Made by a program: the position numbers and the translations under genes | Notes under the pieces: model-generated | Databases searched by the model: none | What the model saw: only the letters and a program-made list of their open reading frames with translations | What the model was told of the DNA's origin: nothing | Origin: Terriglobales bacterium | Lineage (GTDB): Bacteria; Acidobacteriota; Terriglobia; Terriglobales; Acidobacteriaceae | DNA: 42,242 nucleotides | Reading direction: 5' to 3' | Assembly (NCBI GenBank): GCA_035517535.1 | Contig: DATIYR010000125.1 | Span: 1 to 42,242, forward strand | Shown: positions 1 to 42,242 of the stretch, piece after piece | Position numbering within the stretch: the first letter of the stretch is position 1 | Layout of the letters: each line of letters begins with the position of its first letter

Positions 1-788
1 TCTGAAGCGCCGGCCTTGATCAGGATGATCGGCTTTTGCAGCGCCACCTCGCGCGCGGCCGAAACAAACGCACGCGCGTCGCCGACCGATTCCATATACA
101 TCAGAATGCTGTGAGTATTTGGGTCATCGCCGTAATAGCGGATGAGATCGCCCCAGCTCACATCGAGCATCGAGCCGGTTGAGACGATTCCGCTGAACCC
201 AATCTCCTCCGGAATTGCCCAGTCAAGGATCGCCGTCAGCAACGCTCCGCTCTGGCCGAGGAATGCGACATTGCCCGCCTTCGGGGCGCGCTTCGCAAAC
301 GTGGCGTCCAGCCCGATTACTGGGTTCATGATTCCCAGGCAGTTTGGGCCAATCACCCGCATTGTCCCGCGCCGCAGGTGCGCACGGATCTGATTTTCCA
401 GTTCGGCGCCTGCGGCCCCGTGCTCTTTGAAGCCCGCAGAGATGATGACCGCGGCTTTGATCCCCGCATCCACGCACTGTCCGACAATATCGGGCACCGT
501 CGTTGCCGGAGTCACGATTAACGCGAGATCTATGCCCTGCGGAAGCTCGCCAACACTGGGGAAACATGGCACTCCCAGTACCTCTTTCCGCTTCGGATTT
601 ACTGCAAAGAGACTCTCTTTTATCGGGCCTTTGAGCAGGTTGGCGACCACAGTTCGGCCAACACTGCCCGGCTTTTCAGTCGCGCCAACAATAACGGCGT
701 TCCTGGGACGAAAGAAGGCATCTAACGCGGTTCTACGTGAAAACCCGACCGAAACCGGCTGAGCGATTGCGACGGTCCCTGAACTCAC
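1..788 (-). CDS. ADP/NDP-forming acetyl/acyl-CoA synthetase family protein, N-terminal part (gene continues past window start)
   Basis: Not in the ORF track because it is open at the window edge. Manual minus-strand translation from GTG at 788 gives [80 protein letters not shown]. This is the CoA-binding plus succinyl-CoA-synthetase-like fold of ADP-forming acetyl-CoA synthetases. A GGGAGGG Shine-Dalgarno lies 5 nt upstream of the GTG. Confidence 0.7.
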
Positions 789-875
789 TGAACCCTCCCG
801 GCTCGTTTTTATCAAGAGCCAACTCTATTGTCTGGCGAATCGATGAAGGTGGAAATTGCGCACGTCACCGCCAAA

Positions 876-891
876 TGTGATTGTAATCACA
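876..891. promoter_or_regulatory. Perfect CRP-type palindrome TGTGA-N6-TCACA (aaaTGTGAttgtaaTCACAac)
   Basis: Read directly from the sequence. Intergenic, centred about 95 nt upstream of the GTG start at 788. Matches the classical CRP-family half-sites 10/10. Confidence 0.45.
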
Positions 892-958
892 ACTTTCCAG
901 ATCGGCGGCACGAAGGGCTTGGAAATGCAAATGCCCACAAGTACTCCAAATTCGCAGA

Positions 959-3900
959 TCAGCGACTTTGTCCGACGAGGAGTGCTTCTTCGAAATGATC
1001 TTCTATATGCAGATCGGGTTTGCTGGGACGAGTTCTGCGGAACTTTGTCTGCAGCCGGTCAAGATAGACGTAGTACACCGGCGTGATGTAGAGCGTCACG
1101 ATCTGAGAAAACACCAGCCCACCGACTACTGCAAGCCCCAGACCACGCCGCGAGTCGGCGCCGGCCCCAAAGCCAATCGCAATCGGCAGCGTCCCCATCA
1201 GCGCTGACGCCGTTGTCATCATGATCGGCCGGAAGCGCACCAGCGCGCCTTCATGAATGGCATCCTCCGGACTCTTGCCTTCGGTGCGTTCCGCTTCGAG
1301 CGCGAAGTCGATCATCATGATGGCATTCTTCTTCACGATGCCAATGAGCATGATTACGCCAACGAACGAATAAAGATTCAGCTCCTGATGGAAAAGGATG
1401 AGCGTGGCCAGGGCCCCGACACCGGCAGACGGCAGGCCGGAAAGAATTGTCAGCGGATGGATGAAGCTCTCGTAGAGAATTCCCAGAATGATGTAGATCA
1501 CCAGAATCGCGGCCAGCAGAAGCAGTCCCATGCCCGCGAACGAACTGCGAAATGCTTGAGCCGACCCCTGAAATGTGCCCTGAATGTCTGCCGGCAAAAC
1601 TTGCAGTGCTTCGGCTTCGACCAGCTTGGTCGCGTCGCCTAATGCGGTTCCGGGTTTCAGATTGAAGCTCAAAGTCACCGACGGCAACTGCCCGAGGTGA
1701 TTCACCATCAGCGGACCAACAGAAGGAACGAGCTTGGCCACGGTGTCGAGTGGAACGAGCTTCCCCGTGTTTGAGCGAACGTACAATAGTGACAGCTTGT
1801 CAGGGTTGTTCTGGTATTCCGGCAACAACTCGACGATCACGTAATATTCGTTGTTCGGAGCATAAATCGTACCGATCTGGCGAGTGCCGTAGGCGGAATA
1901 GAGAGCGTCCGAAACCTGAAGCGGCGTTAGTCCCAGTGCGTAGGCTTTATCGTGATCGACGTCCACTGTGAGCTGCGGATTCGCGACTTGCAAATCGCTG
2001 GTCACATCCTGCAATTGTGGCAAAGCCCGAAGCGCGGCCTCGAGCTTAGGAGCATCCCGGTAGAGCTCGTCGGTATCTGGCGTCTGCAGCGTGTATTGGT
2101 ATTGCGATTTTGTCAGGTTTCCGCCGATGCGAATGGTCGGCGGCACCTGCATGAATACATTTAACCCCACAATCTGCGAAACTTTTGGCCGCAGTTCTTG
2201 TATTACGTCCGTCGCGCTCATGTGGTTCACACGATCTTTTTTGTCCTTCAGCCGGAAAAAGATGCGCCCTTGGTTGATAGGACTTGCAATTGCGGACATC
2301 GTGTTCAGGACGTTGGGATCGGATTGCACAATCGCGGCGACTTTTTGCTGCAGACGCATCATGTCTTGAAACGCGATGCCTTGCTGGGCCTCGGTAAAGG
2401 CGAAGACGAGGCTTTGATCCTCGTCGGGGATGAACCCAGTTTTCGAGATGGTGTACAGGTAAACCGTGAGTGCGACAACCACGAACGAAACCATCAGCGT
2501 GGCAAATTTATGCCTCAGCACGGATTTCAAGCTGCGGTCGTAACCGCGAAGCCATGCGTCAAAGCCGCGCTCGCTGTAGTTGTAGAGACGGCTGTGCTTC
2601 TCTTTTTCGTGAGCCCGAAGAAAGCGACTGCAAAGCATGGGAGTCAAGGTCAGCGAGACGAATCCTGAAACCAGGATCGCGGCGCCAATCGTCACAGCGA
2701 ACTCATGCAGCAAGCGCCCAATGATTCCTCCCATGAAAAGCAATGGAATAAAGACTGCCGCAAGCGAAAGGGTCATGGAAAGAATCGTGAAGCCGATCTG
2801 GGCCGAGCCGTCGCGGGCCGCCTGCCATGGCGTTTTGCCGTGCTCCATGTGACGAACGATGTTTTCGAGCATGACGATGGCATCGTCGACCACAAAACCA
2901 ACCGAGAGCGTCAGCGCCATGAGCGAAAGATTGTCCACGCTGTAGCCGAGCAGATACATCACGGAAAACGTCCCAATGATCGACATCGGCAGGGCCAGAG
3001 CCGGGATCAGAGTCGCAGAAACATTCCGCAGAAAAATGAAGATCACCATGATGACCAGCCCGATGGCGAGCACCAGTGTGAACTTCACGTCGTTTACCGA
3101 TGCGCGAATCGAAACTGAGCGGTCATACAAAATGTTGAGGTCGATCGCGGCGGGAATATGCTCCTGCAAGCGCGGCAGGAGCTTGCGAATGCTGTCAACA
3201 ACTTCGACCGTGTTGGTTCCCGGCTGCTTCTGAATCGCCAGCACGATGGCCCGAACGCCGTTGTACCATCCGGCGGTTTTGTCGATTTGTACGCTGTCGA
3301 TGGCCCTGCCAACGTCATTCAGCCGCACCGGAGCGCCATTACGATAAGCGATAATCATTGGCCCGAACTGCGCGGCGTTCATGCGCTGACCATTGGCGAG
3401 AATGGTGAACGTCTGGTTCTGGCCGTAGAGCGTGCCGGTGGGAAGATCAGTGTTGCCGGACTGCAACGCGGCGCTAACTTCGTCGATTCCAATCTGGCGA
3501 GAGGCCAATGCGCTGGGATCGAGTTGCGCCCGCATGGCATACTTCTGCGCGCCGAACACCATCACCTGAGCCACGCCACTGACCATGGAGACGTTTTGCG
3601 CAATCGTGGTCTCGGCGGCTTCGTCCACGTCGGAAAGCCGCAAGGTCGGAGAACTCAGAGATATGTAGAGAATCGGCGAATCGGCAGGATTTACTTTTTG
3701 AAATGTTGGAGGAGTCGGCATCTCCGGCGGAAGTTGACCGCCCGCGGCGGTGATCGCCGCCTGTACATCGAGAGCGGCGCCATCCAGATTGCGGCTGAGG
3801 TTGAACTGGATGGTGATGTTGGTATAGCCCAGTGAATTCGCCGAGGTCATCGAATCGATTCCGGCGATGGTCGAGAATTGTTTCTCGAGGGGAGTAGCTA

Positions 3901-4087
3901 CAGATGATGCCATGGTGTCCGGGCTGGCGCCAGGAAGCGACGCGCTCACCAGAATGGTTGGAAAGTCCACGTTGGGCAGATCGCTGACCGGCAGCAGGCG
4001 ATACGCGAATATGCCGAAGAGAAGAATGGCGCTCATCACGAGCGTGGTCATGATCGGCCGTTTGATGAACAGTTCCGAGAGACTCAC
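959..4087 (-). CDS. RND efflux permease (AcrB/HAE1-type inner-membrane transporter)
   Basis: 1042 aa. The N-terminus (M)SLSELFIKRPIMTTLVMSAILLFGIFAYRLLPVSDLPNVDFPTI is typical of the AcrB family, with the 12-TM/two-large-loop layout. GTG start overlaps the adaptor stop (GTGA). Confidence 0.95.
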   Translation of the reverse strand: MSLSELFIKRPIMTTLVMSAILLFGIFAYRLLPVSDLPNVDFPTILVSASLPGASPDTMASSVATPLEKQFSTIAGIDSMTSANSLGYTNITIQFNLSRNLDGAALDVQAAITAAGGQLPPEMPTPPTFQKVNPADSPILYISLSSPTLRLSDVDEAAETTIAQNVSMVSGVAQVMVFGAQKYAMRAQLDPSALASRQIGIDEVSAALQSGNTDLPTGTLYGQNQTFTILANGQRMNAAQFGPMIIAYRNGAPVRLNDVGRAIDSVQIDKTAGWYNGVRAIVLAIQKQPGTNTVEVVDSIRKLLPRLQEHIPAAIDLNILYDRSVSIRASVNDVKFTLVLAIGLVIMVIFIFLRNVSATLIPALALPMSIIGTFSVMYLLGYSVDNLSLMALTLSVGFVVDDAIVMLENIVRHMEHGKTPWQAARDGSAQIGFTILSMTLSLAAVFIPLLFMGGIIGRLLHEFAVTIGAAILVSGFVSLTLTPMLCSRFLRAHEKEKHSRLYNYSERGFDAWLRGYDRSLKSVLRHKFATLMVSFVVVALTVYLYTISKTGFIPDEDQSLVFAFTEAQQGIAFQDMMRLQQKVAAIVQSDPNVLNTMSAIASPINQGRIFFRLKDKKDRVNHMSATDVIQELRPKVSQIVGLNVFMQVPPTIRIGGNLTKSQYQYTLQTPDTDELYRDAPKLEAALRALPQLQDVTSDLQVANPQLTVDVDHDKAYALGLTPLQVSDALYSAYGTRQIGTIYAPNNEYYVIVELLPEYQNNPDKLSLLYVRSNTGKLVPLDTVAKLVPSVGPLMVNHLGQLPSVTLSFNLKPGTALGDATKLVEAEALQVLPADIQGTFQGSAQAFRSSFAGMGLLLLAAILVIYIILGILYESFIHPLTILSGLPSAGVGALATLILFHQELNLYSFVGVIMLIGIVKKNAIMMIDFALEAERTEGKSPEDAIHEGALVRFRPIMMTTASALMGTLPIAIGFGAGADSRRGLGLAVVGGLVFSQIVTLYITPVYYVYLDRLQTKFRRTRPSKPDLHIEDHFEEALLVGQSR

Positions 4088-5271
4088 AAACCGCCTCCGG
4101 CTGGGTTCGGAGTGGAGGCTGCGCTGGTTTGAGATCCGGAAATCGTTCTTTGAACAGTAACTTTAGCGTTAGGTGCAACGCGTAATTGTCCGTCCGCGAT
4201 GACGCGCTCGCCCGGGTTCAATCCGTCGGATATGAGTGTCAGGTTCTGATATGTGCCAGTGGTCTTGACCAGCCGCGGTTCAGCGGTGCTGTCGCCCCGG
4301 ATGACGTAGACGTAATCGCCTTGCTGTCCGGTCTGAATCGCCTTTGTTGGAATCACGATGGCGTTCTTCTGGGTCGAGAGCTCCAGCGCGACATCGACAA
4401 ATTCTCCCGGCCACAGCCTGCGATCCTTGTTTTGAAACGTGCCTTTCACTTTGAACGTGCCCGTGGTGGTGTCGACTCCGTTGTCGATGAATGTCAGCCG
4501 GCCGACCGCTGGATTCGTGGCCTCTCCTTTCGGATATGCGAGCACCCTGAGTTGCGTAGACGAAGAATATCGGCGTACCTGATCGAGACTCGCTTCGGGC
4601 ACGTAGAAGGTGACGTAGATCGGCGTGATCTGGTTCAGTTGCACGAGATAAGGCGTATCATTCGCCTTGACCAGATTGCCAAGATTGATCAGCAAAGCTC
4701 CGGTACGCGAATCGATTGGAGCGGCAATATCGGTGTACTGCAGTTGCACGCGGGCAGCATCAACCGCAGCCTTGTCTGCTTCAACGGCGGAAATATCGGC
4801 CTTTGCCTGCATTCGCATCTGGTCCGCAAGTTCGTGAGATACAACGCCGTCTTTCTCCAGACCCAAATAACGCTGTGCCTCGACTCGCGAATTTTCAGCT
4901 TGGGCCTGGTCGTGGTGGAGCTGACCGATGGCTTTATCGAGGTCTGCTTGGAAAGGCCGCTTGTCCAATTGAAATAGCAGTTGATCTGCGCGCACGTCCT
5001 GTCCTTCGTGAAAGAGAATTTTCACAATTTGGCCGTTAACCTGTGAGCGGATCTGCACAGTCTGATACGCCTCGACGTTGCCGATGGCGCGAATCTGAAC
5101 AGGCACGTCGCGTTGTTCAACATCAGCAGCAATTACCGGCGCCGGTGGGCGCACCAGCCCCGGGCCGGCGACCTGGGCTTTATCTTTTTTGCTGCAACCG
5201 GAAGCAAGAAGAGTAACGGACAGGCAAAAGAGCAGAATCAACCGACGTGCCCGCTCTGCGATATTGTTCAT
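4084..5271 (-). CDS. RND efflux periplasmic adaptor (membrane fusion protein), lipoprotein
   Basis: 395 aa. Signal peptide with lipobox LLASGC. Coiled-coil hairpin and beta-barrel regions typical of the HlyD/AcrA family. 4-nt overlap with the downstream RND permease. GGAG Shine-Dalgarno 8 nt upstream of the ATG. Confidence 0.9.
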   Translation of the reverse strand: MNNIAERARRLILLFCLSVTLLASGCSKKDKAQVAGPGLVRPPAPVIAADVEQRDVPVQIRAIGNVEAYQTVQIRSQVNGQIVKILFHEGQDVRADQLLFQLDKRPFQADLDKAIGQLHHDQAQAENSRVEAQRYLGLEKDGVVSHELADQMRMQAKADISAVEADKAAVDAARVQLQYTDIAAPIDSRTGALLINLGNLVKANDTPYLVQLNQITPIYVTFYVPEASLDQVRRYSSSTQLRVLAYPKGEATNPAVGRLTFIDNGVDTTTGTFKVKGTFQNKDRRLWPGEFVDVALELSTQKNAIVIPTKAIQTGQQGDYVYVIRGDSTAEPRLVKTTGTYQNLTLISDGLNPGERVIADGQLRVAPNAKVTVQRTISGSQTSAASTPNPAGGGL

Positions 5272-5331
5272 TGCAGGCTCCGCGACGATTTACAAGTACA
5301 GTTAATGTTGAGCTGGGCGTGACATTTGCGA

Positions 5332-5347
5332 TGTGACCGGAATCACT
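5332..5347. promoter_or_regulatory. CRP-type box, 9/10 match (TGTGAccggaaTCACt)
   Basis: Read directly. Intergenic, centred about 68 nt upstream of the adaptor ATG (5271) and downstream of the putative TonB-gene terminator. Confidence 0.35.
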
Positions 5348-5385
5348 GGGCTGTGTGCTCACCGCTAAACCACAGCGAATCCAAT

Positions 5386-5411
5386 GCAAAAGGCCGGGCT
5401 TACGAAGCCCG
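5386..5411 (-). terminator. Putative Rho-independent terminator after the TonB-like gene
   Basis: On the minus strand, a 7-bp stem CGGGCUU/AAGCCCG (5395-5401 / 5405-5411) with a 3-nt loop is followed by GCCUUUUGC (A-run 5388-5391 on plus). Lies about 70 nt after the stop at 5480. Confidence 0.45.
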
Positions 5412-5479
5412 AGCTCACGCGTTGCGGACGCAGCATTCAGAACGTGCACTTGCCCGAGAACTCTACTACGCGGCTGCAT

Positions 5480-6367
5480 TTAATACAGACGAAAGTTGAC
5501 CTCGACGTTGATCAGTACTGCTACGGGAATTCCATCTTTGCGGCCAGGTTCGAACGTCCACTGCTGGATAGCTTGGATCGCCTTCTCATCAAGCCCCATG
5601 CCGAGCGCACGGCGAACGTGAATCTCGTAGGTGCGGCCATCGGTTCCGACTACTGCAGACAGCACAACTGTGCCCTGATATTTGGCTTTGCGGGCTTCGT
5701 CAGAAAACTCCGGCTCGGGTGAGTAGATGACGCGCGGCGCGCTGACTCCACCCCCGACTTGGTAGACCCCTCCACCGATTCCGCCACCGTAACCAGGACC
5801 AACGCCCGGTCCGGTTCCGGAACCGACTCCGCCGCCGAAGCCGGGACCGTTCGAAGGCACGGAGAGAATAGCGGAGAGCGGATCGCCGATGGGTCCGGTA
5901 TGTGGCAGCTTAATCTGCGGCGGCACAACGACTGTGGGTTCAAACGCGAGTTTGGGGCTTTCATTCCGCACGACAACCGCGGGTGGAACGATTTGCGTTC
6001 GTGAGAAGCGCGGCAGTGCTCCGCGCGGAGCCGCCAACTTGGAGCGGTCACCCCCACCTCCCCCGCCACCAGACTTCGACCGCGAGCTCGGCAGAGTATA
6101 TGGGCTGATATCAGTTACAACCGCCGCCACCTGCTGTCGAATTTCACGAGCATGGATCGCCACAAATCTGCTCGAAACCAATAGCAGCACCAAAGCGAGT
6201 GCGTGCACAACGAAGGACCATGTGAATGAACTCTTGCGAAGGCGCGATTCAGTGGAAGCAAGCCCGAGAAGAGTGTTGAATGTTTCCGGCCGTACGCCGA
6301 ATATTACGGCATTGCCTTCTGCTTTGGGGTGTGCACCAATCCCGTGACGCCAGGCAAAAGTTACCAT
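5480..6367 (-). CDS. TonB-family energy transducer (Gly-rich linker variant)
   Basis: C-terminus ..SAPRVIYSPEPEFSDEARKAKYQGTVVLSAVVGTDGRTYEIHVRRALGMGLDEKAIQAIQQWTFEPGRKDGIPVAVLINVEVNFRLY is a TonB C-terminal domain, with a single N-terminal TM (FVVHALALVLLLV). The track ORF starts at a TTG (6424). I prefer the ATG at 6367, which is preceded by GAGGG 5 nt upstream. Confidence 0.8.
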   Translation of the reverse strand: MVTFAWRHGIGAHPKAEGNAVIFGVRPETFNTLLGLASTESRLRKSSFTWSFVVHALALVLLLVSSRFVAIHAREIRQQVAAVVTDISPYTLPSSRSKSGGGGGGGDRSKLAAPRGALPRFSRTQIVPPAVVVRNESPKLAFEPTVVVPPQIKLPHTGPIGDPLSAILSVPSNGPGFGGGVGSGTGPGVGPGYGGGIGGGVYQVGGGVSAPRVIYSPEPEFSDEARKAKYQGTVVLSAVVGTDGRTYEIHVRRALGMGLDEKAIQAIQQWTFEPGRKDGIPVAVLINVEVNFRLY

Positions 6368-6428
6368 CAGGCCCTCGAAATCAGGGCATTCGATACTTTG
6401 ATAATAGGCTGTGGGTAATGGCAACAGC

Positions 6429-6444
6429 TGTGATCACGCTCACG
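6429..6444. promoter_or_regulatory. CRP-type box, 9/10 match (TGTGAtcacgcTCACg)
   Basis: Read directly. Lies between the putative aceA terminator and the TonB-like gene, centred about 69 nt upstream of the ATG at 6367. Confidence 0.35.
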
Positions 6445-6458
6445 TAAGTTGCAGTTTT

Positions 6459-6497
6459 GCAAAATAACATCGGGCGAGAGAATTAGCTCTCTCGTCC
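6459..6497 (-). terminator. Putative Rho-independent terminator after aceA
   Basis: On the minus strand, a 10-bp stem with one mismatch (GGACGAGAGA / UCUCUCGCCC, 6472-6481 / 6488-6497) and a 6-nt loop is followed by GAUGUUAUUUUGC. Lies about 40 nt after the aceA stop. Confidence 0.45.
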
Positions 6498-6536
6498 GGT
6501 CGCAAGCGCGATCACATTGAAGATGTGGAGCGGTGC

Positions 6537-7946
6537 TTAGTCGCCTGAGGGCAGCAGTTCCTCGTGCGGCGGCATGATTTCCTTCACCATTGGCAGCGAC
6601 GGGCACTCGCCCAGAATCGGCTGGCAGGCTGCGTCCGGCCCAAGTTTCGCGTGCATCTGCCGTTTGATCTCCGCGAACTGCTCTTCTTCGGTCGAACCCT
6701 TGAGAGCGGTCGTCGAAGCCAGACCTCCGGCAATTACTTGGGTAAGCGCGTCGAAGTATCCCGTGCCGACAAAGCGCTGGTGCTTAACAGCCTGATATCC
6801 GTATTCAGCTTCGCGGCTGAATTCCTTCTCCTGCAGACGGGAGTAGGCAGTCATGCCGGTGTCTTTGTATCCCCGCGCAAGTTCAAACATGCTCAAGTTA
6901 AGGGCGTGGAAGCCAGCCAGAGTCACGAATTGAAACTTGTAACCCATCCTTGCGAGTTCTGTTTGGAAGGTCGCGATGGTGGCGTCATCAAGTTTCTTTT
7001 TCCAGTTGAACGAAGGCGAGCAGTTGTAAGCCAGCATTTTGCCCGGGAATTGTGCGTGGATTGCCGCAGCAAAGCGGCGCGCTTCTTCGAGGTTCGGTTC
7101 CGAAGTTTCGCACCAGATCAGATCCGCATAAGGCGCATACGCCAGTCCGCGTGCAATAGCAGAGTCAAGGCCTCCGCGAATGCAATAGAAACCTTCCGAC
7201 GTGCGGTCGCCGGTAAGGAACTCGCGGTCCCGCGGATCGATGTCACTGGTCAACAGATGCGCGCTGTTCGCATCGGTGCGGGCCATGATTAACGCTGGTA
7301 CGCCGAGAACATCCGCAGCAAGGCGCGCCGCAATCAGTTTCTGAATTGCTTCCGAAGTCGGCACCAGGACTTTTCCGCCCAGGTGCCCGCATTTTTTAGC
7401 GGAGGAGAGCTGATCTTCGAAATGAACACACGCCGCGCCCGCTTCGATCATCGCCTTCATCAACTCGAAAGCGTTTAATGTCCCGCCGAATCCAGCTTCG
7501 GCATCAGCAACAATCGGCGCCATCCAATAAACGCCGTTCTTCCCTTCCACCTGATGAATTTGATCGGCGCGCATGAGCGCATTGTTGATGCGGCGGATCA
7601 CGTTGGGCACGCTGTCCACGGGGTATAGGCTTTGATCGGGATACATCTGTCCGGAATCGTTGGCGTCAGCGGCGACTTGCCAGCCGCTCAGATAGATCGC
7701 CTTCAGCCCGGCCTGGACCTGCTGCACAGCCTGGTTGCCGGTCAGGGCGCCGAGTGCGGGGACGAACTCTTCATGCCGCAGCAAATACCACAGGCGCTCT
7801 GCGCCCAATCGCGCCAGCGTGTGCTCCACATGAATAGAGCCTCGCAGCTTTACGACTTGTTGGCTGGTGTAGGGCCGTTTGGTGCCGGTCCAGCGCGGGT
7901 TGGTGTGCCATTCTTTCGTCAGTTCGGTGGCGCTCAACGGAAACAT
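6537..7946 (-). CDS. aceA: Isocitrate lyase
   Basis: [37 protein letters not shown].. plus the ICL signature KKCGHLGGK. The start was set to the ATG at 7946 (AAGGAAGG Shine-Dalgarno upstream). The 635-aa track ORF is an upstream read-through artefact. 469 aa. Confidence 0.95.
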
Positions 7947-8008
7947 ATGAAAACCTTCCTTGCGGACTCGATCAGTAAAACGCACGTACGGCATGTACTC
8001 CAAACCGG

Positions 8009-8027
8009 GTCGTCCGTAACGGACGAC
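8009..8027. promoter_or_regulatory. Perfect 9-1-9 palindrome GTCGTCCGTaACGGACGAC in the divergent aceA/aceB control region (operator or leader hairpin)
   Basis: Read directly. Followed on the plus strand by TGGACCTTTTTGG. Lies 59 nt upstream of the aceB ATG and 63 nt upstream of the aceA ATG. Confidence 0.4.
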
Positions 8028-8085
8028 TGGACCTTTTTGGACTAGAAGACAAACGTTGCGGCAAAGCTGAACTAACATATTGGAC

Positions 8086-9630
8086 ATGACCACCACGCCA
8101 GCCCTCCGTAATGAAGTTGAAGCCGAAATCCTTACCCCCGGCGCGAGCGCGTTTCTGATCCGCCTGGCGCATGAATTCGAGCCAAGCCGCCAAAAATTGC
8201 TCGTGCGCCGCCGGGTTCGGCAGCAGCAAATTGACGCCGGCCAGCTTCCCGATTTTCTTCCCGAGACCGCGCACATCCGCCAGAGTGTATGGAAGGTTGC
8301 GCCCATTCCCAACGACCTACGGGACCGCCGCGTCGAGATCACCGGCCCGGTCGATCGCAAGATGATCATCAATGCGCTGAACTCGGGCGCAAGCGTGTTC
8401 ATGGCCGATTTTGAAGATTCCAATTCGCCGACCTGGAACAACAATATCGAGGGTCAGGCGAACCTGCGCGATGCGGTGCGCGGCACCATCAGCTATGTGA
8501 GTCCGGAAGGCAAGCGTTATCGGCTGAACCCGCCGGTCGCGACGTTGATGGTTCGCCCGCGCGGCTGGCATTTGGAGGAGAGGCATTTCACGGTCGATGG
8601 CAAACCAATTTCTGGGTCGCTCTTCGATTTCGGCTTGTTCTTCTTTCATAATGCGCAATTGCTGGTCGACAAAGGCACCGGCCCATATTTTTATCTGCCG
8701 AAAATGGAGAGTCATCTGGAAGCACGTCTATGGAATGACTTGTTCTGCTTCGCACAGGATGAACTCGGAATTCCGCGCGGTACGATTCGCGCCACTGTGT
8801 TGATTGAAACTATTCTCGCCGCCTTCGAAATGGACGAGATTCTTTACGAGTTACGTGAGCACTCCGCCGGACTGAACTGCGGACGCTGGGATTACATCTT
8901 CAGTTTCATCAAGAAATTTCGAAATCGCCCTGACTTTGTTTTGCCCGACCGTTCCACCGTCACCATGCACAGGCATTTTCTCCAGTCATACGTGGATCTG
9001 CTCATCCAAACCTGCCATCGACGCGGTATCCACGCCATGGGGGGCATGGCGGCACAAATTCCCATCAAGAACGATCTGGAAGCAAACGAAAAAGCGCTCG
9101 AAAAAGTTCGGCAGGACAAGCTACGCGAAGTCCGCGCCGGACACGACGGCACGTGGGTTGCACATCCTGGCCTGGTCCCGGTCGCGAAAGAGATCTTCGA
9201 CATGTACATGCCGCAACCGAACCAGATCGAAAAACGGCGCGATGATGTTCATGTCAAGGCGAGAGATCTGCTGACCGTTCCTGAAGGTCCGATCACGGCA
9301 GAGGGCTTGCGCTGGAACATCGACGTCGGCCTGCAATATCTCGAGTCGTGGCTGCGCGGTTCTGGCTGTGTGCCCATTTACAACCTGATGGAGGACGCTG
9401 CCACTGCGGAAATTTCGCGCGCACAAGTGTGGCAGTGGGTTCGCCATGGCGCCAAACTCGAGGACGGCCGCCCGGTCACGAAGGAATTAGTTCGGGCCGT
9501 GATCTCCGAACAGACAAATAAATTAAAGGGCGCACGCATGGCCGAAGCCGCGCAGCTTTATGACGAGATGATGACGAGCCCCAGTTTTGCGGAATTCCTG
9601 ACCTTAGTGGCTTATGATTACATCGAGTAG
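8086..9630 (+). CDS. aceB: Malate synthase A
   Basis: [87 protein letters not shown].. is the canonical malate synthase A family. The track start at 8080 is a TTG. The ATG at 8086 fits the family N-terminus better. Confidence 0.93.
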
Positions 9631-9650
9631 CGCTCCCGCCTGCTCGAACA

Positions 9651-11294
9651 ATGAAGCCTAACTCCACGGACATTTCTGACGAGTTGTTGGCCCAACTCAA
9701 GGACCATCTCGTCTGTCGCCGCGTGGCGCGCGGGATGGCACTGCTCGAAGAACATCACAACCTGCTGACCTATTTCGATCCCGACAAAAAGAATGCCGGA
9801 CGTTTTGCCGGCTACGTGGCGCAATGGGTTGATCTTGGGTTTAAACGTCCGACGCTGGTCACGCAGATTCTCGCAAACTTTTCAAAGCCTATTCGCGGCC
9901 GGTTGCCGTTGCTCGATTATCTTTATCTACGCATGGCGGAAGCCATGGTGGCAATGGCCGAGGAATTAAAAGAAGAAGCCATTTCCAACATCGATTTCGT
10001 TCTCGGTCTCGACAACGAAACCGACGACCGTGAGTTGATCGCCATCGCCTATTTCTGGAAAGGCCGCTGCTTGCGCATGAAGGGGGAGTACGACCAGGCG
10101 CTCACATTCGCGGTGAAAGGGCGTGATCTTGCACTTGAACTTGGCCACAAACCGATGGCCGCAGTTTCACGTGTGCTCGAGAGCTGGCTTCACTTCCAGA
10201 AGGGCGATGCCAAGCAAGCGACAAATATTCTGCAGGAAGCTGAATCGGTGCTCAGCACGACTGATGACTATCTGACCCTGGGAAATATTCAATCTTCGTA
10301 CGGGCGCATCGCTCGTCGTCAGGGGCGATATCAGCACGCCATCGACAACTTCACGGCGGCGATTGCTTTTTACAAAAAGCGCGATCCTCAACACCGCAAC
10401 GTTGCGCGTTCGCTGAACAATATGGCATACGTGAAGCGGCTGATCGCGCTGCAACTGCGTCGCAAGATCGATGCCGATGCCGCCCGCCGCCGCAAAGCTG
10501 CCGCGCGTGGCCGCGCTGGAAACGGCCAGGTAAAAACGCCCTATCGCCATCGCTTTGAGCAATTGCGTGAAGAGGCGCTTGCCGAGCTCGCCGAGGCCGC
10601 CGCAATTTATCAGCAGTACGAGAACCATCACGGCCTCGGCAGCGTGCACTTGAACTACGCATATCTGCACCTCGATAACGGCGATCTGGAGCACGCCGAA
10701 GCCTCGGCCAAAACTGCCTTCGATCTCGGCGAAGACAAGAAAGATTTTATCCTCATGGCGCGGGCTCGCCTGGTTCGCTGCATGATCGAGAACGCTCGCG
10801 TGGAAGAAGGAATTGGCGAGAGCACCGAACCGGGTAATCACGCCCGCCTGGCGCAGGATTTTGCCCACGAAGCGGTCGAACTCGCAAAGCACACGCAAAA
10901 CCGGCGCCTGCTCGCGCACACTCTTATTTGGCAGGGGCTCACTTGCTGCAATCGCTTCTTCGACGATACCGATGCCGCACGTCATTGCTACGACCAGGCC
11001 GCCAGTCTTTCGAAGGACGGTCACGCCGAAAATGCCTGGCAGGACTTTCAGACGTTGAAGACCAAGGTGCTGCGCGGCGGCAGCGTGAATCCCATACTGC
11101 GCGCCTGGTCCCAGGGATCGGTAGGCGACAAGACGTTCCAGCAGCTCAGCGAAGAATTTGCCGAGCTGGTGATTCCCAAAGTTTGGGAGCGCGAGGGAAG
11201 AAAAGTTTCCCGGGTAGCAGCACGCCTTTCAGTCTCGCCAAAAAAAGTCCGACGGATTCTGAACCGCGTCGGACGCAGAAAGCCGTCGAAGTAA
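9651..11294 (+). CDS. TPR-repeat protein with C-terminal Fis-type helix-turn-helix (putative transcriptional regulator)
   Basis: 547 aa. Repeated TPR-like helical pairs (..AIAYFWKGRCLRMKGEYDQAL.., ..LGNIQSSYGRIARRQGRYQHAIDNFTAAIAFY..). The C-terminus RKVSRVAARLSVSPKKVRRILNRVG is typical of Fis-family HTH. Starts 20 nt after aceB. Confidence 0.7.
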   Translation: MKPNSTDISDELLAQLKDHLVCRRVARGMALLEEHHNLLTYFDPDKKNAGRFAGYVAQWVDLGFKRPTLVTQILANFSKPIRGRLPLLDYLYLRMAEAMVAMAEELKEEAISNIDFVLGLDNETDDRELIAIAYFWKGRCLRMKGEYDQALTFAVKGRDLALELGHKPMAAVSRVLESWLHFQKGDAKQATNILQEAESVLSTTDDYLTLGNIQSSYGRIARRQGRYQHAIDNFTAAIAFYKKRDPQHRNVARSLNNMAYVKRLIALQLRRKIDADAARRRKAAARGRAGNGQVKTPYRHRFEQLREEALAELAEAAAIYQQYENHHGLGSVHLNYAYLHLDNGDLEHAEASAKTAFDLGEDKKDFILMARARLVRCMIENARVEEGIGESTEPGNHARLAQDFAHEAVELAKHTQNRRLLAHTLIWQGLTCCNRFFDDTDAARHCYDQAASLSKDGHAENAWQDFQTLKTKVLRGGSVNPILRAWSQGSVGDKTFQQLSEEFAELVIPKVWEREGRKVSRVAARLSVSPKKVRRILNRVGRRKPSK

Positions 11295-11338
11295 GTCGTC
11301 AGGCGCTCAAACCTTTCTTGCCCACCGACGCACAGGAA

Positions 11339-11354
11339 CGTGATGGTGATCACA
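11339..11354. promoter_or_regulatory. CRP-type box, 9/10 match (cGTGAtggtgaTCACA)
   Basis: Read directly. Intergenic, centred about 45 nt upstream of the ABC1-kinase ATG (11392). Confidence 0.35.
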
Positions 11355-11391
11355 GCGCAGCCTGTATACCGCGCTTATGGTTTAGATATCG

Positions 11392-13062
11392 ATGCTTGAG
11401 ACTTCCAACCTCGAGGCGAACCTTCGGCAGGTGTCTCCCGGGCAGTTGCGAAACGCACTGAGCAATTTCTTTCCCAGCAATGCCACCGCAGCCCAAAAAA
11501 TCAGCCTCATTGAAGCGATGCTGCGTACGCCAGCGGGACAGCTACTGCGCGAGGCAATGGCGCGCTGGATCGTGGACGAGATTGTTCCCGTCGAGCGGTT
11601 GGTTCCTGAGACATACCTGAAGTGGCGAGGGCCGGTCCGCGACTCGATGATGTTTGTAGTGGCGCGTCTTTCTCCCGAACGCCTGGCGCCTAAACTGGTC
11701 GAACAAATCGACCTTCCCGAACTCACTACGCCGGAACAACGCCTGCTGCGGCTGATTGCTAGAGTTCCCGGCCTGCAGAAGCTCGGGCAGGTGATCGCGC
11801 GCAACCAGCACTTGCGGCCGGCTTTGCGCAAAGCGCTTGCTCGCCTTGAGAACGGCATTCGTGACGTTAAACCGGCGGAAATACGCTTGATCATTCAAAG
11901 CGAACTGGGTAAGCGCCTCGAGAAATACGAAGTTCAAATCGCTCCCGCCATCCTCTCGGAAGCCAGCGTCAGCGCCGTCATTCGTTTCACCTGGACGAAT
12001 CCGCAGACCGGCAGGCGTGAACGTGGCGTGTTTAAAGTACTCAAGCCGCACATTCCCGCTTTTTTCGCCGAGGACATGGATTACCTCGAAGGCCTGGCAC
12101 AATACTTCGGAGATCGTCACCATCGATACGGCTTCCCTGCGCATTTGATTCCGGATACTTTCAAAAAAGTCCGGCGACTGTTGCAGCACGAAGTAAATTT
12201 CGTGCGCGAACAGAAAACGTTGTTAGAGGCGGCGTCGCTTTATCGCGGCATCAAGGGAGTACGAGTTCCCCGCTTGATTCAGCCGCTCTCAACCAGCACA
12301 ATCACCGCGCTCAGCGAAGAATACGGAGTCAAGGTGACCAACGCTGCCGCGCACCTGCCGCCCCCGGCGCGCAAGAAACTTGTCCAGCAACTTATCCAGG
12401 CACTGGTCGCAGTTCCCCTGATGTCATCACAAGAGAATGCCGTGTTTCATGGCGACCCGCACGCCGGCAATCTTCTCTATAACCGCCGCAATGGTGAACT
12501 GACGATCATCGATTGGGCGCTGCGCGAACGCTTGAGCCGCGAACAGCGGCGACATCTTGCGCTCCTATTTCTTATGGTGGGATTGCGTGATCCCATGGGG
12601 GCGGCAAGCGAAACTCTCGCGCTGAGTCAGAACCCTATCCGCAGCGACTCGAAGCTGGCGAAGGAGATACGCGACACGGCCAGCACATTTGTGGAAACGC
12701 TTCCCGCCAAGTACTTTCCGAGCGCAGGTGATGCGATGAAACTTCTCGAGAAAGCGGCATTGAGCGGCGTCAAATTTCCCGGAGCACTGGTGATGTTGTC
12801 AAAGGTAATGTTCACCCTGGATGGCCTCCTGACCGACATCAGCGGTGACCGCAGCGGCATTGGTTTCGGAGTGGCGCGGCAGGTAGCAGGACACTGGATC
12901 ACGCATCGCAACGGACTGCGCTCACCGTTGACTATGCAGGATTGGATCACCCTCCAGTGTAGTGGGCTGCTTTACGCAGGTCGTATGTGGCTGAAATACG
13001 AGCAGTCATTGGTCGATCGCTACCTGCCACTCAATCAAGCGACAGAAGCAGCGGGAGCATGA
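11392..13062 (+). CDS. ABC1/UbiB-family atypical protein kinase
   Basis: 556 aa. ..RGVFKVLKPHI.. (VAVKxxxP-like Lys motif) and ..VFHGDPHAGNLLY.. (HxDxHxGN catalytic motif) are characteristic of the ABC1/AarF/UbiB family. Confidence 0.85.
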   Translation: MLETSNLEANLRQVSPGQLRNALSNFFPSNATAAQKISLIEAMLRTPAGQLLREAMARWIVDEIVPVERLVPETYLKWRGPVRDSMMFVVARLSPERLAPKLVEQIDLPELTTPEQRLLRLIARVPGLQKLGQVIARNQHLRPALRKALARLENGIRDVKPAEIRLIIQSELGKRLEKYEVQIAPAILSEASVSAVIRFTWTNPQTGRRERGVFKVLKPHIPAFFAEDMDYLEGLAQYFGDRHHRYGFPAHLIPDTFKKVRRLLQHEVNFVREQKTLLEAASLYRGIKGVRVPRLIQPLSTSTITALSEEYGVKVTNAAAHLPPPARKKLVQQLIQALVAVPLMSSQENAVFHGDPHAGNLLYNRRNGELTIIDWALRERLSREQRRHLALLFLMVGLRDPMGAASETLALSQNPIRSDSKLAKEIRDTASTFVETLPAKYFPSAGDAMKLLEKAALSGVKFPGALVMLSKVMFTLDGLLTDISGDRSGIGFGVARQVAGHWITHRNGLRSPLTMQDWITLQCSGLLYAGRMWLKYEQSLVDRYLPLNQATEAAGA

Positions 13063-13529
13063 GGATGAAAAAACTTCCAGAAGTTGACGACGCAAAGCGA
13101 GTGATGAATGAGGCGCTGGACTGGTCGGTGTTCACGTGGCTCTTCCAAAAAGGTAAAGTCCGGGAAATTGCCGACCAGGCAAACGCCGCGCTGGACAAGC
13201 TAAACGCGGCGACTAAAGCAAAGTGGGACACCGAAAGCAGGTCTGCTTACAAGCACCTCACCGGCAAAGAGCGCCATTCACACGCCAATGGTGATGGCTC
13301 GACTCTTGTCGATTCGGAGCTCTCTGACTTTGTAACAAAAGTTAAAGAGGCTGACGAAGCTGCGCAGCGCGCGCGTCTCAGAGCGGAGGAGACCTTCGAC
13401 GAAGCCGAGCGTCAGTTGAACACGGAGTTGGCTCGAGAAGGTTGTCGCCAGGCCATCCATTCGTGGGAGTTGCACGAAAAAGCTATTCGCCGCGCAGAGA
13501 CGGCTCCCAATAAGGTCAAGGCGGGTTAG
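13059..13529 (+). CDS. Hypothetical coiled-coil protein, translationally coupled to the ABC1 kinase
   Basis: ATGA start/stop overlap with the upstream gene. An alternative ATG at 13065 has GGGAG 7 nt upstream. Charged helical sequence (..ADEAAQRARLRAEETFDEAERQLNTELAREG..). No family recognised. Confidence 0.5.
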   Translation: MRMKKLPEVDDAKRVMNEALDWSVFTWLFQKGKVREIADQANAALDKLNAATKAKWDTESRSAYKHLTGKERHSHANGDGSTLVDSELSDFVTKVKEADEAAQRARLRAEETFDEAERQLNTELAREGCRQAIHSWELHEKAIRRAETAPNKVKAG

Positions 13530-14605
13530 TCTTCTCGGCCAGCCAGGGGCGAGTTACTTCCCTTTTCATCCGTCTGCATCGGCGAACTGGGCGCCGCGAA
13601 CTTAGTTCCGCGCACCCGGGTTTCAATCACTTCAGAAATTCGTCGCAGCGCGTCCGCGCTCTGTGGCGAATCGAACCCGAAGAGCTGAAAAACGTGAGGC
13701 ATTCCTTTCCAGCTTTCAAGAACAGCTTCCGTTCCGTGATTACGAGCGTGGTCAACAAATGTCTTTATGCTGGGAAACAAAATCTCCGCGGTTCCAGCTT
13801 GGATGTATATCTCAGCAAGCCCGCCGAGGTTGGCGTGCACGGGCGAAACCAGCGGCTTTCGACGCTGTTCAGGTTTGCAGAACCAATCCCGCCATTGCCC
13901 CAGCATCGGCTCGCTGATCCAATCTGCGCTGCTCGGCTGGATCTGATCTAGACCAAAATCGGTAGCGGGCGATAACGCGATTGCCAAAGCGGGAGCAGCA
14001 AGACCAGCGTCCCGGATGCTTAGCAGCAGCGTAATCGCCAGGTGACCACCGGCGGAATCTCCCGCGACCACAAGGCGATCAGGGTCCGTGCCATTTTTCA
14101 AAAGCCAACCATACGCATTCAGCGCATCCTCAAGTTGCGCGGGGAAAAGATGTTCGGGCGCGAGGCGATAATCGAGAGCGAAGGTTTTCGACTTCGCTGC
14201 CAAAGTAATCAGGCTGATGAAATACTCATAACTTTTCGGATAAAAACTGTATCCGCCGCCATGAAAGTAAAGCAAAGTAATCGGGTCTTCTACATCGTTT
14301 GTTGTGAACCATGTTCCTGAGAACATGGTTTCGTCGGCCCGATTGAGGGTAACGCCGTTCATAAAGGGAGAGTGAATGGTGATCGAATCCAGATAGGAGC
14401 GTGCATCCTCCACATTCAGTTCGAATGCGGTGTTCAGCAGCTTGCCGAGGGCATCGCAGCCGGCTTCAACCGTCCAGTTCCACTGCGGGTAGCGACGGCC
14501 CCTGAGCGCCCGGCGCGCAGAAACTTCAATCGCAGATGCGATCAGTTGCGATGCGCTGCGGATCCGGTAGTGCGCGGGACCGGTAAATGCAATACGCGCG
14601 GACAT
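13526..14605 (-). CDS. Alpha/beta hydrolase, hormone-sensitive-lipase (family IV esterase) type
   Basis: 359 aa. Oxyanion motif LLYFHGGGYSF, nucleophile elbow VVAGDSAGGHLA, C-terminal His (GMPHVFQ). Last gene of the minus-strand array, 12 nt after the PPTase stop. Confidence 0.85.
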   Translation of the reverse strand: MSARIAFTGPAHYRIRSASQLIASAIEVSARRALRGRRYPQWNWTVEAGCDALGKLLNTAFELNVEDARSYLDSITIHSPFMNGVTLNRADETMFSGTWFTTNDVEDPITLLYFHGGGYSFYPKSYEYFISLITLAAKSKTFALDYRLAPEHLFPAQLEDALNAYGWLLKNGTDPDRLVVAGDSAGGHLAITLLLSIRDAGLAAPALAIALSPATDFGLDQIQPSSADWISEPMLGQWRDWFCKPEQRRKPLVSPVHANLGGLAEIYIQAGTAEILFPSIKTFVDHARNHGTEAVLESWKGMPHVFQLFGFDSPQSADALRRISEVIETRVRGTKFAAPSSPMQTDEKGSNSPLAGRED

Positions 14606-14617
14606 AAAAAACTTGAC

Positions 14618-15334
14618 TCAAGCGCATGCGCTCCAATAGTGCGGCGCAGACTTGAGTTGCACGGGACAATCCAAAGGCCAAGCGGCGGCAATGGTGCGAA
14701 CAAAACCACCACTCTGTTGCCACCACCCATGGAAGACGAGACCGCTTCCGTTGTGAATTCGCAGCCGACTCCAGCCGTTGATATCGCCCGAATCGGCTTC
14801 GTCTTCAACGGCTAACGATCGGGTGTCAATACGCAACCCTTCATGTAACGCTTTAAGTACGCTTTCCTTCGCACTCCAAAATAGCGCCACCAGGCGCATC
14901 CGACTTGGCGCTGGTGCAGCCGCAATAAACTGCTGTTCGTGTTCCGTAAAGTAGTCAGCGACAAACGCCGCGCTATGGGGCTCGACCAATTCAAGGTCGC
15001 ATCCCAGCGCGACATCGCCGTTTGCAACTGTGCAGAGAGATCTGCCCGCGCGATGGCTAATTGAAATCGGCAACTTCAGCGGACGTTCTTCAAGAAATAC
15101 TTCGGGTGCGCCGGAAGCAGCGGGGCGTATCTCTATGCGCGCCAAAACCTCGGGACGAAACGGTAACTGCAAATACCAAGCGACCGCGCACTTCGCAGTC
15201 CAACGTCCCAGCCGCCAGTCAGAGCGCCGCTTCGGAATGACAAAAGACTTGAGCCGGAGGAGTTCGGTTTCGCTGAAGAATTCGTCGTTCGTCGGTACGT
15301 CGGATTCGGTCTGCTCCAACCAATAAACATGCAT
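14618..15334 (-). CDS. Sfp/EntD-type 4'-phosphopantetheinyl transferase
   Basis: 238 aa. ..RRSDWRLGRWTAKCAV.., ..ISISHRAGRSLC.., ..LGCDLELVEP.. and ..FWSAKESVLKALHEGL.. match the conserved PPTase-superfamily motifs (G-x-D, W-x-x-KE-x-x-x-K). Confidence 0.85.
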   Translation of the reverse strand: MHVYWLEQTESDVPTNDEFFSETELLRLKSFVIPKRRSDWRLGRWTAKCAVAWYLQLPFRPEVLARIEIRPAASGAPEVFLEERPLKLPISISHRAGRSLCTVANGDVALGCDLELVEPHSAAFVADYFTEHEQQFIAAAPAPSRMRLVALFWSAKESVLKALHEGLRIDTRSLAVEDEADSGDINGWSRLRIHNGSGLVFHGWWQQSGGFVRTIAAAWPLDCPVQLKSAPHYWSACA

Positions 15335-15352
15335 GAGGTCAGTCCATCTATC

Positions 15353-18300
15353 TTATGCAGCTTGTACGGCAGCGATCTCTTGTTTTGCGCTCTCCTCTTC
15401 CCTTGCGATCCCGCGTTCGATCGCCCCGATCAGATACGGCCGCAGTTTCCCCGGCGGAATGATGCAATCGAGCGCGCCCACTTGCAGAGCACGGTGTACG
15501 CTGTGCACACGGTCGAACTCCGCCGCCGTTTCGCCCAACTTCTCCGAGTGCACTTTGGCGAATAACTCATCCCATTGCGCGCGCAGGCGACCCTTTTCTG
15601 CCCCTTCAGCTTTTGCCATTGCTTCAGCCAGTGGCTGCAGACGAGGGTCCTTGCGGGCTTTCGCCTCGACCTCGCTCGCAAAAACCACGGCCGCGGCCGG
15701 CGCTCCACCGATCACAGAAGCGTACGTCCCTTCGAGCGCTGCGACTTCCAATTGCTGATTCAGGGCGCGCGAGAAAACCACGTAAGCGCCACCGTGATAT
15801 CGCGAAATGACACAGAAGACCATCGGGCCTTTAAAATTCACCACGGCGCGACCGATCTCGGCACCGTATTCGAGCTGCAGCCGCCGCATGGATTCCGGCG
15901 AGCCATCAAAACCGGACAAGTTCGCAAGGACAACCACGGGTCGGTTGTTGCTGGCCGCATTTATCGCCCGCGCAACTTTCTTCGACGATTGCGGAAACAA
16001 CGTACCCGACGTCCATTGATCCGGCCCATCGGCAGGCACGAAGCCAAAACGAGGCAGTGGGCGAGATTCGAGGCCAATGAGGCAAACCGGATATCCTCCC
16101 AGGTGCGAATCCCATACGACCGCGGTTTCTGCGGCCCTCATCCCCGCCCACCGTTCGAGCGGAACATGGTCCTGGTCCATGGTTGCGAGCATCACGTTGC
16201 GAATGTCGAACGACTTCTTGCGCCCTGGATTGGTCTCGTCTGAGAGAATCTCTCCCACACGCGTGAATCCTTCTTCGCCGCCGGCATGCGGATAATCGCG
16301 GACATCGCGTTCGCGGAGATCGGCAGTTTCCGCGCGGCGTGGGAATCGCTCGCCTGGAGCAACGTAGGTGTGCTCATAGTGCCGAAAGAGAATCTGGCAG
16401 GCTTCGTCGAGGTCCTGCGCCCAATACTGCGCCTGGCCATTGACTCCCATGATGCGGTCATAACCACCGATGCCCTGGTTGTCTTCGGCGGAAATCCCTC
16501 CGGAATAATCGAGCGCACGTTTGCCGGTCAGCACCATGGCGGCTTTCGGCGTCATCACCAGAATTCCCCGCGTATGCATGAGCATGGTAGCCTCGGCATT
16601 CCAGTAAGGCTGCGCCCCAACGTTGATCCCATTAATAATGAGATTGACTTCGCCACCGGCTTGGGTGAACTCCACCAGGCGCCGCAACGCGCGTGCGATC
16701 CAATCCATATTTTCAACGCCGCTGCTCATGGAAATCTTGGCGCCGGCTGAAATCGGGAACCATTCGAGCGGGACTTTCATTTCTTCGGCGAGGTCGAGCG
16801 CGGCAATAATCCGGCGGCACTCCGGCTCGGCCAGTGCGCCCAGATCCTTACTGGGATCGCCAAGCAGCAACACCCGCGTCATTCCTTCGGGATATCTGGT
16901 AGTGAAGTTGCGAATCACCCCCGCGATAATGTTGGCCTTGTTTTGGCCGTATGGCCGGGAGACCGGCACCAGGCGATTCTCGGCACCGAGATCGTGCTCC
17001 ATGAATTCTCCAGGCGGGAATTCCGAGCGTGCATGTTCGCGCGGCGGCGTAATCAAGTTGACGATCTCGTACGGATAAATCATTCCCCGCTGGCGCATGC
17101 GCACGACTTTTTGTTTGTATTCATCCAGCGGTTTCATGGGTTCGAGTTGCTGGTCGGCAGGCCGGAAGCTGGTTACCATTCCCCGGCCGGCTGGACTCGA
17201 GATGCGGACCACCATGTCGCGTACTTCACCGGTGGCTGGATTAGGAATACGGGTGCGTACGACCACCTGCTCAAGCCCCAATCCTTGGGTGGCGGGAGTC
17301 AGCCGGCGCACAATGTCGCGCAATTCTTCCCGCTGCAAATTCAGTGGGGGCCAGATATATAAAAGGATGCGGTTCCACCACAGACGTCGATTAACCGGCC
17401 GGCTCGACTGAAAAAGACGGATGCTTGCCAGGGCTTCGGTAAACATACGTTCAAGGTGCGGCAGCTTCAGGATCCGGCCCGATTCATCGCGCACCGGTGT
17501 GACGTCCCGCACCTCGGCGCATGCAATCAAACGCTCGTCCTTCGGATTTTCTCGCGCGACACAGTGAAGCAGGTAAACATCCTCGACCGAGGGCAGCCGC
17601 TCGATATTGAAATTACTGAGCCGCCAGAGGTGTAGCCGCTTGGCCATCATCGGGTGGATGCCGCGAACCAGTTTTTCTTCCTCATAGCCGTTCGTTCCAG
17701 CCGGCCGGAAAGTGAAGTGCTGCATTCCGCCTGCGCCCTGGGCGTGGACTGAACTTGCAACCTCTACCACGATCCGGCGAATCAGGCGCGGGAACTTGAT
17801 TCCAGCAAGCACAGTCCGAAGTTCTTGTTGTGTGCAGTCCGCTTCAGCCGGCTGCCCTTCATGCCATGAGTAAAAGTCGAGAACGATGTCGTGATCTTCA
17901 GGAACATCCTTCAGCAACCCACAGATTCCAGTCGCCGCGTTTGCTAACTGCGCGTATTCGGTATGCGTGGTGAACATATGAATGCGTCGGCCTTCGTGTT
18001 CGTATTCTGCCGCGGCGTAGCAACGTCCATCGATATCCAACGAGCGGAAGTTCTCAAGCGCACGAATACGGTAATAGCGCCACATAATGGCTTCGAGCAT
18101 CAGCTTGCGCATGCCCATGCTCGACGAGGCAAACCGGCTCGAGAGCAGTCCGACCAGGGGTTGCGGGCACTCCACCAGTTCGCGCACCTGCTCGTGCCGG
18201 TCTGGCGCTTCCGGGTTCGCTGCGATGCGAGCGAGCTGCTGTTTCACTTTGTCGTAAACCTCTTTGCGGGCCCGCTCGAAAAGCGGCTGATCGAAGTAGC

Positions 18301-20953
18301 GATAACGCAGCTCCGAGGCCAAATCGCTTATGGCAGGAAATGCGCTGTTGCCCGCCGCAATGATGCGATCGAGAAGCGTTCTTTGCTCTTCGCCGGGTTC
18401 GAAGCCGCGGCGCTCGGCATCCTGCAATCGCCGTCTGAGCAGGCCGAGGACTGGCGCAACCTGCTGTTCTGTACGCTGATGAGACTTGTAGATCCACAAG
18501 AGAGCTCGCTCAAGCTGAGTAGAGCGACGCAAACTGTACACTCCGTAATGCGCCAGCGCCCGCCGCAGCGCCTCCACAAAATATGCAGGCAGCCCTTCGC
18601 CTTCGGTATCAAGACTGCGCAGAAAGGCGAAAAGAAAGGCTTCAGAGGTGGGCGCTTCGCCGCTCGAACGGTGGTCCACTTCAGGTTCGCGCTTAAACAA
18701 GGAGCAAACGTCTACGAAAATATTCAGGATTTCATCCTCGGCATCGCGCAGTTCCTCGCCCTCGATTGGCCGGGTCTTGGTCCACTCTGCAAGCTGATTC
18801 GCCGTTTGCCTGGGATCGACATCAAATCCCAGCATCAGCTGCCGCAGCTCATCCAACGCTTGACGATAATCAGCGGGAATCAAGTCTGGAACTTCTTCCC
18901 CGCAATACGACGCGCCAAAGTGAATGCGTTCTTCCTGGCCTTCAGGCTGTGCTGAGAGTTCGGCATCAATTTGAAACAGCGGCGCGCCAGTATCAACCTG
19001 CACATTGGGGATGATCATCACTTGGCGCACTCTTCCTGAGAATGGCGCCACCACCTGCATCTCCATCTTCATGGCTTCGAGCATCGCAAGCCGGCCGCCG
19101 ACAGAAACCGTATCGCCTGCCTTGACTGCGATGGAAGCCACCACGGCGGGAGCAGGTGCATGCACAATGCCACCGTCATCGCGCTCGATCTGATGCGAGA
19201 CGCCGTCCACCTCAATCCGATAACTCAATCCGTGGATGACCGAAACCACGTGGAAACGGCGGCCAAATGCTGTAAGCCAATGCTCATATTGGCCGAGGCG
19301 ATCGACTTCGACTTCGATGCGAGAGCGATCGACCTCTATGCGGTAATGCTGCGGGCCCACGCGAAAGACGTTGAGTGAATAAGAATGTCCGCCATGACGC
19401 AGTTCGGCAGTGCGTCCTATTTCGCTCCGTATCTGCGGCCTTCCACGCACCGCCGATGCATAGAACTGCGACTGCTCGATCGCGAGTTGAGCTTCGTAAG
19501 ATTCGATTGCGGCATGCAGGAGCGCGATATCTGCGTATTGCCGCGAAACATGATTTCCACTCGCCGCCAGCTGGTCCAGCCAGCCAATGTTCACATCCGC
19601 GCTTTTCACTTCCTTGCGGCTCAAGAGCTCCAACAGAAATGCTTTATTGCTGGCCCCACCTTTGATCACGACCACGCTCTCGCGCAGCACACGTTGCAGA
19701 CGGGCCAGGGCTTCGTTCCGGCTCTGACCATGGGCGATGATCTTGGCGATCATGGAATCGAAATCGGCGGGTACACAGTCGCCCTCGCCCACTCCCGTGT
19801 CCACCCGGATTCCGGCTCCGGTAGCAATCCGGAACCGCTCAACCACACCGGGCGCGGGCGCAAAACCATTTTCCGGATCTTCCGCGTTGAGGCGAACTTC
19901 AATCGCATGACCTTTTGTGGGCGGCGGGTCTCCGACCAGGGTTCCGCCACGTGCCACATGAATTTGCAGTTTGACGAGATCGAGCCCAGTTGTGCATTCT
20001 GTGACCGGATGTTCAACCTGCAAACGAGTATTCATTTCCATGAATGAGAAACTTTGTGATTCCGGCTGATACAGGAACTCGACTGTGCCCGCGTTGTAAT
20101 AATGTGCTGCCTTCGAAAGGCGCACCGCAGCCGCGTGCAGCTCCTCGTCCTGCTCCGGGGTGAGCATTGGGGATGGCGCTTCTTCAAGAATTTTCTGGTG
20201 CCGTCGCTGGATGGTGCAGTCGCGTACGCCCGCGGCCCACGTATTTCCAAAATGATCGGCGATCACCTGCACCTCAACGTGGCGCGCACCCTCGATCAGC
20301 CGTTCCATGAAAACCGTTGGATCGCCAAACGCTTTAAAAGCTTCGTTGCGGGCGCATTCGAATGCGTGAGGAAGTTCGTGCGCGAAATGAACCTGGCGGA
20401 TACCGTGCCCGCCGCCGCCAGCTGTCGCTTTAATAAGGAGCGGAAAACCCAGGCGTTCTCCTTGACGCAAGGCGTCATCCACGGTTTCAACCGGGCCGCC
20501 GCTCCAGGGTGCAACCGGTAGTTGCGCCTGTTCGGCCAGGAGCTTCGAGGCGATTTTGTCACCAACGTGACGCATGGTGTCGCCGTCAGGCCCAATGAAC
20601 ACAATGCCCATCTCGCGGCACAAATCGGCAAATGCAGCATGCTCGGCAACAAATCCCCATCCCACCCACACTGCCTCAGCGCGCGTCGCGGCGAGCGCTC
20701 TCTCCAGCCTCCCGTAATCAACGTACGCGCTTTTCGGCTGGCGGGTGCTCGCATCCAGAACCTGCGCTGGGCCGAGGCTAACGGCTTCATCAGCCTCGCG
20801 TACGTACATTGCGTAACGGTCGGGATCGGTGAACAGCGCGATGCTGTGCAAAGACGCACCGCGCTCCTGATTGAACTCACGCGCTGCATGGATGAATCGC
20901 ATGGCAGGTTCGCCACGATTCACGATTGCGACGCGTTTGAATTCGTAATTCAT
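15353..20953 (-). CDS. Single-chain multidomain acetyl/acyl-CoA carboxylase (BC - BCCP - central region - eukaryote-type carboxyltransferase)
   Basis: 1866 aa.
- N-terminal biotin carboxylase: MNYEFKRVAIVNRGEPAMRFIHAARE.., ATP-grasp.
- Biotinyl motif LEAMKMEM: Lys629, minus-strand AAG at 19067-19069.
- C-terminal CT: ..LANLSGFDGSPESMRRLQLEYGAEIGRAVVNFKGPMVFCVISRYHGGAYVVF.. resembles the homomeric eukaryotic ACC CT. Confidence 0.9.
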   Translation of the reverse strand: MNYEFKRVAIVNRGEPAMRFIHAAREFNQERGASLHSIALFTDPDRYAMYVREADEAVSLGPAQVLDASTRQPKSAYVDYGRLERALAATRAEAVWVGWGFVAEHAAFADLCREMGIVFIGPDGDTMRHVGDKIASKLLAEQAQLPVAPWSGGPVETVDDALRQGERLGFPLLIKATAGGGGHGIRQVHFAHELPHAFECARNEAFKAFGDPTVFMERLIEGARHVEVQVIADHFGNTWAAGVRDCTIQRRHQKILEEAPSPMLTPEQDEELHAAAVRLSKAAHYYNAGTVEFLYQPESQSFSFMEMNTRLQVEHPVTECTTGLDLVKLQIHVARGGTLVGDPPPTKGHAIEVRLNAEDPENGFAPAPGVVERFRIATGAGIRVDTGVGEGDCVPADFDSMIAKIIAHGQSRNEALARLQRVLRESVVVIKGGASNKAFLLELLSRKEVKSADVNIGWLDQLAASGNHVSRQYADIALLHAAIESYEAQLAIEQSQFYASAVRGRPQIRSEIGRTAELRHGGHSYSLNVFRVGPQHYRIEVDRSRIEVEVDRLGQYEHWLTAFGRRFHVVSVIHGLSYRIEVDGVSHQIERDDGGIVHAPAPAVVASIAVKAGDTVSVGGRLAMLEAMKMEMQVVAPFSGRVRQVMIIPNVQVDTGAPLFQIDAELSAQPEGQEERIHFGASYCGEEVPDLIPADYRQALDELRQLMLGFDVDPRQTANQLAEWTKTRPIEGEELRDAEDEILNIFVDVCSLFKREPEVDHRSSGEAPTSEAFLFAFLRSLDTEGEGLPAYFVEALRRALAHYGVYSLRRSTQLERALLWIYKSHQRTEQQVAPVLGLLRRRLQDAERRGFEPGEEQRTLLDRIIAAGNSAFPAISDLASELRYRYFDQPLFERARKEVYDKVKQQLARIAANPEAPDRHEQVRELVECPQPLVGLLSSRFASSSMGMRKLMLEAIMWRYYRIRALENFRSLDIDGRCYAAAEYEHEGRRIHMFTTHTEYAQLANAATGICGLLKDVPEDHDIVLDFYSWHEGQPAEADCTQQELRTVLAGIKFPRLIRRIVVEVASSVHAQGAGGMQHFTFRPAGTNGYEEEKLVRGIHPMMAKRLHLWRLSNFNIERLPSVEDVYLLHCVARENPKDERLIACAEVRDVTPVRDESGRILKLPHLERMFTEALASIRLFQSSRPVNRRLWWNRILLYIWPPLNLQREELRDIVRRLTPATQGLGLEQVVVRTRIPNPATGEVRDMVVRISSPAGRGMVTSFRPADQQLEPMKPLDEYKQKVVRMRQRGMIYPYEIVNLITPPREHARSEFPPGEFMEHDLGAENRLVPVSRPYGQNKANIIAGVIRNFTTRYPEGMTRVLLLGDPSKDLGALAEPECRRIIAALDLAEEMKVPLEWFPISAGAKISMSSGVENMDWIARALRRLVEFTQAGGEVNLIINGINVGAQPYWNAEATMLMHTRGILVMTPKAAMVLTGKRALDYSGGISAEDNQGIGGYDRIMGVNGQAQYWAQDLDEACQILFRHYEHTYVAPGERFPRRAETADLRERDVRDYPHAGGEEGFTRVGEILSDETNPGRKKSFDIRNVMLATMDQDHVPLERWAGMRAAETAVVWDSHLGGYPVCLIGLESRPLPRFGFVPADGPDQWTSGTLFPQSSKKVARAINAASNNRPVVVLANLSGFDGSPESMRRLQLEYGAEIGRAVVNFKGPMVFCVISRYHGGAYVVFSRALNQQLEVAALEGTYASVIGGAPAAAVVFASEVEAKARKDPRLQPLAEAMAKAEGAEKGRLRAQWDELFAKVHSEKLGETAAEFDRVHSVHRALQVGALDCIIPPGKLRPYLIGAIERGIAREEESAKQEIAAVQAA

Positions 20954-20985
20954 AAGGCCTCGATCGACGAGGATCTCGGCACACC

Positions 20986-23900
20986 TTACGCCGCTACAGC
21001 TTCAAGAGCCATCGCGCCTTGAAGTTTCGCAAGACGCTCCTTATCAACGGCGTTGGGAACGGCCACTGTGCGATAACCTTTTAGCCGCAGATAGCAGTTT
21101 CCTTTCCCATCTACGATTTCAGCATCGAATTTGTCTTCGTCAGGAACTCGCGTTACTACTGCATATAACGGATCGGCAACGTTTTCACGCGCGCCGAATA
21201 GCGAAACTGAATCGATATGAAGCGGCAAACCCATCCAGCCCTGCACTCCCATTTCCCAAACGCCGGCAGTCTGGAAGCACAACTCAATCAGACGCGGCGC
21301 GGCTACGGTTTGCGACTCCGGCGGCACATGATTGTTGGGCAGATTGTTCGCCATCAATCCGATTATGCGATCACCGTCCCACCAGGCTTTTTCGATCACC
21401 TGATACGCAGGGCCGTGAAAGTAAAGTCCGTAAATTTCTTTCCGGTTAACGACATTTCCGGAAGGCGTCCCGATTTTTGGCACGCTCGACGGCTTCTGCG
21501 TTTCTCTGGTCAGCCGCACGCGCGCTGTGAAATGAGTGGTGACTTGCGGCTCAATCTGATTCGGCAGTGAACGGCACCCGATCAACTTGCAATCGGCAAC
21601 CAGTCCGTCGCCATCGGGATGAATCACGTTCTCAACTGTTACGGTTCGCGGTTCATTGCGATAAAACTTGAACGGCGTGTGATAGTCGACCTGCTCGACC
21701 GATTCAACATGCCATCCGGGTAGTGGCACGAGAGCGGCTTCTGTAAATGCCTCTACGCCCATCACACCCGGAAGCACGGGCGTGCCGTCGATCTGGTGAT
21801 CGTAGAGGAACGGCTGAACTTTGGGATCGAGAGTCGTCTTAATCGTCAATGGAGTCAAGACGCCTGAGCTCGCTATTTTGCCGAGCATAGGCTTCCGAGT
21901 CGCCGAAGCTTTTTCGCCGTTTGTTGCGGCGAGATCGATTCCGCCGCTGTCGTCCCATTCCTTCGCAAGAACGCCGAGCCTGTTTGCGATCACGACTTCG
22001 CCACGCGTGCCGCCTTCCGTCACTTCGCGCCGAACAATCGGGACTCCCGCTTCAGGCGGCAACATGTCGATGCCCGCCGCTTCCATGATCTTGGGGATCG
22101 ATCCGCGCGAGGCCATGCCGACTCCGCCCCATGCAGTCCAGTCAATAGCAATGCCGCGCGTCTGGAGACGGGTCGTGCGGAAGCTCGATGTAATCTTGCA
22201 AAGCAGATCATTGGCTGCGCTGTAATCGGTTTGGCCGGAATTGCCTAAGCGCCCGGCAATGGAACTAAACACGACGGTCGCTGCGAGTGGCATGTTGCCG
22301 ATCGCACGCAGCAGGTTGAAAAAGCCGTCGCTCTTCACGTCAAAAACGAAATCGAACTCAGCCGGCTGTTTTTCGGAAAGAGGCCGGCTACGCTCGATTC
22401 CCGCCGCGTGCAGCAAGAAGTCAACTCGTCCGCTGTGATCGCGCACCTCGCGAATGATCCTTTCAACCGCCTCAGCATTCGTGAGATCAACGCTGAAGTA
22501 TTTCGCGGTTCCGCCTGCCGCGCGCACCGCATCGATTGCAGTTTGCGCGGCGTGCGCCCGTTCCAGCGCCGCGAGTTCCTTCTCCATCATCACCGGAGTG
22601 GCACGCTCTCCGCGCGCCTGTATACGCGAGAAGAGTTCGCGCTTCAGCGCTTCCCTATCGCTGACGAATAGCTTAAGGTCAGGATTGTTTGGATCGGGTT
22701 CAGGCACAACGTCGAGAAGATAGAACGTGCCTCCAGAAGCCGCCGCCAGATCGGCCGTAATGGCGGAAACAATGCTTCCGGCCGCACCCGTGATTAACAA
22801 AACCGTGTTTTCATCGAGTGCGATGCCTGGCTGGCCATCGGCCGCAGGTTGCTCTTCGAGTCCGATCGTCCAGCGCAGCTTATTTTTGTAGCCTATTTCG
22901 ATCGCGCCGGGATCACACAAAGTTTCTTCAATCAGCAGCGCAGCGATTTCTTCCGGCTTGCACTCAATTTCAAAATCAACCGCCTTTACGAATGCATCTG
23001 GACGTTCCCGCTTATATGCCTTTGTGAACCCAACAACGCCTCCGCCGAGTGGGGCCGCTGCTCCGGCTGCATCGTAGCCGTGCTGGCCGCCGAGGCGCGT
23101 GGCTGAAACCAGGAACGTGCCTGGCTTGGCAATGTGCTCATAGAGCTTTCGCATAGTCGCGTACAGTAACTTCACTCGCATACGCACGGCCTCGTGCCAG
23201 GCGTTCAGATCCATCGTGGTGAGTTGGCCTTCGCTATCGAGCGCGGGCAACCAGTAGACTCCGTCTATTCGGCCGGCCATAGCCCAGTTCTCAATTTGAG
23301 TGACGATCGAGTCGGCAGTCGGCGCACTTTCGATCAACAAAACCTCGACTCCTTTTTCCCGCAGAGCTTGCGCCAGTTTCTGAGCAACGCCGGCTTTGTC
23401 GGGCATGACAATCACGCGCTTGCCGTGTTCGAGCTTCACGCCGCTTGGCTTGCAAATGTCGAGAGGTGGACGCAACATCGGTATCGGTACGCGCCGTGGC
23501 ACCTTGTTTGCAGCATCGAAATTCGCGGGCTCCGGGCGCGGTGTCTTTTTCCCTTCGACAGGTGCCGGCGCAGGCTTCCTATCCGCTTCTTCTTTCGCTG
23601 GAGCCGACGCCGATTGCCCTCCCGCCCTGTCCTGGGCGAACTTGATCACGTGCGCCAGCGTGGAAAAATCGCGCAGCTTCAGATTTTCATCGCGAGGAAT
23701 GTTGTACGACGCGCGCACCGCGGCAAACATCTCGGCTTGCTTCACGGTGTCGATTCCGAGATCAGCTTCAAGGTCGAGATCGAGATCCAACATCTCTTTC
23801 GGATAGCCGGTTTTTTCCGCGACAATCTCCAGCACTCTTTCCTTAATTGCCTCAATCGTGGGAGCAGTGCTGACGGGAGCATGTTGGGGTTTCGCCCTTT

Positions 23901-26900
23901 CTTGCACGCTTTCGGAAGTTATCTCACTCTTAGCAGCTGCCGGAGCAGCGGCAAGATCCGACCGCTTCTCATACACAAACCGAATTACGTGGCCCAGCGT
24001 CGGGTAATCGCGAAGCTTGCGGTTCTCGTCGCGGGGAATGTTATAGATCTCGCGGATCGCCGCAAACATCTCCGCTTGCTTCACCGTGTCGACGCCCAGA
24101 TCAGCTTCGAGATCAAGATCGAGGTCGAGCATCTCCTTCGGGTAGCCGGTCTTCTCGACCACCAGGTCGAGAATGCGTTCCTTCACGGCATCGCCGTTAG
24201 CAGGTGTAGTGGCGGTCGATTTGGCAGCAGCCGCGATCTCAGGTTTGGATTCCGATGTCTTGCTGACAGAGGGGGGCTCTTTCGGCTCAACTTTTATTGA
24301 ACTTGGTGGTGAGACGGCATTAGCAGAATCTGCCAAATCGGGCCGCTTCTCGTACACAAAGCGGATCACATGTCCTAACGTCGGGTAATCACGAAGCTTG
24401 CGGTTTTCATCGCGTGGAATGTTGTAGGTCTCGCGAATCGAGGCGAAAATTTCCGCCTGCTTCACGGTATCGACGCCCAGGTCGGCCTCAAGATCGAGAT
24501 CCAGATCGAGCATCTCCTTCGGATAACCGGTCTTCTCAACTACGAGCGCGAGAATGCGGTCCTTTACCGAATCTTCTGCGCTTCCTTTATTAGTAGGAGC
24601 CGCTTGGGGAAGCGGAACCGGCGGCGCCGCCGCAACCTTGACTTCAGCTTGCGGTTGCGCCTCGGCTACAGCGACGCTGGAAGCTTTCTGGATCGCCGGA
24701 GTCGCAGATACCTGCGCCACCGGTTTTACAACAGCGGTCTCGATCAAGATCGCTGGTTTCGCCTTAACCGCGGGCAAAGGCACTGCGTCGGCGTCCTTTG
24801 TCACATGAGCACCTCGCGCCGCTTCATCACGCACCCGCAGCGTGCGATGAACCACTTCCAAGTCGGCATTCTCATGCCCGGCCAATCTGCTGAGCCACTT
24901 CGCCCACGCTTCCTGGTCGGCTATTCGATAGCTATAGCCCAAAGCCTTCGGGCTGCGGCGAACTCCATCTTTCGTAACAAACCAACGCAACAACGTCATG
25001 CTGATCTGCGAACCGAACCCGGCGCCCAGCCGCAACGCGTATTCGATCGGATACGCGCCGCCCTTCGACAAGTTCAGTGTGCCCAGCTCGGGGTCAACTT
25101 CTTTGAAGTTCGCCACCGGCGGAACGATTCCTGTCTCAAGCGATTTCACGGCCAGCACATCTTCAACGCCCGCACCCATGGCATGGCCGGTAAATCCTTT
25201 GGTGTTAGCGATCACGATCTGATCGGCGGCTTTGCCAAAGACTTGTCGCAGCGCATGAATCTCTGCCGCAGCGCTGCCACCGCGCGCCGGGGTGTAGGTT
25301 TCGTGCGAAACAAAAACCGTGCGCGGCGCGATTTGATTGCGATCGATTCCGCTGCGAGCTTCTGCGGTTGCGATCAGAGTTTCCATTACCTGCCCGATGT
25401 GTTGAACATCGAGGCGAGTGCCATGAAAAGCGCTATTGGCGGTAACCGCGCTCAGCACTTCACAGATGGGCTGGATGCCGCGACCGCGCGCTGCTTCTGC
25501 GCTCTCAACCACGAGCCCAGCCGCGCCCATTCCAATAATCATTCCGTGGCGTCGACGATCGAACGGCACCGCGGCTTCTTCGACCACTTCATCGGTGGCG
25601 GCGGCGCCGCTGGCCAGAAATCCCGCGCCAAACCAGTCGATCAGGTTGTCAGTGGTGATGTCGTCCGCGGCAATCACAATCACGCGGCTGCAGCGGCCAT
25701 CGCGGATCCAGTCCTCGGCCAATGCAATCGCCTGGGTCGTGCTGGCGCATGCCGAGTTGATTTGCGTGTTCGGCCCACGCGCACCAATGAACTCCGCGAA
25801 TTGCGAGTGCCCCATGGGCAGAACACGGAAAAGATAACGGCGATCAAATACGTAAGGCTGTCTTTCCAGTATGTCGCACAGTTCTTCGATTCGCCGATCG
25901 ATTTCCTGGGCAAGGATGGAGTAGCCGTTCGTTTCTGTAACGCGTGCCCGAAGGCTCTGCAGGCCGGCCAACTGCTCGCGGCGGGCGTGATCGGCGTAGT
26001 AGCGCGACATCTCGTCCGCAAATGAATCAAGGCCCGGGAAAGCGGAGGCAAAGATTACACCGGTTTCATCTCGCAGCGAGTCGGGCAGCACCCAGCGGTC
26101 AGGCAGCTTGGTGCCTTTGCTCGTGGTCTTGTAATGCAGCACCAGAGGAATACCCGCATCGCGCAGCGCGTCGAGACCAACGGCAATGGCCAGTTGCGTG
26201 TCGCGATCGAGTGAAGCGCGCCGGTCCGCGGAAACTCCGAATTCGTTCTCCAGATCAAATGCGCCGGCGCGTCCAGCCAACTTGATCACATCGGCCACGT
26301 CAGTGATGGTTTCAAAGTTTCCGCCGCCATCATCGCTCTTGACCAGGCGTGTAATGTGCTTGTCAAGCATGGCGCGACGGAAGCGCGTAGGAATGGCGTC
26401 GATGAACTGATCGCCACGCAGCAACCGCGCGATGTTCGAGTCATCGAAGATATGCTCGCTTCCGGGCAATCCAAGCGCAGCGCCGGTGACGACCACCGGT
26501 TCATCGTTTGCGGCTGGGGTTTTGCCGTGAGTGATTTGCCACCCACGCTCGAGCACTTCTTCGAACAAATGCCCAAGTTCGACGTAACGATCGCCGTTTG
26601 AAGACGGTGTTGAAAATGACTTAACTGCACCCGACGCTGCGGTTCTTTCTTTCTTCGCAGCGATCGCTTGGGAGGGAGCGGGCCTATACATTCGAGTTGT
26701 CTTCGGAGTTTCTGCCGAAGCGGTTGTGACAGCTACTTCGTTCGTATCTGGCGTCCCGCACCCCAATCCCGCTGCATACAGGCAGCACAGCGCCTGATTG
26801 AACGAAATAATGTCTCCGACCTTCGGATGATTCGTGAACAGCCAGGTCACATCGCCGCGCGGGCCAAGCACGTCCTCGGCAAATCCCTGCAGCGCTTTCT

Positions 26901-29583
26901 TCGGTCCGACTTCCACGAATACGCGAGCGCCTGCCTCATACAGCGTGCGCAATCCGGTCACGAACTGCACCGGCGATGCCACTTGCTGGGCAAGAATATC
27001 CAGCATCTGCGCCACGACATTCGCACCCGTGGGATAGAATTTTCCATTTGTGTTGGCAACAATTGGCAGCTTGGCCGGCTGCAGGTGCAAACGCTCGAGC
27101 ACGCGCCGCAAGGGTTCGCTCGCCGGTGCTACGATCGAAGTATGGAAGGCGTGACTCACCGGCAGTGGTGAAACTTCATAGCCCGCCTTCTGGAAGATCT
27201 CCATCGCCTGCTCGACGGCCTTGCTGGCGCCGCCAATTACTGATTGGTGTTCGCTGTTGATGTTGGCGATCACTACATAGCCATCGATCGCCTTGAGCAG
27301 ACGTTCGATTTCTTCGAGCGGCGCGAACACCGCAGCCATGCGGCCGTTATCCGCTACCGCGAACTGCGTCATTTCACGTCCGCGGGCGCTGACCGCTTCA
27401 AGCGCGTCGGCGAATGGCAGCGCATCGGCTGCGACCAACGCGCCGTATTCTCCCAGGCTGTGACCCATCGTAAAGTCAGGCGTGATACCGTATGCCGCGA
27501 GCAGGCGGGTCAACGCAAGATCCGCGGCGAGAACTGCCGGTTGCGTGATGGCAGTCTGCCGCAGGTCGTCTTCCGCTTTTGCCACTACCTCATCGTTGCC
27601 GCGATCAACAAAGATGAAGTCCGTGAGTGGTTTGCCCAGCAGCGGCATCATCACGCGATCGGCCTCAGCGAAGACTTCAGCAACGATGGGCTCCGAGTCG
27701 CACAGCGGCTTAAGCATGTTCACGTACTGTGAGCCCTGGCCTGGATACAGGAACGCAACTTTCTGTGAAGCACCGTGACCACGAAAGATGCCTTGCGCAC
27801 GAAGAGCTTTCCAGATGGCGGGCTGATTGGCAGCAAACGCCTTAAGCGCGCTTGCCGCTTTTGCGGACAAGTCTGCGGCGTCGGCATAATCGATGGCGAG
27901 CCGTTCCGGCGCATGCACGTCGGCTTCCGCCGGCGCGGATGGAGCAGGAACAATCCCCGATTTCGCATCTTTTTCTGCGGCGCGCAGGCGGTCGATGATA
28001 TCGCCTTCAGAAGTAGCTCCGATTACCAGTGCGCCGCGTAATGGAGACTTATAAGAAGATGCGGCGGAAGTTGACGCCTGTTTTGCGGTCATACCGCCTT
28101 CCACACTTTTCGCAGCAGCCTCAGTCACAGCGAACGGCGTCTTTCCGTTCCCATTCAACCTGTGTGGGATGTATTCCTCGAGCACGGCATGAAAATTCGT
28201 TCCGCCGAATCCAAAAGCGCTCAAACCGGCACGGCGCACGCCATCCGGAGGGACCGTCCACGCCTTCAGCTCGGTGTTGACGTATAGTGGCGAATGCGCG
28301 AAATCGATGTCCGGATTCGGGTGCTCGCAGTGCACGCTCGGCGGCAGCACTTTATCGTGCAGAGCAAGTGTGGCTTTGAGGAATCCCGCTGCTCCAGCCG
28401 CGCCTTTCAAATGTCCAAAGTTCGACTTCACAGACCCGAGCCCAACCAAGTGGGCCGGCAAATGATAGGTGCTGAGCACTTCGGCCAGGCTCTGTACTTC
28501 GACCACATCGCCTACGCGTGTTGACGTTCCGTGGCCTTCAAAGTAAGTCGCCGTCGCGGGTGACAACCCTGCGTTTTGCCATCCGCGTTCAACCGCGAGC
28601 TTTTGGCCAATGGGATTGGGCGCAGTAATTCCTTTCCCTTTTCCATCACTTGAGCCACCCATGCCGCGCAGCACCGCGTAAATTTTGTCGCCGTCGCGCT
28701 CAGCATCGGCGAGCCGCTTCATCAGAAAAAGTGCGGCGCCTTCGCCCATCACGAATCCGTCAGCACCTTCCGCATAAGGACGTGTCCCCGTTGCCGAGAG
28801 GGCGCCAATCTTGCAGAACTTGACGAACGTTGACGCACCCATGTTGCGATCGATACCGCCGGTGACTACCGCATCGAAATCTTTTTCGACCAGACCCTCG
28901 ACGGCCGAACTCATCGCCGCCATGGCTGAAGCGCAGGCGGCGTCGCAGATGTAATTCGGTCCGTGAAAGTTGAAAACGTTCGCGATTCTTCCGGCAATGC
29001 AGTTCGAGAGTTCTCCCGGCATGCTGTCTTCGGTGACTTCGGGAAGATATTTGGCCATGCGCTCGTGTAATTCGCGGGTAATCTCTTTGCGCAACTCTTC
29101 CGGCAGATTCGCGAAGCTGGTGACCCCTGACAGCTCGCGAGCGTACTCAGGAAAATAAATGCGGAGCGAAGTCAGATAATGCTTTTCGCCAGCCATAGCG
29201 TTGCCGAGAATCACCGCCGTGCGGTCCGGATTCAGCGGGCGATTGGGATAGCCGAAATCTTCGAGCGCCTGGCGAGTGCAGGCAATCGCCCATTTTTGCG
29301 CACCATCCATCGCGTCAACCACACGCGGTGGGACGGGCAAATGCCACTTGATCGGGTCCCACGTGAACTCGCGCACCCAACCGCCGATTTTCGAATATGT
29401 CTTATCAGGGGCTGCGGGATCGGGATCGTAATAAAGCGCCGGGTCCCAGCGTTTGGGATCAACTTCGGTTACGCTGTATCGTCCGTTCTTGATGTTTTCC
29501 CAAAACGCAGAGACATTTGGCGCATCGGGCAGAACGGCACCAAGCCCGACGATGGCGATGGCTCGGTATGAAGTGTTTTCCAT
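20986..29583 (-). CDS. PUFA-synthase (PfaA)-like iterative type I polyketide/fatty-acid megasynthase: KS-AT-KS-ACP-ACP-ACP-KR-DH
   Basis: 2865 aa. AGGAG Shine-Dalgarno 7 nt upstream of the ATG. Domain motifs are listed in the sub-features below. No ER, TE or MT domain recognised. Confidence 0.95.
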   Translation of the reverse strand: MENTSYRAIAIVGLGAVLPDAPNVSAFWENIKNGRYSVTEVDPKRWDPALYYDPDPAAPDKTYSKIGGWVREFTWDPIKWHLPVPPRVVDAMDGAQKWAIACTRQALEDFGYPNRPLNPDRTAVILGNAMAGEKHYLTSLRIYFPEYARELSGVTSFANLPEELRKEITRELHERMAKYLPEVTEDSMPGELSNCIAGRIANVFNFHGPNYICDAACASAMAAMSSAVEGLVEKDFDAVVTGGIDRNMGASTFVKFCKIGALSATGTRPYAEGADGFVMGEGAALFLMKRLADAERDGDKIYAVLRGMGGSSDGKGKGITAPNPIGQKLAVERGWQNAGLSPATATYFEGHGTSTRVGDVVEVQSLAEVLSTYHLPAHLVGLGSVKSNFGHLKGAAGAAGFLKATLALHDKVLPPSVHCEHPNPDIDFAHSPLYVNTELKAWTVPPDGVRRAGLSAFGFGGTNFHAVLEEYIPHRLNGNGKTPFAVTEAAAKSVEGGMTAKQASTSAASSYKSPLRGALVIGATSEGDIIDRLRAAEKDAKSGIVPAPSAPAEADVHAPERLAIDYADAADLSAKAASALKAFAANQPAIWKALRAQGIFRGHGASQKVAFLYPGQGSQYVNMLKPLCDSEPIVAEVFAEADRVMMPLLGKPLTDFIFVDRGNDEVVAKAEDDLRQTAITQPAVLAADLALTRLLAAYGITPDFTMGHSLGEYGALVAADALPFADALEAVSARGREMTQFAVADNGRMAAVFAPLEEIERLLKAIDGYVVIANINSEHQSVIGGASKAVEQAMEIFQKAGYEVSPLPVSHAFHTSIVAPASEPLRRVLERLHLQPAKLPIVANTNGKFYPTGANVVAQMLDILAQQVASPVQFVTGLRTLYEAGARVFVEVGPKKALQGFAEDVLGPRGDVTWLFTNHPKVGDIISFNQALCCLYAAGLGCGTPDTNEVAVTTASAETPKTTRMYRPAPSQAIAAKKERTAASGAVKSFSTPSSNGDRYVELGHLFEEVLERGWQITHGKTPAANDEPVVVTGAALGLPGSEHIFDDSNIARLLRGDQFIDAIPTRFRRAMLDKHITRLVKSDDGGGNFETITDVADVIKLAGRAGAFDLENEFGVSADRRASLDRDTQLAIAVGLDALRDAGIPLVLHYKTTSKGTKLPDRWVLPDSLRDETGVIFASAFPGLDSFADEMSRYYADHARREQLAGLQSLRARVTETNGYSILAQEIDRRIEELCDILERQPYVFDRRYLFRVLPMGHSQFAEFIGARGPNTQINSACASTTQAIALAEDWIRDGRCSRVIVIAADDITTDNLIDWFGAGFLASGAAATDEVVEEAAVPFDRRRHGMIIGMGAAGLVVESAEAARGRGIQPICEVLSAVTANSAFHGTRLDVQHIGQVMETLIATAEARSGIDRNQIAPRTVFVSHETYTPARGGSAAAEIHALRQVFGKAADQIVIANTKGFTGHAMGAGVEDVLAVKSLETGIVPPVANFKEVDPELGTLNLSKGGAYPIEYALRLGAGFGSQISMTLLRWFVTKDGVRRSPKALGYSYRIADQEAWAKWLSRLAGHENADLEVVHRTLRVRDEAARGAHVTKDADAVPLPAVKAKPAILIETAVVKPVAQVSATPAIQKASSVAVAEAQPQAEVKVAAAPPVPLPQAAPTNKGSAEDSVKDRILALVVEKTGYPKEMLDLDLDLEADLGVDTVKQAEIFASIRETYNIPRDENRKLRDYPTLGHVIRFVYEKRPDLADSANAVSPPSSIKVEPKEPPSVSKTSESKPEIAAAAKSTATTPANGDAVKERILDLVVEKTGYPKEMLDLDLDLEADLGVDTVKQAEMFAAIREIYNIPRDENRKLRDYPTLGHVIRFVYEKRSDLAAAPAAAKSEITSESVQERAKPQHAPVSTAPTIEAIKERVLEIVAEKTGYPKEMLDLDLDLEADLGIDTVKQAEMFAAVRASYNIPRDENLKLRDFSTLAHVIKFAQDRAGGQSASAPAKEEADRKPAPAPVEGKKTPRPEPANFDAANKVPRRVPIPMLRPPLDICKPSGVKLEHGKRVIVMPDKAGVAQKLAQALREKGVEVLLIESAPTADSIVTQIENWAMAGRIDGVYWLPALDSEGQLTTMDLNAWHEAVRMRVKLLYATMRKLYEHIAKPGTFLVSATRLGGQHGYDAAGAAAPLGGGVVGFTKAYKRERPDAFVKAVDFEIECKPEEIAALLIEETLCDPGAIEIGYKNKLRWTIGLEEQPAADGQPGIALDENTVLLITGAAGSIVSAITADLAAASGGTFYLLDVVPEPDPNNPDLKLFVSDREALKRELFSRIQARGERATPVMMEKELAALERAHAAQTAIDAVRAAGGTAKYFSVDLTNAEAVERIIREVRDHSGRVDFLLHAAGIERSRPLSEKQPAEFDFVFDVKSDGFFNLLRAIGNMPLAATVVFSSIAGRLGNSGQTDYSAANDLLCKITSSFRTTRLQTRGIAIDWTAWGGVGMASRGSIPKIMEAAGIDMLPPEAGVPIVRREVTEGGTRGEVVIANRLGVLAKEWDDSGGIDLAATNGEKASATRKPMLGKIASSGVLTPLTIKTTLDPKVQPFLYDHQIDGTPVLPGVMGVEAFTEAALVPLPGWHVESVEQVDYHTPFKFYRNEPRTVTVENVIHPDGDGLVADCKLIGCRSLPNQIEPQVTTHFTARVRLTRETQKPSSVPKIGTPSGNVVNRKEIYGLYFHGPAYQVIEKAWWDGDRIIGLMANNLPNNHVPPESQTVAAPRLIELCFQTAGVWEMGVQGWMGLPLHIDSVSLFGARENVADPLYAVVTRVPDEDKFDAEIVDGKGNCYLRLKGYRTVAVPNAVDKERLAKLQGAMALEAVAA
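20989..21890 (-). other. PKS domain DH (polyketide-type double hot-dog dehydratase)
   Basis: FLYDHQIDGTPVLPGVMGVE (HxxxGxxxxP; His codon 21796-21798), later YGLYFHGPAYQ. Confidence 0.8.
22021..23420 (-). other. PKS domain KR (structural + catalytic subdomains)
   Basis: Rossmann motif LLITGAAGSIVSA (22741-22800). Catalytic Tyr in QTDYSAAN (codon 22222-22224). Confidence 0.85.
23626..24561 (-). repeat. Three tandem in-frame ACP-domain coding repeats (periods 381 and 339 nt)
   Basis: ..[DE]R[IV]L[ADE][LI]V[VA]EKTGYPKEMLDLDLDLEADLG[VI]DTVKQAE[IM]FA.. occurs three times, separated by Ala/Pro/Ser linkers. The DNA copies are roughly 80% identical by eye. Confidence 0.9.
24982..26502 (-). other. 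PKS domain KS2 (second, FabF/FabB-like ketosynthase with intact Cys-His-His)
   Basis: QINSACASTTQAIA (Cys1279, codon 25747-25749), VSHETYTPARGGSAAAE, ANTKGFTGHAMGAGVED. A long insertion lies ahead of the active-site Cys. Confidence 0.8.
26881..27765 (-). other. PKS domain AT (malonyl-CoA:ACP transacylase type)
   Basis: VAFLYPGQGSQY, GHSLGEYGA (Ser709, codon 27457-27459), VSHAFHT. Confidence 0.9.
28171..29565 (-). other. PKS domain KS1 (PfaA-type ketosynthase)
   Basis: DAACASAMAAM (Cys217, codon 28933-28935), EGHGTSTRVGD, KSNFGHLKGAAG. Ends GGTNFHAVLEEY. Confidence 0.9.
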
Positions 29584-29633
29584 GACTGCGCTCCTGTAAA
29601 ACGAAATCAGATATAAAACTCACATTTAAAAAT

Positions 29634-31313
29634 TCACGCCGCCCGCTCAGCTTTAGCCGCGCGGCCATACAAAACGTCGGCTACATAATCCATATCTGTA
29701 ATCAAGCCAGCTTGCGCACTGTGCGTCGCGGGCAAATTCACTGTTAACTCAAATGCCGGTAATTCGGAGTTGCTCAGGCCGCCCGCCCCAATCAACCAAC
29801 GCAGACCACCCTCAGCAACTTTGAGCGCCGCATCGCGCGCACAAATCCTGCTGATCGCTGCCAGCCCGGCTTCATCAAATCGCCGGTTGGTTTTTTCGTT
29901 CAGTTTGTTTTCTGCCATCAGAGCTGCACGTCGCGCCAGACTGCCCGCGCATTCCGCGTAGGCGATCAACTCGCCGAGGCGAAGGAGAATGTGTTGATAG
30001 CGAGTAAGTCGTGCGACGCGCGTCTTCTCCATAATTTCCGCGAGCGCGTGCATCGCCAGCGCGGCATGGTCGGATCCAACTTTTGGATGTCGCCGATGCA
30101 ACTCTTCAAATTTCTTCGCCTGATCGTGATAATGCTGGCCACGTGTCTTCAAATGCGTCTGCCAGCGATCGCGGGCGATGGTCATCTCCATGATCTCGGA
30201 AGTGCCTTCGTAAATGATGGTGATGCGCACGTCGCGGCTGATCTTCTCCACCATGTACTCGTGCGTGTAGCCGTATCCGCCGAGCGCCTGAATGCTGGCC
30301 TCAGCCGCAGCATTCCCTGCTTCTGTCGCCATATACTTCGCGATCGCGCCTTCGGTATTGAGGCTGCCTTCGCCCGCGTCGATACGCTCGGCAGTTTCCT
30401 CGATGTAGGCACGCGCGGCTTCGAGTCGCACCACGTTGGGCACGATCAGCTTATGGGTGTAGCCTTGCTTTTCTGACAGCGGCGCGCCGGCTTGAATGCG
30501 CTTCGTCGAGTATGGGATGGCGCGATCGAGAGCCGACCATCCTGCGCCGAGACCAAATGCAGCCACCATCAGGCGCGTGTAGCCAAATACAGCCTGCGCC
30601 TGAATCAAGCCCTGACCTTCGACGCCTCCAACCAGTCGGTCCGCCGGAACGAAAACGTTATCGAGCGCCAGCGCCGCGGTGTTGCTCAGACGAATGCCGT
30701 GTTTATCTTCCGGCTCATCATGCGTGAAGCCTTTCAGTCCTTTTTCGAGGATGAACCAACTGGGACCACTCGGGGTGTTGGCCAGCACCGTGTACGCGTC
30801 AGCGATGCCGCCATTGCTGATCCATTGCTTGTTGCCGGTGATTTTGTAACCAACAATTTTGCCGTCTTCGATCACCCGCTCAGCCGTCGTGCGCAGCGCG
30901 CCCAGGTCACTACCGGCCTCGGGCTCTGTCGCGCCGTAGGCAAAAAGAATTCCTTCTTCCGCAATGTGCGACAGCCAGATCTTTTTTTGCTCCGGCGTGG
31001 CGCCGACGGTGATGGGATCGCTGCCGAGAAAGGTTGCAAGCACGGAAGTGGCGACGCCTAGATCGATGCGGGCCATCTCCTCGCACACGCAGTACACGTC
31101 GAAGGTGTTGCCGCCCATGCCGCCATACTCTTCGGGAATGAATAAAAGCTGAATTCCCAGCTTGTCCGGGCTGCACATGTGGTGGACCACATCGAGTGGA
31201 CATTCGTCTTTTTCGTCCAGCTCGATCAGGGTTTCGTCGGGCAGACGCTTTTTCGCGAATTCGCGCAGCGATTTCAAGCTCAACTTGAGTGTTTTGGCGG
31301 TAATCATTGTCAT
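29634..31313 (-). CDS. Acyl-CoA dehydrogenase with a C-terminal extension of about 170 aa
   Basis: 559 aa. ..[17 protein letters not shown].., ..[10 protein letters not shown].., catalytic-base region [12 protein letters not shown]. Starts 4 nt after the etfA stop. The ATG at 31307 is an alternative start with better Shine-Dalgarno spacing. Confidence 0.9.
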
Positions 31314-31317
31314 CTCC

Positions 31318-32304
31318 TCATTTCGCAGCGACGCCGTGCAGTTCGCGAACTTTGCTGGTCATCTCGGGCAGGAACTCGAGAATGTCATCGATGATTCCCA
31401 CGTCCGCCACTTGAAAAATTGGGGCCTTGGGATTTTTGTTGATGGCGATGATGAACGGATTGCCTTTCACCCCGGCCAAATGCTGCGACGAACCGCTGAT
31501 TCCGCAGGCCATATAAACCTTCGGCTTCACTGTTTTTCCTGACGAACCCACCTGGCGCGATTTTTCCAGCCATTTGGCATCGACCACCGGACGCGAGCAG
31601 GAAACCGCCGCGCCCATAGCTTCGGCAAGCTCCTCTGCGATCGGAACATTGTCTTTTTCTTGTATGCCGCGGCCGATCGAAACCAGGACCGGGTACTTGG
31701 TGATATCAACGTCGCCAGATTCGGCCATGATCGTCTGCAGGTAACGCCGCCCTGCTGTGAGCGGGCCAACTTCTGCGGACTTGTCGATTACTGCCCCGGC
31801 CACCGCTCCGGCTTCTGTGGACTTGAACGCGCCGGGGCGAATTGTGATCACAGCGCCGGAGGAAATATCACATTTCATATGCGCGCTGACCTGGCCTCCG
31901 AATTCCTGGCGGACAACCTTGAGAAATGTGCTCTCGACGCCTTCGATCTCGACGACATCGGAAACATAGGCCGCGTTCAACTTGATGGAAAGTCCGGGAG
32001 CGAGATCGATGCCGAAGTGCGCGTGTGGAATTAGAAAAACGCTGTCCGGCGGAAGCACTTTGACCAGCGCCTTCCGGATCAGTTCCGCATTGGGATACGC
32101 AAGCACGTCGTACGAAATTTTCCAGACCTCTTTGTATGAGGCACAGACCGTTGTGCAAGCGGTTTCCAAGTCCGAACCCGCGCCGCTAACGATGGCGGTA
32201 ACTGGAGCCGCCGGATCAATCTGCCGTGCCGCGGCCAAAAGCTCAGCAGCGGAGTCGTCGACCACGCCGCCTCTATGCACGATGTAAGTGAAAATTGCAG
32301 GCAT
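31318..32304 (-). CDS. etfA: Electron transfer flavoprotein, alpha subunit
   Basis: 328 aa. FAD-binding C-terminal signature ..[43 protein letters not shown]... 1-nt overlap (TAATG) with etfB. Confidence 0.9.
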
Positions 32305-33095
32305 TATTTCAACCCTCCTTTGGCTGCGACCAACTCCAGAACCTTGTCAATGTTTTCTTCGCGGCTTCCTTCGAGAATTTCAGCGCCTTTACCGACTGTG
32401 GGCACGAAGTAATCAATGCGTTGCACCTTTGCGGCTTTAGCACCGACTGAGTTCGGATCAAGCCCCAAATCAGAGACGCCGTAAGTCGCGATCGGAACGG
32501 AAGCGACCGCGCGAATACCTCGCATTCCGACATATCGCGGGTCGTTGATACCGGTCTGAATTGAGAGCACGCATGGCAGGTCAATTTCGCTGATCTCTTT
32601 GTTCCCGCCTTCAATTTCGCGGCTGATTTTCAGCTTATTGCCATCAATCACTTCGATCGCGCTGACAAGAGAGGCGAATGGATAGTCGAGCATCGCCGCC
32701 AGCATGCCGCCAACTTCCGCCGCGCCCGCCTCGGCCTGAACACCGGTCAGGATCAGGTCGTAACTACCTTGTTCGACAAAGCGCTTGAGGATCGCCGCGA
32801 TTCCGCGTCCGTCTGAACCGGCGAAGGTATCGTCGGAAATCAGCACGCCGTGGTTGGCGCCCATTGCCATCTCGCGGCGCAACACCTCTTCGTCATCTTC
32901 GTTGCCGACAGTGACCACGGTGACCTTCCCACCCACGCGTCCGACGATCTGCAGCGCCTCTTCGACCGCGTAGTTGTCCGGTTCGTTAATTGAATAAACC
33001 AACTCATCGCGCTCGATATCGCTGCCGGCAGCATTGAGTTGAATCTCGTTTTCCGATGTGTCGGGTACTCGCTTTACGCAAACTAGAATTTCCAC
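32304..33095 (-). CDS. etfB: Electron transfer flavoprotein, beta subunit
   Basis: (V)EILVCVKRVPDTSENEIQL.. is the typical EtfB N-terminus. I place the start at the GTG at 33095, with GGGAGG 5 nt upstream and 2 nt after the Fe-S protein stop. The track start at 33116 is another GTG that overlaps the upstream gene by 19 nt. Confidence 0.9.
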   Translation of the reverse strand: MEILVCVKRVPDTSENEIQLNAAGSDIERDELVYSINEPDNYAVEEALQIVGRVGGKVTVVTVGNEDDEEVLRREMAMGANHGVLISDDTFAGSDGRGIAAILKRFVEQGSYDLILTGVQAEAGAAEVGGMLAAMLDYPFASLVSAIEVIDGNKLKISREIEGGNKEISEIDLPCVLSIQTGINDPRYVGMRGIRAVASVPIATYGVSDLGLDPNSVGAKAAKVQRIDYFVPTVGKGAEILEGSREENIDKVLELVAAKGGLK

Positions 33096-33097
33096 AA

Positions 33098-35221
33098 TTA
33101 CCTCCCTGCAACGCACTCTGCCTGCATTTCGAACGTGCTCTTTGTCTGCGGCGGAATTTCGCGGACCATCTGCTGCTCTGCCAATTCGGCAATGTCGATC
33201 GCCGTCATCTTTCCTTCTAAACCAGCGACTTTGATTGCGTCTTCAATGTTGGCCATGCAGAACGGGCAGGCCGTGACGATCACATTCGCCCCTGCTTCGG
33301 CCGCCATACGCACACGCTTGACCCCGATGCGCTCTTCCTCTTTCGGCTCGTAAAACAGCATCAACCCACCTCCGCCACAACAAAACGACCGGTCGCGCGA
33401 ACGCTTCATTTCAACTCGCCTCAGGCCAGGAATCGCATCCAGCACCTCGCGCGGATCGTCGTAGATTTGGTTATGGCGGCCTAGGTAGCACGGGTCGTGG
33501 TAGGTATAAACCTTGTCGCCTTCGATCGGATTGAACTTGACCTTCCCTGCTTTGACTCCGCGCGCAATCACCTGGCTGATATGCTCAACCGGCGGTACAT
33601 TCTTGTAGTCATGCTTGAGGGCGTTAAGCGCGTGGGGATCGGCGGTGACAATCTTCTGCACGCCGGAAGCTCTAATCGCCTCGGCATTTTGGTCGCGCAG
33701 TGAAATGAACAGCAGTTCTTCCCCGAAGCGTCGAACCTCGTGACCGCTGTCTTTTTCGGCCGCGCCCAAAATTCCGAAGTTTTCCCCAATGTGTTCGAGG
33801 ATCTTGGCCGTGGCGCGCCCAATGGAGTGCATGCGCTCGTCGTAGGACGTGATACTGTCCACGAAATAGAGCGTGTCAGCGCCGTTCTTGTCGAGGGTTT
33901 TCACGCGGCAGGTCTGCTGGAAATCTTTGGCATTGATCCAGTCGCTGCGCTTTTTCTCCATCTTGCCGTAAGGATTGCCGCGACTTTCGAGCGCCTTCAG
34001 CGGCTTCTGCAATGACTGAGGAACGCGCCCTTCATCGACCAGACCTCGCCGCAAATCGACAATCTTGTCGATGTACTCAATCAGCAACGGACACTCTTCC
34101 TCACAAGCGCCGCAGGTCGTGCACGACCAGATTTCATCCTCGGAGTAAATACCGCCGACCAGCGCTTTGCCATTTCCTGTGGGGCCGAACATCGGATAGT
34201 GCTGGAAGGCATAGTCGCGAGCCTTAATGGTCAAGAAACGCGGCGAGAGCGGACGTCCAGCCGCATTCGCTGGGCAATTGTCGGAGCAGCGTCCGCAGTC
34301 GGCGCAGGAATAAAAATCGAGCATGTGCTTCCAGGTGAAATCTTCAAACGTTTTCACGCCGAAGGACGTCAATTGATCCAGGTTCTCTTCGCTGACATCC
34401 CAGCGCACCGGCTTCAGAACTTCGCGATCGAGTTTCGAGAAGTAAACATTGAACAGAGACGTTTCAACATGGAACTGGATCCCAAATGGCCGGTAGCAAA
34501 GCAAGAAATAGAACGTAATCTCGTGGAGCAGATATCCGGCGAAGCAAAACTGCCCGATGCTCGAGAGTGATGCGGACACAAAGACCGTCTTCAACAGCCA
34601 GGGCAGCGAGTATGCGGCGGAGAAATGAGCGATCTGTCCCGCCTGCATCTGCCCCGCGGCTTTCGCGGCTTCAAACAAGCTGTCGGCGAGCATCAGAATC
34701 GCGATGAGTGCCAGCAGAAAAACCGCATCTGCTTTATGCGCCTTGCCAAACTTCGAAGGCACTTCGTAGCGCGCGGGCTTGAATACCACGCGGCGCACGA
34801 TAGCAAAAATCATGCACAGGAAAACGACCGTGGCGGCGTAGTCGGTCACGACTTCGTAGACGTGGCCGAGTTCCCCGCGCATTCCTGGCATTACAAAGTC
34901 AGGGGACGTGCCCAGGATCAGCACAGTGAAGGCGCGCATTGCGAGGAGAATGAATCCGGCGAAGAAGAGAATGTGAACAGTGCCGGCGACTTTGTAGCGA
35001 GGATGCTTCCACTGCCCCAGCCAGAACTTGCCCACTCTGCCCAGCCGCTCTAAAGGATGATCAAAGCGCAAATCACTTTGCGCTCGAACTAGCGGCACCA
35101 TCCTTCGCATCACGATGTAAGCGAAGCTTCCTACTCCAAGAAAATGAATGCACAGAAACAGCGCGTATCCCGGGGCAAGCCAGGATCCCAATTGCGCCGC
35201 AGCCTGAGTACTCGCCACCAT
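33098..35221 (-). CDS. Membrane-anchored Fe-S oxidoreductase (HdrD/GlpC-like, two 4Fe-4S motifs + CCG domains); ETF:quinone oxidoreductase-like
   Basis: 707 aa. About 6 N-terminal TM helices with conserved His. CADCGRCSDNCP and CTTCGACEEECP ferredoxin-type motifs. Cys-rich CCG-type regions (..SFCCGGGG.., ..HDPCYLGRHN.., ..VTACPFCM..). Confidence 0.85.
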   Translation of the reverse strand: MVASTQAAAQLGSWLAPGYALFLCIHFLGVGSFAYIVMRRMVPLVRAQSDLRFDHPLERLGRVGKFWLGQWKHPRYKVAGTVHILFFAGFILLAMRAFTVLILGTSPDFVMPGMRGELGHVYEVVTDYAATVVFLCMIFAIVRRVVFKPARYEVPSKFGKAHKADAVFLLALIAILMLADSLFEAAKAAGQMQAGQIAHFSAAYSLPWLLKTVFVSASLSSIGQFCFAGYLLHEITFYFLLCYRPFGIQFHVETSLFNVYFSKLDREVLKPVRWDVSEENLDQLTSFGVKTFEDFTWKHMLDFYSCADCGRCSDNCPANAAGRPLSPRFLTIKARDYAFQHYPMFGPTGNGKALVGGIYSEDEIWSCTTCGACEEECPLLIEYIDKIVDLRRGLVDEGRVPQSLQKPLKALESRGNPYGKMEKKRSDWINAKDFQQTCRVKTLDKNGADTLYFVDSITSYDERMHSIGRATAKILEHIGENFGILGAAEKDSGHEVRRFGEELLFISLRDQNAEAIRASGVQKIVTADPHALNALKHDYKNVPPVEHISQVIARGVKAGKVKFNPIEGDKVYTYHDPCYLGRHNQIYDDPREVLDAIPGLRRVEMKRSRDRSFCCGGGGLMLFYEPKEEERIGVKRVRMAAEAGANVIVTACPFCMANIEDAIKVAGLEGKMTAIDIAELAEQQMVREIPPQTKSTFEMQAECVAGR

Positions 35222-35275
35222 AGAGACCTACCCTCAATTGAAACTAGCCACGTCACCGGATCACCTCGCCCCATC

Positions 35276-36868
35276 TCACGCGACCATTTGGCTAACGCCT
35301 TGCTGCTCCCCACCGGACACACTCGACTGCCCCGGTTCACCCGAAAGAGGACGCATTGTCTGGGGGATCGAACCATTCTTGCGCGGCCGAAAGACAGATG
35401 CCGTTACCGCGGACGTCGCCTGTTGTTTTCTCGACCGCCGTTTTTCATCGTGCGAAGGAGGCATCCCTGCCGCTTCGCGCAGTTCAGCAAAACTCACCTT
35501 CAACAATTCTTCCAGTCGCCGCAGATCCGGCACGGCATGAACGTCACCGCTGAAACCGAATCCGATGTTGCCGTCGTAACTTAAAACGGCGCAGTTCATC
35601 GCCATTTCGCCGCCCACCGGAACATAGGGATACCAGCGCAGCATCTTGTGCCCCAGCAGGTGCAGCGGATACTGCGGTCCGGGCACGTTCGTGCAAACCA
35701 TATTGAAGGGCGTAACCGGTAACCGGCTCAACACGGGACCGATCGCCGCCTGCACTCCGGTTGGCAGCATTCCGATTAATCCAGCGCTGAGGCTGACCAA
35801 CTCGGCCGCGTGCGCTTGCTTCAGGAACTCCGTTCTCTGGTGTACCGCCATCAAGAGTTTCTTCGGATCGCGAATATCGAGCGGAACCGTGACCGGAACC
35901 AGAGAAATGCGGTTTCCCAGTTCGCTGCCGTGATTGCTTCCGCGCAGATTCACCGGAACCATCATGCGGAACAGCCGGGCTTGCACGAGTTCGCCGTGCA
36001 GTTCCAGATATCGGCGGACCGTGGCCGTGACCAGCGCCAGAATGACGTCATTCACGCTGACCCCAAAGGTGTCTTTAATTACTTTCACTTCCTCAAGCGG
36101 CACATCCGCCCAGGCAAATTTTTGCGGCCCGCGGTACAAAGTGTTGAAACGCAGCCGCTCGGTGAAAGCGGTGATCTCCGGCAACAGCTTCGAGAGTTCT
36201 TCAGTAGGCACAAGCTGGCCGCCGTTTATGGCCGCGCGCTCACCCATGCTCAGGACATCAGCCATGGCCGAAAAGATTCGCTTGACAAGATCCGAATAGG
36301 AATCGACGACGCCGGTGGTCAAAGAGGTCAGAGTGTCAGGAGGTGGCGGAACTTCGAACCGGAATTTCCGCTTCGGCAGATGCGGAACCGCCGGGCTTGC
36401 GTCGAACAACACGTTCATCAGAGCCACACCAGCTATGCCATCGGCGAGGCAGTGATGCAGGCGAAGAATAACCGCCGTGCGATTGAGTTTGAGGCCCTGC
36501 ACCAATGTCATGTCCCAGAGCGGATGTTTGCGATCCATGAGCTGGCTGAAAAGCTTCCCGGCAACTGCTTTCAGTTCATTGTCCGTACCGTAGCGGAGTT
36601 TCTCCTCGCGAACATGGCGCGTAATGTCGAACTCGGGATCGTACTCCCAGCTGGGAAGCCCCATGCCGAGCGGCGCAGAAACTACACGCTTGAGATACCG
36701 CGGAAGAACCGGCAGCTTCGATTCGACAAACCGGATGCACTCCCGCAGCGAAATCTTTCCTTCAAACGTGCATACGCTGGCCACGTTCAGCGGCATTCCT
36801 TGGCGCTCCAGATGCAGGAAGACCGTGTCGCCCCAGGACAGGCGGTCGCTTTGTTCGCGGTTCTCCAT
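35276..36868 (-). CDS. Wax ester synthase / acyl-CoA:diacylglycerol acyltransferase (WS/DGAT)
   Basis: MENREQSDRLSWGDTVFLHLERQGMPLNVASV.. with active-site HHCLADG (36437-36457). Start set to the ATG at 36868 (AGGAGA 5 nt upstream, 8 nt after the STAS stop). The 648-aa track ORF is a read-through. 530 aa, including a low-complexity C-terminal tail of about 70 aa. Confidence 0.9.
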   Translation of the reverse strand: MENREQSDRLSWGDTVFLHLERQGMPLNVASVCTFEGKISLRECIRFVESKLPVLPRYLKRVVSAPLGMGLPSWEYDPEFDITRHVREEKLRYGTDNELKAVAGKLFSQLMDRKHPLWDMTLVQGLKLNRTAVILRLHHCLADGIAGVALMNVLFDASPAVPHLPKRKFRFEVPPPPDTLTSLTTGVVDSYSDLVKRIFSAMADVLSMGERAAINGGQLVPTEELSKLLPEITAFTERLRFNTLYRGPQKFAWADVPLEEVKVIKDTFGVSVNDVILALVTATVRRYLELHGELVQARLFRMMVPVNLRGSNHGSELGNRISLVPVTVPLDIRDPKKLLMAVHQRTEFLKQAHAAELVSLSAGLIGMLPTGVQAAIGPVLSRLPVTPFNMVCTNVPGPQYPLHLLGHKMLRWYPYVPVGGEMAMNCAVLSYDGNIGFGFSGDVHAVPDLRRLEELLKVSFAELREAAGMPPSHDEKRRSRKQQATSAVTASVFRPRKNGSIPQTMRPLSGEPGQSSVSGGEQQGVSQMVA

Positions 36869-36876
36869 AAACTCTC

Positions 36877-37191
36877 CTATTTCTGCTCGAACGAATTCAT
36901 CCAGTTCAGCTCGCGAAACGAAAGCCGCGATGCCAGCTTCACCAGTTTGAGCGCTTTGTACACGTGCACGTTCACGCCAAGTAAAACCACCGTGATTCCT
37001 TTCTCCTCTGCCACGCATATGAACTCTTCCATGGCAGGAATGGCGCTGGCATTGATCCGGCGCACGGCTGAAAAATCCATCACAACCTCGCGAATATTGT
37101 CGGCCAGCATCTCGCTGGCTTTTTCCAACATTGAAGCTAGCTGCGCTTCGTCGAGATTTCGCAACACCGAAACTGTTGCCATAACATTCAT
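36877..37191 (-). CDS. STAS-domain protein (SpoIIAA/anti-sigma-antagonist fold)
   Basis: 104 aa. ..VVMDFSAVRRINASAIPAMEEFICVAEEKGITVVLLGVNVHVYKALKLVKLASRLSF.. follows the STAS consensus (lvlDlsgV.fiDSsg...l......g..l.l.gv...v...l...gl...f). Starts 2 nt after the adhE stop. Confidence 0.7.
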   Translation of the reverse strand: MNVMATVSVLRNLDEAQLASMLEKASEMLADNIREVVMDFSAVRRINASAIPAMEEFICVAEEKGITVVLLGVNVHVYKALKLVKLASRLSFRELNWMNSFEQK

Positions 37192-37193
37192 CC

Positions 37194-39857
37194 CTAGGCG
37201 GTCTTACCGTGCTGGGCAGCAACCACGTCTGCCGTGCCGCGACCCGAGTATGCCTTCCAAAACAGTTCGACCAATTCCTTCACTAACGGCATGCGCGGAT
37301 TCGATCGCCACGAAGGATCGTTGTAAGCCGCATCGGCCAGCTCAGGCACTGCGCGCTCGAATTCTTCTTTCGAAATACCTAGCCCCGCAATGGAGTGGGG
37401 GAAATCCAGTTTGTCGAGCAACTGCTCAACCGCGGCAATGAGCTTGTTTATCTTTTCTTCAACCGTCGTTCCACCGAGACCCAGCAGATCCGCTACCGTG
37501 GCGTATTTTTTATGCGCGACATATCCCTGGGTGTAAGGCGAGGGCATAAACTTTGCCGGCACGGCCGCGTTGTAGGCAATCACGTGCGGCAGCATGAGCG
37601 CGTTTGCCCGGCCATGCGCAACAGCGAAACGCGCTCCGAACGCGTGCGCCAGCGCGTGATTCACTCCCACGGAAGCATTCGAAAATGCCATGGCGGCAAT
37701 GCACGCGGCGTTGTGCATCATGGTGCGTGCCTCTTCGTCCTGGGGATACTCGTACGCGATCGGCAGATATTTAAAGACGAGCCGGATCGCCTGCATGGCA
37801 TAAGCGTCCGTGTACGGCGAGGCATAATTCGACACTCCCGCCTCGAGTGCATGCGTCAGGCAATCGATGCCGGTATCTGCCGTGAGCCCTTTCGGCATGG
37901 ACATGACGAATTGCGGATCGACAATCGCGACGTCCGGTGTCAATGAATAATCAGCCAGCGTGATCTTGCGGCCATGCTTTTTATCGAGAAGAACTGCGAA
38001 CGGCGTAACCTCGCTCCCAGTGCCGCTGGTGGTGGGAATCGCGATCAGTCGGGCCTTGATCACCTTCTCAGTCGGAAACTCAACTACGCGTTTTCGCAGA
38101 TCGAGGAACGGAGCTGCGAGTTCTTCGAGATCTGCGTTCGGCGACTCGTATTTGAGCTTCATGATCTTCGCCGCATCGATCACCGAACCGCCGCCCAGCG
38201 CAATGATCTGATCGGCCTGATAAAACTTCAGCCCTTCCACCCCCTCTAACACGACCTTCGCTTCCGGTTCCGCGTCCGGAATCACGGAAAGGTGAACGTG
38301 GGTCTCCGGCGGGATGTAGCGGCGCACAATATCGACGAGTCCCATTCGCTCCAGCGCCGGATTAGTCAGAACAATGGTCGAGCGCGATGCGAATTGCGCC
38401 ACGTTCTCGACCGCATTCATGTTGAAATAAATATGGTTGGGCACGCGGAACCACATATGTGCTTGTGTCCTTCGCGCAACGCGCTTGATGTTGAGATAGT
38501 GATAGATGTTGACGTTGTCAGTGGTGCTGTTACCCCCGCCGGTGCCGCAACCAAATGCGAATGTGGGGACGAGATCGTTGTAAACCGCGCCCAGGGCACC
38601 AATCGAGCCCGGTGAGTTCACGATGATCCGCCCGGCGTTGATCACCTCGCTGAACTTGCGAATGATTTCGTCGTTATGCGAGAAAATAACCGCGGTATGC
38701 CCGAGCCCGCCGGCGTGGTTCACATCCACACAAACCTTTAACGCTTCTTCCGAGGATTTCGCACGATAAACCGCGAGCACAGGGAAAAGCTTTTCAACCG
38801 AGAGCGGATGATCGGCTCCCACGCCCTGAATCGGCGCCACCAGAAGTTTCGTTCTCGGCTTGACCGTTAATCCGATAAAGCGCGCTATCGCGGTCGCTTT
38901 CTGGCCGACCGCCATGGGCTGCATGAACCCGGTCTGTGGATCGATCACCGTGCGCGCCAGCAGCCTGGTTTCTTTTTCATTGCAGATGTGCGCGCCCAGC
39001 TCAGCAAACTTTTTAAGGGCGGCATCGTAAATCTCATCGTCGATGACGACCGTCTGCTCGGAAGCACAGATCGTTCCGTTGTCGAAGGTTTTCGAGATGA
39101 TGATGTCGACGATCGCAGCATTCAGATCGGCGGTCTTCTCCAGATAAACGGGCGTATTCCCTGCGCCCACTCCTAACGCTGGCTTGCCCGAGCTGTAGGC
39201 TGCTTTCACGGCGTTCGGTCCGCCGGTGGCATCGATCAGCGCCACATCTTTGTGGTGCATCAGGTAGGCATTGTCTTCCAGCGTGTGGGTCCCGAGGCAG
39301 GCAAAAACCCCTTCAGGCGCACCATGCGCAACGGCTGCTTCGTACATCACCTTTACCGCTTCCGAGCAGCACGCCCAGGCTTTCGGGTGCGGGCTGAAGA
39401 TCACGGCATTCCGCGTTTTCAGCGCCATGATGCACTTGAACAGAACTGTGGAGGTGGGATTGGTGATCGGCAGCATGGAGAAAATCACGCCGATCGGTTC
39501 GGCCACTTCGACCAGATTGCGCTCGGGATACTCGCGAATGATGCCGACAGTTTTTTTGTCTTTTATGTAGTTGTAGGCAAACTCGGTGGCCACCATGTTC
39601 TTGATGACCTTATCTTCGAAGACCCCGAGTTTGGTCTCCTCAACGGCAAGCCGCGCCAAGTGCTGCGCCTGCTCAAGCCCGGCGAGCACCACCGCCTTCA
39701 CTATGCGGTCCACTTCTTCCTGGGTGAATTGGCCAAACACCGCGGCCGCGGTGCGCGCTTGAGTGACGATCCGTTCGAGATAAGCGATCCGTTCTTTGCT
39801 GAGTTCTTCCGCATCCGCTGGAGCGGGCGGCTGTTCGACTGCTTCACTTGCGATCAT
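37194..39857 (-). CDS. adhE: Bifunctional aldehyde (CoA-acylating) / alcohol dehydrogenase
   Basis: 887 aa. The N-terminal ALDH domain has catalytic Cys in SKTFDNGTICASEQ. The C-terminal part is an iron-type ADH domain (..FGCGTGGGNSTTD.., ..GVNHALAHAFGARF..). Collinear with AdhE over the full length. Confidence 0.95.
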   Translation of the reverse strand: MIASEAVEQPPAPADAEELSKERIAYLERIVTQARTAAAVFGQFTQEEVDRIVKAVVLAGLEQAQHLARLAVEETKLGVFEDKVIKNMVATEFAYNYIKDKKTVGIIREYPERNLVEVAEPIGVIFSMLPITNPTSTVLFKCIMALKTRNAVIFSPHPKAWACCSEAVKVMYEAAVAHGAPEGVFACLGTHTLEDNAYLMHHKDVALIDATGGPNAVKAAYSSGKPALGVGAGNTPVYLEKTADLNAAIVDIIISKTFDNGTICASEQTVVIDDEIYDAALKKFAELGAHICNEKETRLLARTVIDPQTGFMQPMAVGQKATAIARFIGLTVKPRTKLLVAPIQGVGADHPLSVEKLFPVLAVYRAKSSEEALKVCVDVNHAGGLGHTAVIFSHNDEIIRKFSEVINAGRIIVNSPGSIGALGAVYNDLVPTFAFGCGTGGGNSTTDNVNIYHYLNIKRVARRTQAHMWFRVPNHIYFNMNAVENVAQFASRSTIVLTNPALERMGLVDIVRRYIPPETHVHLSVIPDAEPEAKVVLEGVEGLKFYQADQIIALGGGSVIDAAKIMKLKYESPNADLEELAAPFLDLRKRVVEFPTEKVIKARLIAIPTTSGTGSEVTPFAVLLDKKHGRKITLADYSLTPDVAIVDPQFVMSMPKGLTADTGIDCLTHALEAGVSNYASPYTDAYAMQAIRLVFKYLPIAYEYPQDEEARTMMHNAACIAAMAFSNASVGVNHALAHAFGARFAVAHGRANALMLPHVIAYNAAVPAKFMPSPYTQGYVAHKKYATVADLLGLGGTTVEEKINKLIAAVEQLLDKLDFPHSIAGLGISKEEFERAVPELADAAYNDPSWRSNPRMPLVKELVELFWKAYSGRGTADVVAAQHGKTA

Positions 39858-39922
39858 TACCGCCCCCTATAAGTTGCGAGGGCCCGTGGCCTGGGTGAAC
39901 GCTTCCAACGCTTACTTTTTTC

Positions 39923-39956
39923 AACGACCTTCTTCTAACGACCTTCTTCTAACGAC
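39923..39956. repeat. 14-bp direct tandem repeat AACGACCTTCTTCT x2.4 in the adhE upstream region
   Basis: Read directly: copy 1 at 39923-39936, copy 2 at 39937-39950, partial copy at 39951-39956. On the adhE strand it reads AGAAGAAGGTCGTT twice and is followed by AAGCGTTggAAGCGTT. Lies 66-99 nt upstream of the adhE ATG. Confidence 0.8.
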
Positions 39957-39994
39957 GAAGTGGCGCCGATCGTCGTGGCACAAACTTTCTCCCT

Positions 39995-40378
39995 TTAGGC
40001 GTAATCAATCGGGTGCTTGGCAAGCCAGTGTTCATCACGCACCCGGGACATTTTCTTCAGGGCAGACCGGGTCGCGCTGGCCGCCAAACGCCGGCCCTGC
40101 CAGGTCATACCTAATCCAAATCCGATCATGCCGTCGATCAAGCCCAACGCCAACACCTGCCCCGGCGATCGATAATGTTTTCGCGCATTGCCGATCATGC
40201 CGATGCAGCTTCCAATTGCCGCGGGTATTAACGCTTTGCGGACTGAATCCTTAAGAAACGGAGTAAGAGGTTTACCATCCAGAAATGCTTCCCGGCCGGA
40301 CCGAGTTCCCTCCAGCCCAGCATCCAGAACCTTGCGACCGTATTCGAGTTCCGACTCTAACCAGGTCTCCACACCCAT
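39995..40378 (-). CDS. Hypothetical small protein with Gly-rich hydrophobic segments
   Basis: 127 aa. GAGGTGA Shine-Dalgarno 4-5 nt upstream of the ATG. Segments ..IPAAIGSCIGMIG.. and ..LALGLIDGMIGFGLGM.. look like glycine-zipper membrane helices. No family recognised. Confidence 0.5.
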   Translation of the reverse strand: MGVETWLESELEYGRKVLDAGLEGTRSGREAFLDGKPLTPFLKDSVRKALIPAAIGSCIGMIGNARKHYRSPGQVLALGLIDGMIGFGLGMTWQGRRLAASATRSALKKMSRVRDEHWLAKHPIDYA

Positions 40379-40466
40379 ACATCACCTCGCATGCGGTCGA
40401 TTCAAGTTGCTGTTATTACTAGACCACCGCTGAGGAGGTGATTCCGTAAGGTGTGTCACTTGGGGC

Positions 40467-40482
40467 TGTGACGGCGGTCACA
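40467..40482. promoter_or_regulatory. Perfect CRP-type palindrome TGTGA-N6-TCACA (gcTGTGAcggcggTCACAcg)
   Basis: Read directly. Intergenic, centred about 96 nt upstream of the 127-aa ORF start (40378), which itself lies 137 nt upstream of adhE. Confidence 0.45.
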
Positions 40483-40536
40483 CGCGGTCAGGATTGGGAG
40501 CTGATTCAGATAGGTATCGAACAAGAAGAACAGAGC

Positions 40537-40578
40537 CGGCGCCCCGCCGCAGGCCACGGCAAGCACGACGGGGCGCCG
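40537..40578 (-). terminator. Possible terminator hairpin after the 145-aa membrane protein gene
   Basis: 10-bp GC-rich stem (40537-40546 / 40569-40578) with a large 22-nt loop. On the minus strand it is followed by the U-rich CUCUGUUCUUCUUGUU. Atypical loop size, hence low confidence. Confidence 0.3.
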
Positions 40579-40647
40579 AGTTGGGCATGCTTCTTATCCC
40601 TCGCGAGTCATTCGCGCTCCAGCGCAAGTGCTCTCAGGTCGCTTCAC

Positions 40648-41085
40648 CTACGCAGCTTTCTTCATCGCTGCGGGAGGGGTCGAAGCTGCCCCCATTTCTG
40701 GTGGCACCGCCACCAATTTCGCGTATGCAGAGCGAATAATCATCCATACGAAGTAGTAAAGCGCGGTTATCGCCGCGACCAGCACAGCACTTCCGGCTAC
40801 TGAGATCGGCGTTTCAAAAATCCGAGCAGGAATATCAAGCACGAATGCCCCGAAGCTAGAGAGCACCAGCCCGAGGATTGCTCCCCAAAGAGGCACCCGC
40901 TCCGGGAACCACTCACGCGGAGTCAGCATCGCCCAAAAACCCCAGGCAAATGGCACAAAGCACCACAGAGTGAGCAGCGGCCACGCTCGCGGGAATTGCG
41001 GGCCTGCGACCATGGTCAAAACAATTACAGCAACAGGAACCAGTATTGCGGCGATCGCACTCGCGGCTACAAATCGTTTGAACAT
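40648..41085 (-). CDS. Hypothetical integral membrane protein (about 4 TM)
   Basis: Start set to the ATG at 41085 (AAAGGAGGAAGT immediately upstream). MFKRFVAASAIAAILVPVAVIVLTMV.. followed by three further hydrophobic helices. No family recognised. Confidence 0.6.
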   Translation of the reverse strand: MFKRFVAASAIAAILVPVAVIVLTMVAGPQFPRAWPLLTLWCFVPFAWGFWAMLTPREWFPERVPLWGAILGLVLSSFGAFVLDIPARIFETPISVAGSAVLVAAITALYYFVWMIIRSAYAKLVAVPPEMGAASTPPAAMKKAA

Positions 41086-41140
41086 ACTTCCTCCTTTCAA
41101 TTGGAGCGAGGCGCGGACCAACTGCCCGCGCAGCTCAGCA

Positions 41141-42242
41141 CTAAATCACCTGATACTTGCCACCCTCGATCACTTTCTGCGCAATCTTCTCTCGCAATGC
41201 GATGGTGTTGAAGGGCTCATACTTCGCCAAGCGCCGCAGAATAGCCATTTGCGAACGCAGCATATCGCCTTCGGCCGTGGCTGCGATCACCATTCGCGCA
41301 ACGCTTTCGATTTTTTCCATTGCACTCGCGATGTAAACCCGCGCCATCGCAGTCGCGTGAGCAGCGTCGGTTTCGCCATGGCAAGCAGCCAACTTCTGCG
41401 CGCGTAGCACCGCAGATTCCATGGCGTACATCTCAATTGTCATGTTGGCAATCGCGCCCATGATCTCCTGCTGGTCTTGAATCGCCTGCATATACTTCTG
41501 CGTCGCGATACCGGCAGCGAACAAGCCGATTTTTTTCGCGGCTGCAACGAGCTTGCGTTCCTCCGGCAGCAGGCCTTCGGCGATCTCGCTTTGAGATCCT
41601 GAGAGCACTTCATCCATCAGCTTCTTGATCGTGGACATCAGGGGCAGCTGACCGGTCATGGCGCGCTTAAGCAGGAATCCACTAATCACCAGACGATTAA
41701 TTTCGTTCGTGCCTTCGAAAATGCGATTGACGCGGGCATCGCGGTACGCTGCCTCCACCGCGTAGTCCTGGTGATAACCATAGCCGCCATGAATCTGCAC
41801 ACCTTCATCGACAACATAGTCCAGCATTTCAGACGCGTAGACTTTAATCATCGAGCATTCTGCTGCGTATTCCTCGATTGCCTTGAGTTCTCTCGCTGAG
41901 TGAGCCGGTGCTTCCTGGGCGGAATGCTGCATTTGAGTCTGAATCAGTCCAACAACGCGCCAAACCATCGACTCGACCGCGAAAATTCGAATTGCCATTT
42001 CGGCAAGCTTGTGCTGAATGGCCCCAAACTGCGCAATAACAGAACCAAAAGCTTTGCGTTCTTGCGCATATTTCAGACAAATGGCCAAAACCCTTTTTGC
42101 CCCGCCCAGAGCACCAGCGCCGAGCTTCAAGCGGCCTATATTAAGGATGTTGAACGCGATGATGTGACCACGCCCGGCCTCGCCTAAGAGGTTCTCGAGG
42201 GGAACCTTGACGTTGTCAAAGTACACGGCCGTAGTGGAGCTA
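41141..42242 (-). CDS. Long-type acyl-CoA dehydrogenase, C-terminal part (5' end beyond window)
   Basis: The reading frame is open to the window edge (..SSTTAVYFDNVKVPLENLLGEAGRGH..). The track M at 42226 is an internal GTG. Shows the ACAD C-terminal domain ..IHGGYGYHQDYAVEAAYRDARVNRIFEGTNEINRLV.. plus an extra helical domain of about 170 aa. Confidence 0.9.
   Translation of the reverse strand, partial: SSTTAVYFDNVKVPLENLLGEAGRGHIIAFNILNIGRLKLGAGALGGAKRVLAICLKYAQERKAFGSVIAQFGAIQHKLAEMAIRIFAVESMVWRVVGLIQTQMQHSAQEAPAHSARELKAIEEYAAECSMIKVYASEMLDYVVDEGVQIHGGYGYHQDYAVEAAYRDARVNRIFEGTNEINRLVISGFLLKRAMTGQLPLMSTIKKLMDEVLSGSQSEIAEGLLPEERKLVAAAKKIGLFAAGIATQKYMQAIQDQQEIMGAIANMTIEMYAMESAVLRAQKLAACHGETDAAHATAMARVYIASAMEKIESVARMVIAATAEGDMLRSQMAILRRLAKYEPFNTIALREKIAQKVIEGGKYQVI

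Follow-up and report, generated by a model that had tools for sequence, protein, structure and literature searches.

A stretch of Terriglobales DNA of 42,242 nt (the window) carries eleven consecutive minus-strand genes, at positions 13526–39857, in which an iterative synthase lies beside a carboxylase, a flavoprotein redox chain and an acyltransferase. It was suggested in a preliminary description that these genes form a self-contained system for producing reduced lipids. We asked whether the eleven genes belong together, and what the redox genes would do for the synthase.

The array and its conservation among Terriglobales

ORF listing and start-site inspection returned the eleven genes as described, separated from adhE to the hydrolase by 2, 8, 54, 2, −1, 4, 50, 32, 18 and 12 nt, and Pfam and NCBIfam agreed with every gene assignment.

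37194–39857, minus strand: adhE, bifunctional aldehyde-CoA/alcohol dehydrogenase, 887 aa (Pfam Aldedh and Fe-ADH; NCBIfam NF010378)
36877–37191, minus strand: STAS-domain protein, 104 aa (Pfam STAS, 31.6 bits)
35276–36868, minus strand: WS/DGAT acyltransferase, 530 aa (Pfam WS_DGAT_cat and WS_DGAT_C; TIGR02946)
33098–35221, minus strand: EtfD/EMO-type membrane ETF:menaquinone oxidoreductase (Fe-S/CCG), 707 aa (PDB 9OJN_A; Pfam Fer4 and CCG)
32304–33095, minus strand: etfB, ETF small subunit, 263 aa, GTG start (Pfam ETF)
31318–32304, minus strand: etfA, ETF large subunit, 328 aa (Pfam ETF and ETF_alpha; PDB matches)
29634–31313, minus strand: long ACAD-family flavoprotein, 559 aa (Pfam ACAD N, M and C domains)
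20986–29583, minus strand: PKS, PfaA-like 'Type R' iterative synthase, 2865 aa (Pfam)
15353–20953, minus strand: single-chain eukaryote-like acyl-CoA carboxylase (ACC), 1866 aa (Pfam including ACC_central; PDB matches)
14618–15334, minus strand: Sfp/HetI-type 4'-phosphopantetheinyl transferase (PPTase), 238 aa (Pfam ACPS; weak NCBIfam HetI match)
13526–14605, minus strand: hormone-sensitive-lipase-family esterase (the hydrolase), 359 aa (Pfam Abhydrolase_3)

The reading frames of etfB and etfA share 1 nt, at the etfB stop and the etfA start, and start-site inspection placed the 50- and 54-nt gaps at module borders; these gaps could hold internal promoters. Most starts have their own Shine-Dalgarno-like site, in line with the earlier description: purine-rich sequences of this kind precede eight genes (adhE, WS/DGAT, Fe-S, etfB, etfA, ACAD, PKS and ACC), whereas STAS, PPTase and the hydrolase have a weak one or none. 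The claim that no convincing terminator interrupts the array also held. No terminator-like hairpin was found in its intergenic gaps, and such hairpins were not enriched relative to shuffled sequence (18 v 21.9 expected; 16 v 14.7).

We compared gene order across 80 Terriglobales species loci, 69 of which had enough flanking sequence for counts of the core, while cassette and WS/DGAT counts were taken over 64. EtfD-EtfB-EtfA-ACAD lay directly upstream of the synthase in 69/69 loci, PPTase followed the synthase in 68/69, and single-chain ACC was present in 62/69. The hydrolase, which carries HGGG at residue 115 and GDSAG at residue 182 and matched the NCBIfam HSL subfamilies below cut-off, was found in only 11/69. 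Loci of relatives also carry a PHB_acc_N regulator and lipase-like hydrolases. The outer flanks of the conserved core were wholly different between species, and recurrence of the array in dozens of species with such differing flanks disfavours a chance arrangement. Common descent also contributes to the synteny, since a single order supplied all 80 loci.

The adhE-STAS-WS/DGAT genes were arranged as in the window in 36/64 loci (about 60% of relatives). In one locus (L030) they were inverted and downstream of the core, with STAS still travelling with adhE and WS/DGAT, and in three loci an HMG-CoA-reductase-family gene and a second WS/DGAT took the place of the cassette. WS/DGAT lay no more than 10 kb from the core in 44/64 loci, in at least five different arrangements, which bears out its proposed link to the core; it was absent within that distance in the other 20/64, so esterification is not obligatory. 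Thus, the synteny expected of the whole block was found for the core and not for the cassette or the hydrolase, and the self-contained 11-gene system did not hold up, with WS/DGAT and the hydrolase variable and ACC missing from 7/69 loci. Gene order indicates that conservation is layered: seven genes make up a conserved core, the others are accessory, among them the adhE-STAS-WS/DGAT cassette, and the eleven do not behave as a single indivisible block. The comparisons support a conserved, functionally linked unit, a predicted operon of soil Acidobacteria of the order Terriglobales around a 'Type R' synthase, and the earlier interpretation as a whole was partly supported.

The synthase and its proposed enoyl-reduction step

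Pfam and active-site motifs gave the synthase domain order KS1-AT(malonyl type)-KS2-ACPx3-KR-DH, with GHSLG/HAFH in the AT. Pfam and motif searches found no ER or TE domain in the synthase, and there was no PfaD or FabA-type gene among the scanned proteins of the window. The NCBIfam PfaA subfamily score was 923, under its cut-off of 1010. The same domain order is that of the "Type R" secondary-lipid synthase, an uncharacterised synthase/ACC/PPTase core catalogued in Ca. Koribacter by Shulse & Allen (2011) (PMC3098273). The earlier statement that no characterised system has this gene combination must be narrowed to that extent, while the redox and ester modules around the Type R core appear undescribed so far.

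Two regions of the synthase were inspected by motif:

24904–26526, minus strand: second KS-like domain (KS2)
23614–24576, minus strand: three tandem PUFA-type ACPs

KS2 retains a Cys-His-His triad (C1279, the H in FVSHETYT and the H in KGFTGHAMG), and a second Cys motif was present in 56/62 full-length distant representatives. The domain had previously been labelled a CLF. All three ACPs have Thr instead of Ser at the phosphopantetheine site (codons 24466–24468, 24085–24087 and 23746–23748), as did 537/537 ACP repeats from 120 close homologues; Thr alone occupied the site in 59/62 distant representatives, and one relative had Ser at the aligned position. ACP activation may thus not be the textbook case.

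Upstream of the synthase, the EtfD-type protein matched a mycobacterial EtfD structure (PDB 9OJN_A, E = 1.4e-86; PMC13083937) and combines two CxxCxxCxxxC motifs (2x[4Fe-4S]) and a CCG domain with an N-terminal stretch of about five TM helices. The top PDB match of etfB was the non-bifurcating M. methylotrophus ETF, and the G[RK]QA[IV]DGDT motif common to four bifurcating ETF structures was not found in it, although the window's ETF retains the N-terminal VPDT of bifurcating ETFs. The ACAD has its catalytic Glu in YEGT, at residue 368, and a 175-aa C-terminal extension with no detectable homologue and no PDB match. Its top NCBIfam matches, both under cut-off, were the acryloyl-CoA reductase AcrC and cyclohexane-1-carbonyl-CoA dehydrogenase; weaker ones included MbtN, PigA, RedW and prolyl-carrier-protein dehydrogenases.

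Our favoured reading, held tentatively, is that the ACAD acts in trans as the enoyl reductase which the synthase lacks and is fed from menaquinol via EtfD and EtfAB, and that WS/DGAT esterifies the product. ACC would provide malonyl-CoA, the malonyl-type AT would load the ACPs, both KS domains would elongate, the KR would reduce and the DH would dehydrate. Because the synthase has no ER domain, the trans-2-enoyl intermediate would be reduced in trans by the ACAD, whose FAD would be re-reduced by EtfAB with electrons passing from menaquinol to EtfD to EtfAB, so that each elongation cycle would consume one quinol and one NAD(P)H. If true, this quinol cost would make lipid synthesis depend on how reduced the respiratory chain is. 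The enoyl-/acyl-CoA couple has an E0' of about −10 mV. This lies above the menaquinone E0' of −74 mV given in PMC10734219, so quinol-driven enoyl reduction would be downhill. In Syntrophus aciditrophicus, a membrane ETF:methylmenaquinone oxidoreductase (EMO), ETF and ACAD working in reverse carry out enoyl-CoA respiration (PMC8805022), a chain of the same type running from quinol through EMO, ETF and ACAD to enoyl-CoA, in the direction proposed for the window.

We also sampled nine lineages of the synthase, eight of them distant contexts. A carboxylase component went with the synthase in 7/9, and PPTase adjoined or was fused to it in 8/9. The window's ACC has the layout BC-BCCP-central-CT, with the BCCP motif AMKM at residue 627, and the distant cluster L089 encodes an orthologue of 41% identity over the full length. 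Full-length ACAD orthologues, C-terminal extension included, lay directly 5' of the synthase in L087 (66% identity, 33-nt gap) and L089 (47%, 16-nt gap), where the synthase KS2 is 50% and 43% identical; the flanks were unrelated, and no ETF or EtfD genes were found nearby on either contig. Other ACADs near such clusters were distant paralogues (28–33% identity). Oxidored_FMN/OYE is a family of C=C reductases, and in L086 (45% identity) a gene of this family fills the slot directly 5' of the synthase. This replacement is seen on a single contig, where a probable frameshift interrupts the gene. Neither ACAD nor OYE lay beside the synthase in 5/8 distant contexts, so the family has its ER elsewhere or need not always have one. 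The preliminary description had left the redox module either to supply enoyl reduction or to couple the pathway to the membrane; the first of these gained comparative support from L087, L089, L086 and the Syntrophus chain. Sequence comparison marks the ACAD as a dedicated synthase partner, not a neighbouring beta-oxidation gene, and the redox chain probably supplies the enoyl-reduction step missing from the synthase.

The same chain could run the other way. In oxidative tailoring, the ACAD would desaturate a fatty-acyl starter or the finished chain, and EtfAB and EtfD would drain the electrons to menaquinone. EtfD was characterised in this direction, as the ETF-to-menaquinone link in beta-oxidation (PMC13083937, PMC8593149), and the window holds a second ACAD (41141–42226) and glyoxylate-shunt genes. 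Moreover, the ACAD homologues with known function in carrier-protein, PKS or NRPS pathways (MbtN, PigA, RedW, prolyl-carrier-protein dehydrogenases) are dehydrogenases, which counts against a reductase. However, tailoring would leave a synthase with KR and DH but no enoyl reductase, would not explain the OYE ene-reductase in the ACAD's place in L086, and would need a saturated substrate that the synthase alone cannot make. We consider it unlikely, with a real share of the probability nonetheless.

The proposed ester cassette and the remaining alternatives

WS/DGAT scored 352 bits against TIGR02946 (cut-off 310) and has the active-site motif HHCLADG at residue 138. With the ACAD as enoyl reductase, WS/DGAT would esterify an alcohol or diacylglycerol with the completed acyl chain, received straight from the synthase or by way of CoA; AdhE would give or use the alcohol or acyl-CoA partner, and the cassette would yield a neutral storage ester. 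The add-on cassette probably converts the synthase product into such an ester. The absence of an acyl-CoA ligase, previously regarded as a gap, need not be one, since HHxxxDG acyltransferases can take chains straight off a synthase, as PapA5 does with Mas.

It had been proposed that AdhE makes the fatty alcohol, which WS/DGAT would condense with a second acyl chain in a self-contained wax-ester route, the whole acting as an electron sink in fermentation. Enzymes of the AdhE type are typically anaerobic, and WS/DGAT is partnered twice beside the core with a different family of four-electron thioester-to-alcohol reductases, AdhE or, in the three relatives, the HMG-CoA-reductase family. On the other hand, AdhE scored as a standard acetaldehyde-CoA/ethanol enzyme (1134.6 bits against NF010378, equivalog cut-off 951) and showed the highest conservation of any protein in the block (80–86% identity in the 38 relatives having adhE), which together fit a housekeeping-type substrate. 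We know of no long-chain activity of AdhE, a third of relatives do without the cassette, and AdhE could just as well turn ethanol into acetyl-CoA for ACC or provide ethanol as acceptor, giving ethyl esters. The wax-ester route is thus improbable, and the role given to AdhE in it was not borne out.

It is more doubtful still that two or three independent operons (EtfD-EtfBA-ACAD; PKS-ACC-PPTase; adhE-STAS-WS/DGAT) merely lie side by side. The trio is separable, as its inversion in L030 and the 20/64 loci without a nearby WS/DGAT show, EtfD homologues elsewhere serve general beta-oxidation, the module borders coincide exactly with the 50- and 54-nt gaps, and common descent within one order adds to the synteny. 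Against this, ACAD and PKS stayed adjacent in 69/69 species despite scrambled outer flanks, two distant lineages, unrelated in their surroundings, have the same long ACAD 16–33 nt 5' of the synthase, and WS/DGAT has re-joined the core in several independent arrangements. A polyene or hydroxy-lipid, made without enoyl reduction as by enediyne PKSE or aryl-polyene synthases and then tailored or exported by the neighbours, would suit the KS-AT-ACP-KR-DH layout without ER, which is PKSE-type, and the 5/8 distant relatives without an adjacent reductase, but has equally little in its favour overall, as the four lineages with an ACAD or OYE partner favour redox chemistry at C=C bonds of the chain, and WS/DGAT, ACC and the relatives' PHB_acc_N regulator and lipase-like hydrolases suggest a bulk lipid, not a trace metabolite.

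The probable upstream end of the unit

Two features lie 5' of adhE:

39995–40378, minus strand: small 127-aa ORF (no Pfam match)
39923–39956, minus strand: tandem 14-nt direct repeat GTCGTTAGAAGAAG, about 2.4 copies (read from sequence)

The ORF is rich in Gly and hydrophobic residues at its centre and gave no family match in profile searches. Homologues (38–54% identity) adjoin the core in 14/69 relatives, often immediately 5' of the EtfD gene in those without the adhE cassette, and a terminator-like hairpin lies upstream of the ORF, at 40549–40529. It is probably the first gene of the unit. The repeat GTCGTTAGAAGAAG sits in the 137-nt spacer 5' of adhE and is a possible operator.

The gene array and its conserved core

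The eleven consecutive minus-strand genes at 13526-39857 claimed in the preliminary description were reproduced from an ORF table and a start-site check, as were all of the gaps between them (2, 8, 54, 2, -1, 4, 50, 32, 18 and 12 nt), and each gene label was borne out by Pfam and NCBIfam. The claims that no convincing terminator hairpin lies inside the array and that most starts carry a Shine-Dalgarno sequence also held: terminator-like hairpins did not exceed the shuffled expectation and were missing from the intergenic gaps of the array, and a purine-rich SD-like sequence preceded most of its starts. Across the window, promoter- and terminator-like sites showed no excess, lying at or below shuffled expectation, and no Rfam family was found. 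The genes are listed from upstream to downstream.

37194-39857, minus strand: adhE, equivalog model 1134.6 bits against a cut-off of 951
36877-37191, minus strand: STAS, a 104-aa STAS protein
35276-36868, minus strand: WS/DGAT, 352 bits against 310, HHCLADG motif
33098-35221, minus strand: Fe-S oxidoreductase, a 707-aa membrane Fe-S/CCG protein
32304-33095, minus strand: etfB, ETF subunit
31318-32304, minus strand: etfA, ETF subunit
29634-31313, minus strand: ACAD, 559 aa
20986-29583, minus strand: synthase, 2865 aa
15353-20953, minus strand: ACC, 1866 aa, single chain BC-BCCP-central-CT, AMKM biotin motif
14618-15334, minus strand: PPTase, Sfp/HetI type
13526-14605, minus strand: hydrolase, hormone-sensitive-lipase family (GDSAG)

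Synthase homologues at E <= 1e-50 numbered more than 7,800 proteins, those named being from Terriglobales, Ca. Sulfotelmatobacter or Acidobacteriia MAGs. Six peptide patterns, applied to one genome per GTDB species, gave synthase relatives in 252 species, Korobacteraceae MAGs among them. We compared the window proteins by tblastn with the best 80 loci of these 252 species (63-76% identity; all labelled Terriglobia-type except two with odd bin names), and counted upstream genes only where a locus extended 9 kb or more upstream. The Fe-S, etfB, etfA and ACAD genes lay directly upstream of the synthase in all 69 such loci, and, among loci with enough downstream sequence, the PPTase was present in 68 of 69 and the ACC in 62 of 69; the 80 loci belong to one order and this synteny is partly inherited. 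The functional linkage proposed in the preliminary description is thus upheld for this core.

Outside the core, neighbourhoods were wholly different between loci; the flanks of one relative (L011), for example, encoded peptidoglycan enzymes, an outer-membrane barrel protein and a response regulator. Around the array in the window we noted the following.

41141-42226: VLCAD-like second ACAD, cut by the window end, upstream of the array together with two small ORFs
39995-40378, minus strand: 127-aa ORF
39923-39956, minus strand: tandem 14-nt direct repeat GTCGTTAGAAGAAG, about 2.4 copies, in the 137-nt spacer from the 127-aa ORF to adhE
11392-13062, plus strand: ABC1/UbiB-family atypical kinase gene, convergent with the array end
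6537-9630: isocitrate lyase and malate synthase, further downstream

The two glyoxylate-type neighbours, isocitrate lyase and malate synthase, and the second ACAD make this a neighbourhood of acetyl-unit and fatty-acid metabolism. The second ACAD was undetected by tblastn in relatives' flanks, and isocitrate lyase and malate synthase were absent among the Pfam-annotated flanking genes inspected in relatives. An ABC1/UbiB-family kinase gene lay beside the cluster in 19 of 69 relatives, convergent downstream in many and upstream in one (L084, 1-247). The repeat may be a candidate regulator binding site. After the PPTase or hydrolase, 35 of 69 relatives had a GMC oxidoreductase (25745-27421 in locus L002) that passes the NCBIfam cholesterol-oxidase equivalog cut-off (881.7 against 850); the window has none, and a 180-aa ORF of unknown function stands in its place.

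The synthase and its carrier domains

Pfam and motif mapping placed in the synthase a first ketosynthase (KS1, residues 7-420) with a Cys-His-His triad, an AT (611-900) with the malonyl-type motifs GHSLG/HAFH, a second KS-like domain (about 1020-1560), three ACPs, a KR (YSAAN) and a sole DH (HQIDGTPVLP), which is of PKS type (PS-DH/PKS_DH_N). No ER or TE domain was found in the synthase. The best NCBIfam match was PfaA (TIGR02813), for which the best stretch covered only residues 8-946; the homologues carry three to six ACPs. Two regions of the polypeptide stand out.

24904-26526, minus strand: second KS-like domain (KS2, formerly 'CLF')
23614-24576, minus strand: PUFA-type ACP scaffold (KTGYPKEMLDLDLDLEADLG-), three repeats
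24466-24468, 24085-24087 and 23746-23748, minus strand: Thr codons of the ACPs

KS2 has the full Cys-His-His triad, with C1279 in TQINSACAS and the histidines in FVSHETYT and KGFTGHAMG. Among 120 close homologues the Cys motif was present in 66, the first His in 120 and the second His in 84, and 56 of 62 distant full-length representatives had the Cys motif. Judged by these residues, KS2 is probably a second active ketosynthase, giving a synthase with two.

The phosphopantetheine site reads DLG[VI]DT in all three ACPs (EADLG[VI]DTVKQAE), that is, Thr and not Ser. Threonine occupied this site in 537 of 537 ACP repeats from the 120 close homologues and was the only residue found there in 59 of 62 distant representatives (36-53% KS2 identity); one relative (synthase P0183, at locus L091) had Ser at the same aligned position. 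A full-text literature search found no precedent for threonine carrier proteins, and we know of no characterised carrier protein in which threonine is phosphopantetheinylated. If the threonine is truly modified, the known chemistry of phosphopantetheinyl transferases would be widened.

The window cluster is of the Type R PUFA-synthase-like kind, which is known but uncharacterised and whose core has already been catalogued. In the survey of these secondary-lipid synthases by Shulse & Allen 2011 (PMC3098273), which gave the product as unknown, Type R was defined by one pfaA homologue (KS-MAT-CLF-ACP(3-6)-KR) followed by a PPTase, and was carried by Ca. Koribacter versatilis, Ca. Solibacter usitatus, Elusimicrobium and Roseiflexus; in Ca. 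Koribacter versatilis the synthase and PPTase genes are separated by an ACC gene. The window synthase has the same domain order, with the caveat that its 'CLF' keeps the Cys-His-His triad, and the order PKS-ACC-PPTase matches that of Koribacter and was kept in 62-68 of 69 relatives. The survey covered the pfa-homologous core only, without ACAD, EtfAB, EtfD, WS/DGAT, STAS or AdhE partners, and made no mention of a catalytic Cys in the 'CLF' or of Thr at the ACP site. Nor did our full-text literature search find a description of the core in association with ACAD, ETF, EtfD, WS/DGAT or AdhE. Beyond the survey stand the ACAD with its putative wiring to the quinone pool, the alcohol-reductase/WS-DGAT cassette with its modular make-up, and the ACPs that carry threonine.

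Like the PfaABCDE systems, the window has a PfaA-like N-terminal KS-AT, tandem ACPs (KTGYP...EADLGID-) and KR-DH tail, and a dedicated Sfp/HetI-type PPTase. Unlike them, it scores below the PfaA cut-off (923.1 against 1010.1 bits), has Thr in all three ACPs in place of the LGIDS serine motif, carries an extra KS in the same polypeptide and lacks PfaB, and an ACAD replaces the ER partner. Neither PfaC (FabA-type DH/isomerase) nor PfaD (FMN enoyl reductase) was found in the eleven genes or the scanned flanking ORFs. With PfaB, PfaC and PfaD missing and an ACAD in the ER partner's place, a cis-polyunsaturated product is therefore unlikely.

A single-chain multidomain bacterial ACC is known in Saccharopolyspora erythraea (PMC6491548). 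The window ACC resembles that enzyme and the eukaryotic ones in being one polypeptide of about 1,870 aa (BC-BCCP-central-CT), with five Pfam domains including ACC_central, AMKM at residue 627 and matches to yeast and human ACC, but it is encoded inside the synthase operon. A reading of this protein as a long-chain acyl-CoA carboxylase (LCC) was set aside on account of its 1,866-aa ACC_central type and the malonyl HAFH motif in the AT.

The alcohol-reductase and WS/DGAT cassette

Placement of the cassette varied among relatives, as counted over the 64 loci with both flanks.

Arrangement of the ester cassette in relatives' loci
adhE-STAS-WS/DGAT upstream, as in the window: 36/64
Trio inverted, downstream (L030): 1/64
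Inverted downstream pair of HMG-CoA-reductase-family gene and second WS/DGAT: 3/64
WS/DGAT in other placements: 4/64
WS/DGAT absent within 10 kb: 20/64

The trio and the hydrolase, the latter found in only 11 of 69 loci, are accessory to the conserved core, and the self-contained eleven-gene system of the preliminary description was accordingly an overstatement: relatives keep the core block, but adhE-STAS-WS/DGAT and the hydrolase vary. In loci with no trio, a homologue of the 127-aa ORF often stood immediately before the Fe-S gene, so the trio seems to be a cassette that was inserted into a pre-existing unit.

The 127-aa ORF itself has no family match and a Gly/hydrophobic-rich centre. In 14 of 69 relatives (L008, L011, L012, L018, L020, L036, L040 and others) a homologue adjoins the core cluster in one orientation or the other, and the ORF may be an undescribed small component. 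Four trio-less loci (L084, at 1245-3812, L025, L041 and L058) have a PHB_acc_N gene of PHA-granule regulator type upstream of the EtfD gene, together with a 287-aa ORF and a small alpha/beta hydrolase that weakly matches thioesterases and lipases; this gene set hints at storage-inclusion biology.

The WS/DGAT passed its family model (TIGR02946, 352.1 against 309.95), with the HHxxxDG motif as HHCLADG at residue 138. AdhE passed NF010378 and matched Pfam Aldedh, Fe-ADH and ADH_Fe_C; by model score it would be a standard C2 (acetaldehyde/ethanol) enzyme, and its earlier assignment as a maker of long-chain fatty alcohol went too far. It could instead be a source of ethanol, so that ethyl esters form, or turn ethanol into acetyl-CoA that feeds the ACC.

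An HMG-CoA-reductase-family gene with a second WS/DGAT lay downstream of the PPTase in L084 (25775-28920) and also in L025, L031 and L064, relatives without the adhE cassette. The protein has 513 aa and an extra N-terminal domain. A role as a mevalonate enzyme was rejected, as it scored 346 against an equivalog cut-off of 442 and is paired with WS/DGAT and not with mevalonate-pathway genes; it may be a non-orthologous alcohol-forming reductase. Since the AdhE and HMG-CoA-reductase families are both four-electron thioester-to-alcohol reductases, the pairing of WS/DGAT with either suggests that an alcohol is produced for the ester.

The redox module and enoyl reduction

The Fe-S protein matched mycobacterial EtfD (PDB 9OJN_A) at E = 1.4e-86 and has the EtfD layout of about five N-terminal TM segments, two CxxCxxCxxxC motifs ([4Fe-4S]) and one Cx(n)CCG, with Pfam Fer4 and CCG. 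In beta-oxidation, EtfD acts as ETF:menaquinone oxidoreductase (PMC13083937, PMC8593149), and the linear [3Fe-4S] Cys motif is reported in Acidobacterium capsulatum EtfD homologues (PMC13083937). In enoyl-CoA respiration the related EMO of Syntrophus aciditrophicus works in the opposite direction, along the path methylmenaquinol, EMO, ETF, ACAD, enoyl-CoA (PMC8805022). The window has the same three components as the ACAD-EtfAB-EtfD/EMO chain of beta-oxidation in M. tuberculosis/M. smegmatis and S. aciditrophicus, but here they are embedded in a biosynthetic operon beside a megasynthase, the ACAD ends in a 175-aa extension unique to it, and the substrate may be ACP-bound and not CoA-bound.

The catalytic Glu of the ACAD lies in YEGT, and its best NCBIfam matches were acryloyl-CoA reductase AcrC and cyclohexane-1-carbonyl-CoA dehydrogenase, with scores that fell far short of the cut-off. 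Neither Pfam nor, even at E <= 10, the PDB sequences gave a match to the C-terminal extension. The closest PDB match of EtfB was the non-bifurcating M. methylotrophus ETF and that of EtfA a bifurcating ETF. The four bifurcating structures aligned all share the segment G[RK]QA[IV]DGDT[AG]QVG, where the window EtfB reads TGVQAEAGAAEVGG; the DGDT segment of bifurcating EtfB has a role in FAD binding. The EtfB N-terminus (VCVKRVPDT) resembles the bifurcating type. By sequence, the ETF leans towards non-bifurcating.

Whether the ACAD is a partner or a mere neighbour of the synthase was judged from distant relatives found with the KS2 segment, of which nine were looked up and eight contexts counted.

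Gene contexts of distant synthase relatives (KS2 identity to the window)
L087, 50%: ACAD (553 aa)-synthase-PPTase, nothing else related
L089, 43%: ACAD-synthase-PPTase-single-chain ACC
L086, 45%: Oxidored_FMN/OYE gene directly upstream of synthase
L088, 39%: synthase-PPTase-CT
L090, 44%: accC-BCCP-CT-synthase, PPTase fused
L093, 47%: synthase-BioY-accC-BCCP (19165-22188)
Locus of synthase P0241, 39%: synthase (PPTase fused)-CT
L091, the Ser-ACP relative (P0183), 45%: carboxylase parts 8 kb away

PPTase and carboxylase are family-wide partners of the synthase. The requirement for a dedicated carboxylase predates the ACAD link and is more widespread, the carboxylase taking the form of CT only, accC-BCCP-CT or BioY-accC-BCCP in distant lineages (L088, L090, L091, L093). 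In L087 and L089 the ACAD is orthologous to that of the window over its full length (66% and 47% identity, extension included), and other ACADs near such clusters are paralogues (28-33%); the long ACAD is a dedicated synthase partner in the subclade including the window. Embedding with EtfAB and EtfD is specific to Terriglobales. The OYE gene beside the synthase was seen on a single contig (L086), where it is frameshifted, and a metagenome scan with the OYE-linked relative P0150 for conserved OYE-synthase adjacency returned one uninformative fragment. Taken together with the lack of an ER domain in the synthase, the ACAD orthologues and the one OYE replacement favour a role of the ACAD as enoyl reductase in trans. 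The earlier suggestion that the redox module performs enoyl reduction therefore stands as plausible, given the ACAD orthologues, the OYE in L086 and the lack of an ER, but five of the eight distant contexts had no reductase adjoining the synthase.

Gene content, conserved order, active-site motifs and EtfD homology lead us to a mechanism that we put forward tentatively, with slightly less than even confidence. ACC would supply malonyl-CoA, and the synthase would carry out elongation, ketoreduction and dehydration. The enoyl intermediate would be reduced by the ACAD, which EtfAB would re-reduce with electrons from menaquinol via EtfD, and WS/DGAT would esterify the finished chain. The enoyl-/acyl-CoA couple lies at about -10 mV and menaquinone at -74 mV, so that quinol-driven reduction is thermodynamically downhill. 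Mas and PapA5 of phthiocerol dimycocerosate synthesis, an iterative type-I synthase without a TE and an HHxxxDG acyltransferase that esterifies its product to an alcohol, need neither an acyl-CoA ligase nor a TE. WS/DGAT might likewise take the chain straight from the synthase, and the preliminary description's problem of a missing ligase would then vanish; PapA5, however, is outside the WS/DGAT family, Mas has its own ER domain, and off-loading by WS/DGAT is only proposed.

The ACAD could instead act oxidatively, as an acyl-ACP dehydrogenase, in the direction that its counterparts take in beta-oxidation; we consider this unlikely, though the strongest of the alternatives, against the missing ER domain and the ene-reductase family that once takes the ACAD's place. 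Improbable, too, is the full long-chain wax-fermentation model of the preliminary description. The pairing of WS/DGAT with alcohol-forming reductase families agrees with it, but the C2 score of AdhE and the accessory status of the trio do not. Its analogue is the wax-ester fermentation of Euglena, where lipid synthesis is an electron sink, an alcohol-forming reductase and a wax synthase stand at the end, and enoyl reduction is proposed to run from low-potential quinol through ETF to an ACAD-type enzyme. That route is induced anaerobically and is malonyl-independent, thiolase-based and mitochondrial, with a fatty acyl-CoA reductase, whereas the window has a malonyl-dependent megasynthase (AT HAFH) with its own ACC and an acetaldehyde/ethanol-type AdhE; the likeness is conceptual, and only the wax-synthase family is common to both. 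As for independent adjacent operons, the long ACAD orthologues stay upstream of the synthase in L087 and L089 and an ene-reductase family once fills the ACAD slot (L086), a strong argument against juxtaposition with a beta-oxidation operon, which we regard as very improbable. An unreduced polyene, as the lack of an ER domain would allow, has just as small a chance beside a dedicated ACAD.

To return to quinol-driven reduction by the ACAD, a broader reading is possible, although we lean against it: enoyl-reduction electrons would come from menaquinol (through EtfD, EtfAB and the long ACAD) and not from NAD(P)H. Lipid synthesis would then branch off the respiratory chain as an anabolic kind of enoyl respiration and, under O2 scarcity, put surplus reducing power into neutral esters, and the ACPs would be phosphopantetheinylated on Thr. 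The synthase family has, to our knowledge, no known product. If ACAD-ETF-EtfD is the missing enoyl reductase, it would be the first case in which the quinol pool is shown to drive a lipid synthase. In acidic soils and peat, Terriglobales (Koribacter, Sulfotelmatobacter and Acidoferrum lineages) rank with the most abundant bacteria; that role of the chain, if true, would give soil bacteria under fluctuating oxygen a concrete mechanism of redox balancing and carbon storage, and might reveal where some lipid biomarkers of soils or sediments come from, as a source new to the field. From the modularity of the locus follow the smallest gene sets to express heterologously: the core with or without ACC, and with or without the alcohol-reductase/WS-DGAT pair.

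Two observations touch on the range of the family. The close relatives L023 and L069 were binned as Eremiobacteraceae and Bryobacteraceae, and L093 (GCA_964365265.1), at 47% identity, has flanking regulators with TrmB, HTH_10 and HVO_A0563_N, which we take to be Pfam families typical of haloarchaea. These could reflect wider taxonomic spread, horizontal transfer or mis-binning.

What the first reader, a model, noticed from the sequence alone, without database searches (positions are those of the whole stretch)
23626..24561. All three tandem ACP domains have Thr at the phosphopantetheine-attachment position; the middle ACP contains no serine at all
Seen: the carrier domains align position-for-position with the PUFA-synthase ACP signature (..EADxG[IV]DS[IL]Kx[VA]E..). 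They read LEADLGVDTVKQAE, LEADLGVDTVKQAE and LEADLGIDTVKQAE.
- The attachment position is Thr in each: T1706, T1833 and T1946.
- The minus-strand codons are ACC at 24466-24468, ACG at 24085-24087 and ACC at 23746-23748.
- Codon usage differs between copies and the copies are diverged at the DNA level. This is therefore a conserved feature, not a sequencing error or a fresh mutation.
- The middle domain core (ERILDLVV...RFVYEKR, 73 aa) has zero Ser residues, so no alternative Ser can be the acceptor.

Established: FAS/PKS/NRPS carrier proteins are pantetheinylated on the conserved Ser of this motif. As far as I recall, Ser-to-Thr variants of canonical ACPs are poor or non-substrates for PPTases.

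Inference, three options:
- The co-encoded Sfp-type PPTase (14618-15334) has evolved to modify Thr.
- These are prosthetic-group-free scaffold domains.
- The synthase is inactive, which seems unlikely given three conserved copies and otherwise intact catalytic motifs.
Basis: partly seen in the sequence, partly recalled or inferred. Interest (0 to 1): 0.82.

Follow-up and report, generated by a model that had tools for sequence, protein, structure and literature searches.

The report
Carrier domains with threonine attachment site
A soil acidobacterial lipid/polyketide synthase carries threonine instead of the supposedly universal serine at the cofactor-attachment site of all its carrier domains. 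This holds across hundreds of related genomes and always comes with a dedicated activating enzyme, which points to an undescribed threonine-linked form of the cofactor.

Summary
The 2865-aa synthase at 20986-29583(-) has three tandem ACP domains reading LEADLG[VI]DTVKQAE, with Thr at T1706, T1833 and T1946. That residue aligns with the phosphopantetheine serine of solved ACPs and starts helix II in a confident model.

It is a conserved feature, not an error or decay:
- All 329 ACP copies in 79 related Acidobacteriota loci have Thr, using all four Thr codons. None has Ser, which is one mutation away.
- An exhaustive search finds a large DT[VI]KQ clade beside Ser clades such as DSIKRVE of PUFA synthases.

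The gene cluster is the known "Type R" secondary-lipid synthase (Shulse & Allen 2011), whose product is unknown. That paper does not mention the Thr.

A catalytically intact Sfp-type PPTase lies downstream in 70 of 70 loci that reach its position. It is fused to the synthase in four Thr-type relatives. No other carrier gene occurs in any cluster. A cultured Nonomuraea has the same cluster with a single Thr-ACP.

Best explanation (about 0.62): the dedicated PPTase pantetheinylates Thr. This is inferred, not shown. Canonical Ser-to-Thr ACP mutants are dead, and I found no report of Thr-linked phosphopantetheine. It is a new variant of a known kind and easy to test.

The parts
20986..29583 (-). 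PfaA-like type I synthase, 2865 aa: KS - AT - second KS-like domain - 3 x ACP - KR - PS-DH. It has no ER domain.
   Evidence: ORF and translation. Pfam domains. Catalytic motifs are present: DAACAS, HGTST, KSNFGH, GHSLG, HAFH, YSAAN and HQIDGTPVLP (read from the translation). NCBIfam PfaA TIGR02813 scores 923 bits, below the 1010 cutoff.
24334..24570 (-). ACP domain 1; attachment-position Thr1706, codon ACC at 24466-24468
23953..24189 (-). ACP domain 2; attachment-position Thr1833, codon ACG at 24085-24087; the 73-aa core has no Ser and no Cys
23614..23850 (-). ACP domain 3; attachment-position Thr1946, codon ACC at 23746-23748
14618..15334 (-). Dedicated Sfp-type 4'-phosphopantetheinyl transferase, 238 aa. 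Motifs are ISISH, GCDLE and WSAKESVLK.
   Evidence: Pfam ACPS PF01648, 73.7 bits. Weak HetI-like match in NCBIfam. H94, D113, E115, E157 and K161 are invariant in 55 orthologues. Present in 70 of 70 related loci that reach its position.
15353..20953 (-). Single-chain multidomain acetyl-CoA carboxylase (BC-BCCP-central-CT), 1866 aa, lying between the synthase and the PPTase
   Evidence: Pfam. Conserved in 65 of 79 loci. Same arrangement as reported for Koribacter versatilis.
29634..31313 (-). Acyl-CoA-dehydrogenase-family flavoprotein, 559 aa, directly upstream of the synthase. Candidate trans-acting enoyl reductase or dehydrogenase.
   Evidence: Pfam, NCBIfam, conserved in 69 of 79 loci. The proposed role is inference.
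31318..33116 (-). Electron-transfer flavoprotein alpha (31318-32304) and beta (32304-33116)
   Evidence: Pfam. Conserved in 64 and 63 of 79 loci.
33098..35221 (-). Fe-S / CCG-domain oxidoreductase, 707 aa; likely electron partner of the ETF
   Evidence: Pfam, NCBIfam, found in 52 of 79 loci. The locus flank often ends inside it.

Best explanation
The three domains are working acyl carrier domains in which Thr has replaced Ser as the acceptor of 4'-phosphopantetheine. The Sfp-type PPTase encoded two genes downstream transfers phosphopantetheine from CoA onto the Thr hydroxyl at the N-terminus of helix II, giving O-(4'-phosphopantetheinyl)-threonine. The holo-ACPs then act as tandem carriers for an iterative KS-AT-KS'-KR-DH synthase, as in PUFA synthases. 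The adjacent acetyl-CoA carboxylase feeds this synthase with malonyl-CoA.

**Shown here**
- Domain identity and fold.
- Positional equivalence of the Thr with the Ppant Ser.
- Strict selection for Thr.
- Obligatory linkage to an intact PPTase.
- Absence of any other carrier in the clusters.

**Inferred**
- That Thr is actually modified.
- That the cluster PPTase is the enzyme that does it.
- That Thr is preferred over Ser for a functional reason. Possible reasons are insulation from the housekeeping AcpS or from Ppant hydrolases, or a more stable phosphodiester.
For: 1. The Thr sits at the Ppant-Ser position by sequence and by structure, as the first residue of helix II in a pLDDT 92 model with ACP as the top fold match.
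2. All 329 copies in 79 loci have Thr, using all four Thr codons. Ser is one nucleotide away and never appears. LDLEADLG[VI]DTVKQAE is the most invariant stretch of the domain.
3. Each copy is under purifying selection: 33 synonymous against 7 non-synonymous codon differences between ACP1 and ACP2.
4. The synthase's catalytic motifs are intact (DH motif), and the orthologues are 58-80% identical.
5. A PPTase with intact catalytic residues follows in 70 of 70 loci that reach its position. In four Thr-type megasynthases (P0177, P0192, P0199, P0247) a PPTase domain is fused to the C-terminus.
6. No other carrier gene exists in the window or in any of the 79 loci. The Thr-ACPs are therefore the only PPTase substrates in the cluster.
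7. Nonomuraea gerenzanensis has the same ACAD-PKS-ACC-PPTase cluster with a single ACP, and that ACP has Thr.
8. Ser and Thr versions are homologous and occur in the same architecture. P0260 is KS-AT-KS'-ACP5-KR-DH-PPTase with DSVK. Locus L085 has an ACP array ordered S,T,T,T followed by the orthologous PPTase.
9. The residue after the site covaries with it: T+V 390, S+I 166, T+I 9, S+V 5. This is as expected if the side chain sits in a tight pocket.
Against: - There is no biochemical evidence of any kind.
- Canonical systems reject Thr. E. coli ACP S36T cannot be pantetheinylated and does not complement (PMC3340395). Spinach ACP-I S38T is non-functional (cited in PMC9310384).
- I found no PPTase residue that tracks Thr versus Ser. 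The conserved Cys of GCDLE in the adjacent PPTases is V, I or L in the fused ones.
- No expression or product data exist for this cluster type.
- The covariation and conservation counts are not phylogenetically independent.
- The related loci were retrieved with patterns, one of which contained the Thr. The other pattern and the exhaustive HMMER search did not.
Confidence: 0.62

Rival explanations
1. The domains are cofactor-free ACP-like scaffolds. They might act as spacers, docking or oligomerisation modules. The synthase would then work on CoA thioesters, or on a Ser-type ACP encoded elsewhere in the genome.
For: - Canonical PPTases do not modify Ser-to-Thr ACPs.
- The neighbouring dehydrogenase belongs to the acyl-CoA dehydrogenase family, so CoA-bound intermediates are conceivable.
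- Only 42 kb of the genome is visible, so a distant ACP cannot be excluded.
Against: - The PPTase-recognition motif DLGxDT plus helix II is the most conserved part of the domain, not a relaxed part.
- A position with no chemical role should drift to Ala, Gly or Asn. Instead it is 329 of 329 Thr.
- A PPTase is adjacent in 70 of 70 loci or fused and would have no substrate in the cluster.
- No free-standing ACP occurs in any of the 79 loci.
- Tandem multiplication of carriers, 2 to 7 per locus, is typical of throughput-boosting functional ACPs.
Confidence: 0.14
2. The carrier is functional, but the attachment chemistry differs. Either another residue in the domain is pantetheinylated, or the Thr carries a different prosthetic group, for example a dephospho-CoA-type group as in CitD/MdcC.
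For: - Two other Thr residues are conserved in the domain: KTGYP at 96% and YPTL at 99%.
- Nothing here measures the modification.
Against: - The KTGYP and xxTL threonines are equally conserved in Ser-type relatives, for example P0156 with EKTGYPKEML...LHTLQH. They are shared structural features, not replacement sites.
- 68 of 323 domains contain no Ser at all.
- Apart from the Sfp-type PPTase, no prosthetic-group transferase such as CitX/CitG or MdcB/MdcG appears among the 18 window ORFs given a Pfam scan.
Confidence: 0.08
3. The synthase is inactive or decaying, and the Thr is a disabling substitution carried along.
For: Ser-to-Thr inactivates canonical ACPs. Some database copies appear fragmented.
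Against: - Thr is fixed across at least 79 species-level genomes in several acidobacterial families and in an actinomycete.
- Synonymous changes far exceed non-synonymous ones.
- Catalytic motifs are intact.
- The 7-gene operon is syntenic.
- The small ACP-matching ORFs in the related loci are pieces of the tandem ACP array. Most of these loci come from a single MAG assembly series, so indel errors in the repeats are the likely cause (inference).
Confidence: 0.03

Closest known systems
Type R secondary-lipid synthase cluster (Shulse & Allen 2011, PMC3098273)
   Same: [quoted passage not shown] An ACC gene lies between them, as in Koribacter versatilis. The host is acidobacterial. The PPTase has the P1b' motif hShxH, here ISISH.
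   Different: Nothing structural differs, so this window is a member. The paper does not mention the Thr attachment residue (0 occurrences of 'threonine' or 'serine'). It also does not describe the conserved ACAD-ETF-FeS genes. It calls the second KS a CLF, although that domain keeps Cys-His-His here.
PUFA synthase PfaA tandem ACPs with PfaE PPTase
   Same: Homologous tandem ACPs with the shared signature EKTGYPxEML...[ED]xDLG[IV]D-x-[IV]K. Both have KS-AT-ACPn-KR-DH order and a dedicated Sfp-type PPTase.
   Different: PfaA ACPs read DSIKRVE with Ser. This window has no PfaB, PfaC or PfaD partners. The PfaA model scores below its cutoff, 923 against 1010 bits. An extra KS-like domain lies between AT and the ACPs.
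Engineered Ser-to-Thr ACP mutants (E. coli AcpP S36T, spinach ACP-I S38T)
   Same: The same substitution at the same position of the same fold.
   Different: The mutants are not modified and are non-functional; S36T is used as an apo control. Here Thr is the naturally selected state in a whole clade that has its own PPTase.
Megasynthases with an integrated PPTase domain (enediyne PKSE KS-AT-ACP-KR-DH-PPTase, fungal FAS alpha subunit; from my own knowledge)
   Same: Thr-type relatives P0177, P0192, P0199 and P0247 carry a C-terminal PPTase domain after KR-DH. The window PPTase's only PDB sequence hit is the PPT domain of a fatty acid synthase alpha subunit (7bc4).
   Different: Those systems self-activate Ser-ACPs. 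In the window the PPTase is a separate gene.

Membership tests
Acyl/peptidyl carrier protein (PP-binding, PF00550) | Sequence match to the family profile above the curated threshold | tested here: met
   63.3 bits against a 20.8 cutoff, three stretches
Acyl/peptidyl carrier protein (PP-binding, PF00550) | Four-helix-bundle carrier fold with the attachment residue at the N-terminus of helix II | tested here: met
   AF2 pLDDT 92.2 with helices 2-14, 18-27, 35-49 and 65-75; residue 35 is the Thr. Foldseek top hits are ACPs with TM about 0.64-0.82.
Acyl/peptidyl carrier protein (PP-binding, PF00550) | Conserved Ser in the D-S-[LIV] motif as acceptor | tested here: not met
   Thr in all three domains and in 329 of 329 orthologous copies
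Acyl/peptidyl carrier protein (PP-binding, PF00550) | Covalent 4'-phosphopantetheine on the motif residue | not testable with these tools
   Needs intact-protein MS and Ppant ejection MS/MS
Type R secondary-lipid synthase cluster (Shulse & Allen 2011) | One pfaA homologue with KS-MAT-CLF-ACP(3-6)-KR | tested here: met
   KS 7-420, AT 611-900, KS-like around 1270-1470, 3 ACPs, KR 2338-2486, plus PS-DH
Type R secondary-lipid synthase cluster (Shulse & Allen 2011) | PPTase gene downstream of the pfaA homologue, with the P1b' motif hShxH | tested here: met
   PPTase at 14618-15334 with ISISH. An ACC lies in between, as in Koribacter.
PUFA synthase (pfaABCDE) | PfaA equivalog score, and PfaB (AT), PfaC (KS-CLF-DH2) and PfaD (ER) partners | tested here: not met
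   TIGR02813 scores 923 bits, below the 1010 cutoff. The neighbours are ACC, PPTase, ACAD and ETF; no PfaB, PfaC or PfaD.
Sfp-type (group II) PPTase | ACPS-superfamily domain in a protein of about 230 aa, with the Mg/CoA-binding motifs GxDxE and W[ST]xKE[SA]xxK | tested here: met
   PF01648 at 73.7 bits, 238 aa. GCDLE and WSAKESVLK are present.
Sfp-type (group II) PPTase | Transfers Ppant to the cognate carrier; here this would mean Thr | not testable with these tools
   Needs an in-vitro assay with CoA and the excised ACP

The most novel reading that the evidence does not exclude
O-(4'-phosphopantetheinyl)-threonine is a natural, widespread post-translational modification. It would be made by a lineage of Sfp-type PPTases that accept, or even prefer, Thr. 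The result would be a carrier/PPTase pair that is orthogonal to the cell's housekeeping Ser-specific AcpS system. Ser is one mutation away yet absent from several hundred copies, which suggests that Thr is required rather than merely tolerated.
Probability: 0.55. Interest if true: 0.85.

Novelty: new variant of a known kind. Interest (0 to 1): 0.76.

Why it matters
- **A textbook rule.** The Ppant-accepting serine is treated as invariant in FAS, PKS and NRPS carrier proteins, and Ser-to-Thr mutants are used as dead apo controls. A large natural clade of Thr carriers, each with its own PPTase, would add a new modification to the catalogue.
- **Annotation rules.** To my knowledge, domain-annotation rules commonly treat non-Ser ACPs as inactive. 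Such rules would need revising.
- **An engineering tool.** It could supply an orthogonal carrier/PPTase pair for pathway engineering and protein labelling.
- **Soil biology.** The cluster is widespread in soil Acidobacteriota, which are abundant in soil, and its lipid product is still unknown.
- **Testability.** The prediction can be checked in days with recombinant ACP and PPTase, and a cultured Nonomuraea carries the system.

Tried and rejected
- **Literature.** I searched for the motif (DTVKQAE, DTVKQ), for Thr-linked phosphopantetheine phrases, and for Thr-for-Ser carrier proteins. Nothing relevant turned up. The Beld et al. PPTase review could not be retrieved, so prior mention in subscription literature is not excluded. 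PMC8602292 and PMC4882568 held nothing on Thr.
- **A PPTase specificity residue.** Cys112 of GCDLE is 98% conserved in adjacent PPTases, where Sfp has Ile, and it is also present in Nonomuraea. The fused PPTases of Thr-type synthases have V, I or L there, and the one Ser-type fused PPTase is not clearly different. I rejected it as a general determinant.
- **PDB sequence search with the PPTase.** It gave only a weak hit to a fatty acid synthase alpha-subunit PPT domain, so no residue-level modelling of the active site was possible. The tools return no coordinates and cannot model complexes.
- **NJ tree of 293 ACP domains.** It was too noisy to count Ser/Thr transitions. It showed only that the Ser clades (RVE, KKAQ) are separate and that one Ser domain (P0190 ACP1) nests among the Thr domains.
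- **PUFA-synthase reading.** I rejected it because the neighbour is an ACC rather than PfaC, and the PfaA model scores below its cutoff.
- **Short stand-alone ACP hits of the first homology search.** These are probably fragments of tandem arrays, not free-standing ACPs; the small ACP-matching ORFs in the 79 loci are array pieces.


Full report
**1. The observation**

The ORF at 20986-29583 on the minus strand encodes a 2865-aa protein. A script located the motif EADLG[VI]D-x-[VI]K three times:
- T1706, codon ACC at 24466-24468.
- T1833, codon ACG at 24085-24087.
- T1946, codon ACC at 23746-23748.

The 73-aa core of the middle domain (aa 1802-1874) contains no Ser and no Cys.

The three domains are genuine carrier domains:
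- Pfam calls three PP-binding stretches, 63.3 bits against a 20.8 cutoff.
- phmmer against PDB sequences aligns the Thr onto the Ppant Ser of PigH ACPs and type II ACPs. For example, "leadlgvdTvkqae" aligns with "lendlgvdSialae".
- An AlphaFold2 model of ACP2 has mean pLDDT 92.2. The Thr is the first residue of helix II.
- The best Foldseek PDB hits listed are ACP chains or ACP-containing complexes, with TM about 0.64-0.82.

The copies have diverged mostly at synonymous sites. ACP1 and ACP2 are 81% identical in DNA and differ at 33 synonymous and 7 non-synonymous codons.

**2. What the gene and its surroundings are**

The domain order is KS - AT - second KS-like domain - ACP x3 - KR - PS-DH, with no ER domain. 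Catalytic motifs are present: DAACAS, HGTST, KSNFGH, GHSLG, HAFH, YSAAN and HQIDGTPVLP (seen in the translation).

| Position relative to the synthase | Coordinates | Gene |
|---|---|---|
| Downstream | 15353-20953 | single-chain multidomain acetyl-CoA carboxylase, 1866 aa |
| Downstream | 14618-15334 | Sfp-type PPTase |
| Downstream | 13526-14605 | alpha/beta hydrolase |
| Upstream | 29634-31313 | acyl-CoA-dehydrogenase-family protein |
| Upstream | 31318-33116 | ETF alpha and beta |
| Upstream | 33098-35221 | Fe-S/CCG oxidoreductase |
| Upstream | 35276-37222 | WS/DGAT acyltransferase |
| Upstream | 37194-39857 | AdhE-like aldehyde/alcohol dehydrogenase |

The PfaA model TIGR02813 scores 923 bits, below its 1010 cutoff.

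This is the "Type R" secondary-lipid synthase cluster of Shulse & Allen 2011. They describe it as KS-MAT-CLF-ACP(3-6)-KR followed by a PPTase, found in Koribacter versatilis, Solibacter usitatus, Elusimicrobium and Roseiflexus. In Koribacter an ACC gene lies between the two. The product is unknown. Their text never mentions threonine or serine.

Identical copies of the window's PPTase occur on soil metagenome contigs (ENA ERZ27256514 and others, JGI 3300033158). The nearest relatives are uncultured Terriglobia.

**3. Is the Thr a conserved feature?**

A scan of one genome per GTDB species found at least 532 confirmed matches. The best 79 loci are all Acidobacteriota: Acidobacteriaceae, Korobacteraceae, Bryobacteraceae, Sulfotelmatobacter, Acidoferrales and one Holophagales.

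In those loci:
- There are 329 copies of the motif, 2 to 7 per locus, and every one has Thr.
- The Thr codons are ACC 168, ACG 119, ACT 24 and ACA 18.
- Ser is a single nucleotide change away from any Thr codon, yet it never appears.
- The stretch LDLEADLG[VI]DTVKQAE is the most invariant part of the domain.
- 68 of 323 domains have no Ser at all.

One of the two retrieval patterns contained the Thr (GVDTVKQA). The other ([DE]MLDLDLD) did not.

An exhaustive HMMER search of 1.84 billion cluster representatives was independent of the Thr. It gave 5960 hits at E up to 1e-3 and 857 at E up to 1e-30. Among the top 150 proteins:
- 114 carry only Thr-type ACPs (G[IV]DT[VI]KQ[AV][EDQA]).
- 32 carry only Ser-type ACPs (DSIKRVE as in classical PUFA synthases, DSIKKAQ, DSVKVAE).
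- One mixes both.

The clade reaches beyond Acidobacteriota:
- Nonomuraea gerenzanensis, a cultured actinomycete, has ACAD - PKS (2555 aa, 62% identical over the first 1590 aa) - ACC - PPTase. Its single ACP reads LEADLGVDTVKQAE.
- P0177 is annotated from a "Thermoplasmatota archaeon" MAG.

**4. Evidence on mechanism**

*The PPTase link.* A homologue of the window PPTase is found in 70 of the 79 loci. The nine loci without one all end inside the PKS or ACC gene, before the PPTase position, so the real figure is 70 of 70. Four Thr-type megasynthases (P0177, P0192, P0199, P0247) have a PPTase domain fused at the C-terminus.

*No alternative carrier.* phmmer with E. coli AcpP and with ACP2 found no other carrier ORF in the window. 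It found no free-standing ACP in any of the 79 loci. The small hits are pieces of the tandem array, probably split by frameshifts in the assemblies.

*Ser and Thr forms are homologous and interchangeable in context.* P0260 has the same KS-AT-KS'-ACP5-KR-DH-PPTase architecture with Ser. Locus L085 carries an ACP array ordered S,T,T,T, followed by a PPTase 50% identical to the window's, although the gene there is fragmented by frameshifts.

*Covariation.* Thr pairs with Val at +1 (390 cases) and Ser pairs with Ile (166 cases). Only 9 T+I and 5 S+V exceptions occur. Both pairings occur within the same protein, P0190. These counts are not phylogenetically independent.

*Other conserved hydroxyls.* The threonines of KTGYP and YPTL are equally conserved in Ser-type relatives. 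They are therefore not substitute attachment sites.

**5. Best explanation and rivals**

The most economical reading is that the cluster PPTase pantetheinylates the Thr and the ACPs work as normal tandem carriers. I put this at about 0.62.

The main counter-evidence is that canonical systems reject Thr:
- Spinach ACP-I S38T loses function (cited in PMC9310384).

I also could not identify a PPTase residue that explains acceptance of Thr. The Cys of GCDLE is 98% conserved in adjacent PPTases, but it is V, I or L in the fused ones.

| Rival | Confidence | Main argument against |
|---|---|---|
| Cofactor-free scaffold, with CoA-bound substrates or a distant ACP | about 0.14 | motif conservation and the PPTase linkage |
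| Different attachment residue or prosthetic group | about 0.08 | other conserved threonines are shared with Ser-type relatives; no other transferase in the cluster |
| Inactive or decaying gene | about 0.03 | purifying selection and synteny |

Several hundred Thr codons never drift to Ser. This suggests that Thr is required rather than tolerated. Possible reasons are orthogonality to AcpS, resistance to Ppant hydrolases, or resistance to beta-elimination. These are speculation.

**6. Novelty**

The cluster type is known (Type R), and so is the carrier/PPTase logic. The attachment residue appears not to have been described. Ten full-text searches, including the motif itself and six phrasings of Thr-linked phosphopantetheine, found nothing. 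The library lacks most subscription journals, so prior mention cannot be excluded. I rate it a new variant of a known kind. It would surprise PKS and FAS specialists, and recombinant ACP plus PPTase, or the cultured Nonomuraea, can test it directly.

Noticed in passing
window 29634-35221 (-): An ACAD-family flavoprotein (559 aa), ETF alpha and beta, and an Fe-S/CCG oxidoreductase sit directly upstream of a synthase that has no ER domain. They are syntenic in 52 to 69 of 79 related loci. They could act as a trans enoyl reductase or as an acyl-ACP dehydrogenase/desaturase. The Type R description does not mention them.
   Followed up: partly
window about 24890-26470 (-), PKS aa about 1040-1565: The second KS-like domain, called 'CLF' by Shulse & Allen, keeps a Cys-His-His triad. 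In the window the motifs are SACAS, SHETYT and KGFTGH. Matching motifs occur across the related loci (xACA[ST] in 58 of 79; 70 SHETYT and 75 KGxTGH hits). It may be a second active condensing enzyme rather than a chain-length factor.
   Followed up: partly
window 35276-39857 (-): A WS/DGAT wax-ester synthase/acyltransferase and an AdhE-like bifunctional aldehyde/alcohol dehydrogenase lie just upstream on the same strand. This hints that the unknown product is a wax ester or fatty-alcohol-derived lipid. Conservation in relatives was not checked because the flanks were too short.
   Followed up: no
window 15353-20953 (-): A eukaryote-style single-chain acetyl-CoA carboxylase (BC-BCCP-central-CT, 1866 aa) is embedded between the synthase and its PPTase. 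It is conserved in 65 of 79 loci and in Nonomuraea.
   Followed up: partly
L084 (Nonomuraea gerenzanensis NZ_LT559118.1, locus 5564-21036): A cultured actinomycete carries the orthologous ACAD-PKS-ACC-PPTase cluster with only one ACP, and that ACP has Thr. Its PPTase has D where the others have the SH-motif His (LSLTDRAG). The 11.85-Mb record, filed in the plasmid collection as 'plasmid I', has only 10 annotated features.
   Followed up: partly
P0177 (NCBI MGA1872031.1, 3514 aa): A Thr-ACP megasynthase has an N-terminal NMO/PfaD-like ER domain and a C-terminal fused PPTase. It is annotated from a 'Thermoplasmatota archaeon' MAG. This is either an archaeal PKS-like lipid synthase or a binning error.
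   Followed up: no
window 14999-15001 (-), PPTase Cys112 in GCDLE: Cys replaces the usual Ile or Val before the catalytic Asp in 54 of 55 adjacent PPTases and in Nonomuraea. It does not do so in the fused PPTases of Thr-type synthases. Its significance is unclear.
   Followed up: partly
related loci L002, L005, L007, L016, L021, L065, L070, L071; proteins P0001-P0120: Database 'proteins' of 72-139 aa that look like stand-alone ACPs appear to be fragments of the tandem ACP array, probably split by frameshifts or repeat mis-assembly in MAGs. This is a caution for anyone counting free-standing Thr-ACPs.
   Followed up: yes
window 6537-9630: The glyoxylate-shunt genes isocitrate lyase (-, 635-aa ORF) and malate synthase (+, 516-aa ORF) are divergently arranged. 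Their mechanical ORFs overlap at 8080-8444, so the true start codons are probably further in.
   Followed up: no

What the first reader, a model, noticed from the sequence alone, without database searches (positions are those of the whole stretch)
20986..29583. Non-canonical megasynthase architecture: KS-AT-KS-ACP3-KR-DH in one polypeptide, two apparently active ketosynthases, no ER and no TE
Seen:
- KS1 (Cys217, HGTST, KSNFGH) and AT (GHSLG) resemble PfaA.
- Between AT and the ACPs sits a second full KS. It has Cys1279 (NSACAST), a His in the unusual SHETYTP motif, and a FabF/B-like KGFTGHAMGAG.
- So it is not a Cys-less chain-length factor.
- KR and a PKS-type DH follow the ACPs.
- I found no enoyl reductase, thioesterase or FabA-type DH/isomerase domain, and no PfaB/C/D-like genes in the window.

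Established: canonical PUFA synthases split KS-AT-ACPn-KR(-DH) in PfaA and KS-CLF-DH-DH in PfaC, with a separate ER (PfaD).

Inference: this is a compacted or different secondary-lipid synthase. Its product (polyene, hydroxy/keto fatty acid, or a saturated chain if ER acts in trans) cannot be predicted from known types.
Basis: partly seen in the sequence, partly recalled or inferred. Interest (0 to 1): 0.68.

Follow-up and report, generated by a model that had tools for sequence, protein, structure and literature searches.

The report
Orphan two-ketosynthase "Type R" lipid synthase
The 8.6-kb gene really encodes a giant fatty-acid/polyketide-type synthase with two intact condensing domains, but it belongs to a widespread soil-bacterial family catalogued in 2011 ("Type R"). 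The family's product is still unknown, and its missing reductase seems to come from a dedicated neighbouring flavoenzyme.

Summary
**Observation: confirmed.**
- ORF 20986-29583 (minus strand) encodes a 2865-aa protein with the domain order KS1-AT-KS2-ACP×3-KR-DH.
- It has no ER, TE or FabA-type domain.
- The 77%-complete genome holds no PfaD and no second PfaA/PfaC-like gene.

**KS2 looks catalytically competent.**
- It folds as a complete FabF-type ketosynthase.
- Its Cys1279, His1427, His1467 and Lys1462 are invariant across the family, so it is not a Cys-less CLF.

**The architecture is not new.**
- It is the "Type R" secondary lipid synthase of Shulse & Allen 2011 (KS-MAT-"CLF"-ACP3-6-KR plus PPTase).
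- In Koribacter versatilis an ACC gene sits between the synthase and the PPTase, as it does here.
- The product is uncharacterised.
- The family is large: at least 596 species genomes and 758 sequence clusters.
- It is patchy in Acidobacteriota (21 of 401 sampled genomes).

**New here: the slot upstream of the synthase.**
- A dedicated ~550-aa acyl-CoA dehydrogenase sat directly upstream in all 60 close loci, all 9 phylum genomes and 4 of 6 distant loci without a fused ER.
- In other clades an OYE-type ene-reductase gene or a fused PfaD-type ER domain takes its place.

**Best reading:** an iterative type I FAS-like system with enoyl reduction in trans, its own ACC and its own PPTase. In this lineage it sits beside wax-ester/TAG genes.

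**Verdict:** an ordinary member of a catalogued family that nobody has characterised.

The parts
20986..29583 (-). Megasynthase gene, 2865 aa: KS1-AT-KS2-ACP x3-KR-DH (Type R PfaA homologue).
   Evidence: - ORF and translation.
- Pfam domains.
- Best NCBIfam model is TIGR02813 PfaA at 923 bits, below its cut-off of 1010.
28141..29565 (-). KS1, PfaA-type ketosynthase (residues 7-481). Catalytic residues: Cys217, His351 and His391.
   Evidence: - Pfam ketoacyl-synt, Ketoacyl-synt_C and KAsynt_C_assoc.
- Motif positions.
- Matches PfaA model positions 8-922 together with the AT.
26884..27753 (-). Acyltransferase (residues 611-900) with GHS709LG and an HAFH motif, which predicts malonyl specificity.
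   Evidence: - Pfam Acyl_transf_1.
- FabD model at 206 bits.
- Motifs in the translation.
- Reading HAFH as malonyl-specific comes from general PKS knowledge, not from a test here.
24976..26505 (-). KS2, the second complete ketosynthase (residues 1027-1536). It has Cys1279, His1427, His1467 and Lys1462, plus a two-helix insert of about 100 aa.
   Evidence: - Family and PDB sequence matches.
- Catalytic residues invariant in alignment A1 and in 170 homologues.
- AF2 model with pLDDT 88.5.
- Foldseek matches whole FabF chains, TM 0.87-0.90.
23614..24570 (-). Three tandem ACP domains (residues about 1672-1990). The attachment position reads Thr (T1706, T1833, T1946) instead of Ser.
   Evidence: - Pfam PP-binding x3.
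- Motif positions.
- Thr at this position in 169 of 170 homologues; the one exception has Ser.
22114..22806 (-). Ketoreductase catalytic subdomain (residues about 2260-2490) with GAAGSI2266 and Tyr2454.
   Evidence: Pfam KR and adh_short; motifs.
21043..21891 (-). PKS-type dehydratase (residues 2565-2847) with H2596xxxGxxxxP.
   Evidence: Pfam PKS_DH_N and PS-DH; motif.
29634..31313 (-). Dedicated 559-aa acyl-CoA dehydrogenase with a C-terminal extension, 50 nt upstream of the synthase. Proposed trans-acting enoyl reductase.
   Evidence: - Pfam ACAD N, M and C domains.
- Best NCBIfam model is acryloyl-CoA reductase AcrC, below its cut-off.
- Adjacent in 60 of 60 close loci and 9 of 9 phylum genomes.
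- Full-length orthologues at 47-66% identity in distant loci.
31318..33116 (-). EtfA (31318-32304) and EtfB (32304-33116), the electron-transfer flavoprotein pair.
   Evidence: - Pfam ETF and ETF_alpha.
- Best NCBIfam models are AcrA and AcrB, below their cut-offs.
- Present in 55 of 60 close loci, but only in the window's own family in the phylum sample.
33098..35221 (-). Fe-S oxidoreductase, 707 aa, with two 4Fe-4S motifs and a CCG domain. Probable link between ETF and the quinone pool.
   Evidence: - Pfam CCG and Fer4.
- NCBIfam TfrB-, HdrD- and DsrK-like matches, all below cut-off.
- Present in 54 of 60 close loci.
15353..20953 (-). Single-chain acyl-CoA carboxylase, 1866 aa (BC-BCCP-central-CT), 32 nt downstream of the synthase. 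Probable malonyl-CoA supply.
   Evidence: - Translation and NCBIfam BC, BCCP and CT matches.
- Present in 50 of 60 close loci.
- Also present in distant loci L096 and L116.
- Koribacter versatilis has the same layout.
14618..15334 (-). Sfp/HetI-type 4'-phosphopantetheinyl transferase (the PfaE counterpart).
   Evidence: - Pfam ACPS and a HetI-like NCBIfam match.
- A PPTase lies downstream or is fused in the distant loci.
13526..14605 (-). Hormone-sensitive-lipase-family alpha/beta hydrolase at the end of the array. Possible release or lipolysis enzyme. Not conserved in relatives.
   Evidence: - Pfam Abhydrolase_3.
- NCBIfam GESAG HSL match, below cut-off.
- Absent from the relatives checked.
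35276..39857 (-). Lineage-specific upstream block: AdhE (37194-39857), a STAS protein (36877-37191) and a WS/DGAT acyltransferase (ORF 35276-37222; the true start is probably near 36868).
   Evidence: - Pfam.
- AdhE scores 1134 bits, above its cut-off of 951; WS/DGAT scores 351 bits, above 310.
- The whole block is conserved in G179.
- WS/DGAT is seen in at least 24 of 60 close loci.

Best explanation
**What it is.** The gene is a member of the 'Type R' secondary lipid synthase family.

**How I think it works.** It most likely acts as an iterative, type I fatty-acid-synthase-like machine.
1. The AT loads malonyl units onto three tandem ACPs. The single-chain carboxylase encoded just downstream makes the malonyl-CoA. 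The downstream PPTase activates the ACPs.
2. Two catalytically competent ketosynthases carry out the decarboxylative condensations. KS1 is PfaA-type and KS2 has a FabF-like fold. They probably divide the work by chain length or by stage.
3. KR and the PKS-type DH take each beta-keto group to a trans-2-enoyl group.
4. The missing enoyl reduction is done in trans by the dedicated 559-aa acyl-CoA dehydrogenase encoded 50 nt upstream. In this lineage EtfAB and a membrane Fe-S protein feed it electrons.
5. The product would be a largely saturated acyl chain. In this organism it is probably passed to neutral-lipid (wax ester or triacylglycerol) metabolism.

**Shown:**
- the domain order
- intact and invariant catalytic residues in both KS domains
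- family membership
- conserved gene partnerships

**Inferred:**
- that both KS domains condense
- the direction of the ACAD reaction
- the product
For: **Family membership**
- The architecture and the synthase-ACC-PPTase order match the published Type R description, including the Koribacter layout.

**KS2 competence**
- Cys1279, His1427, His1467 and Lys1462 are invariant in 14 members that share 42-64% identity.
- The same motifs occur in all 170 large homologues.
- The predicted structure covers the whole FabF fold.
- KS1 and KS2 each form a clade with 100/100 support, and their subtrees are congruent. The pair has therefore been kept together since the family arose.

**Enoyl reduction in trans**
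- The ACAD is adjacent in 60 of 60 close loci and 9 of 9 Acidobacteriota genomes.
- Full-length orthologues (47-66% identity) sit directly upstream in four distant loci.
- One clade has OYE-type FMN oxidoreductase genes in that position instead.
- 11 of 60 diverse members carry a fused N-terminal NMO/PfaD-type ER.
- In the 3 fused-ER loci where the upstream region can be read, no ACAD lies upstream.
- Among curated NCBIfam models, the ACAD, EtfA and EtfB each score best against a subunit of the reductive acryloyl-CoA reductase complex. All three scores are below the cut-offs.

**Bulk lipid role**
- ACC genes recur next to the synthase in several phyla.
- WS/DGAT is adjacent here and in close relatives.
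Against: - No member of the family has a known product or any biochemistry in the literature I could search.
- ACADs normally oxidise, and the ACAD-Etf-FeS trio is also a standard beta-oxidation module. Glyoxylate-shunt genes and a second ACAD lie nearby.
- Two distant loci (L092, L097) show no flavoenzyme next to the synthase.
- All ACPs carry Thr where carrier proteins normally have Ser. How they are loaded, or whether they are, is unproven.
- AdhE scores as an ordinary acetaldehyde/alcohol dehydrogenase.
- The AdhE-STAS-WS/DGAT block is lineage-specific. The link to neutral lipids is therefore weak for the family as a whole.
- The division of labour between KS1 and KS2 is only an analogy with the KS domains of PUFA synthases, recalled from memory and not tested.
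Confidence: 0.5

Rival explanations
1. The system has no enoyl reduction. KS, KR and DH cycles build a conjugated polyene or a hydroxy/enoyl chain, as enediyne PKSE or aryl-polyene systems do. The neighbouring ACAD-Etf-FeS genes are ordinary beta-oxidation genes, or the ACAD desaturates or tailors the finished chain.
For: - The polypeptide has no ER domain.
- The genome has no PfaD.
- ACADs are normally oxidative, and the trio resembles a beta-oxidation module.
- Glyoxylate-shunt genes lie nearby.
- Two distant loci lack any adjacent flavoenzyme.
Against: - The ACAD is a co-evolving, full-length orthologue beside the synthase in several phyla that lack Etf/FeS neighbours.
- Its slot is taken by an OYE ene-reductase or a fused PfaD-type ER in other clades. 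This is hard to explain unless C=C reduction is part of the pathway.
- Dedicated ACC genes point to high flux rather than a trace pigment.
Confidence: 0.2
2. KS2 is a non-condensing partner of KS1, as the 2011 'CLF' label implies. It would be a chain-length-determining, priming-decarboxylase or purely structural domain that pairs with KS1 as a pseudo-heterodimer.
For: - Shulse & Allen annotate this position as CLF.
- KS2 is very divergent: Pfam scores of 61 and 32 bits, and 22% identity to KS1.
- It sits on a long branch.
- Its motifs are unusual (HETYTP, GFGSQ).
Against: - The defining feature of a CLF or KSQ is loss of the active-site Cys. That feature is absent: Cys, both His and the Lys are invariant across the family.
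- The fold is a complete FabF fold.
- This level of conservation of the catalytic set argues for chemistry, not scaffolding.
Confidence: 0.15
3. KS2 performs one terminal Claisen condensation that joins two chains or adds a special last unit, in the manner of Pks13 or OleA. The product would be a very long, beta-keto or branched lipid rather than an ordinary fatty acid.
For: - The two KS clades are distinct and have co-evolved for a long time.
- Multiple ACPs could hold two chains.
- Acidobacteria make unusual long dicarboxylic membrane lipids (general knowledge, not tested here).
Against: - The family is present in only about 5% of sampled Acidobacteriota, so it cannot account for phylum-wide membrane lipids.
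- KS2 keeps the full decarboxylative set (His-His-Lys) typical of elongating FabF enzymes.
- No direct evidence supports this reading.
Confidence: 0.07
4. It is the PfaA subunit of a canonical PUFA synthase, and the PfaB/C/D partners lie in the unassembled quarter of the genome.
For: - KS1-AT and ACP-KR-DH match the PfaA model.
- The genome is only 76.6% complete.
Against: - The score is below the PfaA cut-off (923 against 1010).
- PfaA has no KS2.
- The genome shows no PfaD hit and no second PfaA-like hit.
- Complete relatives keep the same ACAD-synthase-(ACC)-PPTase module with no pfaBCD next to it.
Confidence: 0.03

Closest known systems
Type R secondary lipid synthase cluster (Shulse & Allen 2011, PLoS One 6:e20146; Koribacter versatilis Ellin345, Solibacter usitatus, Elusimicrobium minutum, Roseiflexus spp.)
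   Same: - A single PfaA homologue with KS-MAT-second KS ('CLF')-ACP3-6-KR.
- A PPTase gene downstream.
- An ACC gene between the two, as in Koribacter.
- An acidobacterial host.
   Different: Nothing in the architecture differs. The paper calls the second KS a CLF, whereas here it keeps Cys, His, His and Lys. The paper does not mention the conserved upstream ACAD, the C-terminal DH or the Thr-ACPs in the passages I read.
Canonical PUFA synthase PfaA-E (Shewanella, Photobacterium, Moritella; Schizochytrium)
   Same: - PfaA-like KS-AT.
- Tandem ACPs.
- KR and PKS-type DH.
- A separate PPTase.
- More than one KS in the system.
- ER acting outside the main subunit.
   Different: - No PfaB, no PfaC (KS-CLF with FabA-type DH x2) and no PfaD.
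- The second KS is inserted between AT and the ACPs of the same chain and keeps its Cys.
- The ER candidate is an ACAD rather than an FMN PfaD-type enzyme.
- The ACP attachment residue is Thr.
- With no FabA-type DH there is no route to cis double bonds.
FabF (beta-ketoacyl-ACP synthase II) of type II FAS
   Same: KS2 has the whole FabF fold (TM 0.87-0.90) and the Cys-His-His-Lys catalytic set.
   Different: - About 20-24% identity.
- A helical insert of about 100 aa.
- HETYTP instead of HGTGT.
- Embedded in a megasynthase.
- Forms its own clade apart from FabF and FabB.
Acryloyl-CoA reductase (AcrABC) and butyryl-CoA dehydrogenase/EtfAB complexes of clostridia
   Same: An ACAD plus EtfAB working in the reductive direction on an enoyl thioester. 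These are the best-scoring curated models for all three proteins here.
   Different: - All three scores are far below the equivalog cut-offs.
- The ACAD here has a C-terminal extension of about 170 aa.
- It is paired with a megasynthase and a membrane Fe-S protein.
- The substrate would be carrier-bound.
- The direction of the reaction is untested.
Enediyne polyketide synthase PKSE (KS-AT-ACP-KR-DH-PPTase)
   Same: An iterative PUFA-synthase-like type I enzyme with KR and DH but no ER. Some family members also carry a fused C-terminal PPTase.
   Different: PKSE has one KS and one ACP and makes a polyene. It has no KS2, no ACAD partner and no ACC partner. This comparison rests on recalled architecture only.

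Membership tests
Type R secondary lipid synthase (Shulse & Allen 2011) | One pfaA homologue with the domain order KS-MAT-second KS ('CLF')-ACP(3-6)-KR | tested here: met
   Pfam order is KS, AT, KS, 3x PP-binding, KR, then DH. The definition was read in PMC3098273.
Type R secondary lipid synthase (Shulse & Allen 2011) | A downstream gene encoding a phosphopantetheinyl transferase | tested here: met
   An ACPS-family gene lies at 14618-15334 on the same strand, two genes downstream.
Type R secondary lipid synthase (Shulse & Allen 2011) | Koribacter sub-layout: an acetyl-CoA carboxylase gene between the pfaA and pfaE homologues | tested here: met
   The 1866-aa BC-BCCP-CT gene at 15353-20953 lies between the synthase and the PPTase.
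Type R secondary lipid synthase (Shulse & Allen 2011) | Direct sequence relationship to the named type strains (Koribacter, Solibacter, Roseiflexus, Elusimicrobium) | tested here: inconclusive
   The closest loci carry the names Sulfotelmatobacter, Terriglobia, Korobacteraceae, Bryobacteraceae and Solibacteraceae. The type-strain proteins themselves were not retrieved.
Canonical PUFA synthase, PfaA subunit (TIGR02813) | Whole-protein score above the curated cut-off | tested here: not met
   923.1 bits against a cut-off of 1010.1. The KS2 stretch has no counterpart in the model.
Canonical PUFA synthase system | Partner genes: PfaC (KS-CLF with FabA-type DH) and PfaD (FMN enoyl reductase) | tested here: not met
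   The genome has no PfaD hit, only one FabA/FabZ-type gene, lying 7 kb from the FabD-like match on contig C53, and no second PfaA-like gene. The genome is 76.6% complete. Complete relatives show none beside the synthase.
Chain length factor / KSQ (non-condensing KS partner) | Loss of the active-site cysteine (usually replaced by Gln) | tested here: not met
   Cys1279 is present and invariant.
Elongating beta-ketoacyl synthase (FabF/FabB-type thiolase fold) | Complete fold with the Cys-His-His triad and the conserved Lys | tested here: met
   - The sequence aligns to FabF.
- Foldseek TM is 0.87-0.90 over whole FabF chains.
- C1279, H1427, H1467 and K1462 are invariant.
- Catalytic activity itself cannot be tested with these tools.
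Acyl-carrier protein (PP-binding) | Conserved Ser in the (D/G)xDS motif as the phosphopantetheine attachment site | tested here: not met
   All three domains read GxDT (T1706, T1833, T1946). Thr occupies this position in 169 of 170 homologues, and one homologue has Ser at the same position.
Acryloyl-CoA reductase complex AcrABC (NF042972, NF042970, NF042971) | Scores above the equivalog cut-offs | tested here: not met
   231 against 640, 151 against 600 and 125 against 475 bits. These are best hits only. The complex is used as a mechanistic analogy, not as membership.

The most novel reading that the evidence does not exclude
The Type R family is a self-contained, alternative bacterial type I fatty acid synthase that breaks three textbook rules at once:
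- It has two active ketosynthases in one chain.
- Its carrier domains carry phosphopantetheine on threonine.
- Its enoyl reduction is done by an acyl-CoA dehydrogenase run in reverse on ETF or quinol electrons. Across lineages this enzyme is interchangeable with OYE-type and PfaD-type ene-reductases.
Probability: 0.25. Interest if true: 0.8.

Novelty: new member of a known kind. Interest (0 to 1): 0.45.

Why it matters
**Reach of the family.** It occurs in hundreds of soil and sediment species across several phyla. About one in twenty sampled Acidobacteriota carry it. No product or biochemistry is known for any member.

**What this analysis adds.** It gives a testable minimal unit: ACAD + synthase + PPTase, with or without ACC. 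It also gives three sharp questions:
- Do both KS domains condense?
- Does an ACAD serve as the enoyl reductase?
- Is threonine a cofactor attachment site?

**Payoff.** An answer would define a new route to bacterial lipids, possibly storage lipids in abundant soil bacteria. It could also widen the rules for carrier proteins and trans-acting reductases.

**For this window alone** the gene is an ordinary member of that family.

Tried and rejected
- **Canonical PUFA synthase: rejected.** The score is below the PfaA cut-off, and the genome has no PfaC or PfaD.
- **KS2 as CLF: rejected on the defining residue**.
- **KS2 as a recent duplicate of KS1: rejected.** The two share 22% identity, form separate old clades and have congruent subtrees.
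- **Phylogeny against PfaC-KS, PfaC-CLF, HglE and PKSE references: not possible.** No reference sequences were available in the tools. Only E. coli FabF and FabB and the genome's own KAS genes served as outgroups.
- **KS1/KS2 pairing by structure prediction: not possible.** KS1-AT-KS2 is about 1540 aa, above the 1200-aa limit, and spliced constructs are not accepted.
- **Terminator and promoter scan of the array: uninformative.** It found 18 terminator-like sites against 23 expected by chance, and none in the intergenic gaps.
- **Literature: no characterisation found.** Six searches found no study of any family member. Only the 2011 catalogue mentions the architecture.
- **AdhE as a dedicated fatty acyl reductase: neither supported nor excluded.** It scores as a standard AdhE. 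It is tightly linked to STAS and WS/DGAT here and in G179.
Full report
**1. Observation**

The window has one uninterrupted ORF on the minus strand at 20986-29583, encoding 2865 aa.

Pfam places the domains as follows:

| Domain | Residues |
|---|---|
| Ketosynthase (KS1) | 7-481 |
| Acyltransferase (AT) | 611-900 |
| Second ketoacyl-synt N+C pair (KS2) | about 1260-1500 |
| Three PP-binding domains (ACP) | from 1675 |
| Ketoreductase (KR) | 2338-2486 |
| PKS_DH_N plus PS-DH (DH) | 2565-2847 |

No enoyl reductase, thioesterase or FabA family scores.

- KS1: Cys217, HGTST351 and KSNFGH386-391.
- AT: GHSLG707.
- KS2: NSAC1279AST, SH1427ETYTP and KGFTGH1467.
- The DH HxxxGxxxxP motif (H2596) and the KR Tyr2454 are also present.

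**2. Is KS2 a real ketosynthase?**

- Against PDB sequences, KS2 aligns to FabF (best E = 1e-25) with Cys, His and His in register.
- Against NCBIfam, its best model is fabF at 147 bits, far below the cut-off.
- It shares 22% identity with KS1 over the whole thiolase fold. Both carry a helical insert before the active-site Cys.
- An AlphaFold2 model of residues 1027-1536 is confident (pLDDT 88.5, pTM 0.88).
- The model superposes on complete FabF chains (TM 0.87-0.90 normalised to the target, E = 7e-32). It has an extra two-helix hairpin of about 100 aa.
- In 14 family members that share 42-64% identity with it, Cys1279, His1427, His1467 and Lys1462 are invariant. So is the extended signature SHET.TP.R.G..AE.
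- The same three motifs, at the same spacing, occur in all 170 large homologues examined.

A chain length factor is defined by loss of this cysteine, so KS2 is not one. Whether KS2 actually condenses is an inference.

**3. What family is it?**

- The best whole-protein model is PfaA (TIGR02813) at 923 bits, below its cut-off of 1010.
- In a six-frame genome search, the PfaA model covers KS1-AT and ACP-KR-DH but has nothing for the KS2 stretch.
- The genome is 3.79 Mb in 447 contigs and 76.6% complete. It has no other PfaA-like gene, no PfaD and one FabA/FabZ-type gene, which lies 7 kb from the FabD-like match on contig C53.
- The literature search found one description of this architecture. 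[quoted passage not shown]
- They list it in Koribacter versatilis, Solibacter usitatus, Elusimicrobium minutum and Roseiflexus. In Koribacter an ACC gene separates the two genes.
- That is exactly the layout here: synthase, then a 1866-aa single-chain carboxylase, then a PPTase.
- No other paper in the library uses this domain string. No search found a product for any member.

**4. How common is it?**

- A word-indexed search found more than 3800 proteins of similar length that match the KS2 region. Those that carry a source name are called Terriglobales, Sulfotelmatobacter or Acidobacteriia.
- An exhaustive profile-free search of 50%-identity representatives found 758 clusters at E ≤ 1e-30. 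The KS2 unit sits at about residues 1000-1600 of proteins 2500-4000 aa long.
- Within Acidobacteriota it is patchy. It occurs in 21 of 401 sampled genomes, and in 6 of 26 listed genomes of the window's own family. It is therefore an accessory system, not housekeeping lipid synthesis.

**5. Variants in the family**

The sequences of diverse representatives show these variants:
- 1-6 ACPs
- a fused C-terminal PPTase in at least 11 of 60
- extra N-terminal KS domains or ACPs in some
- a fused N-terminal NMO/PfaD-type enoyl reductase in 11 of 60

One 3592-aa protein reads ER-KS-AT-KS-ACP-KR-DH-PPTase in a single chain.

A maximum-likelihood tree puts all KS2 domains in one clade and all KS1 domains in another, each with 100/100 support. 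E. coli FabF and FabB and the genome's own KAS genes lie outside both clades. The KS1 and KS2 subtrees are largely congruent. The two domains have therefore travelled together since the family began.

I had no PfaC, HglE or PKSE reference sequences. A specific relationship of KS2 to PfaC-KS or PfaC-CLF therefore remains untested.

**6. The neighbourhood**

The synthase sits in an 11-gene, same-strand array from 39857 down to 13526. The inter-gene gaps I checked are at most 54 nt. The order is:

AdhE, STAS, WS/DGAT, Fe-S/CCG oxidoreductase, EtfB, EtfA, ACAD, synthase, ACC, PPTase, HSL-family hydrolase.

| Set of loci | What is conserved |
|---|---|
| 60 full-length loci from close relatives | ACAD directly upstream 60/60; EtfBA 55/60; Fe-S protein 54/60; ACC 50/60. 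WS/DGAT (at least 24) and PPTase (at least 20) are undercounted because the loci end there |
| 9 Acidobacteriota genomes with wider context | ACAD-synthase 9/9; Etf/Fe-S only in the window's own family (3 genomes); full AdhE-STAS-WS/DGAT block in one genome |
| 4 distant members (43-53% identity in KS2) | ACAD of about 550 aa directly upstream and PPTase downstream, one with a fused ACC |

The ACADs in the four distant loci are full-length orthologues of the window's ACAD. They share 66, 56, 53 and 47% identity, and the match includes the C-terminal extension.

**7. The missing reductase**

- One distant locus has OYE-type FMN oxidoreductase genes in the slot directly upstream, instead of the ACAD.
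- In the three ER-fused members whose upstream region can be read, no ACAD is upstream.
- Two loci show no flavoenzyme next to the synthase.

So three unrelated flavoenzymes that act on C=C bonds alternate at or before the N-terminus of the synthase. The simplest reading is that the pathway needs enoyl reduction, and that in this lineage the ACAD supplies it in trans.

Among curated NCBIfam models, the ACAD, EtfA and EtfB each score best against the corresponding subunit of clostridial acryloyl-CoA reductase. That complex is an ACAD-ETF pair that works reductively. All three scores are well below the cut-offs, so this is an analogy and not an assignment.

The direction of the ACAD reaction is the weakest step in the argument. 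The same trio is also a normal beta-oxidation module. Isocitrate lyase, malate synthase and a second ACAD lie in the window.

**8. Supply, activation and fate**

- *Supply.* ACC genes recur beside the synthase in several lineages. They appear as a single chain, as separate BC and BCCP genes, or as a carboxyltransferase gene alone, sometimes with BioY or a biotin ligase. This fits a flux-demanding lipid rather than a trace metabolite.
- *Loading.* The AT has the HAFH motif. General PKS knowledge associates this motif with malonyl loading.
- *Release.* The hydrolase at the end of the array is not conserved. Release is therefore unresolved.
- *Fate.* WS/DGAT passes its family cut-off. AdhE scores as a bona fide AdhE. 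Their tight linkage here and in one relative suggests, but does not show, a link to wax-ester or triacylglycerol synthesis in this lineage.

**9. An oddity that bears on mechanism**

All three ACPs read DLG(V/I)DT(V)KQAE, with Thr at the canonical phosphopantetheine serine position. Thr is found there in 169 of 170 homologues. The single exception has Ser at the same position in all five of its ACPs.

The family has its own PPTase, either in the cluster or fused. Loading on Thr is the obvious hypothesis, but it is untested. Another first-stage note in this scan covers this point.

**10. Verdict**

- The claim of a novel architecture is not right. This is a routine member of the catalogued but uncharacterised Type R family.
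- The report adds three things: the catalytic set of KS2 is invariant, KS1 and KS2 have co-evolved, and there is comparative evidence for a dedicated trans-acting ene-reductase.

My confidence in each step:

| Step | Confidence |
|---|---|
| Family membership | about 0.95 |
| KS2 is catalytically competent | about 0.75 |
| The ACAD is the enoyl reductase | about 0.5 |
| Saturated product that goes to neutral lipid | about 0.35-0.4 |

Earlier AI notes from this scan on other genomes reached the same Type R assignment. I had found it independently, and I do not count those notes as evidence.

Noticed in passing
window 23614-24570 (-); also P0184: All three ACPs have Thr at the phosphopantetheine-Ser position (T1706, T1833, T1946). 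Thr holds in 169 of 170 family homologues. The one exception, P0184, reads GIDSVK or GVDSVK (Ser) in all five of its ACPs.
   Followed up: partly
L090 (P0160), 182-10960: A 3592-aa family member has every function in one chain: NMO/PfaD-type ER, KS, AT, KS2, ACPs, KR, DH and a C-terminal PPTase. It would be a convenient single-gene construct for testing the family's product.
   Followed up: partly
L091, 6705-7906: In one distant locus, two adjacent OYE-type Oxidored_FMN ORFs (136 and 264 aa) lie directly upstream of the synthase, where the ACAD usually sits. They may be one gene split by a frameshift.
   Followed up: no
window 6537-9630: Isocitrate lyase (minus strand) and malate synthase (plus strand) lie about 4 kb beyond the end of the lipid array. 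Their listed ORFs overlap by about 365 nt. The ICL Pfam match starts only at residue 176, so the ICL start is probably further downstream than the ORF suggests.
   Followed up: no
window 41141-42242 (-): A second acyl-CoA dehydrogenase, of the ACAD9/VLCAD type by its C-terminal domains, runs off the window end upstream of the array. This points to fatty-acid catabolism genes close to the synthase.
   Followed up: no
window 36877-39857 (-); G179 (L098) 6140-10541: AdhE scores above the curated cut-off for a true acetaldehyde/alcohol dehydrogenase. Even so, it is packed tightly against a STAS-domain gene and WS/DGAT. The same three-gene block, at 84, 53 and 64% identity, precedes the synthase array in a complete genome of the same family.
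   Followed up: partly
window 11392-13062 (+): An ABC1/UbiB-family atypical kinase gene converges on the end of the lipid array from the opposite strand. A protein kinase with a weak ABC1 match also lies near the synthase in distant locus L092.
   Followed up: no
L029, L063, L071, L083, L088: Several loci at 72-81% identity to this acidobacterial KS2 come from MAGs titled Steroidobacteraceae, Acetobacteraceae, Verrucomicrobiia, Actinomycetota or Mycobacterium. Three of them are on contigs of about 2-14 kb. These look like mis-binned acidobacterial contigs rather than transfers.
   Followed up: no
L116, 19133-26060: In an ER-fused member, a biotin-protein ligase, a 1941-aa single-chain carboxylase and BioY follow the synthase. 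That is a complete private malonyl-CoA supply line.
   Followed up: no

Follow-up and report, generated by a model that had tools for sequence, protein, structure and literature searches.

A spare quinone-linked chain in a soil acidobacterium probably gives respiratory electrons to a lipid synthase lacking an enoyl reductase

Four tightly packed minus-strand genes in the 42-kb stretch of acidobacterial DNA analysed here (the window) encode a membrane Fe-S oxidoreductase (EMO), the two subunits of an electron-transfer flavoprotein (EtfB and EtfA) and a long acyl-CoA dehydrogenase (ACAD), and they run into the gene of a lipid synthase without an enoyl reductase (ER). They comprise two evolutionary units with separate histories, the ACAD with its synthase and EMO-EtfBA, which have merged into one operon segment. 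Judging from the genes, we see about an even chance that the ACAD is the synthase's trans enoyl reductase and receives its electrons from menaquinol by way of EMO and Etf.

The gene calls and spacing of the EMO-EtfB-EtfA-ACAD segment were confirmed, as was every gene family (Pfam and NCBIfam):

33098 to 35221, minus strand: EMO/EtfD-family ETF:menaquinone oxidoreductase, 707 aa
32304 to 33095, minus strand: EtfB, 263 aa from the GTG at 33095 (PF01012, 2.5e-41)
31318 to 32304, minus strand: EtfA with FAD-binding domain, 328 aa (PF00766, 1.4e-33, plus PF01012)
29634 to 31313, minus strand: long ACAD of VLCAD-like architecture, 559 aa (three ACAD Pfam domains)
20986 to 29583, minus strand: ER-less "Type R" synthase, 2865 aa, KS-AT-KS-ACP3-KR-DH; proposed client of the ACAD
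15353 to 20953, minus strand: single-chain acyl-CoA carboxylase (context; belongs to the conserved core)
14618 to 15334, minus strand: PPTase (context; belongs to the conserved core)
35276 to 37222, minus strand: WS/DGAT (context)
37194 to 39857, minus strand: AdhE (context; NF010378, 1134.6 bits against a cut-off of 951)

The spacing is as originally predicted. EtfB starts at a GTG preceded by AGGGAGG (SD), 2 nt past the EMO stop, the EtfA ATG shares 1 nt with the EtfB stop, and 4 nt separate the EtfA stop from the ACAD. At the two ends, 54 nt lie between the WS/DGAT stop and the EMO start, and 50 nt between the ACAD stop and the PKS ATG (29583). No terminator-like sites were found within the 2-nt, 4-nt and 50-nt gaps or the 1-nt overlap. 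Because the four-gene arrangement was found again in dozens of species-level genomes, it is not a chance pattern. WS/DGAT and AdhE are both present in 44 of the 64 loci with enough flank; here, translation of WS/DGAT probably begins further downstream than the listed TTG, since the Pfam domain starts only at residue 131. Other genes of the window encode an esterase, a second VLCAD-type ACAD and enzymes of the glyoxylate shunt.

In agreement with the original prediction, the KS-AT-KS-ACP3-KR-DH synthase lacks an ER domain, nor was a gene of ER type recognised in any annotated ORF of the array. The synthase's KS2 region and the C-terminal domain of the ACAD occur in the identical 8 of 201 phylum-sample genomes, always adjacent. 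Of the 80 best genome loci, 79 have the synthase after the ACAD, an order also seen on one metagenome contig. Even in lineages whose cluster consists only of ACAD-PKS-(ACC)-PPTase, the ACAD is still attached to the synthase. On these counts (8/8 genomes, 79/80 loci), the long ACAD is strictly synthase-linked. The pfaA-like KS-AT-KS/CLF-ACPn-KR protein followed by a PPTase is also the plan of the Type R cluster of Ca. Koribacter, Ca. Solibacter and others (Shulse & Allen 2011, PMC3098273), and a carboxylase gene lies between synthase and PPTase as in Koribacter. In that paper "acyl-CoA dehydrogenase" and "electron transfer flavoprotein" have no occurrences and no membrane Fe-S protein is mentioned. 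We found no published description of this pairing of ACAD, Etf and EMO with a synthase.

The ACAD had been described as keeping its YEGTSE region and carrying an extra C-terminal domain of about 170 aa, and both features are present:

30195 to 30212, minus strand: YEGTSE with the catalytic-base Glu369 (ACAD residues 368-373)
29637 to 30170, minus strand: C-terminal helical domain, 178 aa (ACAD residues 382-559)

YEGTSE is invariant in 30 orthologues. No Pfam family matches the extension (382-559), and the VLCAD-type families PF21263 and PF21343 do not recognise it. This helical domain, found in only 294 clusters among 1.84 billion representatives, is a marker of the synthase-linked ACAD subfamily. 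In fold, the AF2 model (pLDDT 86.7) comes closest to 3OWA, human VLCAD and 2Z1Q (about 570 columns, TMq 0.74-0.80), so that, as modelled, the extra domain matches the VLCAD type. The likeness to VLCAD/ACAD9 and the bacterial long ACADs extends over the whole chain, including the C-terminal helical domain and the catalytic Glu within YEGT, but the subfamily seen here is small, occurs only beside the synthase and has a C-terminal domain outside both Pfam families.

The history of EMO-EtfBA is different. An adjacent Etf/EMO is absent in 5 of the 8 synthase-bearing genomes of the phylum sample, so this second unit is not required for synthase function. Within a class sample of 401 genomes, a close EMO lies 3-5 kb off on the same strand in 19 of the 20 ACAD-bearing genomes; all 19 close EMO homologues, from 4 families and 14 genera, adjoin this ACAD, and no EMO-EtfBA module was found without the synthase. 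In the ACAD tree, unlinked sequences surround a single clade (SH-like support 97) that holds all 74 linked ACADs, which requires one state change. EMO-EtfBA was added to the ACAD-synthase pair once and has been kept since. Thus, the single module originally proposed does form a near-contiguous operon segment, but one made of two units with different histories.

In complete carrier genomes, the cluster's EMO-EtfBA is a supernumerary copy. At least two EtfA are found in each of five carriers (G147, G179, G127, G139 and G056), each of which also has a cysteine-complete EMO or an ETF-QO; the synthase genomes that lack the module (G089, G119, G059 and G101) have one EtfA. Our own assembly is 76.6% complete, and the cluster's EtfA is the sole one found in it. 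Some EMO is present in 8 of 8 synthase genomes, compared with 109 of 201 overall in the phylum sample. Close relatives of EMO-EtfBA in other classes (48-59% identity) lie beside unrelated ACADs without a synthase, one of them in an operon that also encodes a CoA-transferase and alcohol and aldehyde dehydrogenases, which shows a generic, possibly catabolic, module. For the earlier idea that these genes may supply enoyl reduction, the genome comparison supports a functional tie to the ER-less synthase, as the ACAD is strictly synthase-linked and the supernumerary EMO-EtfBA was recruited once and kept.

The EMO combines a NarI-like membrane domain with an HdrC-like two-cubane domain and an HdrB-like non-cubane-cluster domain (Pfam CCG and Fer4), and it matches M. 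smegmatis EtfD 9OJN (E 1.4e-86) over both its membrane and cytoplasmic parts. Its cluster motifs are:

34271 to 34306, minus strand: first CxxCxxCxxxCP motif, cubane [4Fe-4S] (EMO C306-P317)
34088 to 34123, minus strand: second CxxCxxCxxxCP motif, cubane [4Fe-4S] (EMO C367-P378)
33257 to 33490, minus strand: sole complete CCG motif (C578, C614, C615, C652, C655)
33629 to 33856, minus strand: degenerate N-terminal CCG region (residues 456-531)

With 707 aa against 706 aa in SaEMO, it shares the three-domain plan, the two cubane motifs, the proximal non-cubane CCG motif with its His, and a gene adjoining etfBA. Residues His83, His233 and His251 occupy the SaEMO heme-ligand positions H87, H233 and H251 (bioRxiv 10.64898/2026.08.18.745454). 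Both CxxCxxCxxxCP motifs had been correctly predicted; the estimate of about six transmembrane helices gives way to five, predicted from the homologous S. aciditrophicus EMO, whose structure is solved, and hydropathy at the threshold used gave four clear hydrophobic stretches. Of the CCG-type clusters originally noted, one motif is complete and would hold the proximal non-cubane cluster FeS3, but the N-terminal motif is without any cysteine. Alignment to 9OJN places S456, D491, S492, D528 and A531 at the FeS4 ligand positions, with H530 retained (Ms H583, Sa H534). According to column counts in 86 homologues, the distal cluster FeS4 has lost its four cysteines to S, D, D and A throughout the subfamily, whereas the cluster at this site is [4Fe-5S] in SaEMO and a linear [3Fe-4S] in MsEMO. 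Unlike SaEMO and M. smegmatis EtfD, this protein is a second copy within a biosynthetic gene array.

Two EtfB segments bear on the type of Etf, by the criterion of PMC8958531 (Thr94/Thr97; DGDTAQ and DDDxNQ motifs):

32787 to 32834, minus strand: DDTFAGSDGRGIAAIL, with Gly and Ile at the bifurcating-Etf Thr94 and Thr97 positions
32697 to 32756, minus strand: LILTGVQAEAGAAEVGGMLA, the "zipper" segment, neither bifurcating DGDTAQ nor group-1 DDDxNQ

EtfB lacks the invariant Thr of DGDTAQ, and among PDB entries it matches best the beta subunit of W3A1 ETF, which binds AMP; the Etf partner of the solved EMO is AMP-binding as well (bioRxiv 10.64898/2026.08.18.745454). As EtfB lacks the bifurcating signatures, Bcd/Etf-type bifurcation is unlikely. 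The motif check that had been suggested thus points to a non-bifurcating EtfB, but EtfA scores highest against a bifurcating EtfA and EtfB retains the small Gly that gives a second flavin room, so that on sequence the classification is not clean.

The mechanism we favor would start with trans-2-enoyl thioesters, carried on ACP or, as originally assumed, on CoA, from the KR and DH of the synthase. The VLCAD-type ACAD, its obligate partner, would most likely perform the missing reduction in trans and yield saturated long chains, with electrons passing from menaquinol through the FeS4-less EMO and a dedicated, non-bifurcating EtfBA. The genome has MqnA/MqnD and therefore makes menaquinone. The E0' of menaquinone is about -74 mV and that of enoyl/acyl thioesters about -10 mV, which makes the direction from menaquinol to the enoyl thioester downhill. 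A private Etf/EMO pair may keep these reducing electrons apart from beta-oxidation and its housekeeping Etf route; in lineages without it, the housekeeping Etf and EMO would serve the ACAD.

A reductive direction with a non-bifurcating Etf has precedents (PMC8805022, PMC12630350). EMO/ETF/ACAD chains connect acyl-CoA/enoyl-CoA chemistry to (methyl)menaquinone, as the original prediction correctly stated, and in S. aciditrophicus the same three protein types work reductively, from quinol through EMO, non-bifurcating ETF and ACAD to enoyl-CoA (PMC8805022). There the direction is demonstrated as "enoyl-CoA respiration", and the chain belongs to energy metabolism, with short CoA esters, methylmenaquinone and formate cycling; here it is proposed, and electrons would go to the chain being built by a lipid synthase, in an acidobacterium that makes menaquinone. 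This background now needs updating, since EtfD serves aerobic beta-oxidation in menaquinone-using mycobacteria and EMO/EtfD is thus not anaerobe-specific (PMC8593149, PMC13083937). Bcd/EtfAB, CarCDE and AcrABC also employ an ACAD-family enzyme as Etf-dependent enoyl reductase, the putative role here. However, AcrC, the best NCBIfam match of the ACAD core, scores 230.7 bits, far under its cut-off of 640, EtfB has no bifurcating motifs, and a membrane quinone oxidoreductase takes the place of NADH and ferredoxin as electron partner.

The same genes could also work oxidatively. The ACAD might oxidise long-chain acyl-CoA, for example from the cluster's own storage lipid freed by the esterase, and pass electrons through Etf and EMO to menaquinone. 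Such a dedicated catabolic chain would match what EMO/EtfD has been shown to do in menaquinone organisms (PMC8593149, PMC13083937), the related FeS4-less EMO-EtfBA modules beside other ACADs without a synthase, and the esterase, second VLCAD-type ACAD and glyoxylate-shunt genes of the window. We consider it unlikely: no hydratase, 3-hydroxyacyl-CoA dehydrogenase or thiolase is among the annotated ORFs of the window, the ACAD stays with the synthase even where the cluster has only ACAD-PKS-(ACC)-PPTase, a housekeeping Etf outlet already exists in the carriers checked, and every occurrence of the module within the class comes with the synthase. Nor are we inclined to see the ACAD as a tailoring dehydrogenase that, like MbtN, TcsD or LipB-type enzymes, would put a specific double bond into an ACP- or CoA-bound chain and would then send electrons through its private Etf/EMO to menaquinone. 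Its catalytic Glu is intact, the oxidative direction is standard for Etf and EMO, and to our knowledge all characterised ACAD-family enzymes of PKS/NRPS clusters are dehydrogenases and none is a reductase. Yet the cycles of the synthase already end at the enoyl stage without an ER, leaving no saturated C2-C3 bond unless another reductase acts first, and with menaquinone (predicted from MqnA/MqnD) as acceptor the oxidative step would be uphill by about 64 mV.

That lipid genes merely cluster, with Etf/EMO working in general metabolism, seems very improbable. The lone EtfA of our incomplete assembly would fit, but the single-origin recruitment kept in all 74 sampled descendants, the 19/19 exclusivity in the class sample, the second Etf in complete relatives and the near-zero intergenic distances all argue against it. 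A housekeeping FabI/FabK-type reductase may instead act in trans as the enoyl reductase, or the iterative synthase, having no ER, may just produce a polyene.

To the published description of the Type R cluster (PMC3098273), our analysis adds an obligate ACAD partner and the recruited Etf/EMO. From the gene evidence, a spare quinone-linked chain of a soil acidobacterium probably gives an ER-less lipid synthase respiratory electrons.

The genes considered here lie on the minus strand in a co-directional array that runs, in order, orf127, AdhE, WS/DGAT, a 707-aa membrane Fe-S protein, EtfB, EtfA, a 559-aa ACAD, a 2865-aa synthase, a single-chain carboxylase, a PPTase and an esterase. The positions used below, with two flanking features, are:

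41141-42241, minus strand: second ACAD, VLCAD-type (PF21263), upstream of the array and running off the window end
39995-40378, minus strand: orf127
33098-35221, minus strand: membrane Fe-S protein
32304-33095, minus strand: EtfB
31318-32304, minus strand: EtfA
29634-31313, minus strand: long ACAD
20986-29583, minus strand: synthase, an ER-less PKS of "Type R"
6537-9630: isocitrate lyase and malate synthase genes, divergent, downstream of the array

The tight spacing described in the original prediction is correct: EtfB shares 1 nt with EtfA, the ACAD follows EtfA after 4 nt, WS/DGAT lies 54 nt from the Fe-S gene, and the synthase lies 50 nt from the ACAD. The Fe-S gene ends in TAA (33098-33100), and 2 bases on, EtfB begins with a GTG at 33095 that is preceded by AGGGAGG. 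A scan for promoter-like and terminator-like sites listed none in these intergenic gaps, with site counts at chance level. At the array head, orf127 has no Pfam match and contains two Gly-rich hydrophobic stretches; it is kept at 41-64% identity in a similar position in about 30 related loci, some of them without AdhE and WS/DGAT, and it is divergently oriented in one genome (G147). Because the second VLCAD-type ACAD and the isocitrate lyase and malate synthase genes flank the array, the neighborhood is rich in fatty-acid and acetate metabolism.

Both features predicted for the long ACAD are present, namely the catalytic YEGTSE region (residues 368-373) and a C-terminal extension, which measures 178 aa. 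Its three ACAD domains, catalytic Glu and additional helical domain at the C-terminus make it a protein of the VLCAD type. An AlphaFold2 model built with 30 orthologues reached a pLDDT of 86.7, exceeding 90 over most of the C-terminal domain, and its best whole-length fold matches were B. anthracis 3OWA, human VLCAD and T. thermophilus 2Z1Q (TMq 0.74-0.80 over ~570 columns), whereas ordinary 380-aa ACADs reached a TMq of only 0.62. No Pfam model matches the C-terminal domain, which is recognized by fold alone. Among 1.84 billion representative proteins it occurs in just 294 clusters, many of them fragments. Two of the proteins (P0041, 614 aa; P0108, 581 aa) start with this domain, after which their sequence turns into a garbled version of the synthase N-terminus. 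Both have the look of gene calls that read through a frameshift on a high-GC contig, not of true fusions.

Judged by its sequence, the membrane Fe-S protein is an EMO/EtfD, a member of the ETF:menaquinone oxidoreductase family. It matches the solved M. smegmatis EtfD (MsEMO, PDB 9OJN) with an E-value of 1.4e-86 across both the membrane and the cytoplasmic parts, its NarI-like membrane part aligning over residues 68-344. In size and domain layout it resembles the solved S. aciditrophicus protein (SaEMO), whose 706 aa comprise five transmembrane helices (up to residue 260), then a cubane domain (261-405) and, from residue 451, a non-cubane-cluster domain (bioRxiv 10.64898/2026.08.18.745454). His83, His233 and His251 fall at the heme-ligand positions H87, H233 and H251 of SaEMO; among 68 rows at ≥60% identity, the His233 column holds Asp in five and Ser in one. 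Of the cysteine motifs originally predicted, the two CxxCxxCxxxCP motifs stand (306-317 and 367-378, in an HdrC-like cubane domain), but the CCG clusters reduce to a single complete CCG motif. Each row listed in the EMO alignment has Cys at all eight cubane positions.

This single motif supplies a complete ligand set for FeS3, the proximal non-cubane cluster (C578, C614, C615, C652 and C655, together with H530). The distal cluster, FeS4, is held in MsEMO by C503, C538, C581 and C584. At Ms C503, C538/T539, C581 and C584, the window's EMO has S456, D491/S492, D528 and A531, so that the FeS4 cysteines are missing while the neighboring H530 is retained. FeS4 itself differs between the two solved EMO members, and the window's EMO is without its cysteines. 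We aligned 86 homologues from the retrieved loci: the cysteine-less pattern is shared by all complete rows at ≥45% identity, and 10 of 11 more distant, "housekeeping" acidobacterial EMOs retain the cysteines. One distant EMO outside the close subfamily (37% identity; locus L016, G165:C2, ~9995-11989) also lacks them, with an S-S-S pattern; FeS4 may have been lost more than once, or the FeS4-less clade may be wider than sampled. In the solved EMO:ETF complex, FeS3 and FeS4 lie at equal distances from the ETF flavin (bioRxiv 10.64898/2026.08.18.745454), so an EMO without FeS4 need not be blocked in electron transfer, for which FeS3 is a plausible route. Whatever the role of the ACAD, this clade widens the cofactor variability of the two solved EMO structures and could serve as a natural experiment on whether ETF needs the distal cluster to pass on its electrons.

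The window's Etf is probably non-bifurcating, as judged by published motifs (PMC8958531; PMC12630350). In bifurcating (group 2) Etf, Thr94 and Thr97 of EtfB contact the second FAD, and a T94,97A variant binds AMP instead; the D and T of the DGDTAQ motif are each present in 100% of 216 bifurcating Etfs (PMC8958531). Here, and in nearly all orthologues, the two Thr positions are Gly and Ile, and the DGDTAQ site reads AEAG-AAE in the window and AEDG-(G/A)AQ in the clade consensus, both one residue short and without the Thr. Within this zipper (32697-32756, minus strand), the window's AEAGAAEVGG departs from the AEDG(G/A)AQVGG of nearly all orthologues by replacement of both Asp and Gln. EtfB is free of bifurcating signatures, but the signals for the Etf group are mixed, since the DDDxNQ motif of group 1 (human or Paracoccus type) was sought in EtfB and is absent. 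Rankings against the PDB are ambiguous too: EtfA scores highest against a bifurcating EtfA, but the top match of EtfB is the canonical, AMP-binding W3A1 ETF, a protein that likewise lacks DDDxNQ. Because of this EtfB match, AMP binding is likely. The Etf partner of the solved EMO also binds AMP (bioRxiv 10.64898/2026.08.18.745454).

We then asked how closely these genes are tied to one another. A scan for the ACAD C-terminal domain, at one genome per species, returned at least 557 loci, and we examined the best 80, nearly all labelled Acidobacteriota or Terriglobia and many from peat, bog and palsa MAGs. Among these 80, the synthase follows the ACAD in 79, and the remaining contig stops at the ACAD; EMO-EtfBA lies upstream in 66 of the 68 with ≥4.2 kb of flank, and AdhE and WS/DGAT are present in 44 of the 64 with ≥8.5 kb. 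In an outgroup-rooted ACAD tree (FastTree), all 74 linked genes form one clade with SH-like support of 97, nested among unlinked genes, and one state change suffices. An even sample of 401 genomes from the class contained the ACAD domain in 20 and a close EMO in 19 of the same 20; none of the 401 had a close EMO without the ACAD. In each of the 19, the ACAD and the EMO share a contig and strand, at a distance of 3-5 kb, and the pairs span four families and 14 genera. Two loci (L037 and L086) carry the array at acidobacterial identity (ACAD 82-84%) in MAG records assigned to Xanthobacteraceae and Eremiobacteraceae, an apparent case of mis-binning.

Across the phylum, the array falls into two units that evolved separately. 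We sampled 201 genomes evenly, and the same eight have both the C-terminal domain of the ACAD and the KS2 region of the synthase. Each of these has the ACAD immediately ahead of the synthase, in a conserved core of ACAD-PKS-(ACC)-PPTase. EMO-EtfBA is upstream in only three of them, all from one family (f1), and was absent within ~16 kb in G089, G119 and G059. In the opposite case, EMO-EtfBA modules with 48-59% identity to that of the window sit beside unrelated ACADs and have no synthase with them, in six genomes (G056, G127, G139, G083, G007 and G042). We therefore rejected descent from one ancestral four-gene module: the ACAD goes with the synthase, and EMO-EtfBA moves on its own. General EMO homologues (~30-40% identity) are found in 109 of the 201 genomes, a count that takes in the unpublished genome G024 and is the only result here to draw on it. 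One synthase-free operon (L008, G127:C1:76633-96632, 233-9771, plus strand) encodes an acetyl-CoA hydrolase/transferase, Fe-ADH, ALDH, a 604-aa PF12806-type ACAD, FeS4-less EMO, EtfB and EtfA, and may be an alcohol or acid redox pathway on the same kind of spare electron chain.

The copy numbers point to a spare chain. Complete genomes with the FeS4-less module have two EtfA copies (G147, G179, G127, G056) or three (G139), and the second Etf is partnered by a cysteine-complete EMO (G179, G127) or a canonical ETF-QO (G147, G139, G056). Synthase genomes without the module have one EtfA (G089, G119, G059, G101) or two (G063). The window's own assembly, which is 76.6% complete, holds one EtfA, one CCG protein and one ETF-QO, the last a canonical protein with a 576-aa frame (G000:C21:3174-3485, L003). 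Its single EtfA had suggested that the array's Etf is the housekeeping one, a reading we discarded because complete relatives have a second copy; its housekeeping etfBA probably lies in the 23% that is unassembled.

The synthase has the domain order KS-AT-KS-ACP3-KR-DH, and its second KS retains the active-site Cys. The pfaA-like KS-AT-KS/CLF-ACP(3-6)-KR gene and the downstream PPTase place it in Type R. All three ACPs (23626-24561; PKS residues ~1701, 1828 and 1941) read DLG(V/I)DTVKQAE. The Thr in this sequence takes the place of the Ser expected to carry phosphopantetheine, and it is invariant in 23 aligned ACPs of relatives. Complex prediction for the ACAD and a synthase ACP gave run scores of 0.53, 0.00 and 0.00, which count neither for nor against an interaction. 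Known trans enoyl reductases of PKS and PUFA synthases have an FMN TIM-barrel (PfaD/FabK type) or an MDR fold (LovC/MDR type). The candidate has an ACAD fold instead and, if it is the reductase, would be of a different kind.

We favor the reading that the ACAD supplies the synthase's missing enoyl reduction, because it is strictly paired with the synthase, the synthase has no ER, and the window's annotated ORFs include no other β-oxidation genes. The window's genome encodes MqnA/MqnD and therefore makes menaquinone, from which the quinol-to-enoyl direction is downhill. Electrons would pass from menaquinol through EMO and EtfBA to the ACAD, and from there to an enoyl thioester on an ACP or CoA carrier. 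That direction has been demonstrated in Syntrophus for the same three protein types (PMC8805022), and in Fusobacterium a canonical Etf drives crotonyl-CoA reduction (PMC12630350). A catabolic chain, in which the ACAD oxidises its substrate and electrons take their usual direction, could be built from the same proteins; given the pairing and the lack of companion β-oxidation genes, we consider it less likely. We give about the same weight to the ACAD being a tailoring dehydrogenase, its synthase having no ER of its own, and both rivals are still live. Once recruited, the private Etf/EMO was kept without loss in every linked genome examined; the best explanation is that this electron flow needs insulating from housekeeping β-oxidation.

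Type R clusters were catalogued in 2011 in a paper whose text mentions no ACAD, Etf or Fe-S protein (PMC3098273), and our literature search found no description of an ACAD as partner of a Type R synthase. The FeS4-less subfamily, Etf typing, copy-number pattern, single-origin tree, class-level exclusivity and VLCAD-type fold are added here. If the ACAD is the reductase, it would join the known kinds of trans enoyl reductase as the first of ACAD type for a FAS/PKS-type megasynthase, and would show how a widespread, uncharacterised family of ER-less lipid synthases finishes its reduction cycle. More tentatively, menaquinol rather than NAD(P)H might drive enoyl reduction in the bulk lipid synthesis of peat and soil Terriglobia and, with AdhE and WS/DGAT, neutral-lipid synthesis might serve as a respiratory electron sink, or "lipid respiration", when oxygen is scarce. 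Already on the favored reading, a soil phylum that ranks among the most abundant would have its lipid synthesis coupled straight to the quinone pool, which matters for how oxygen-limited peat stores carbon and balances redox.
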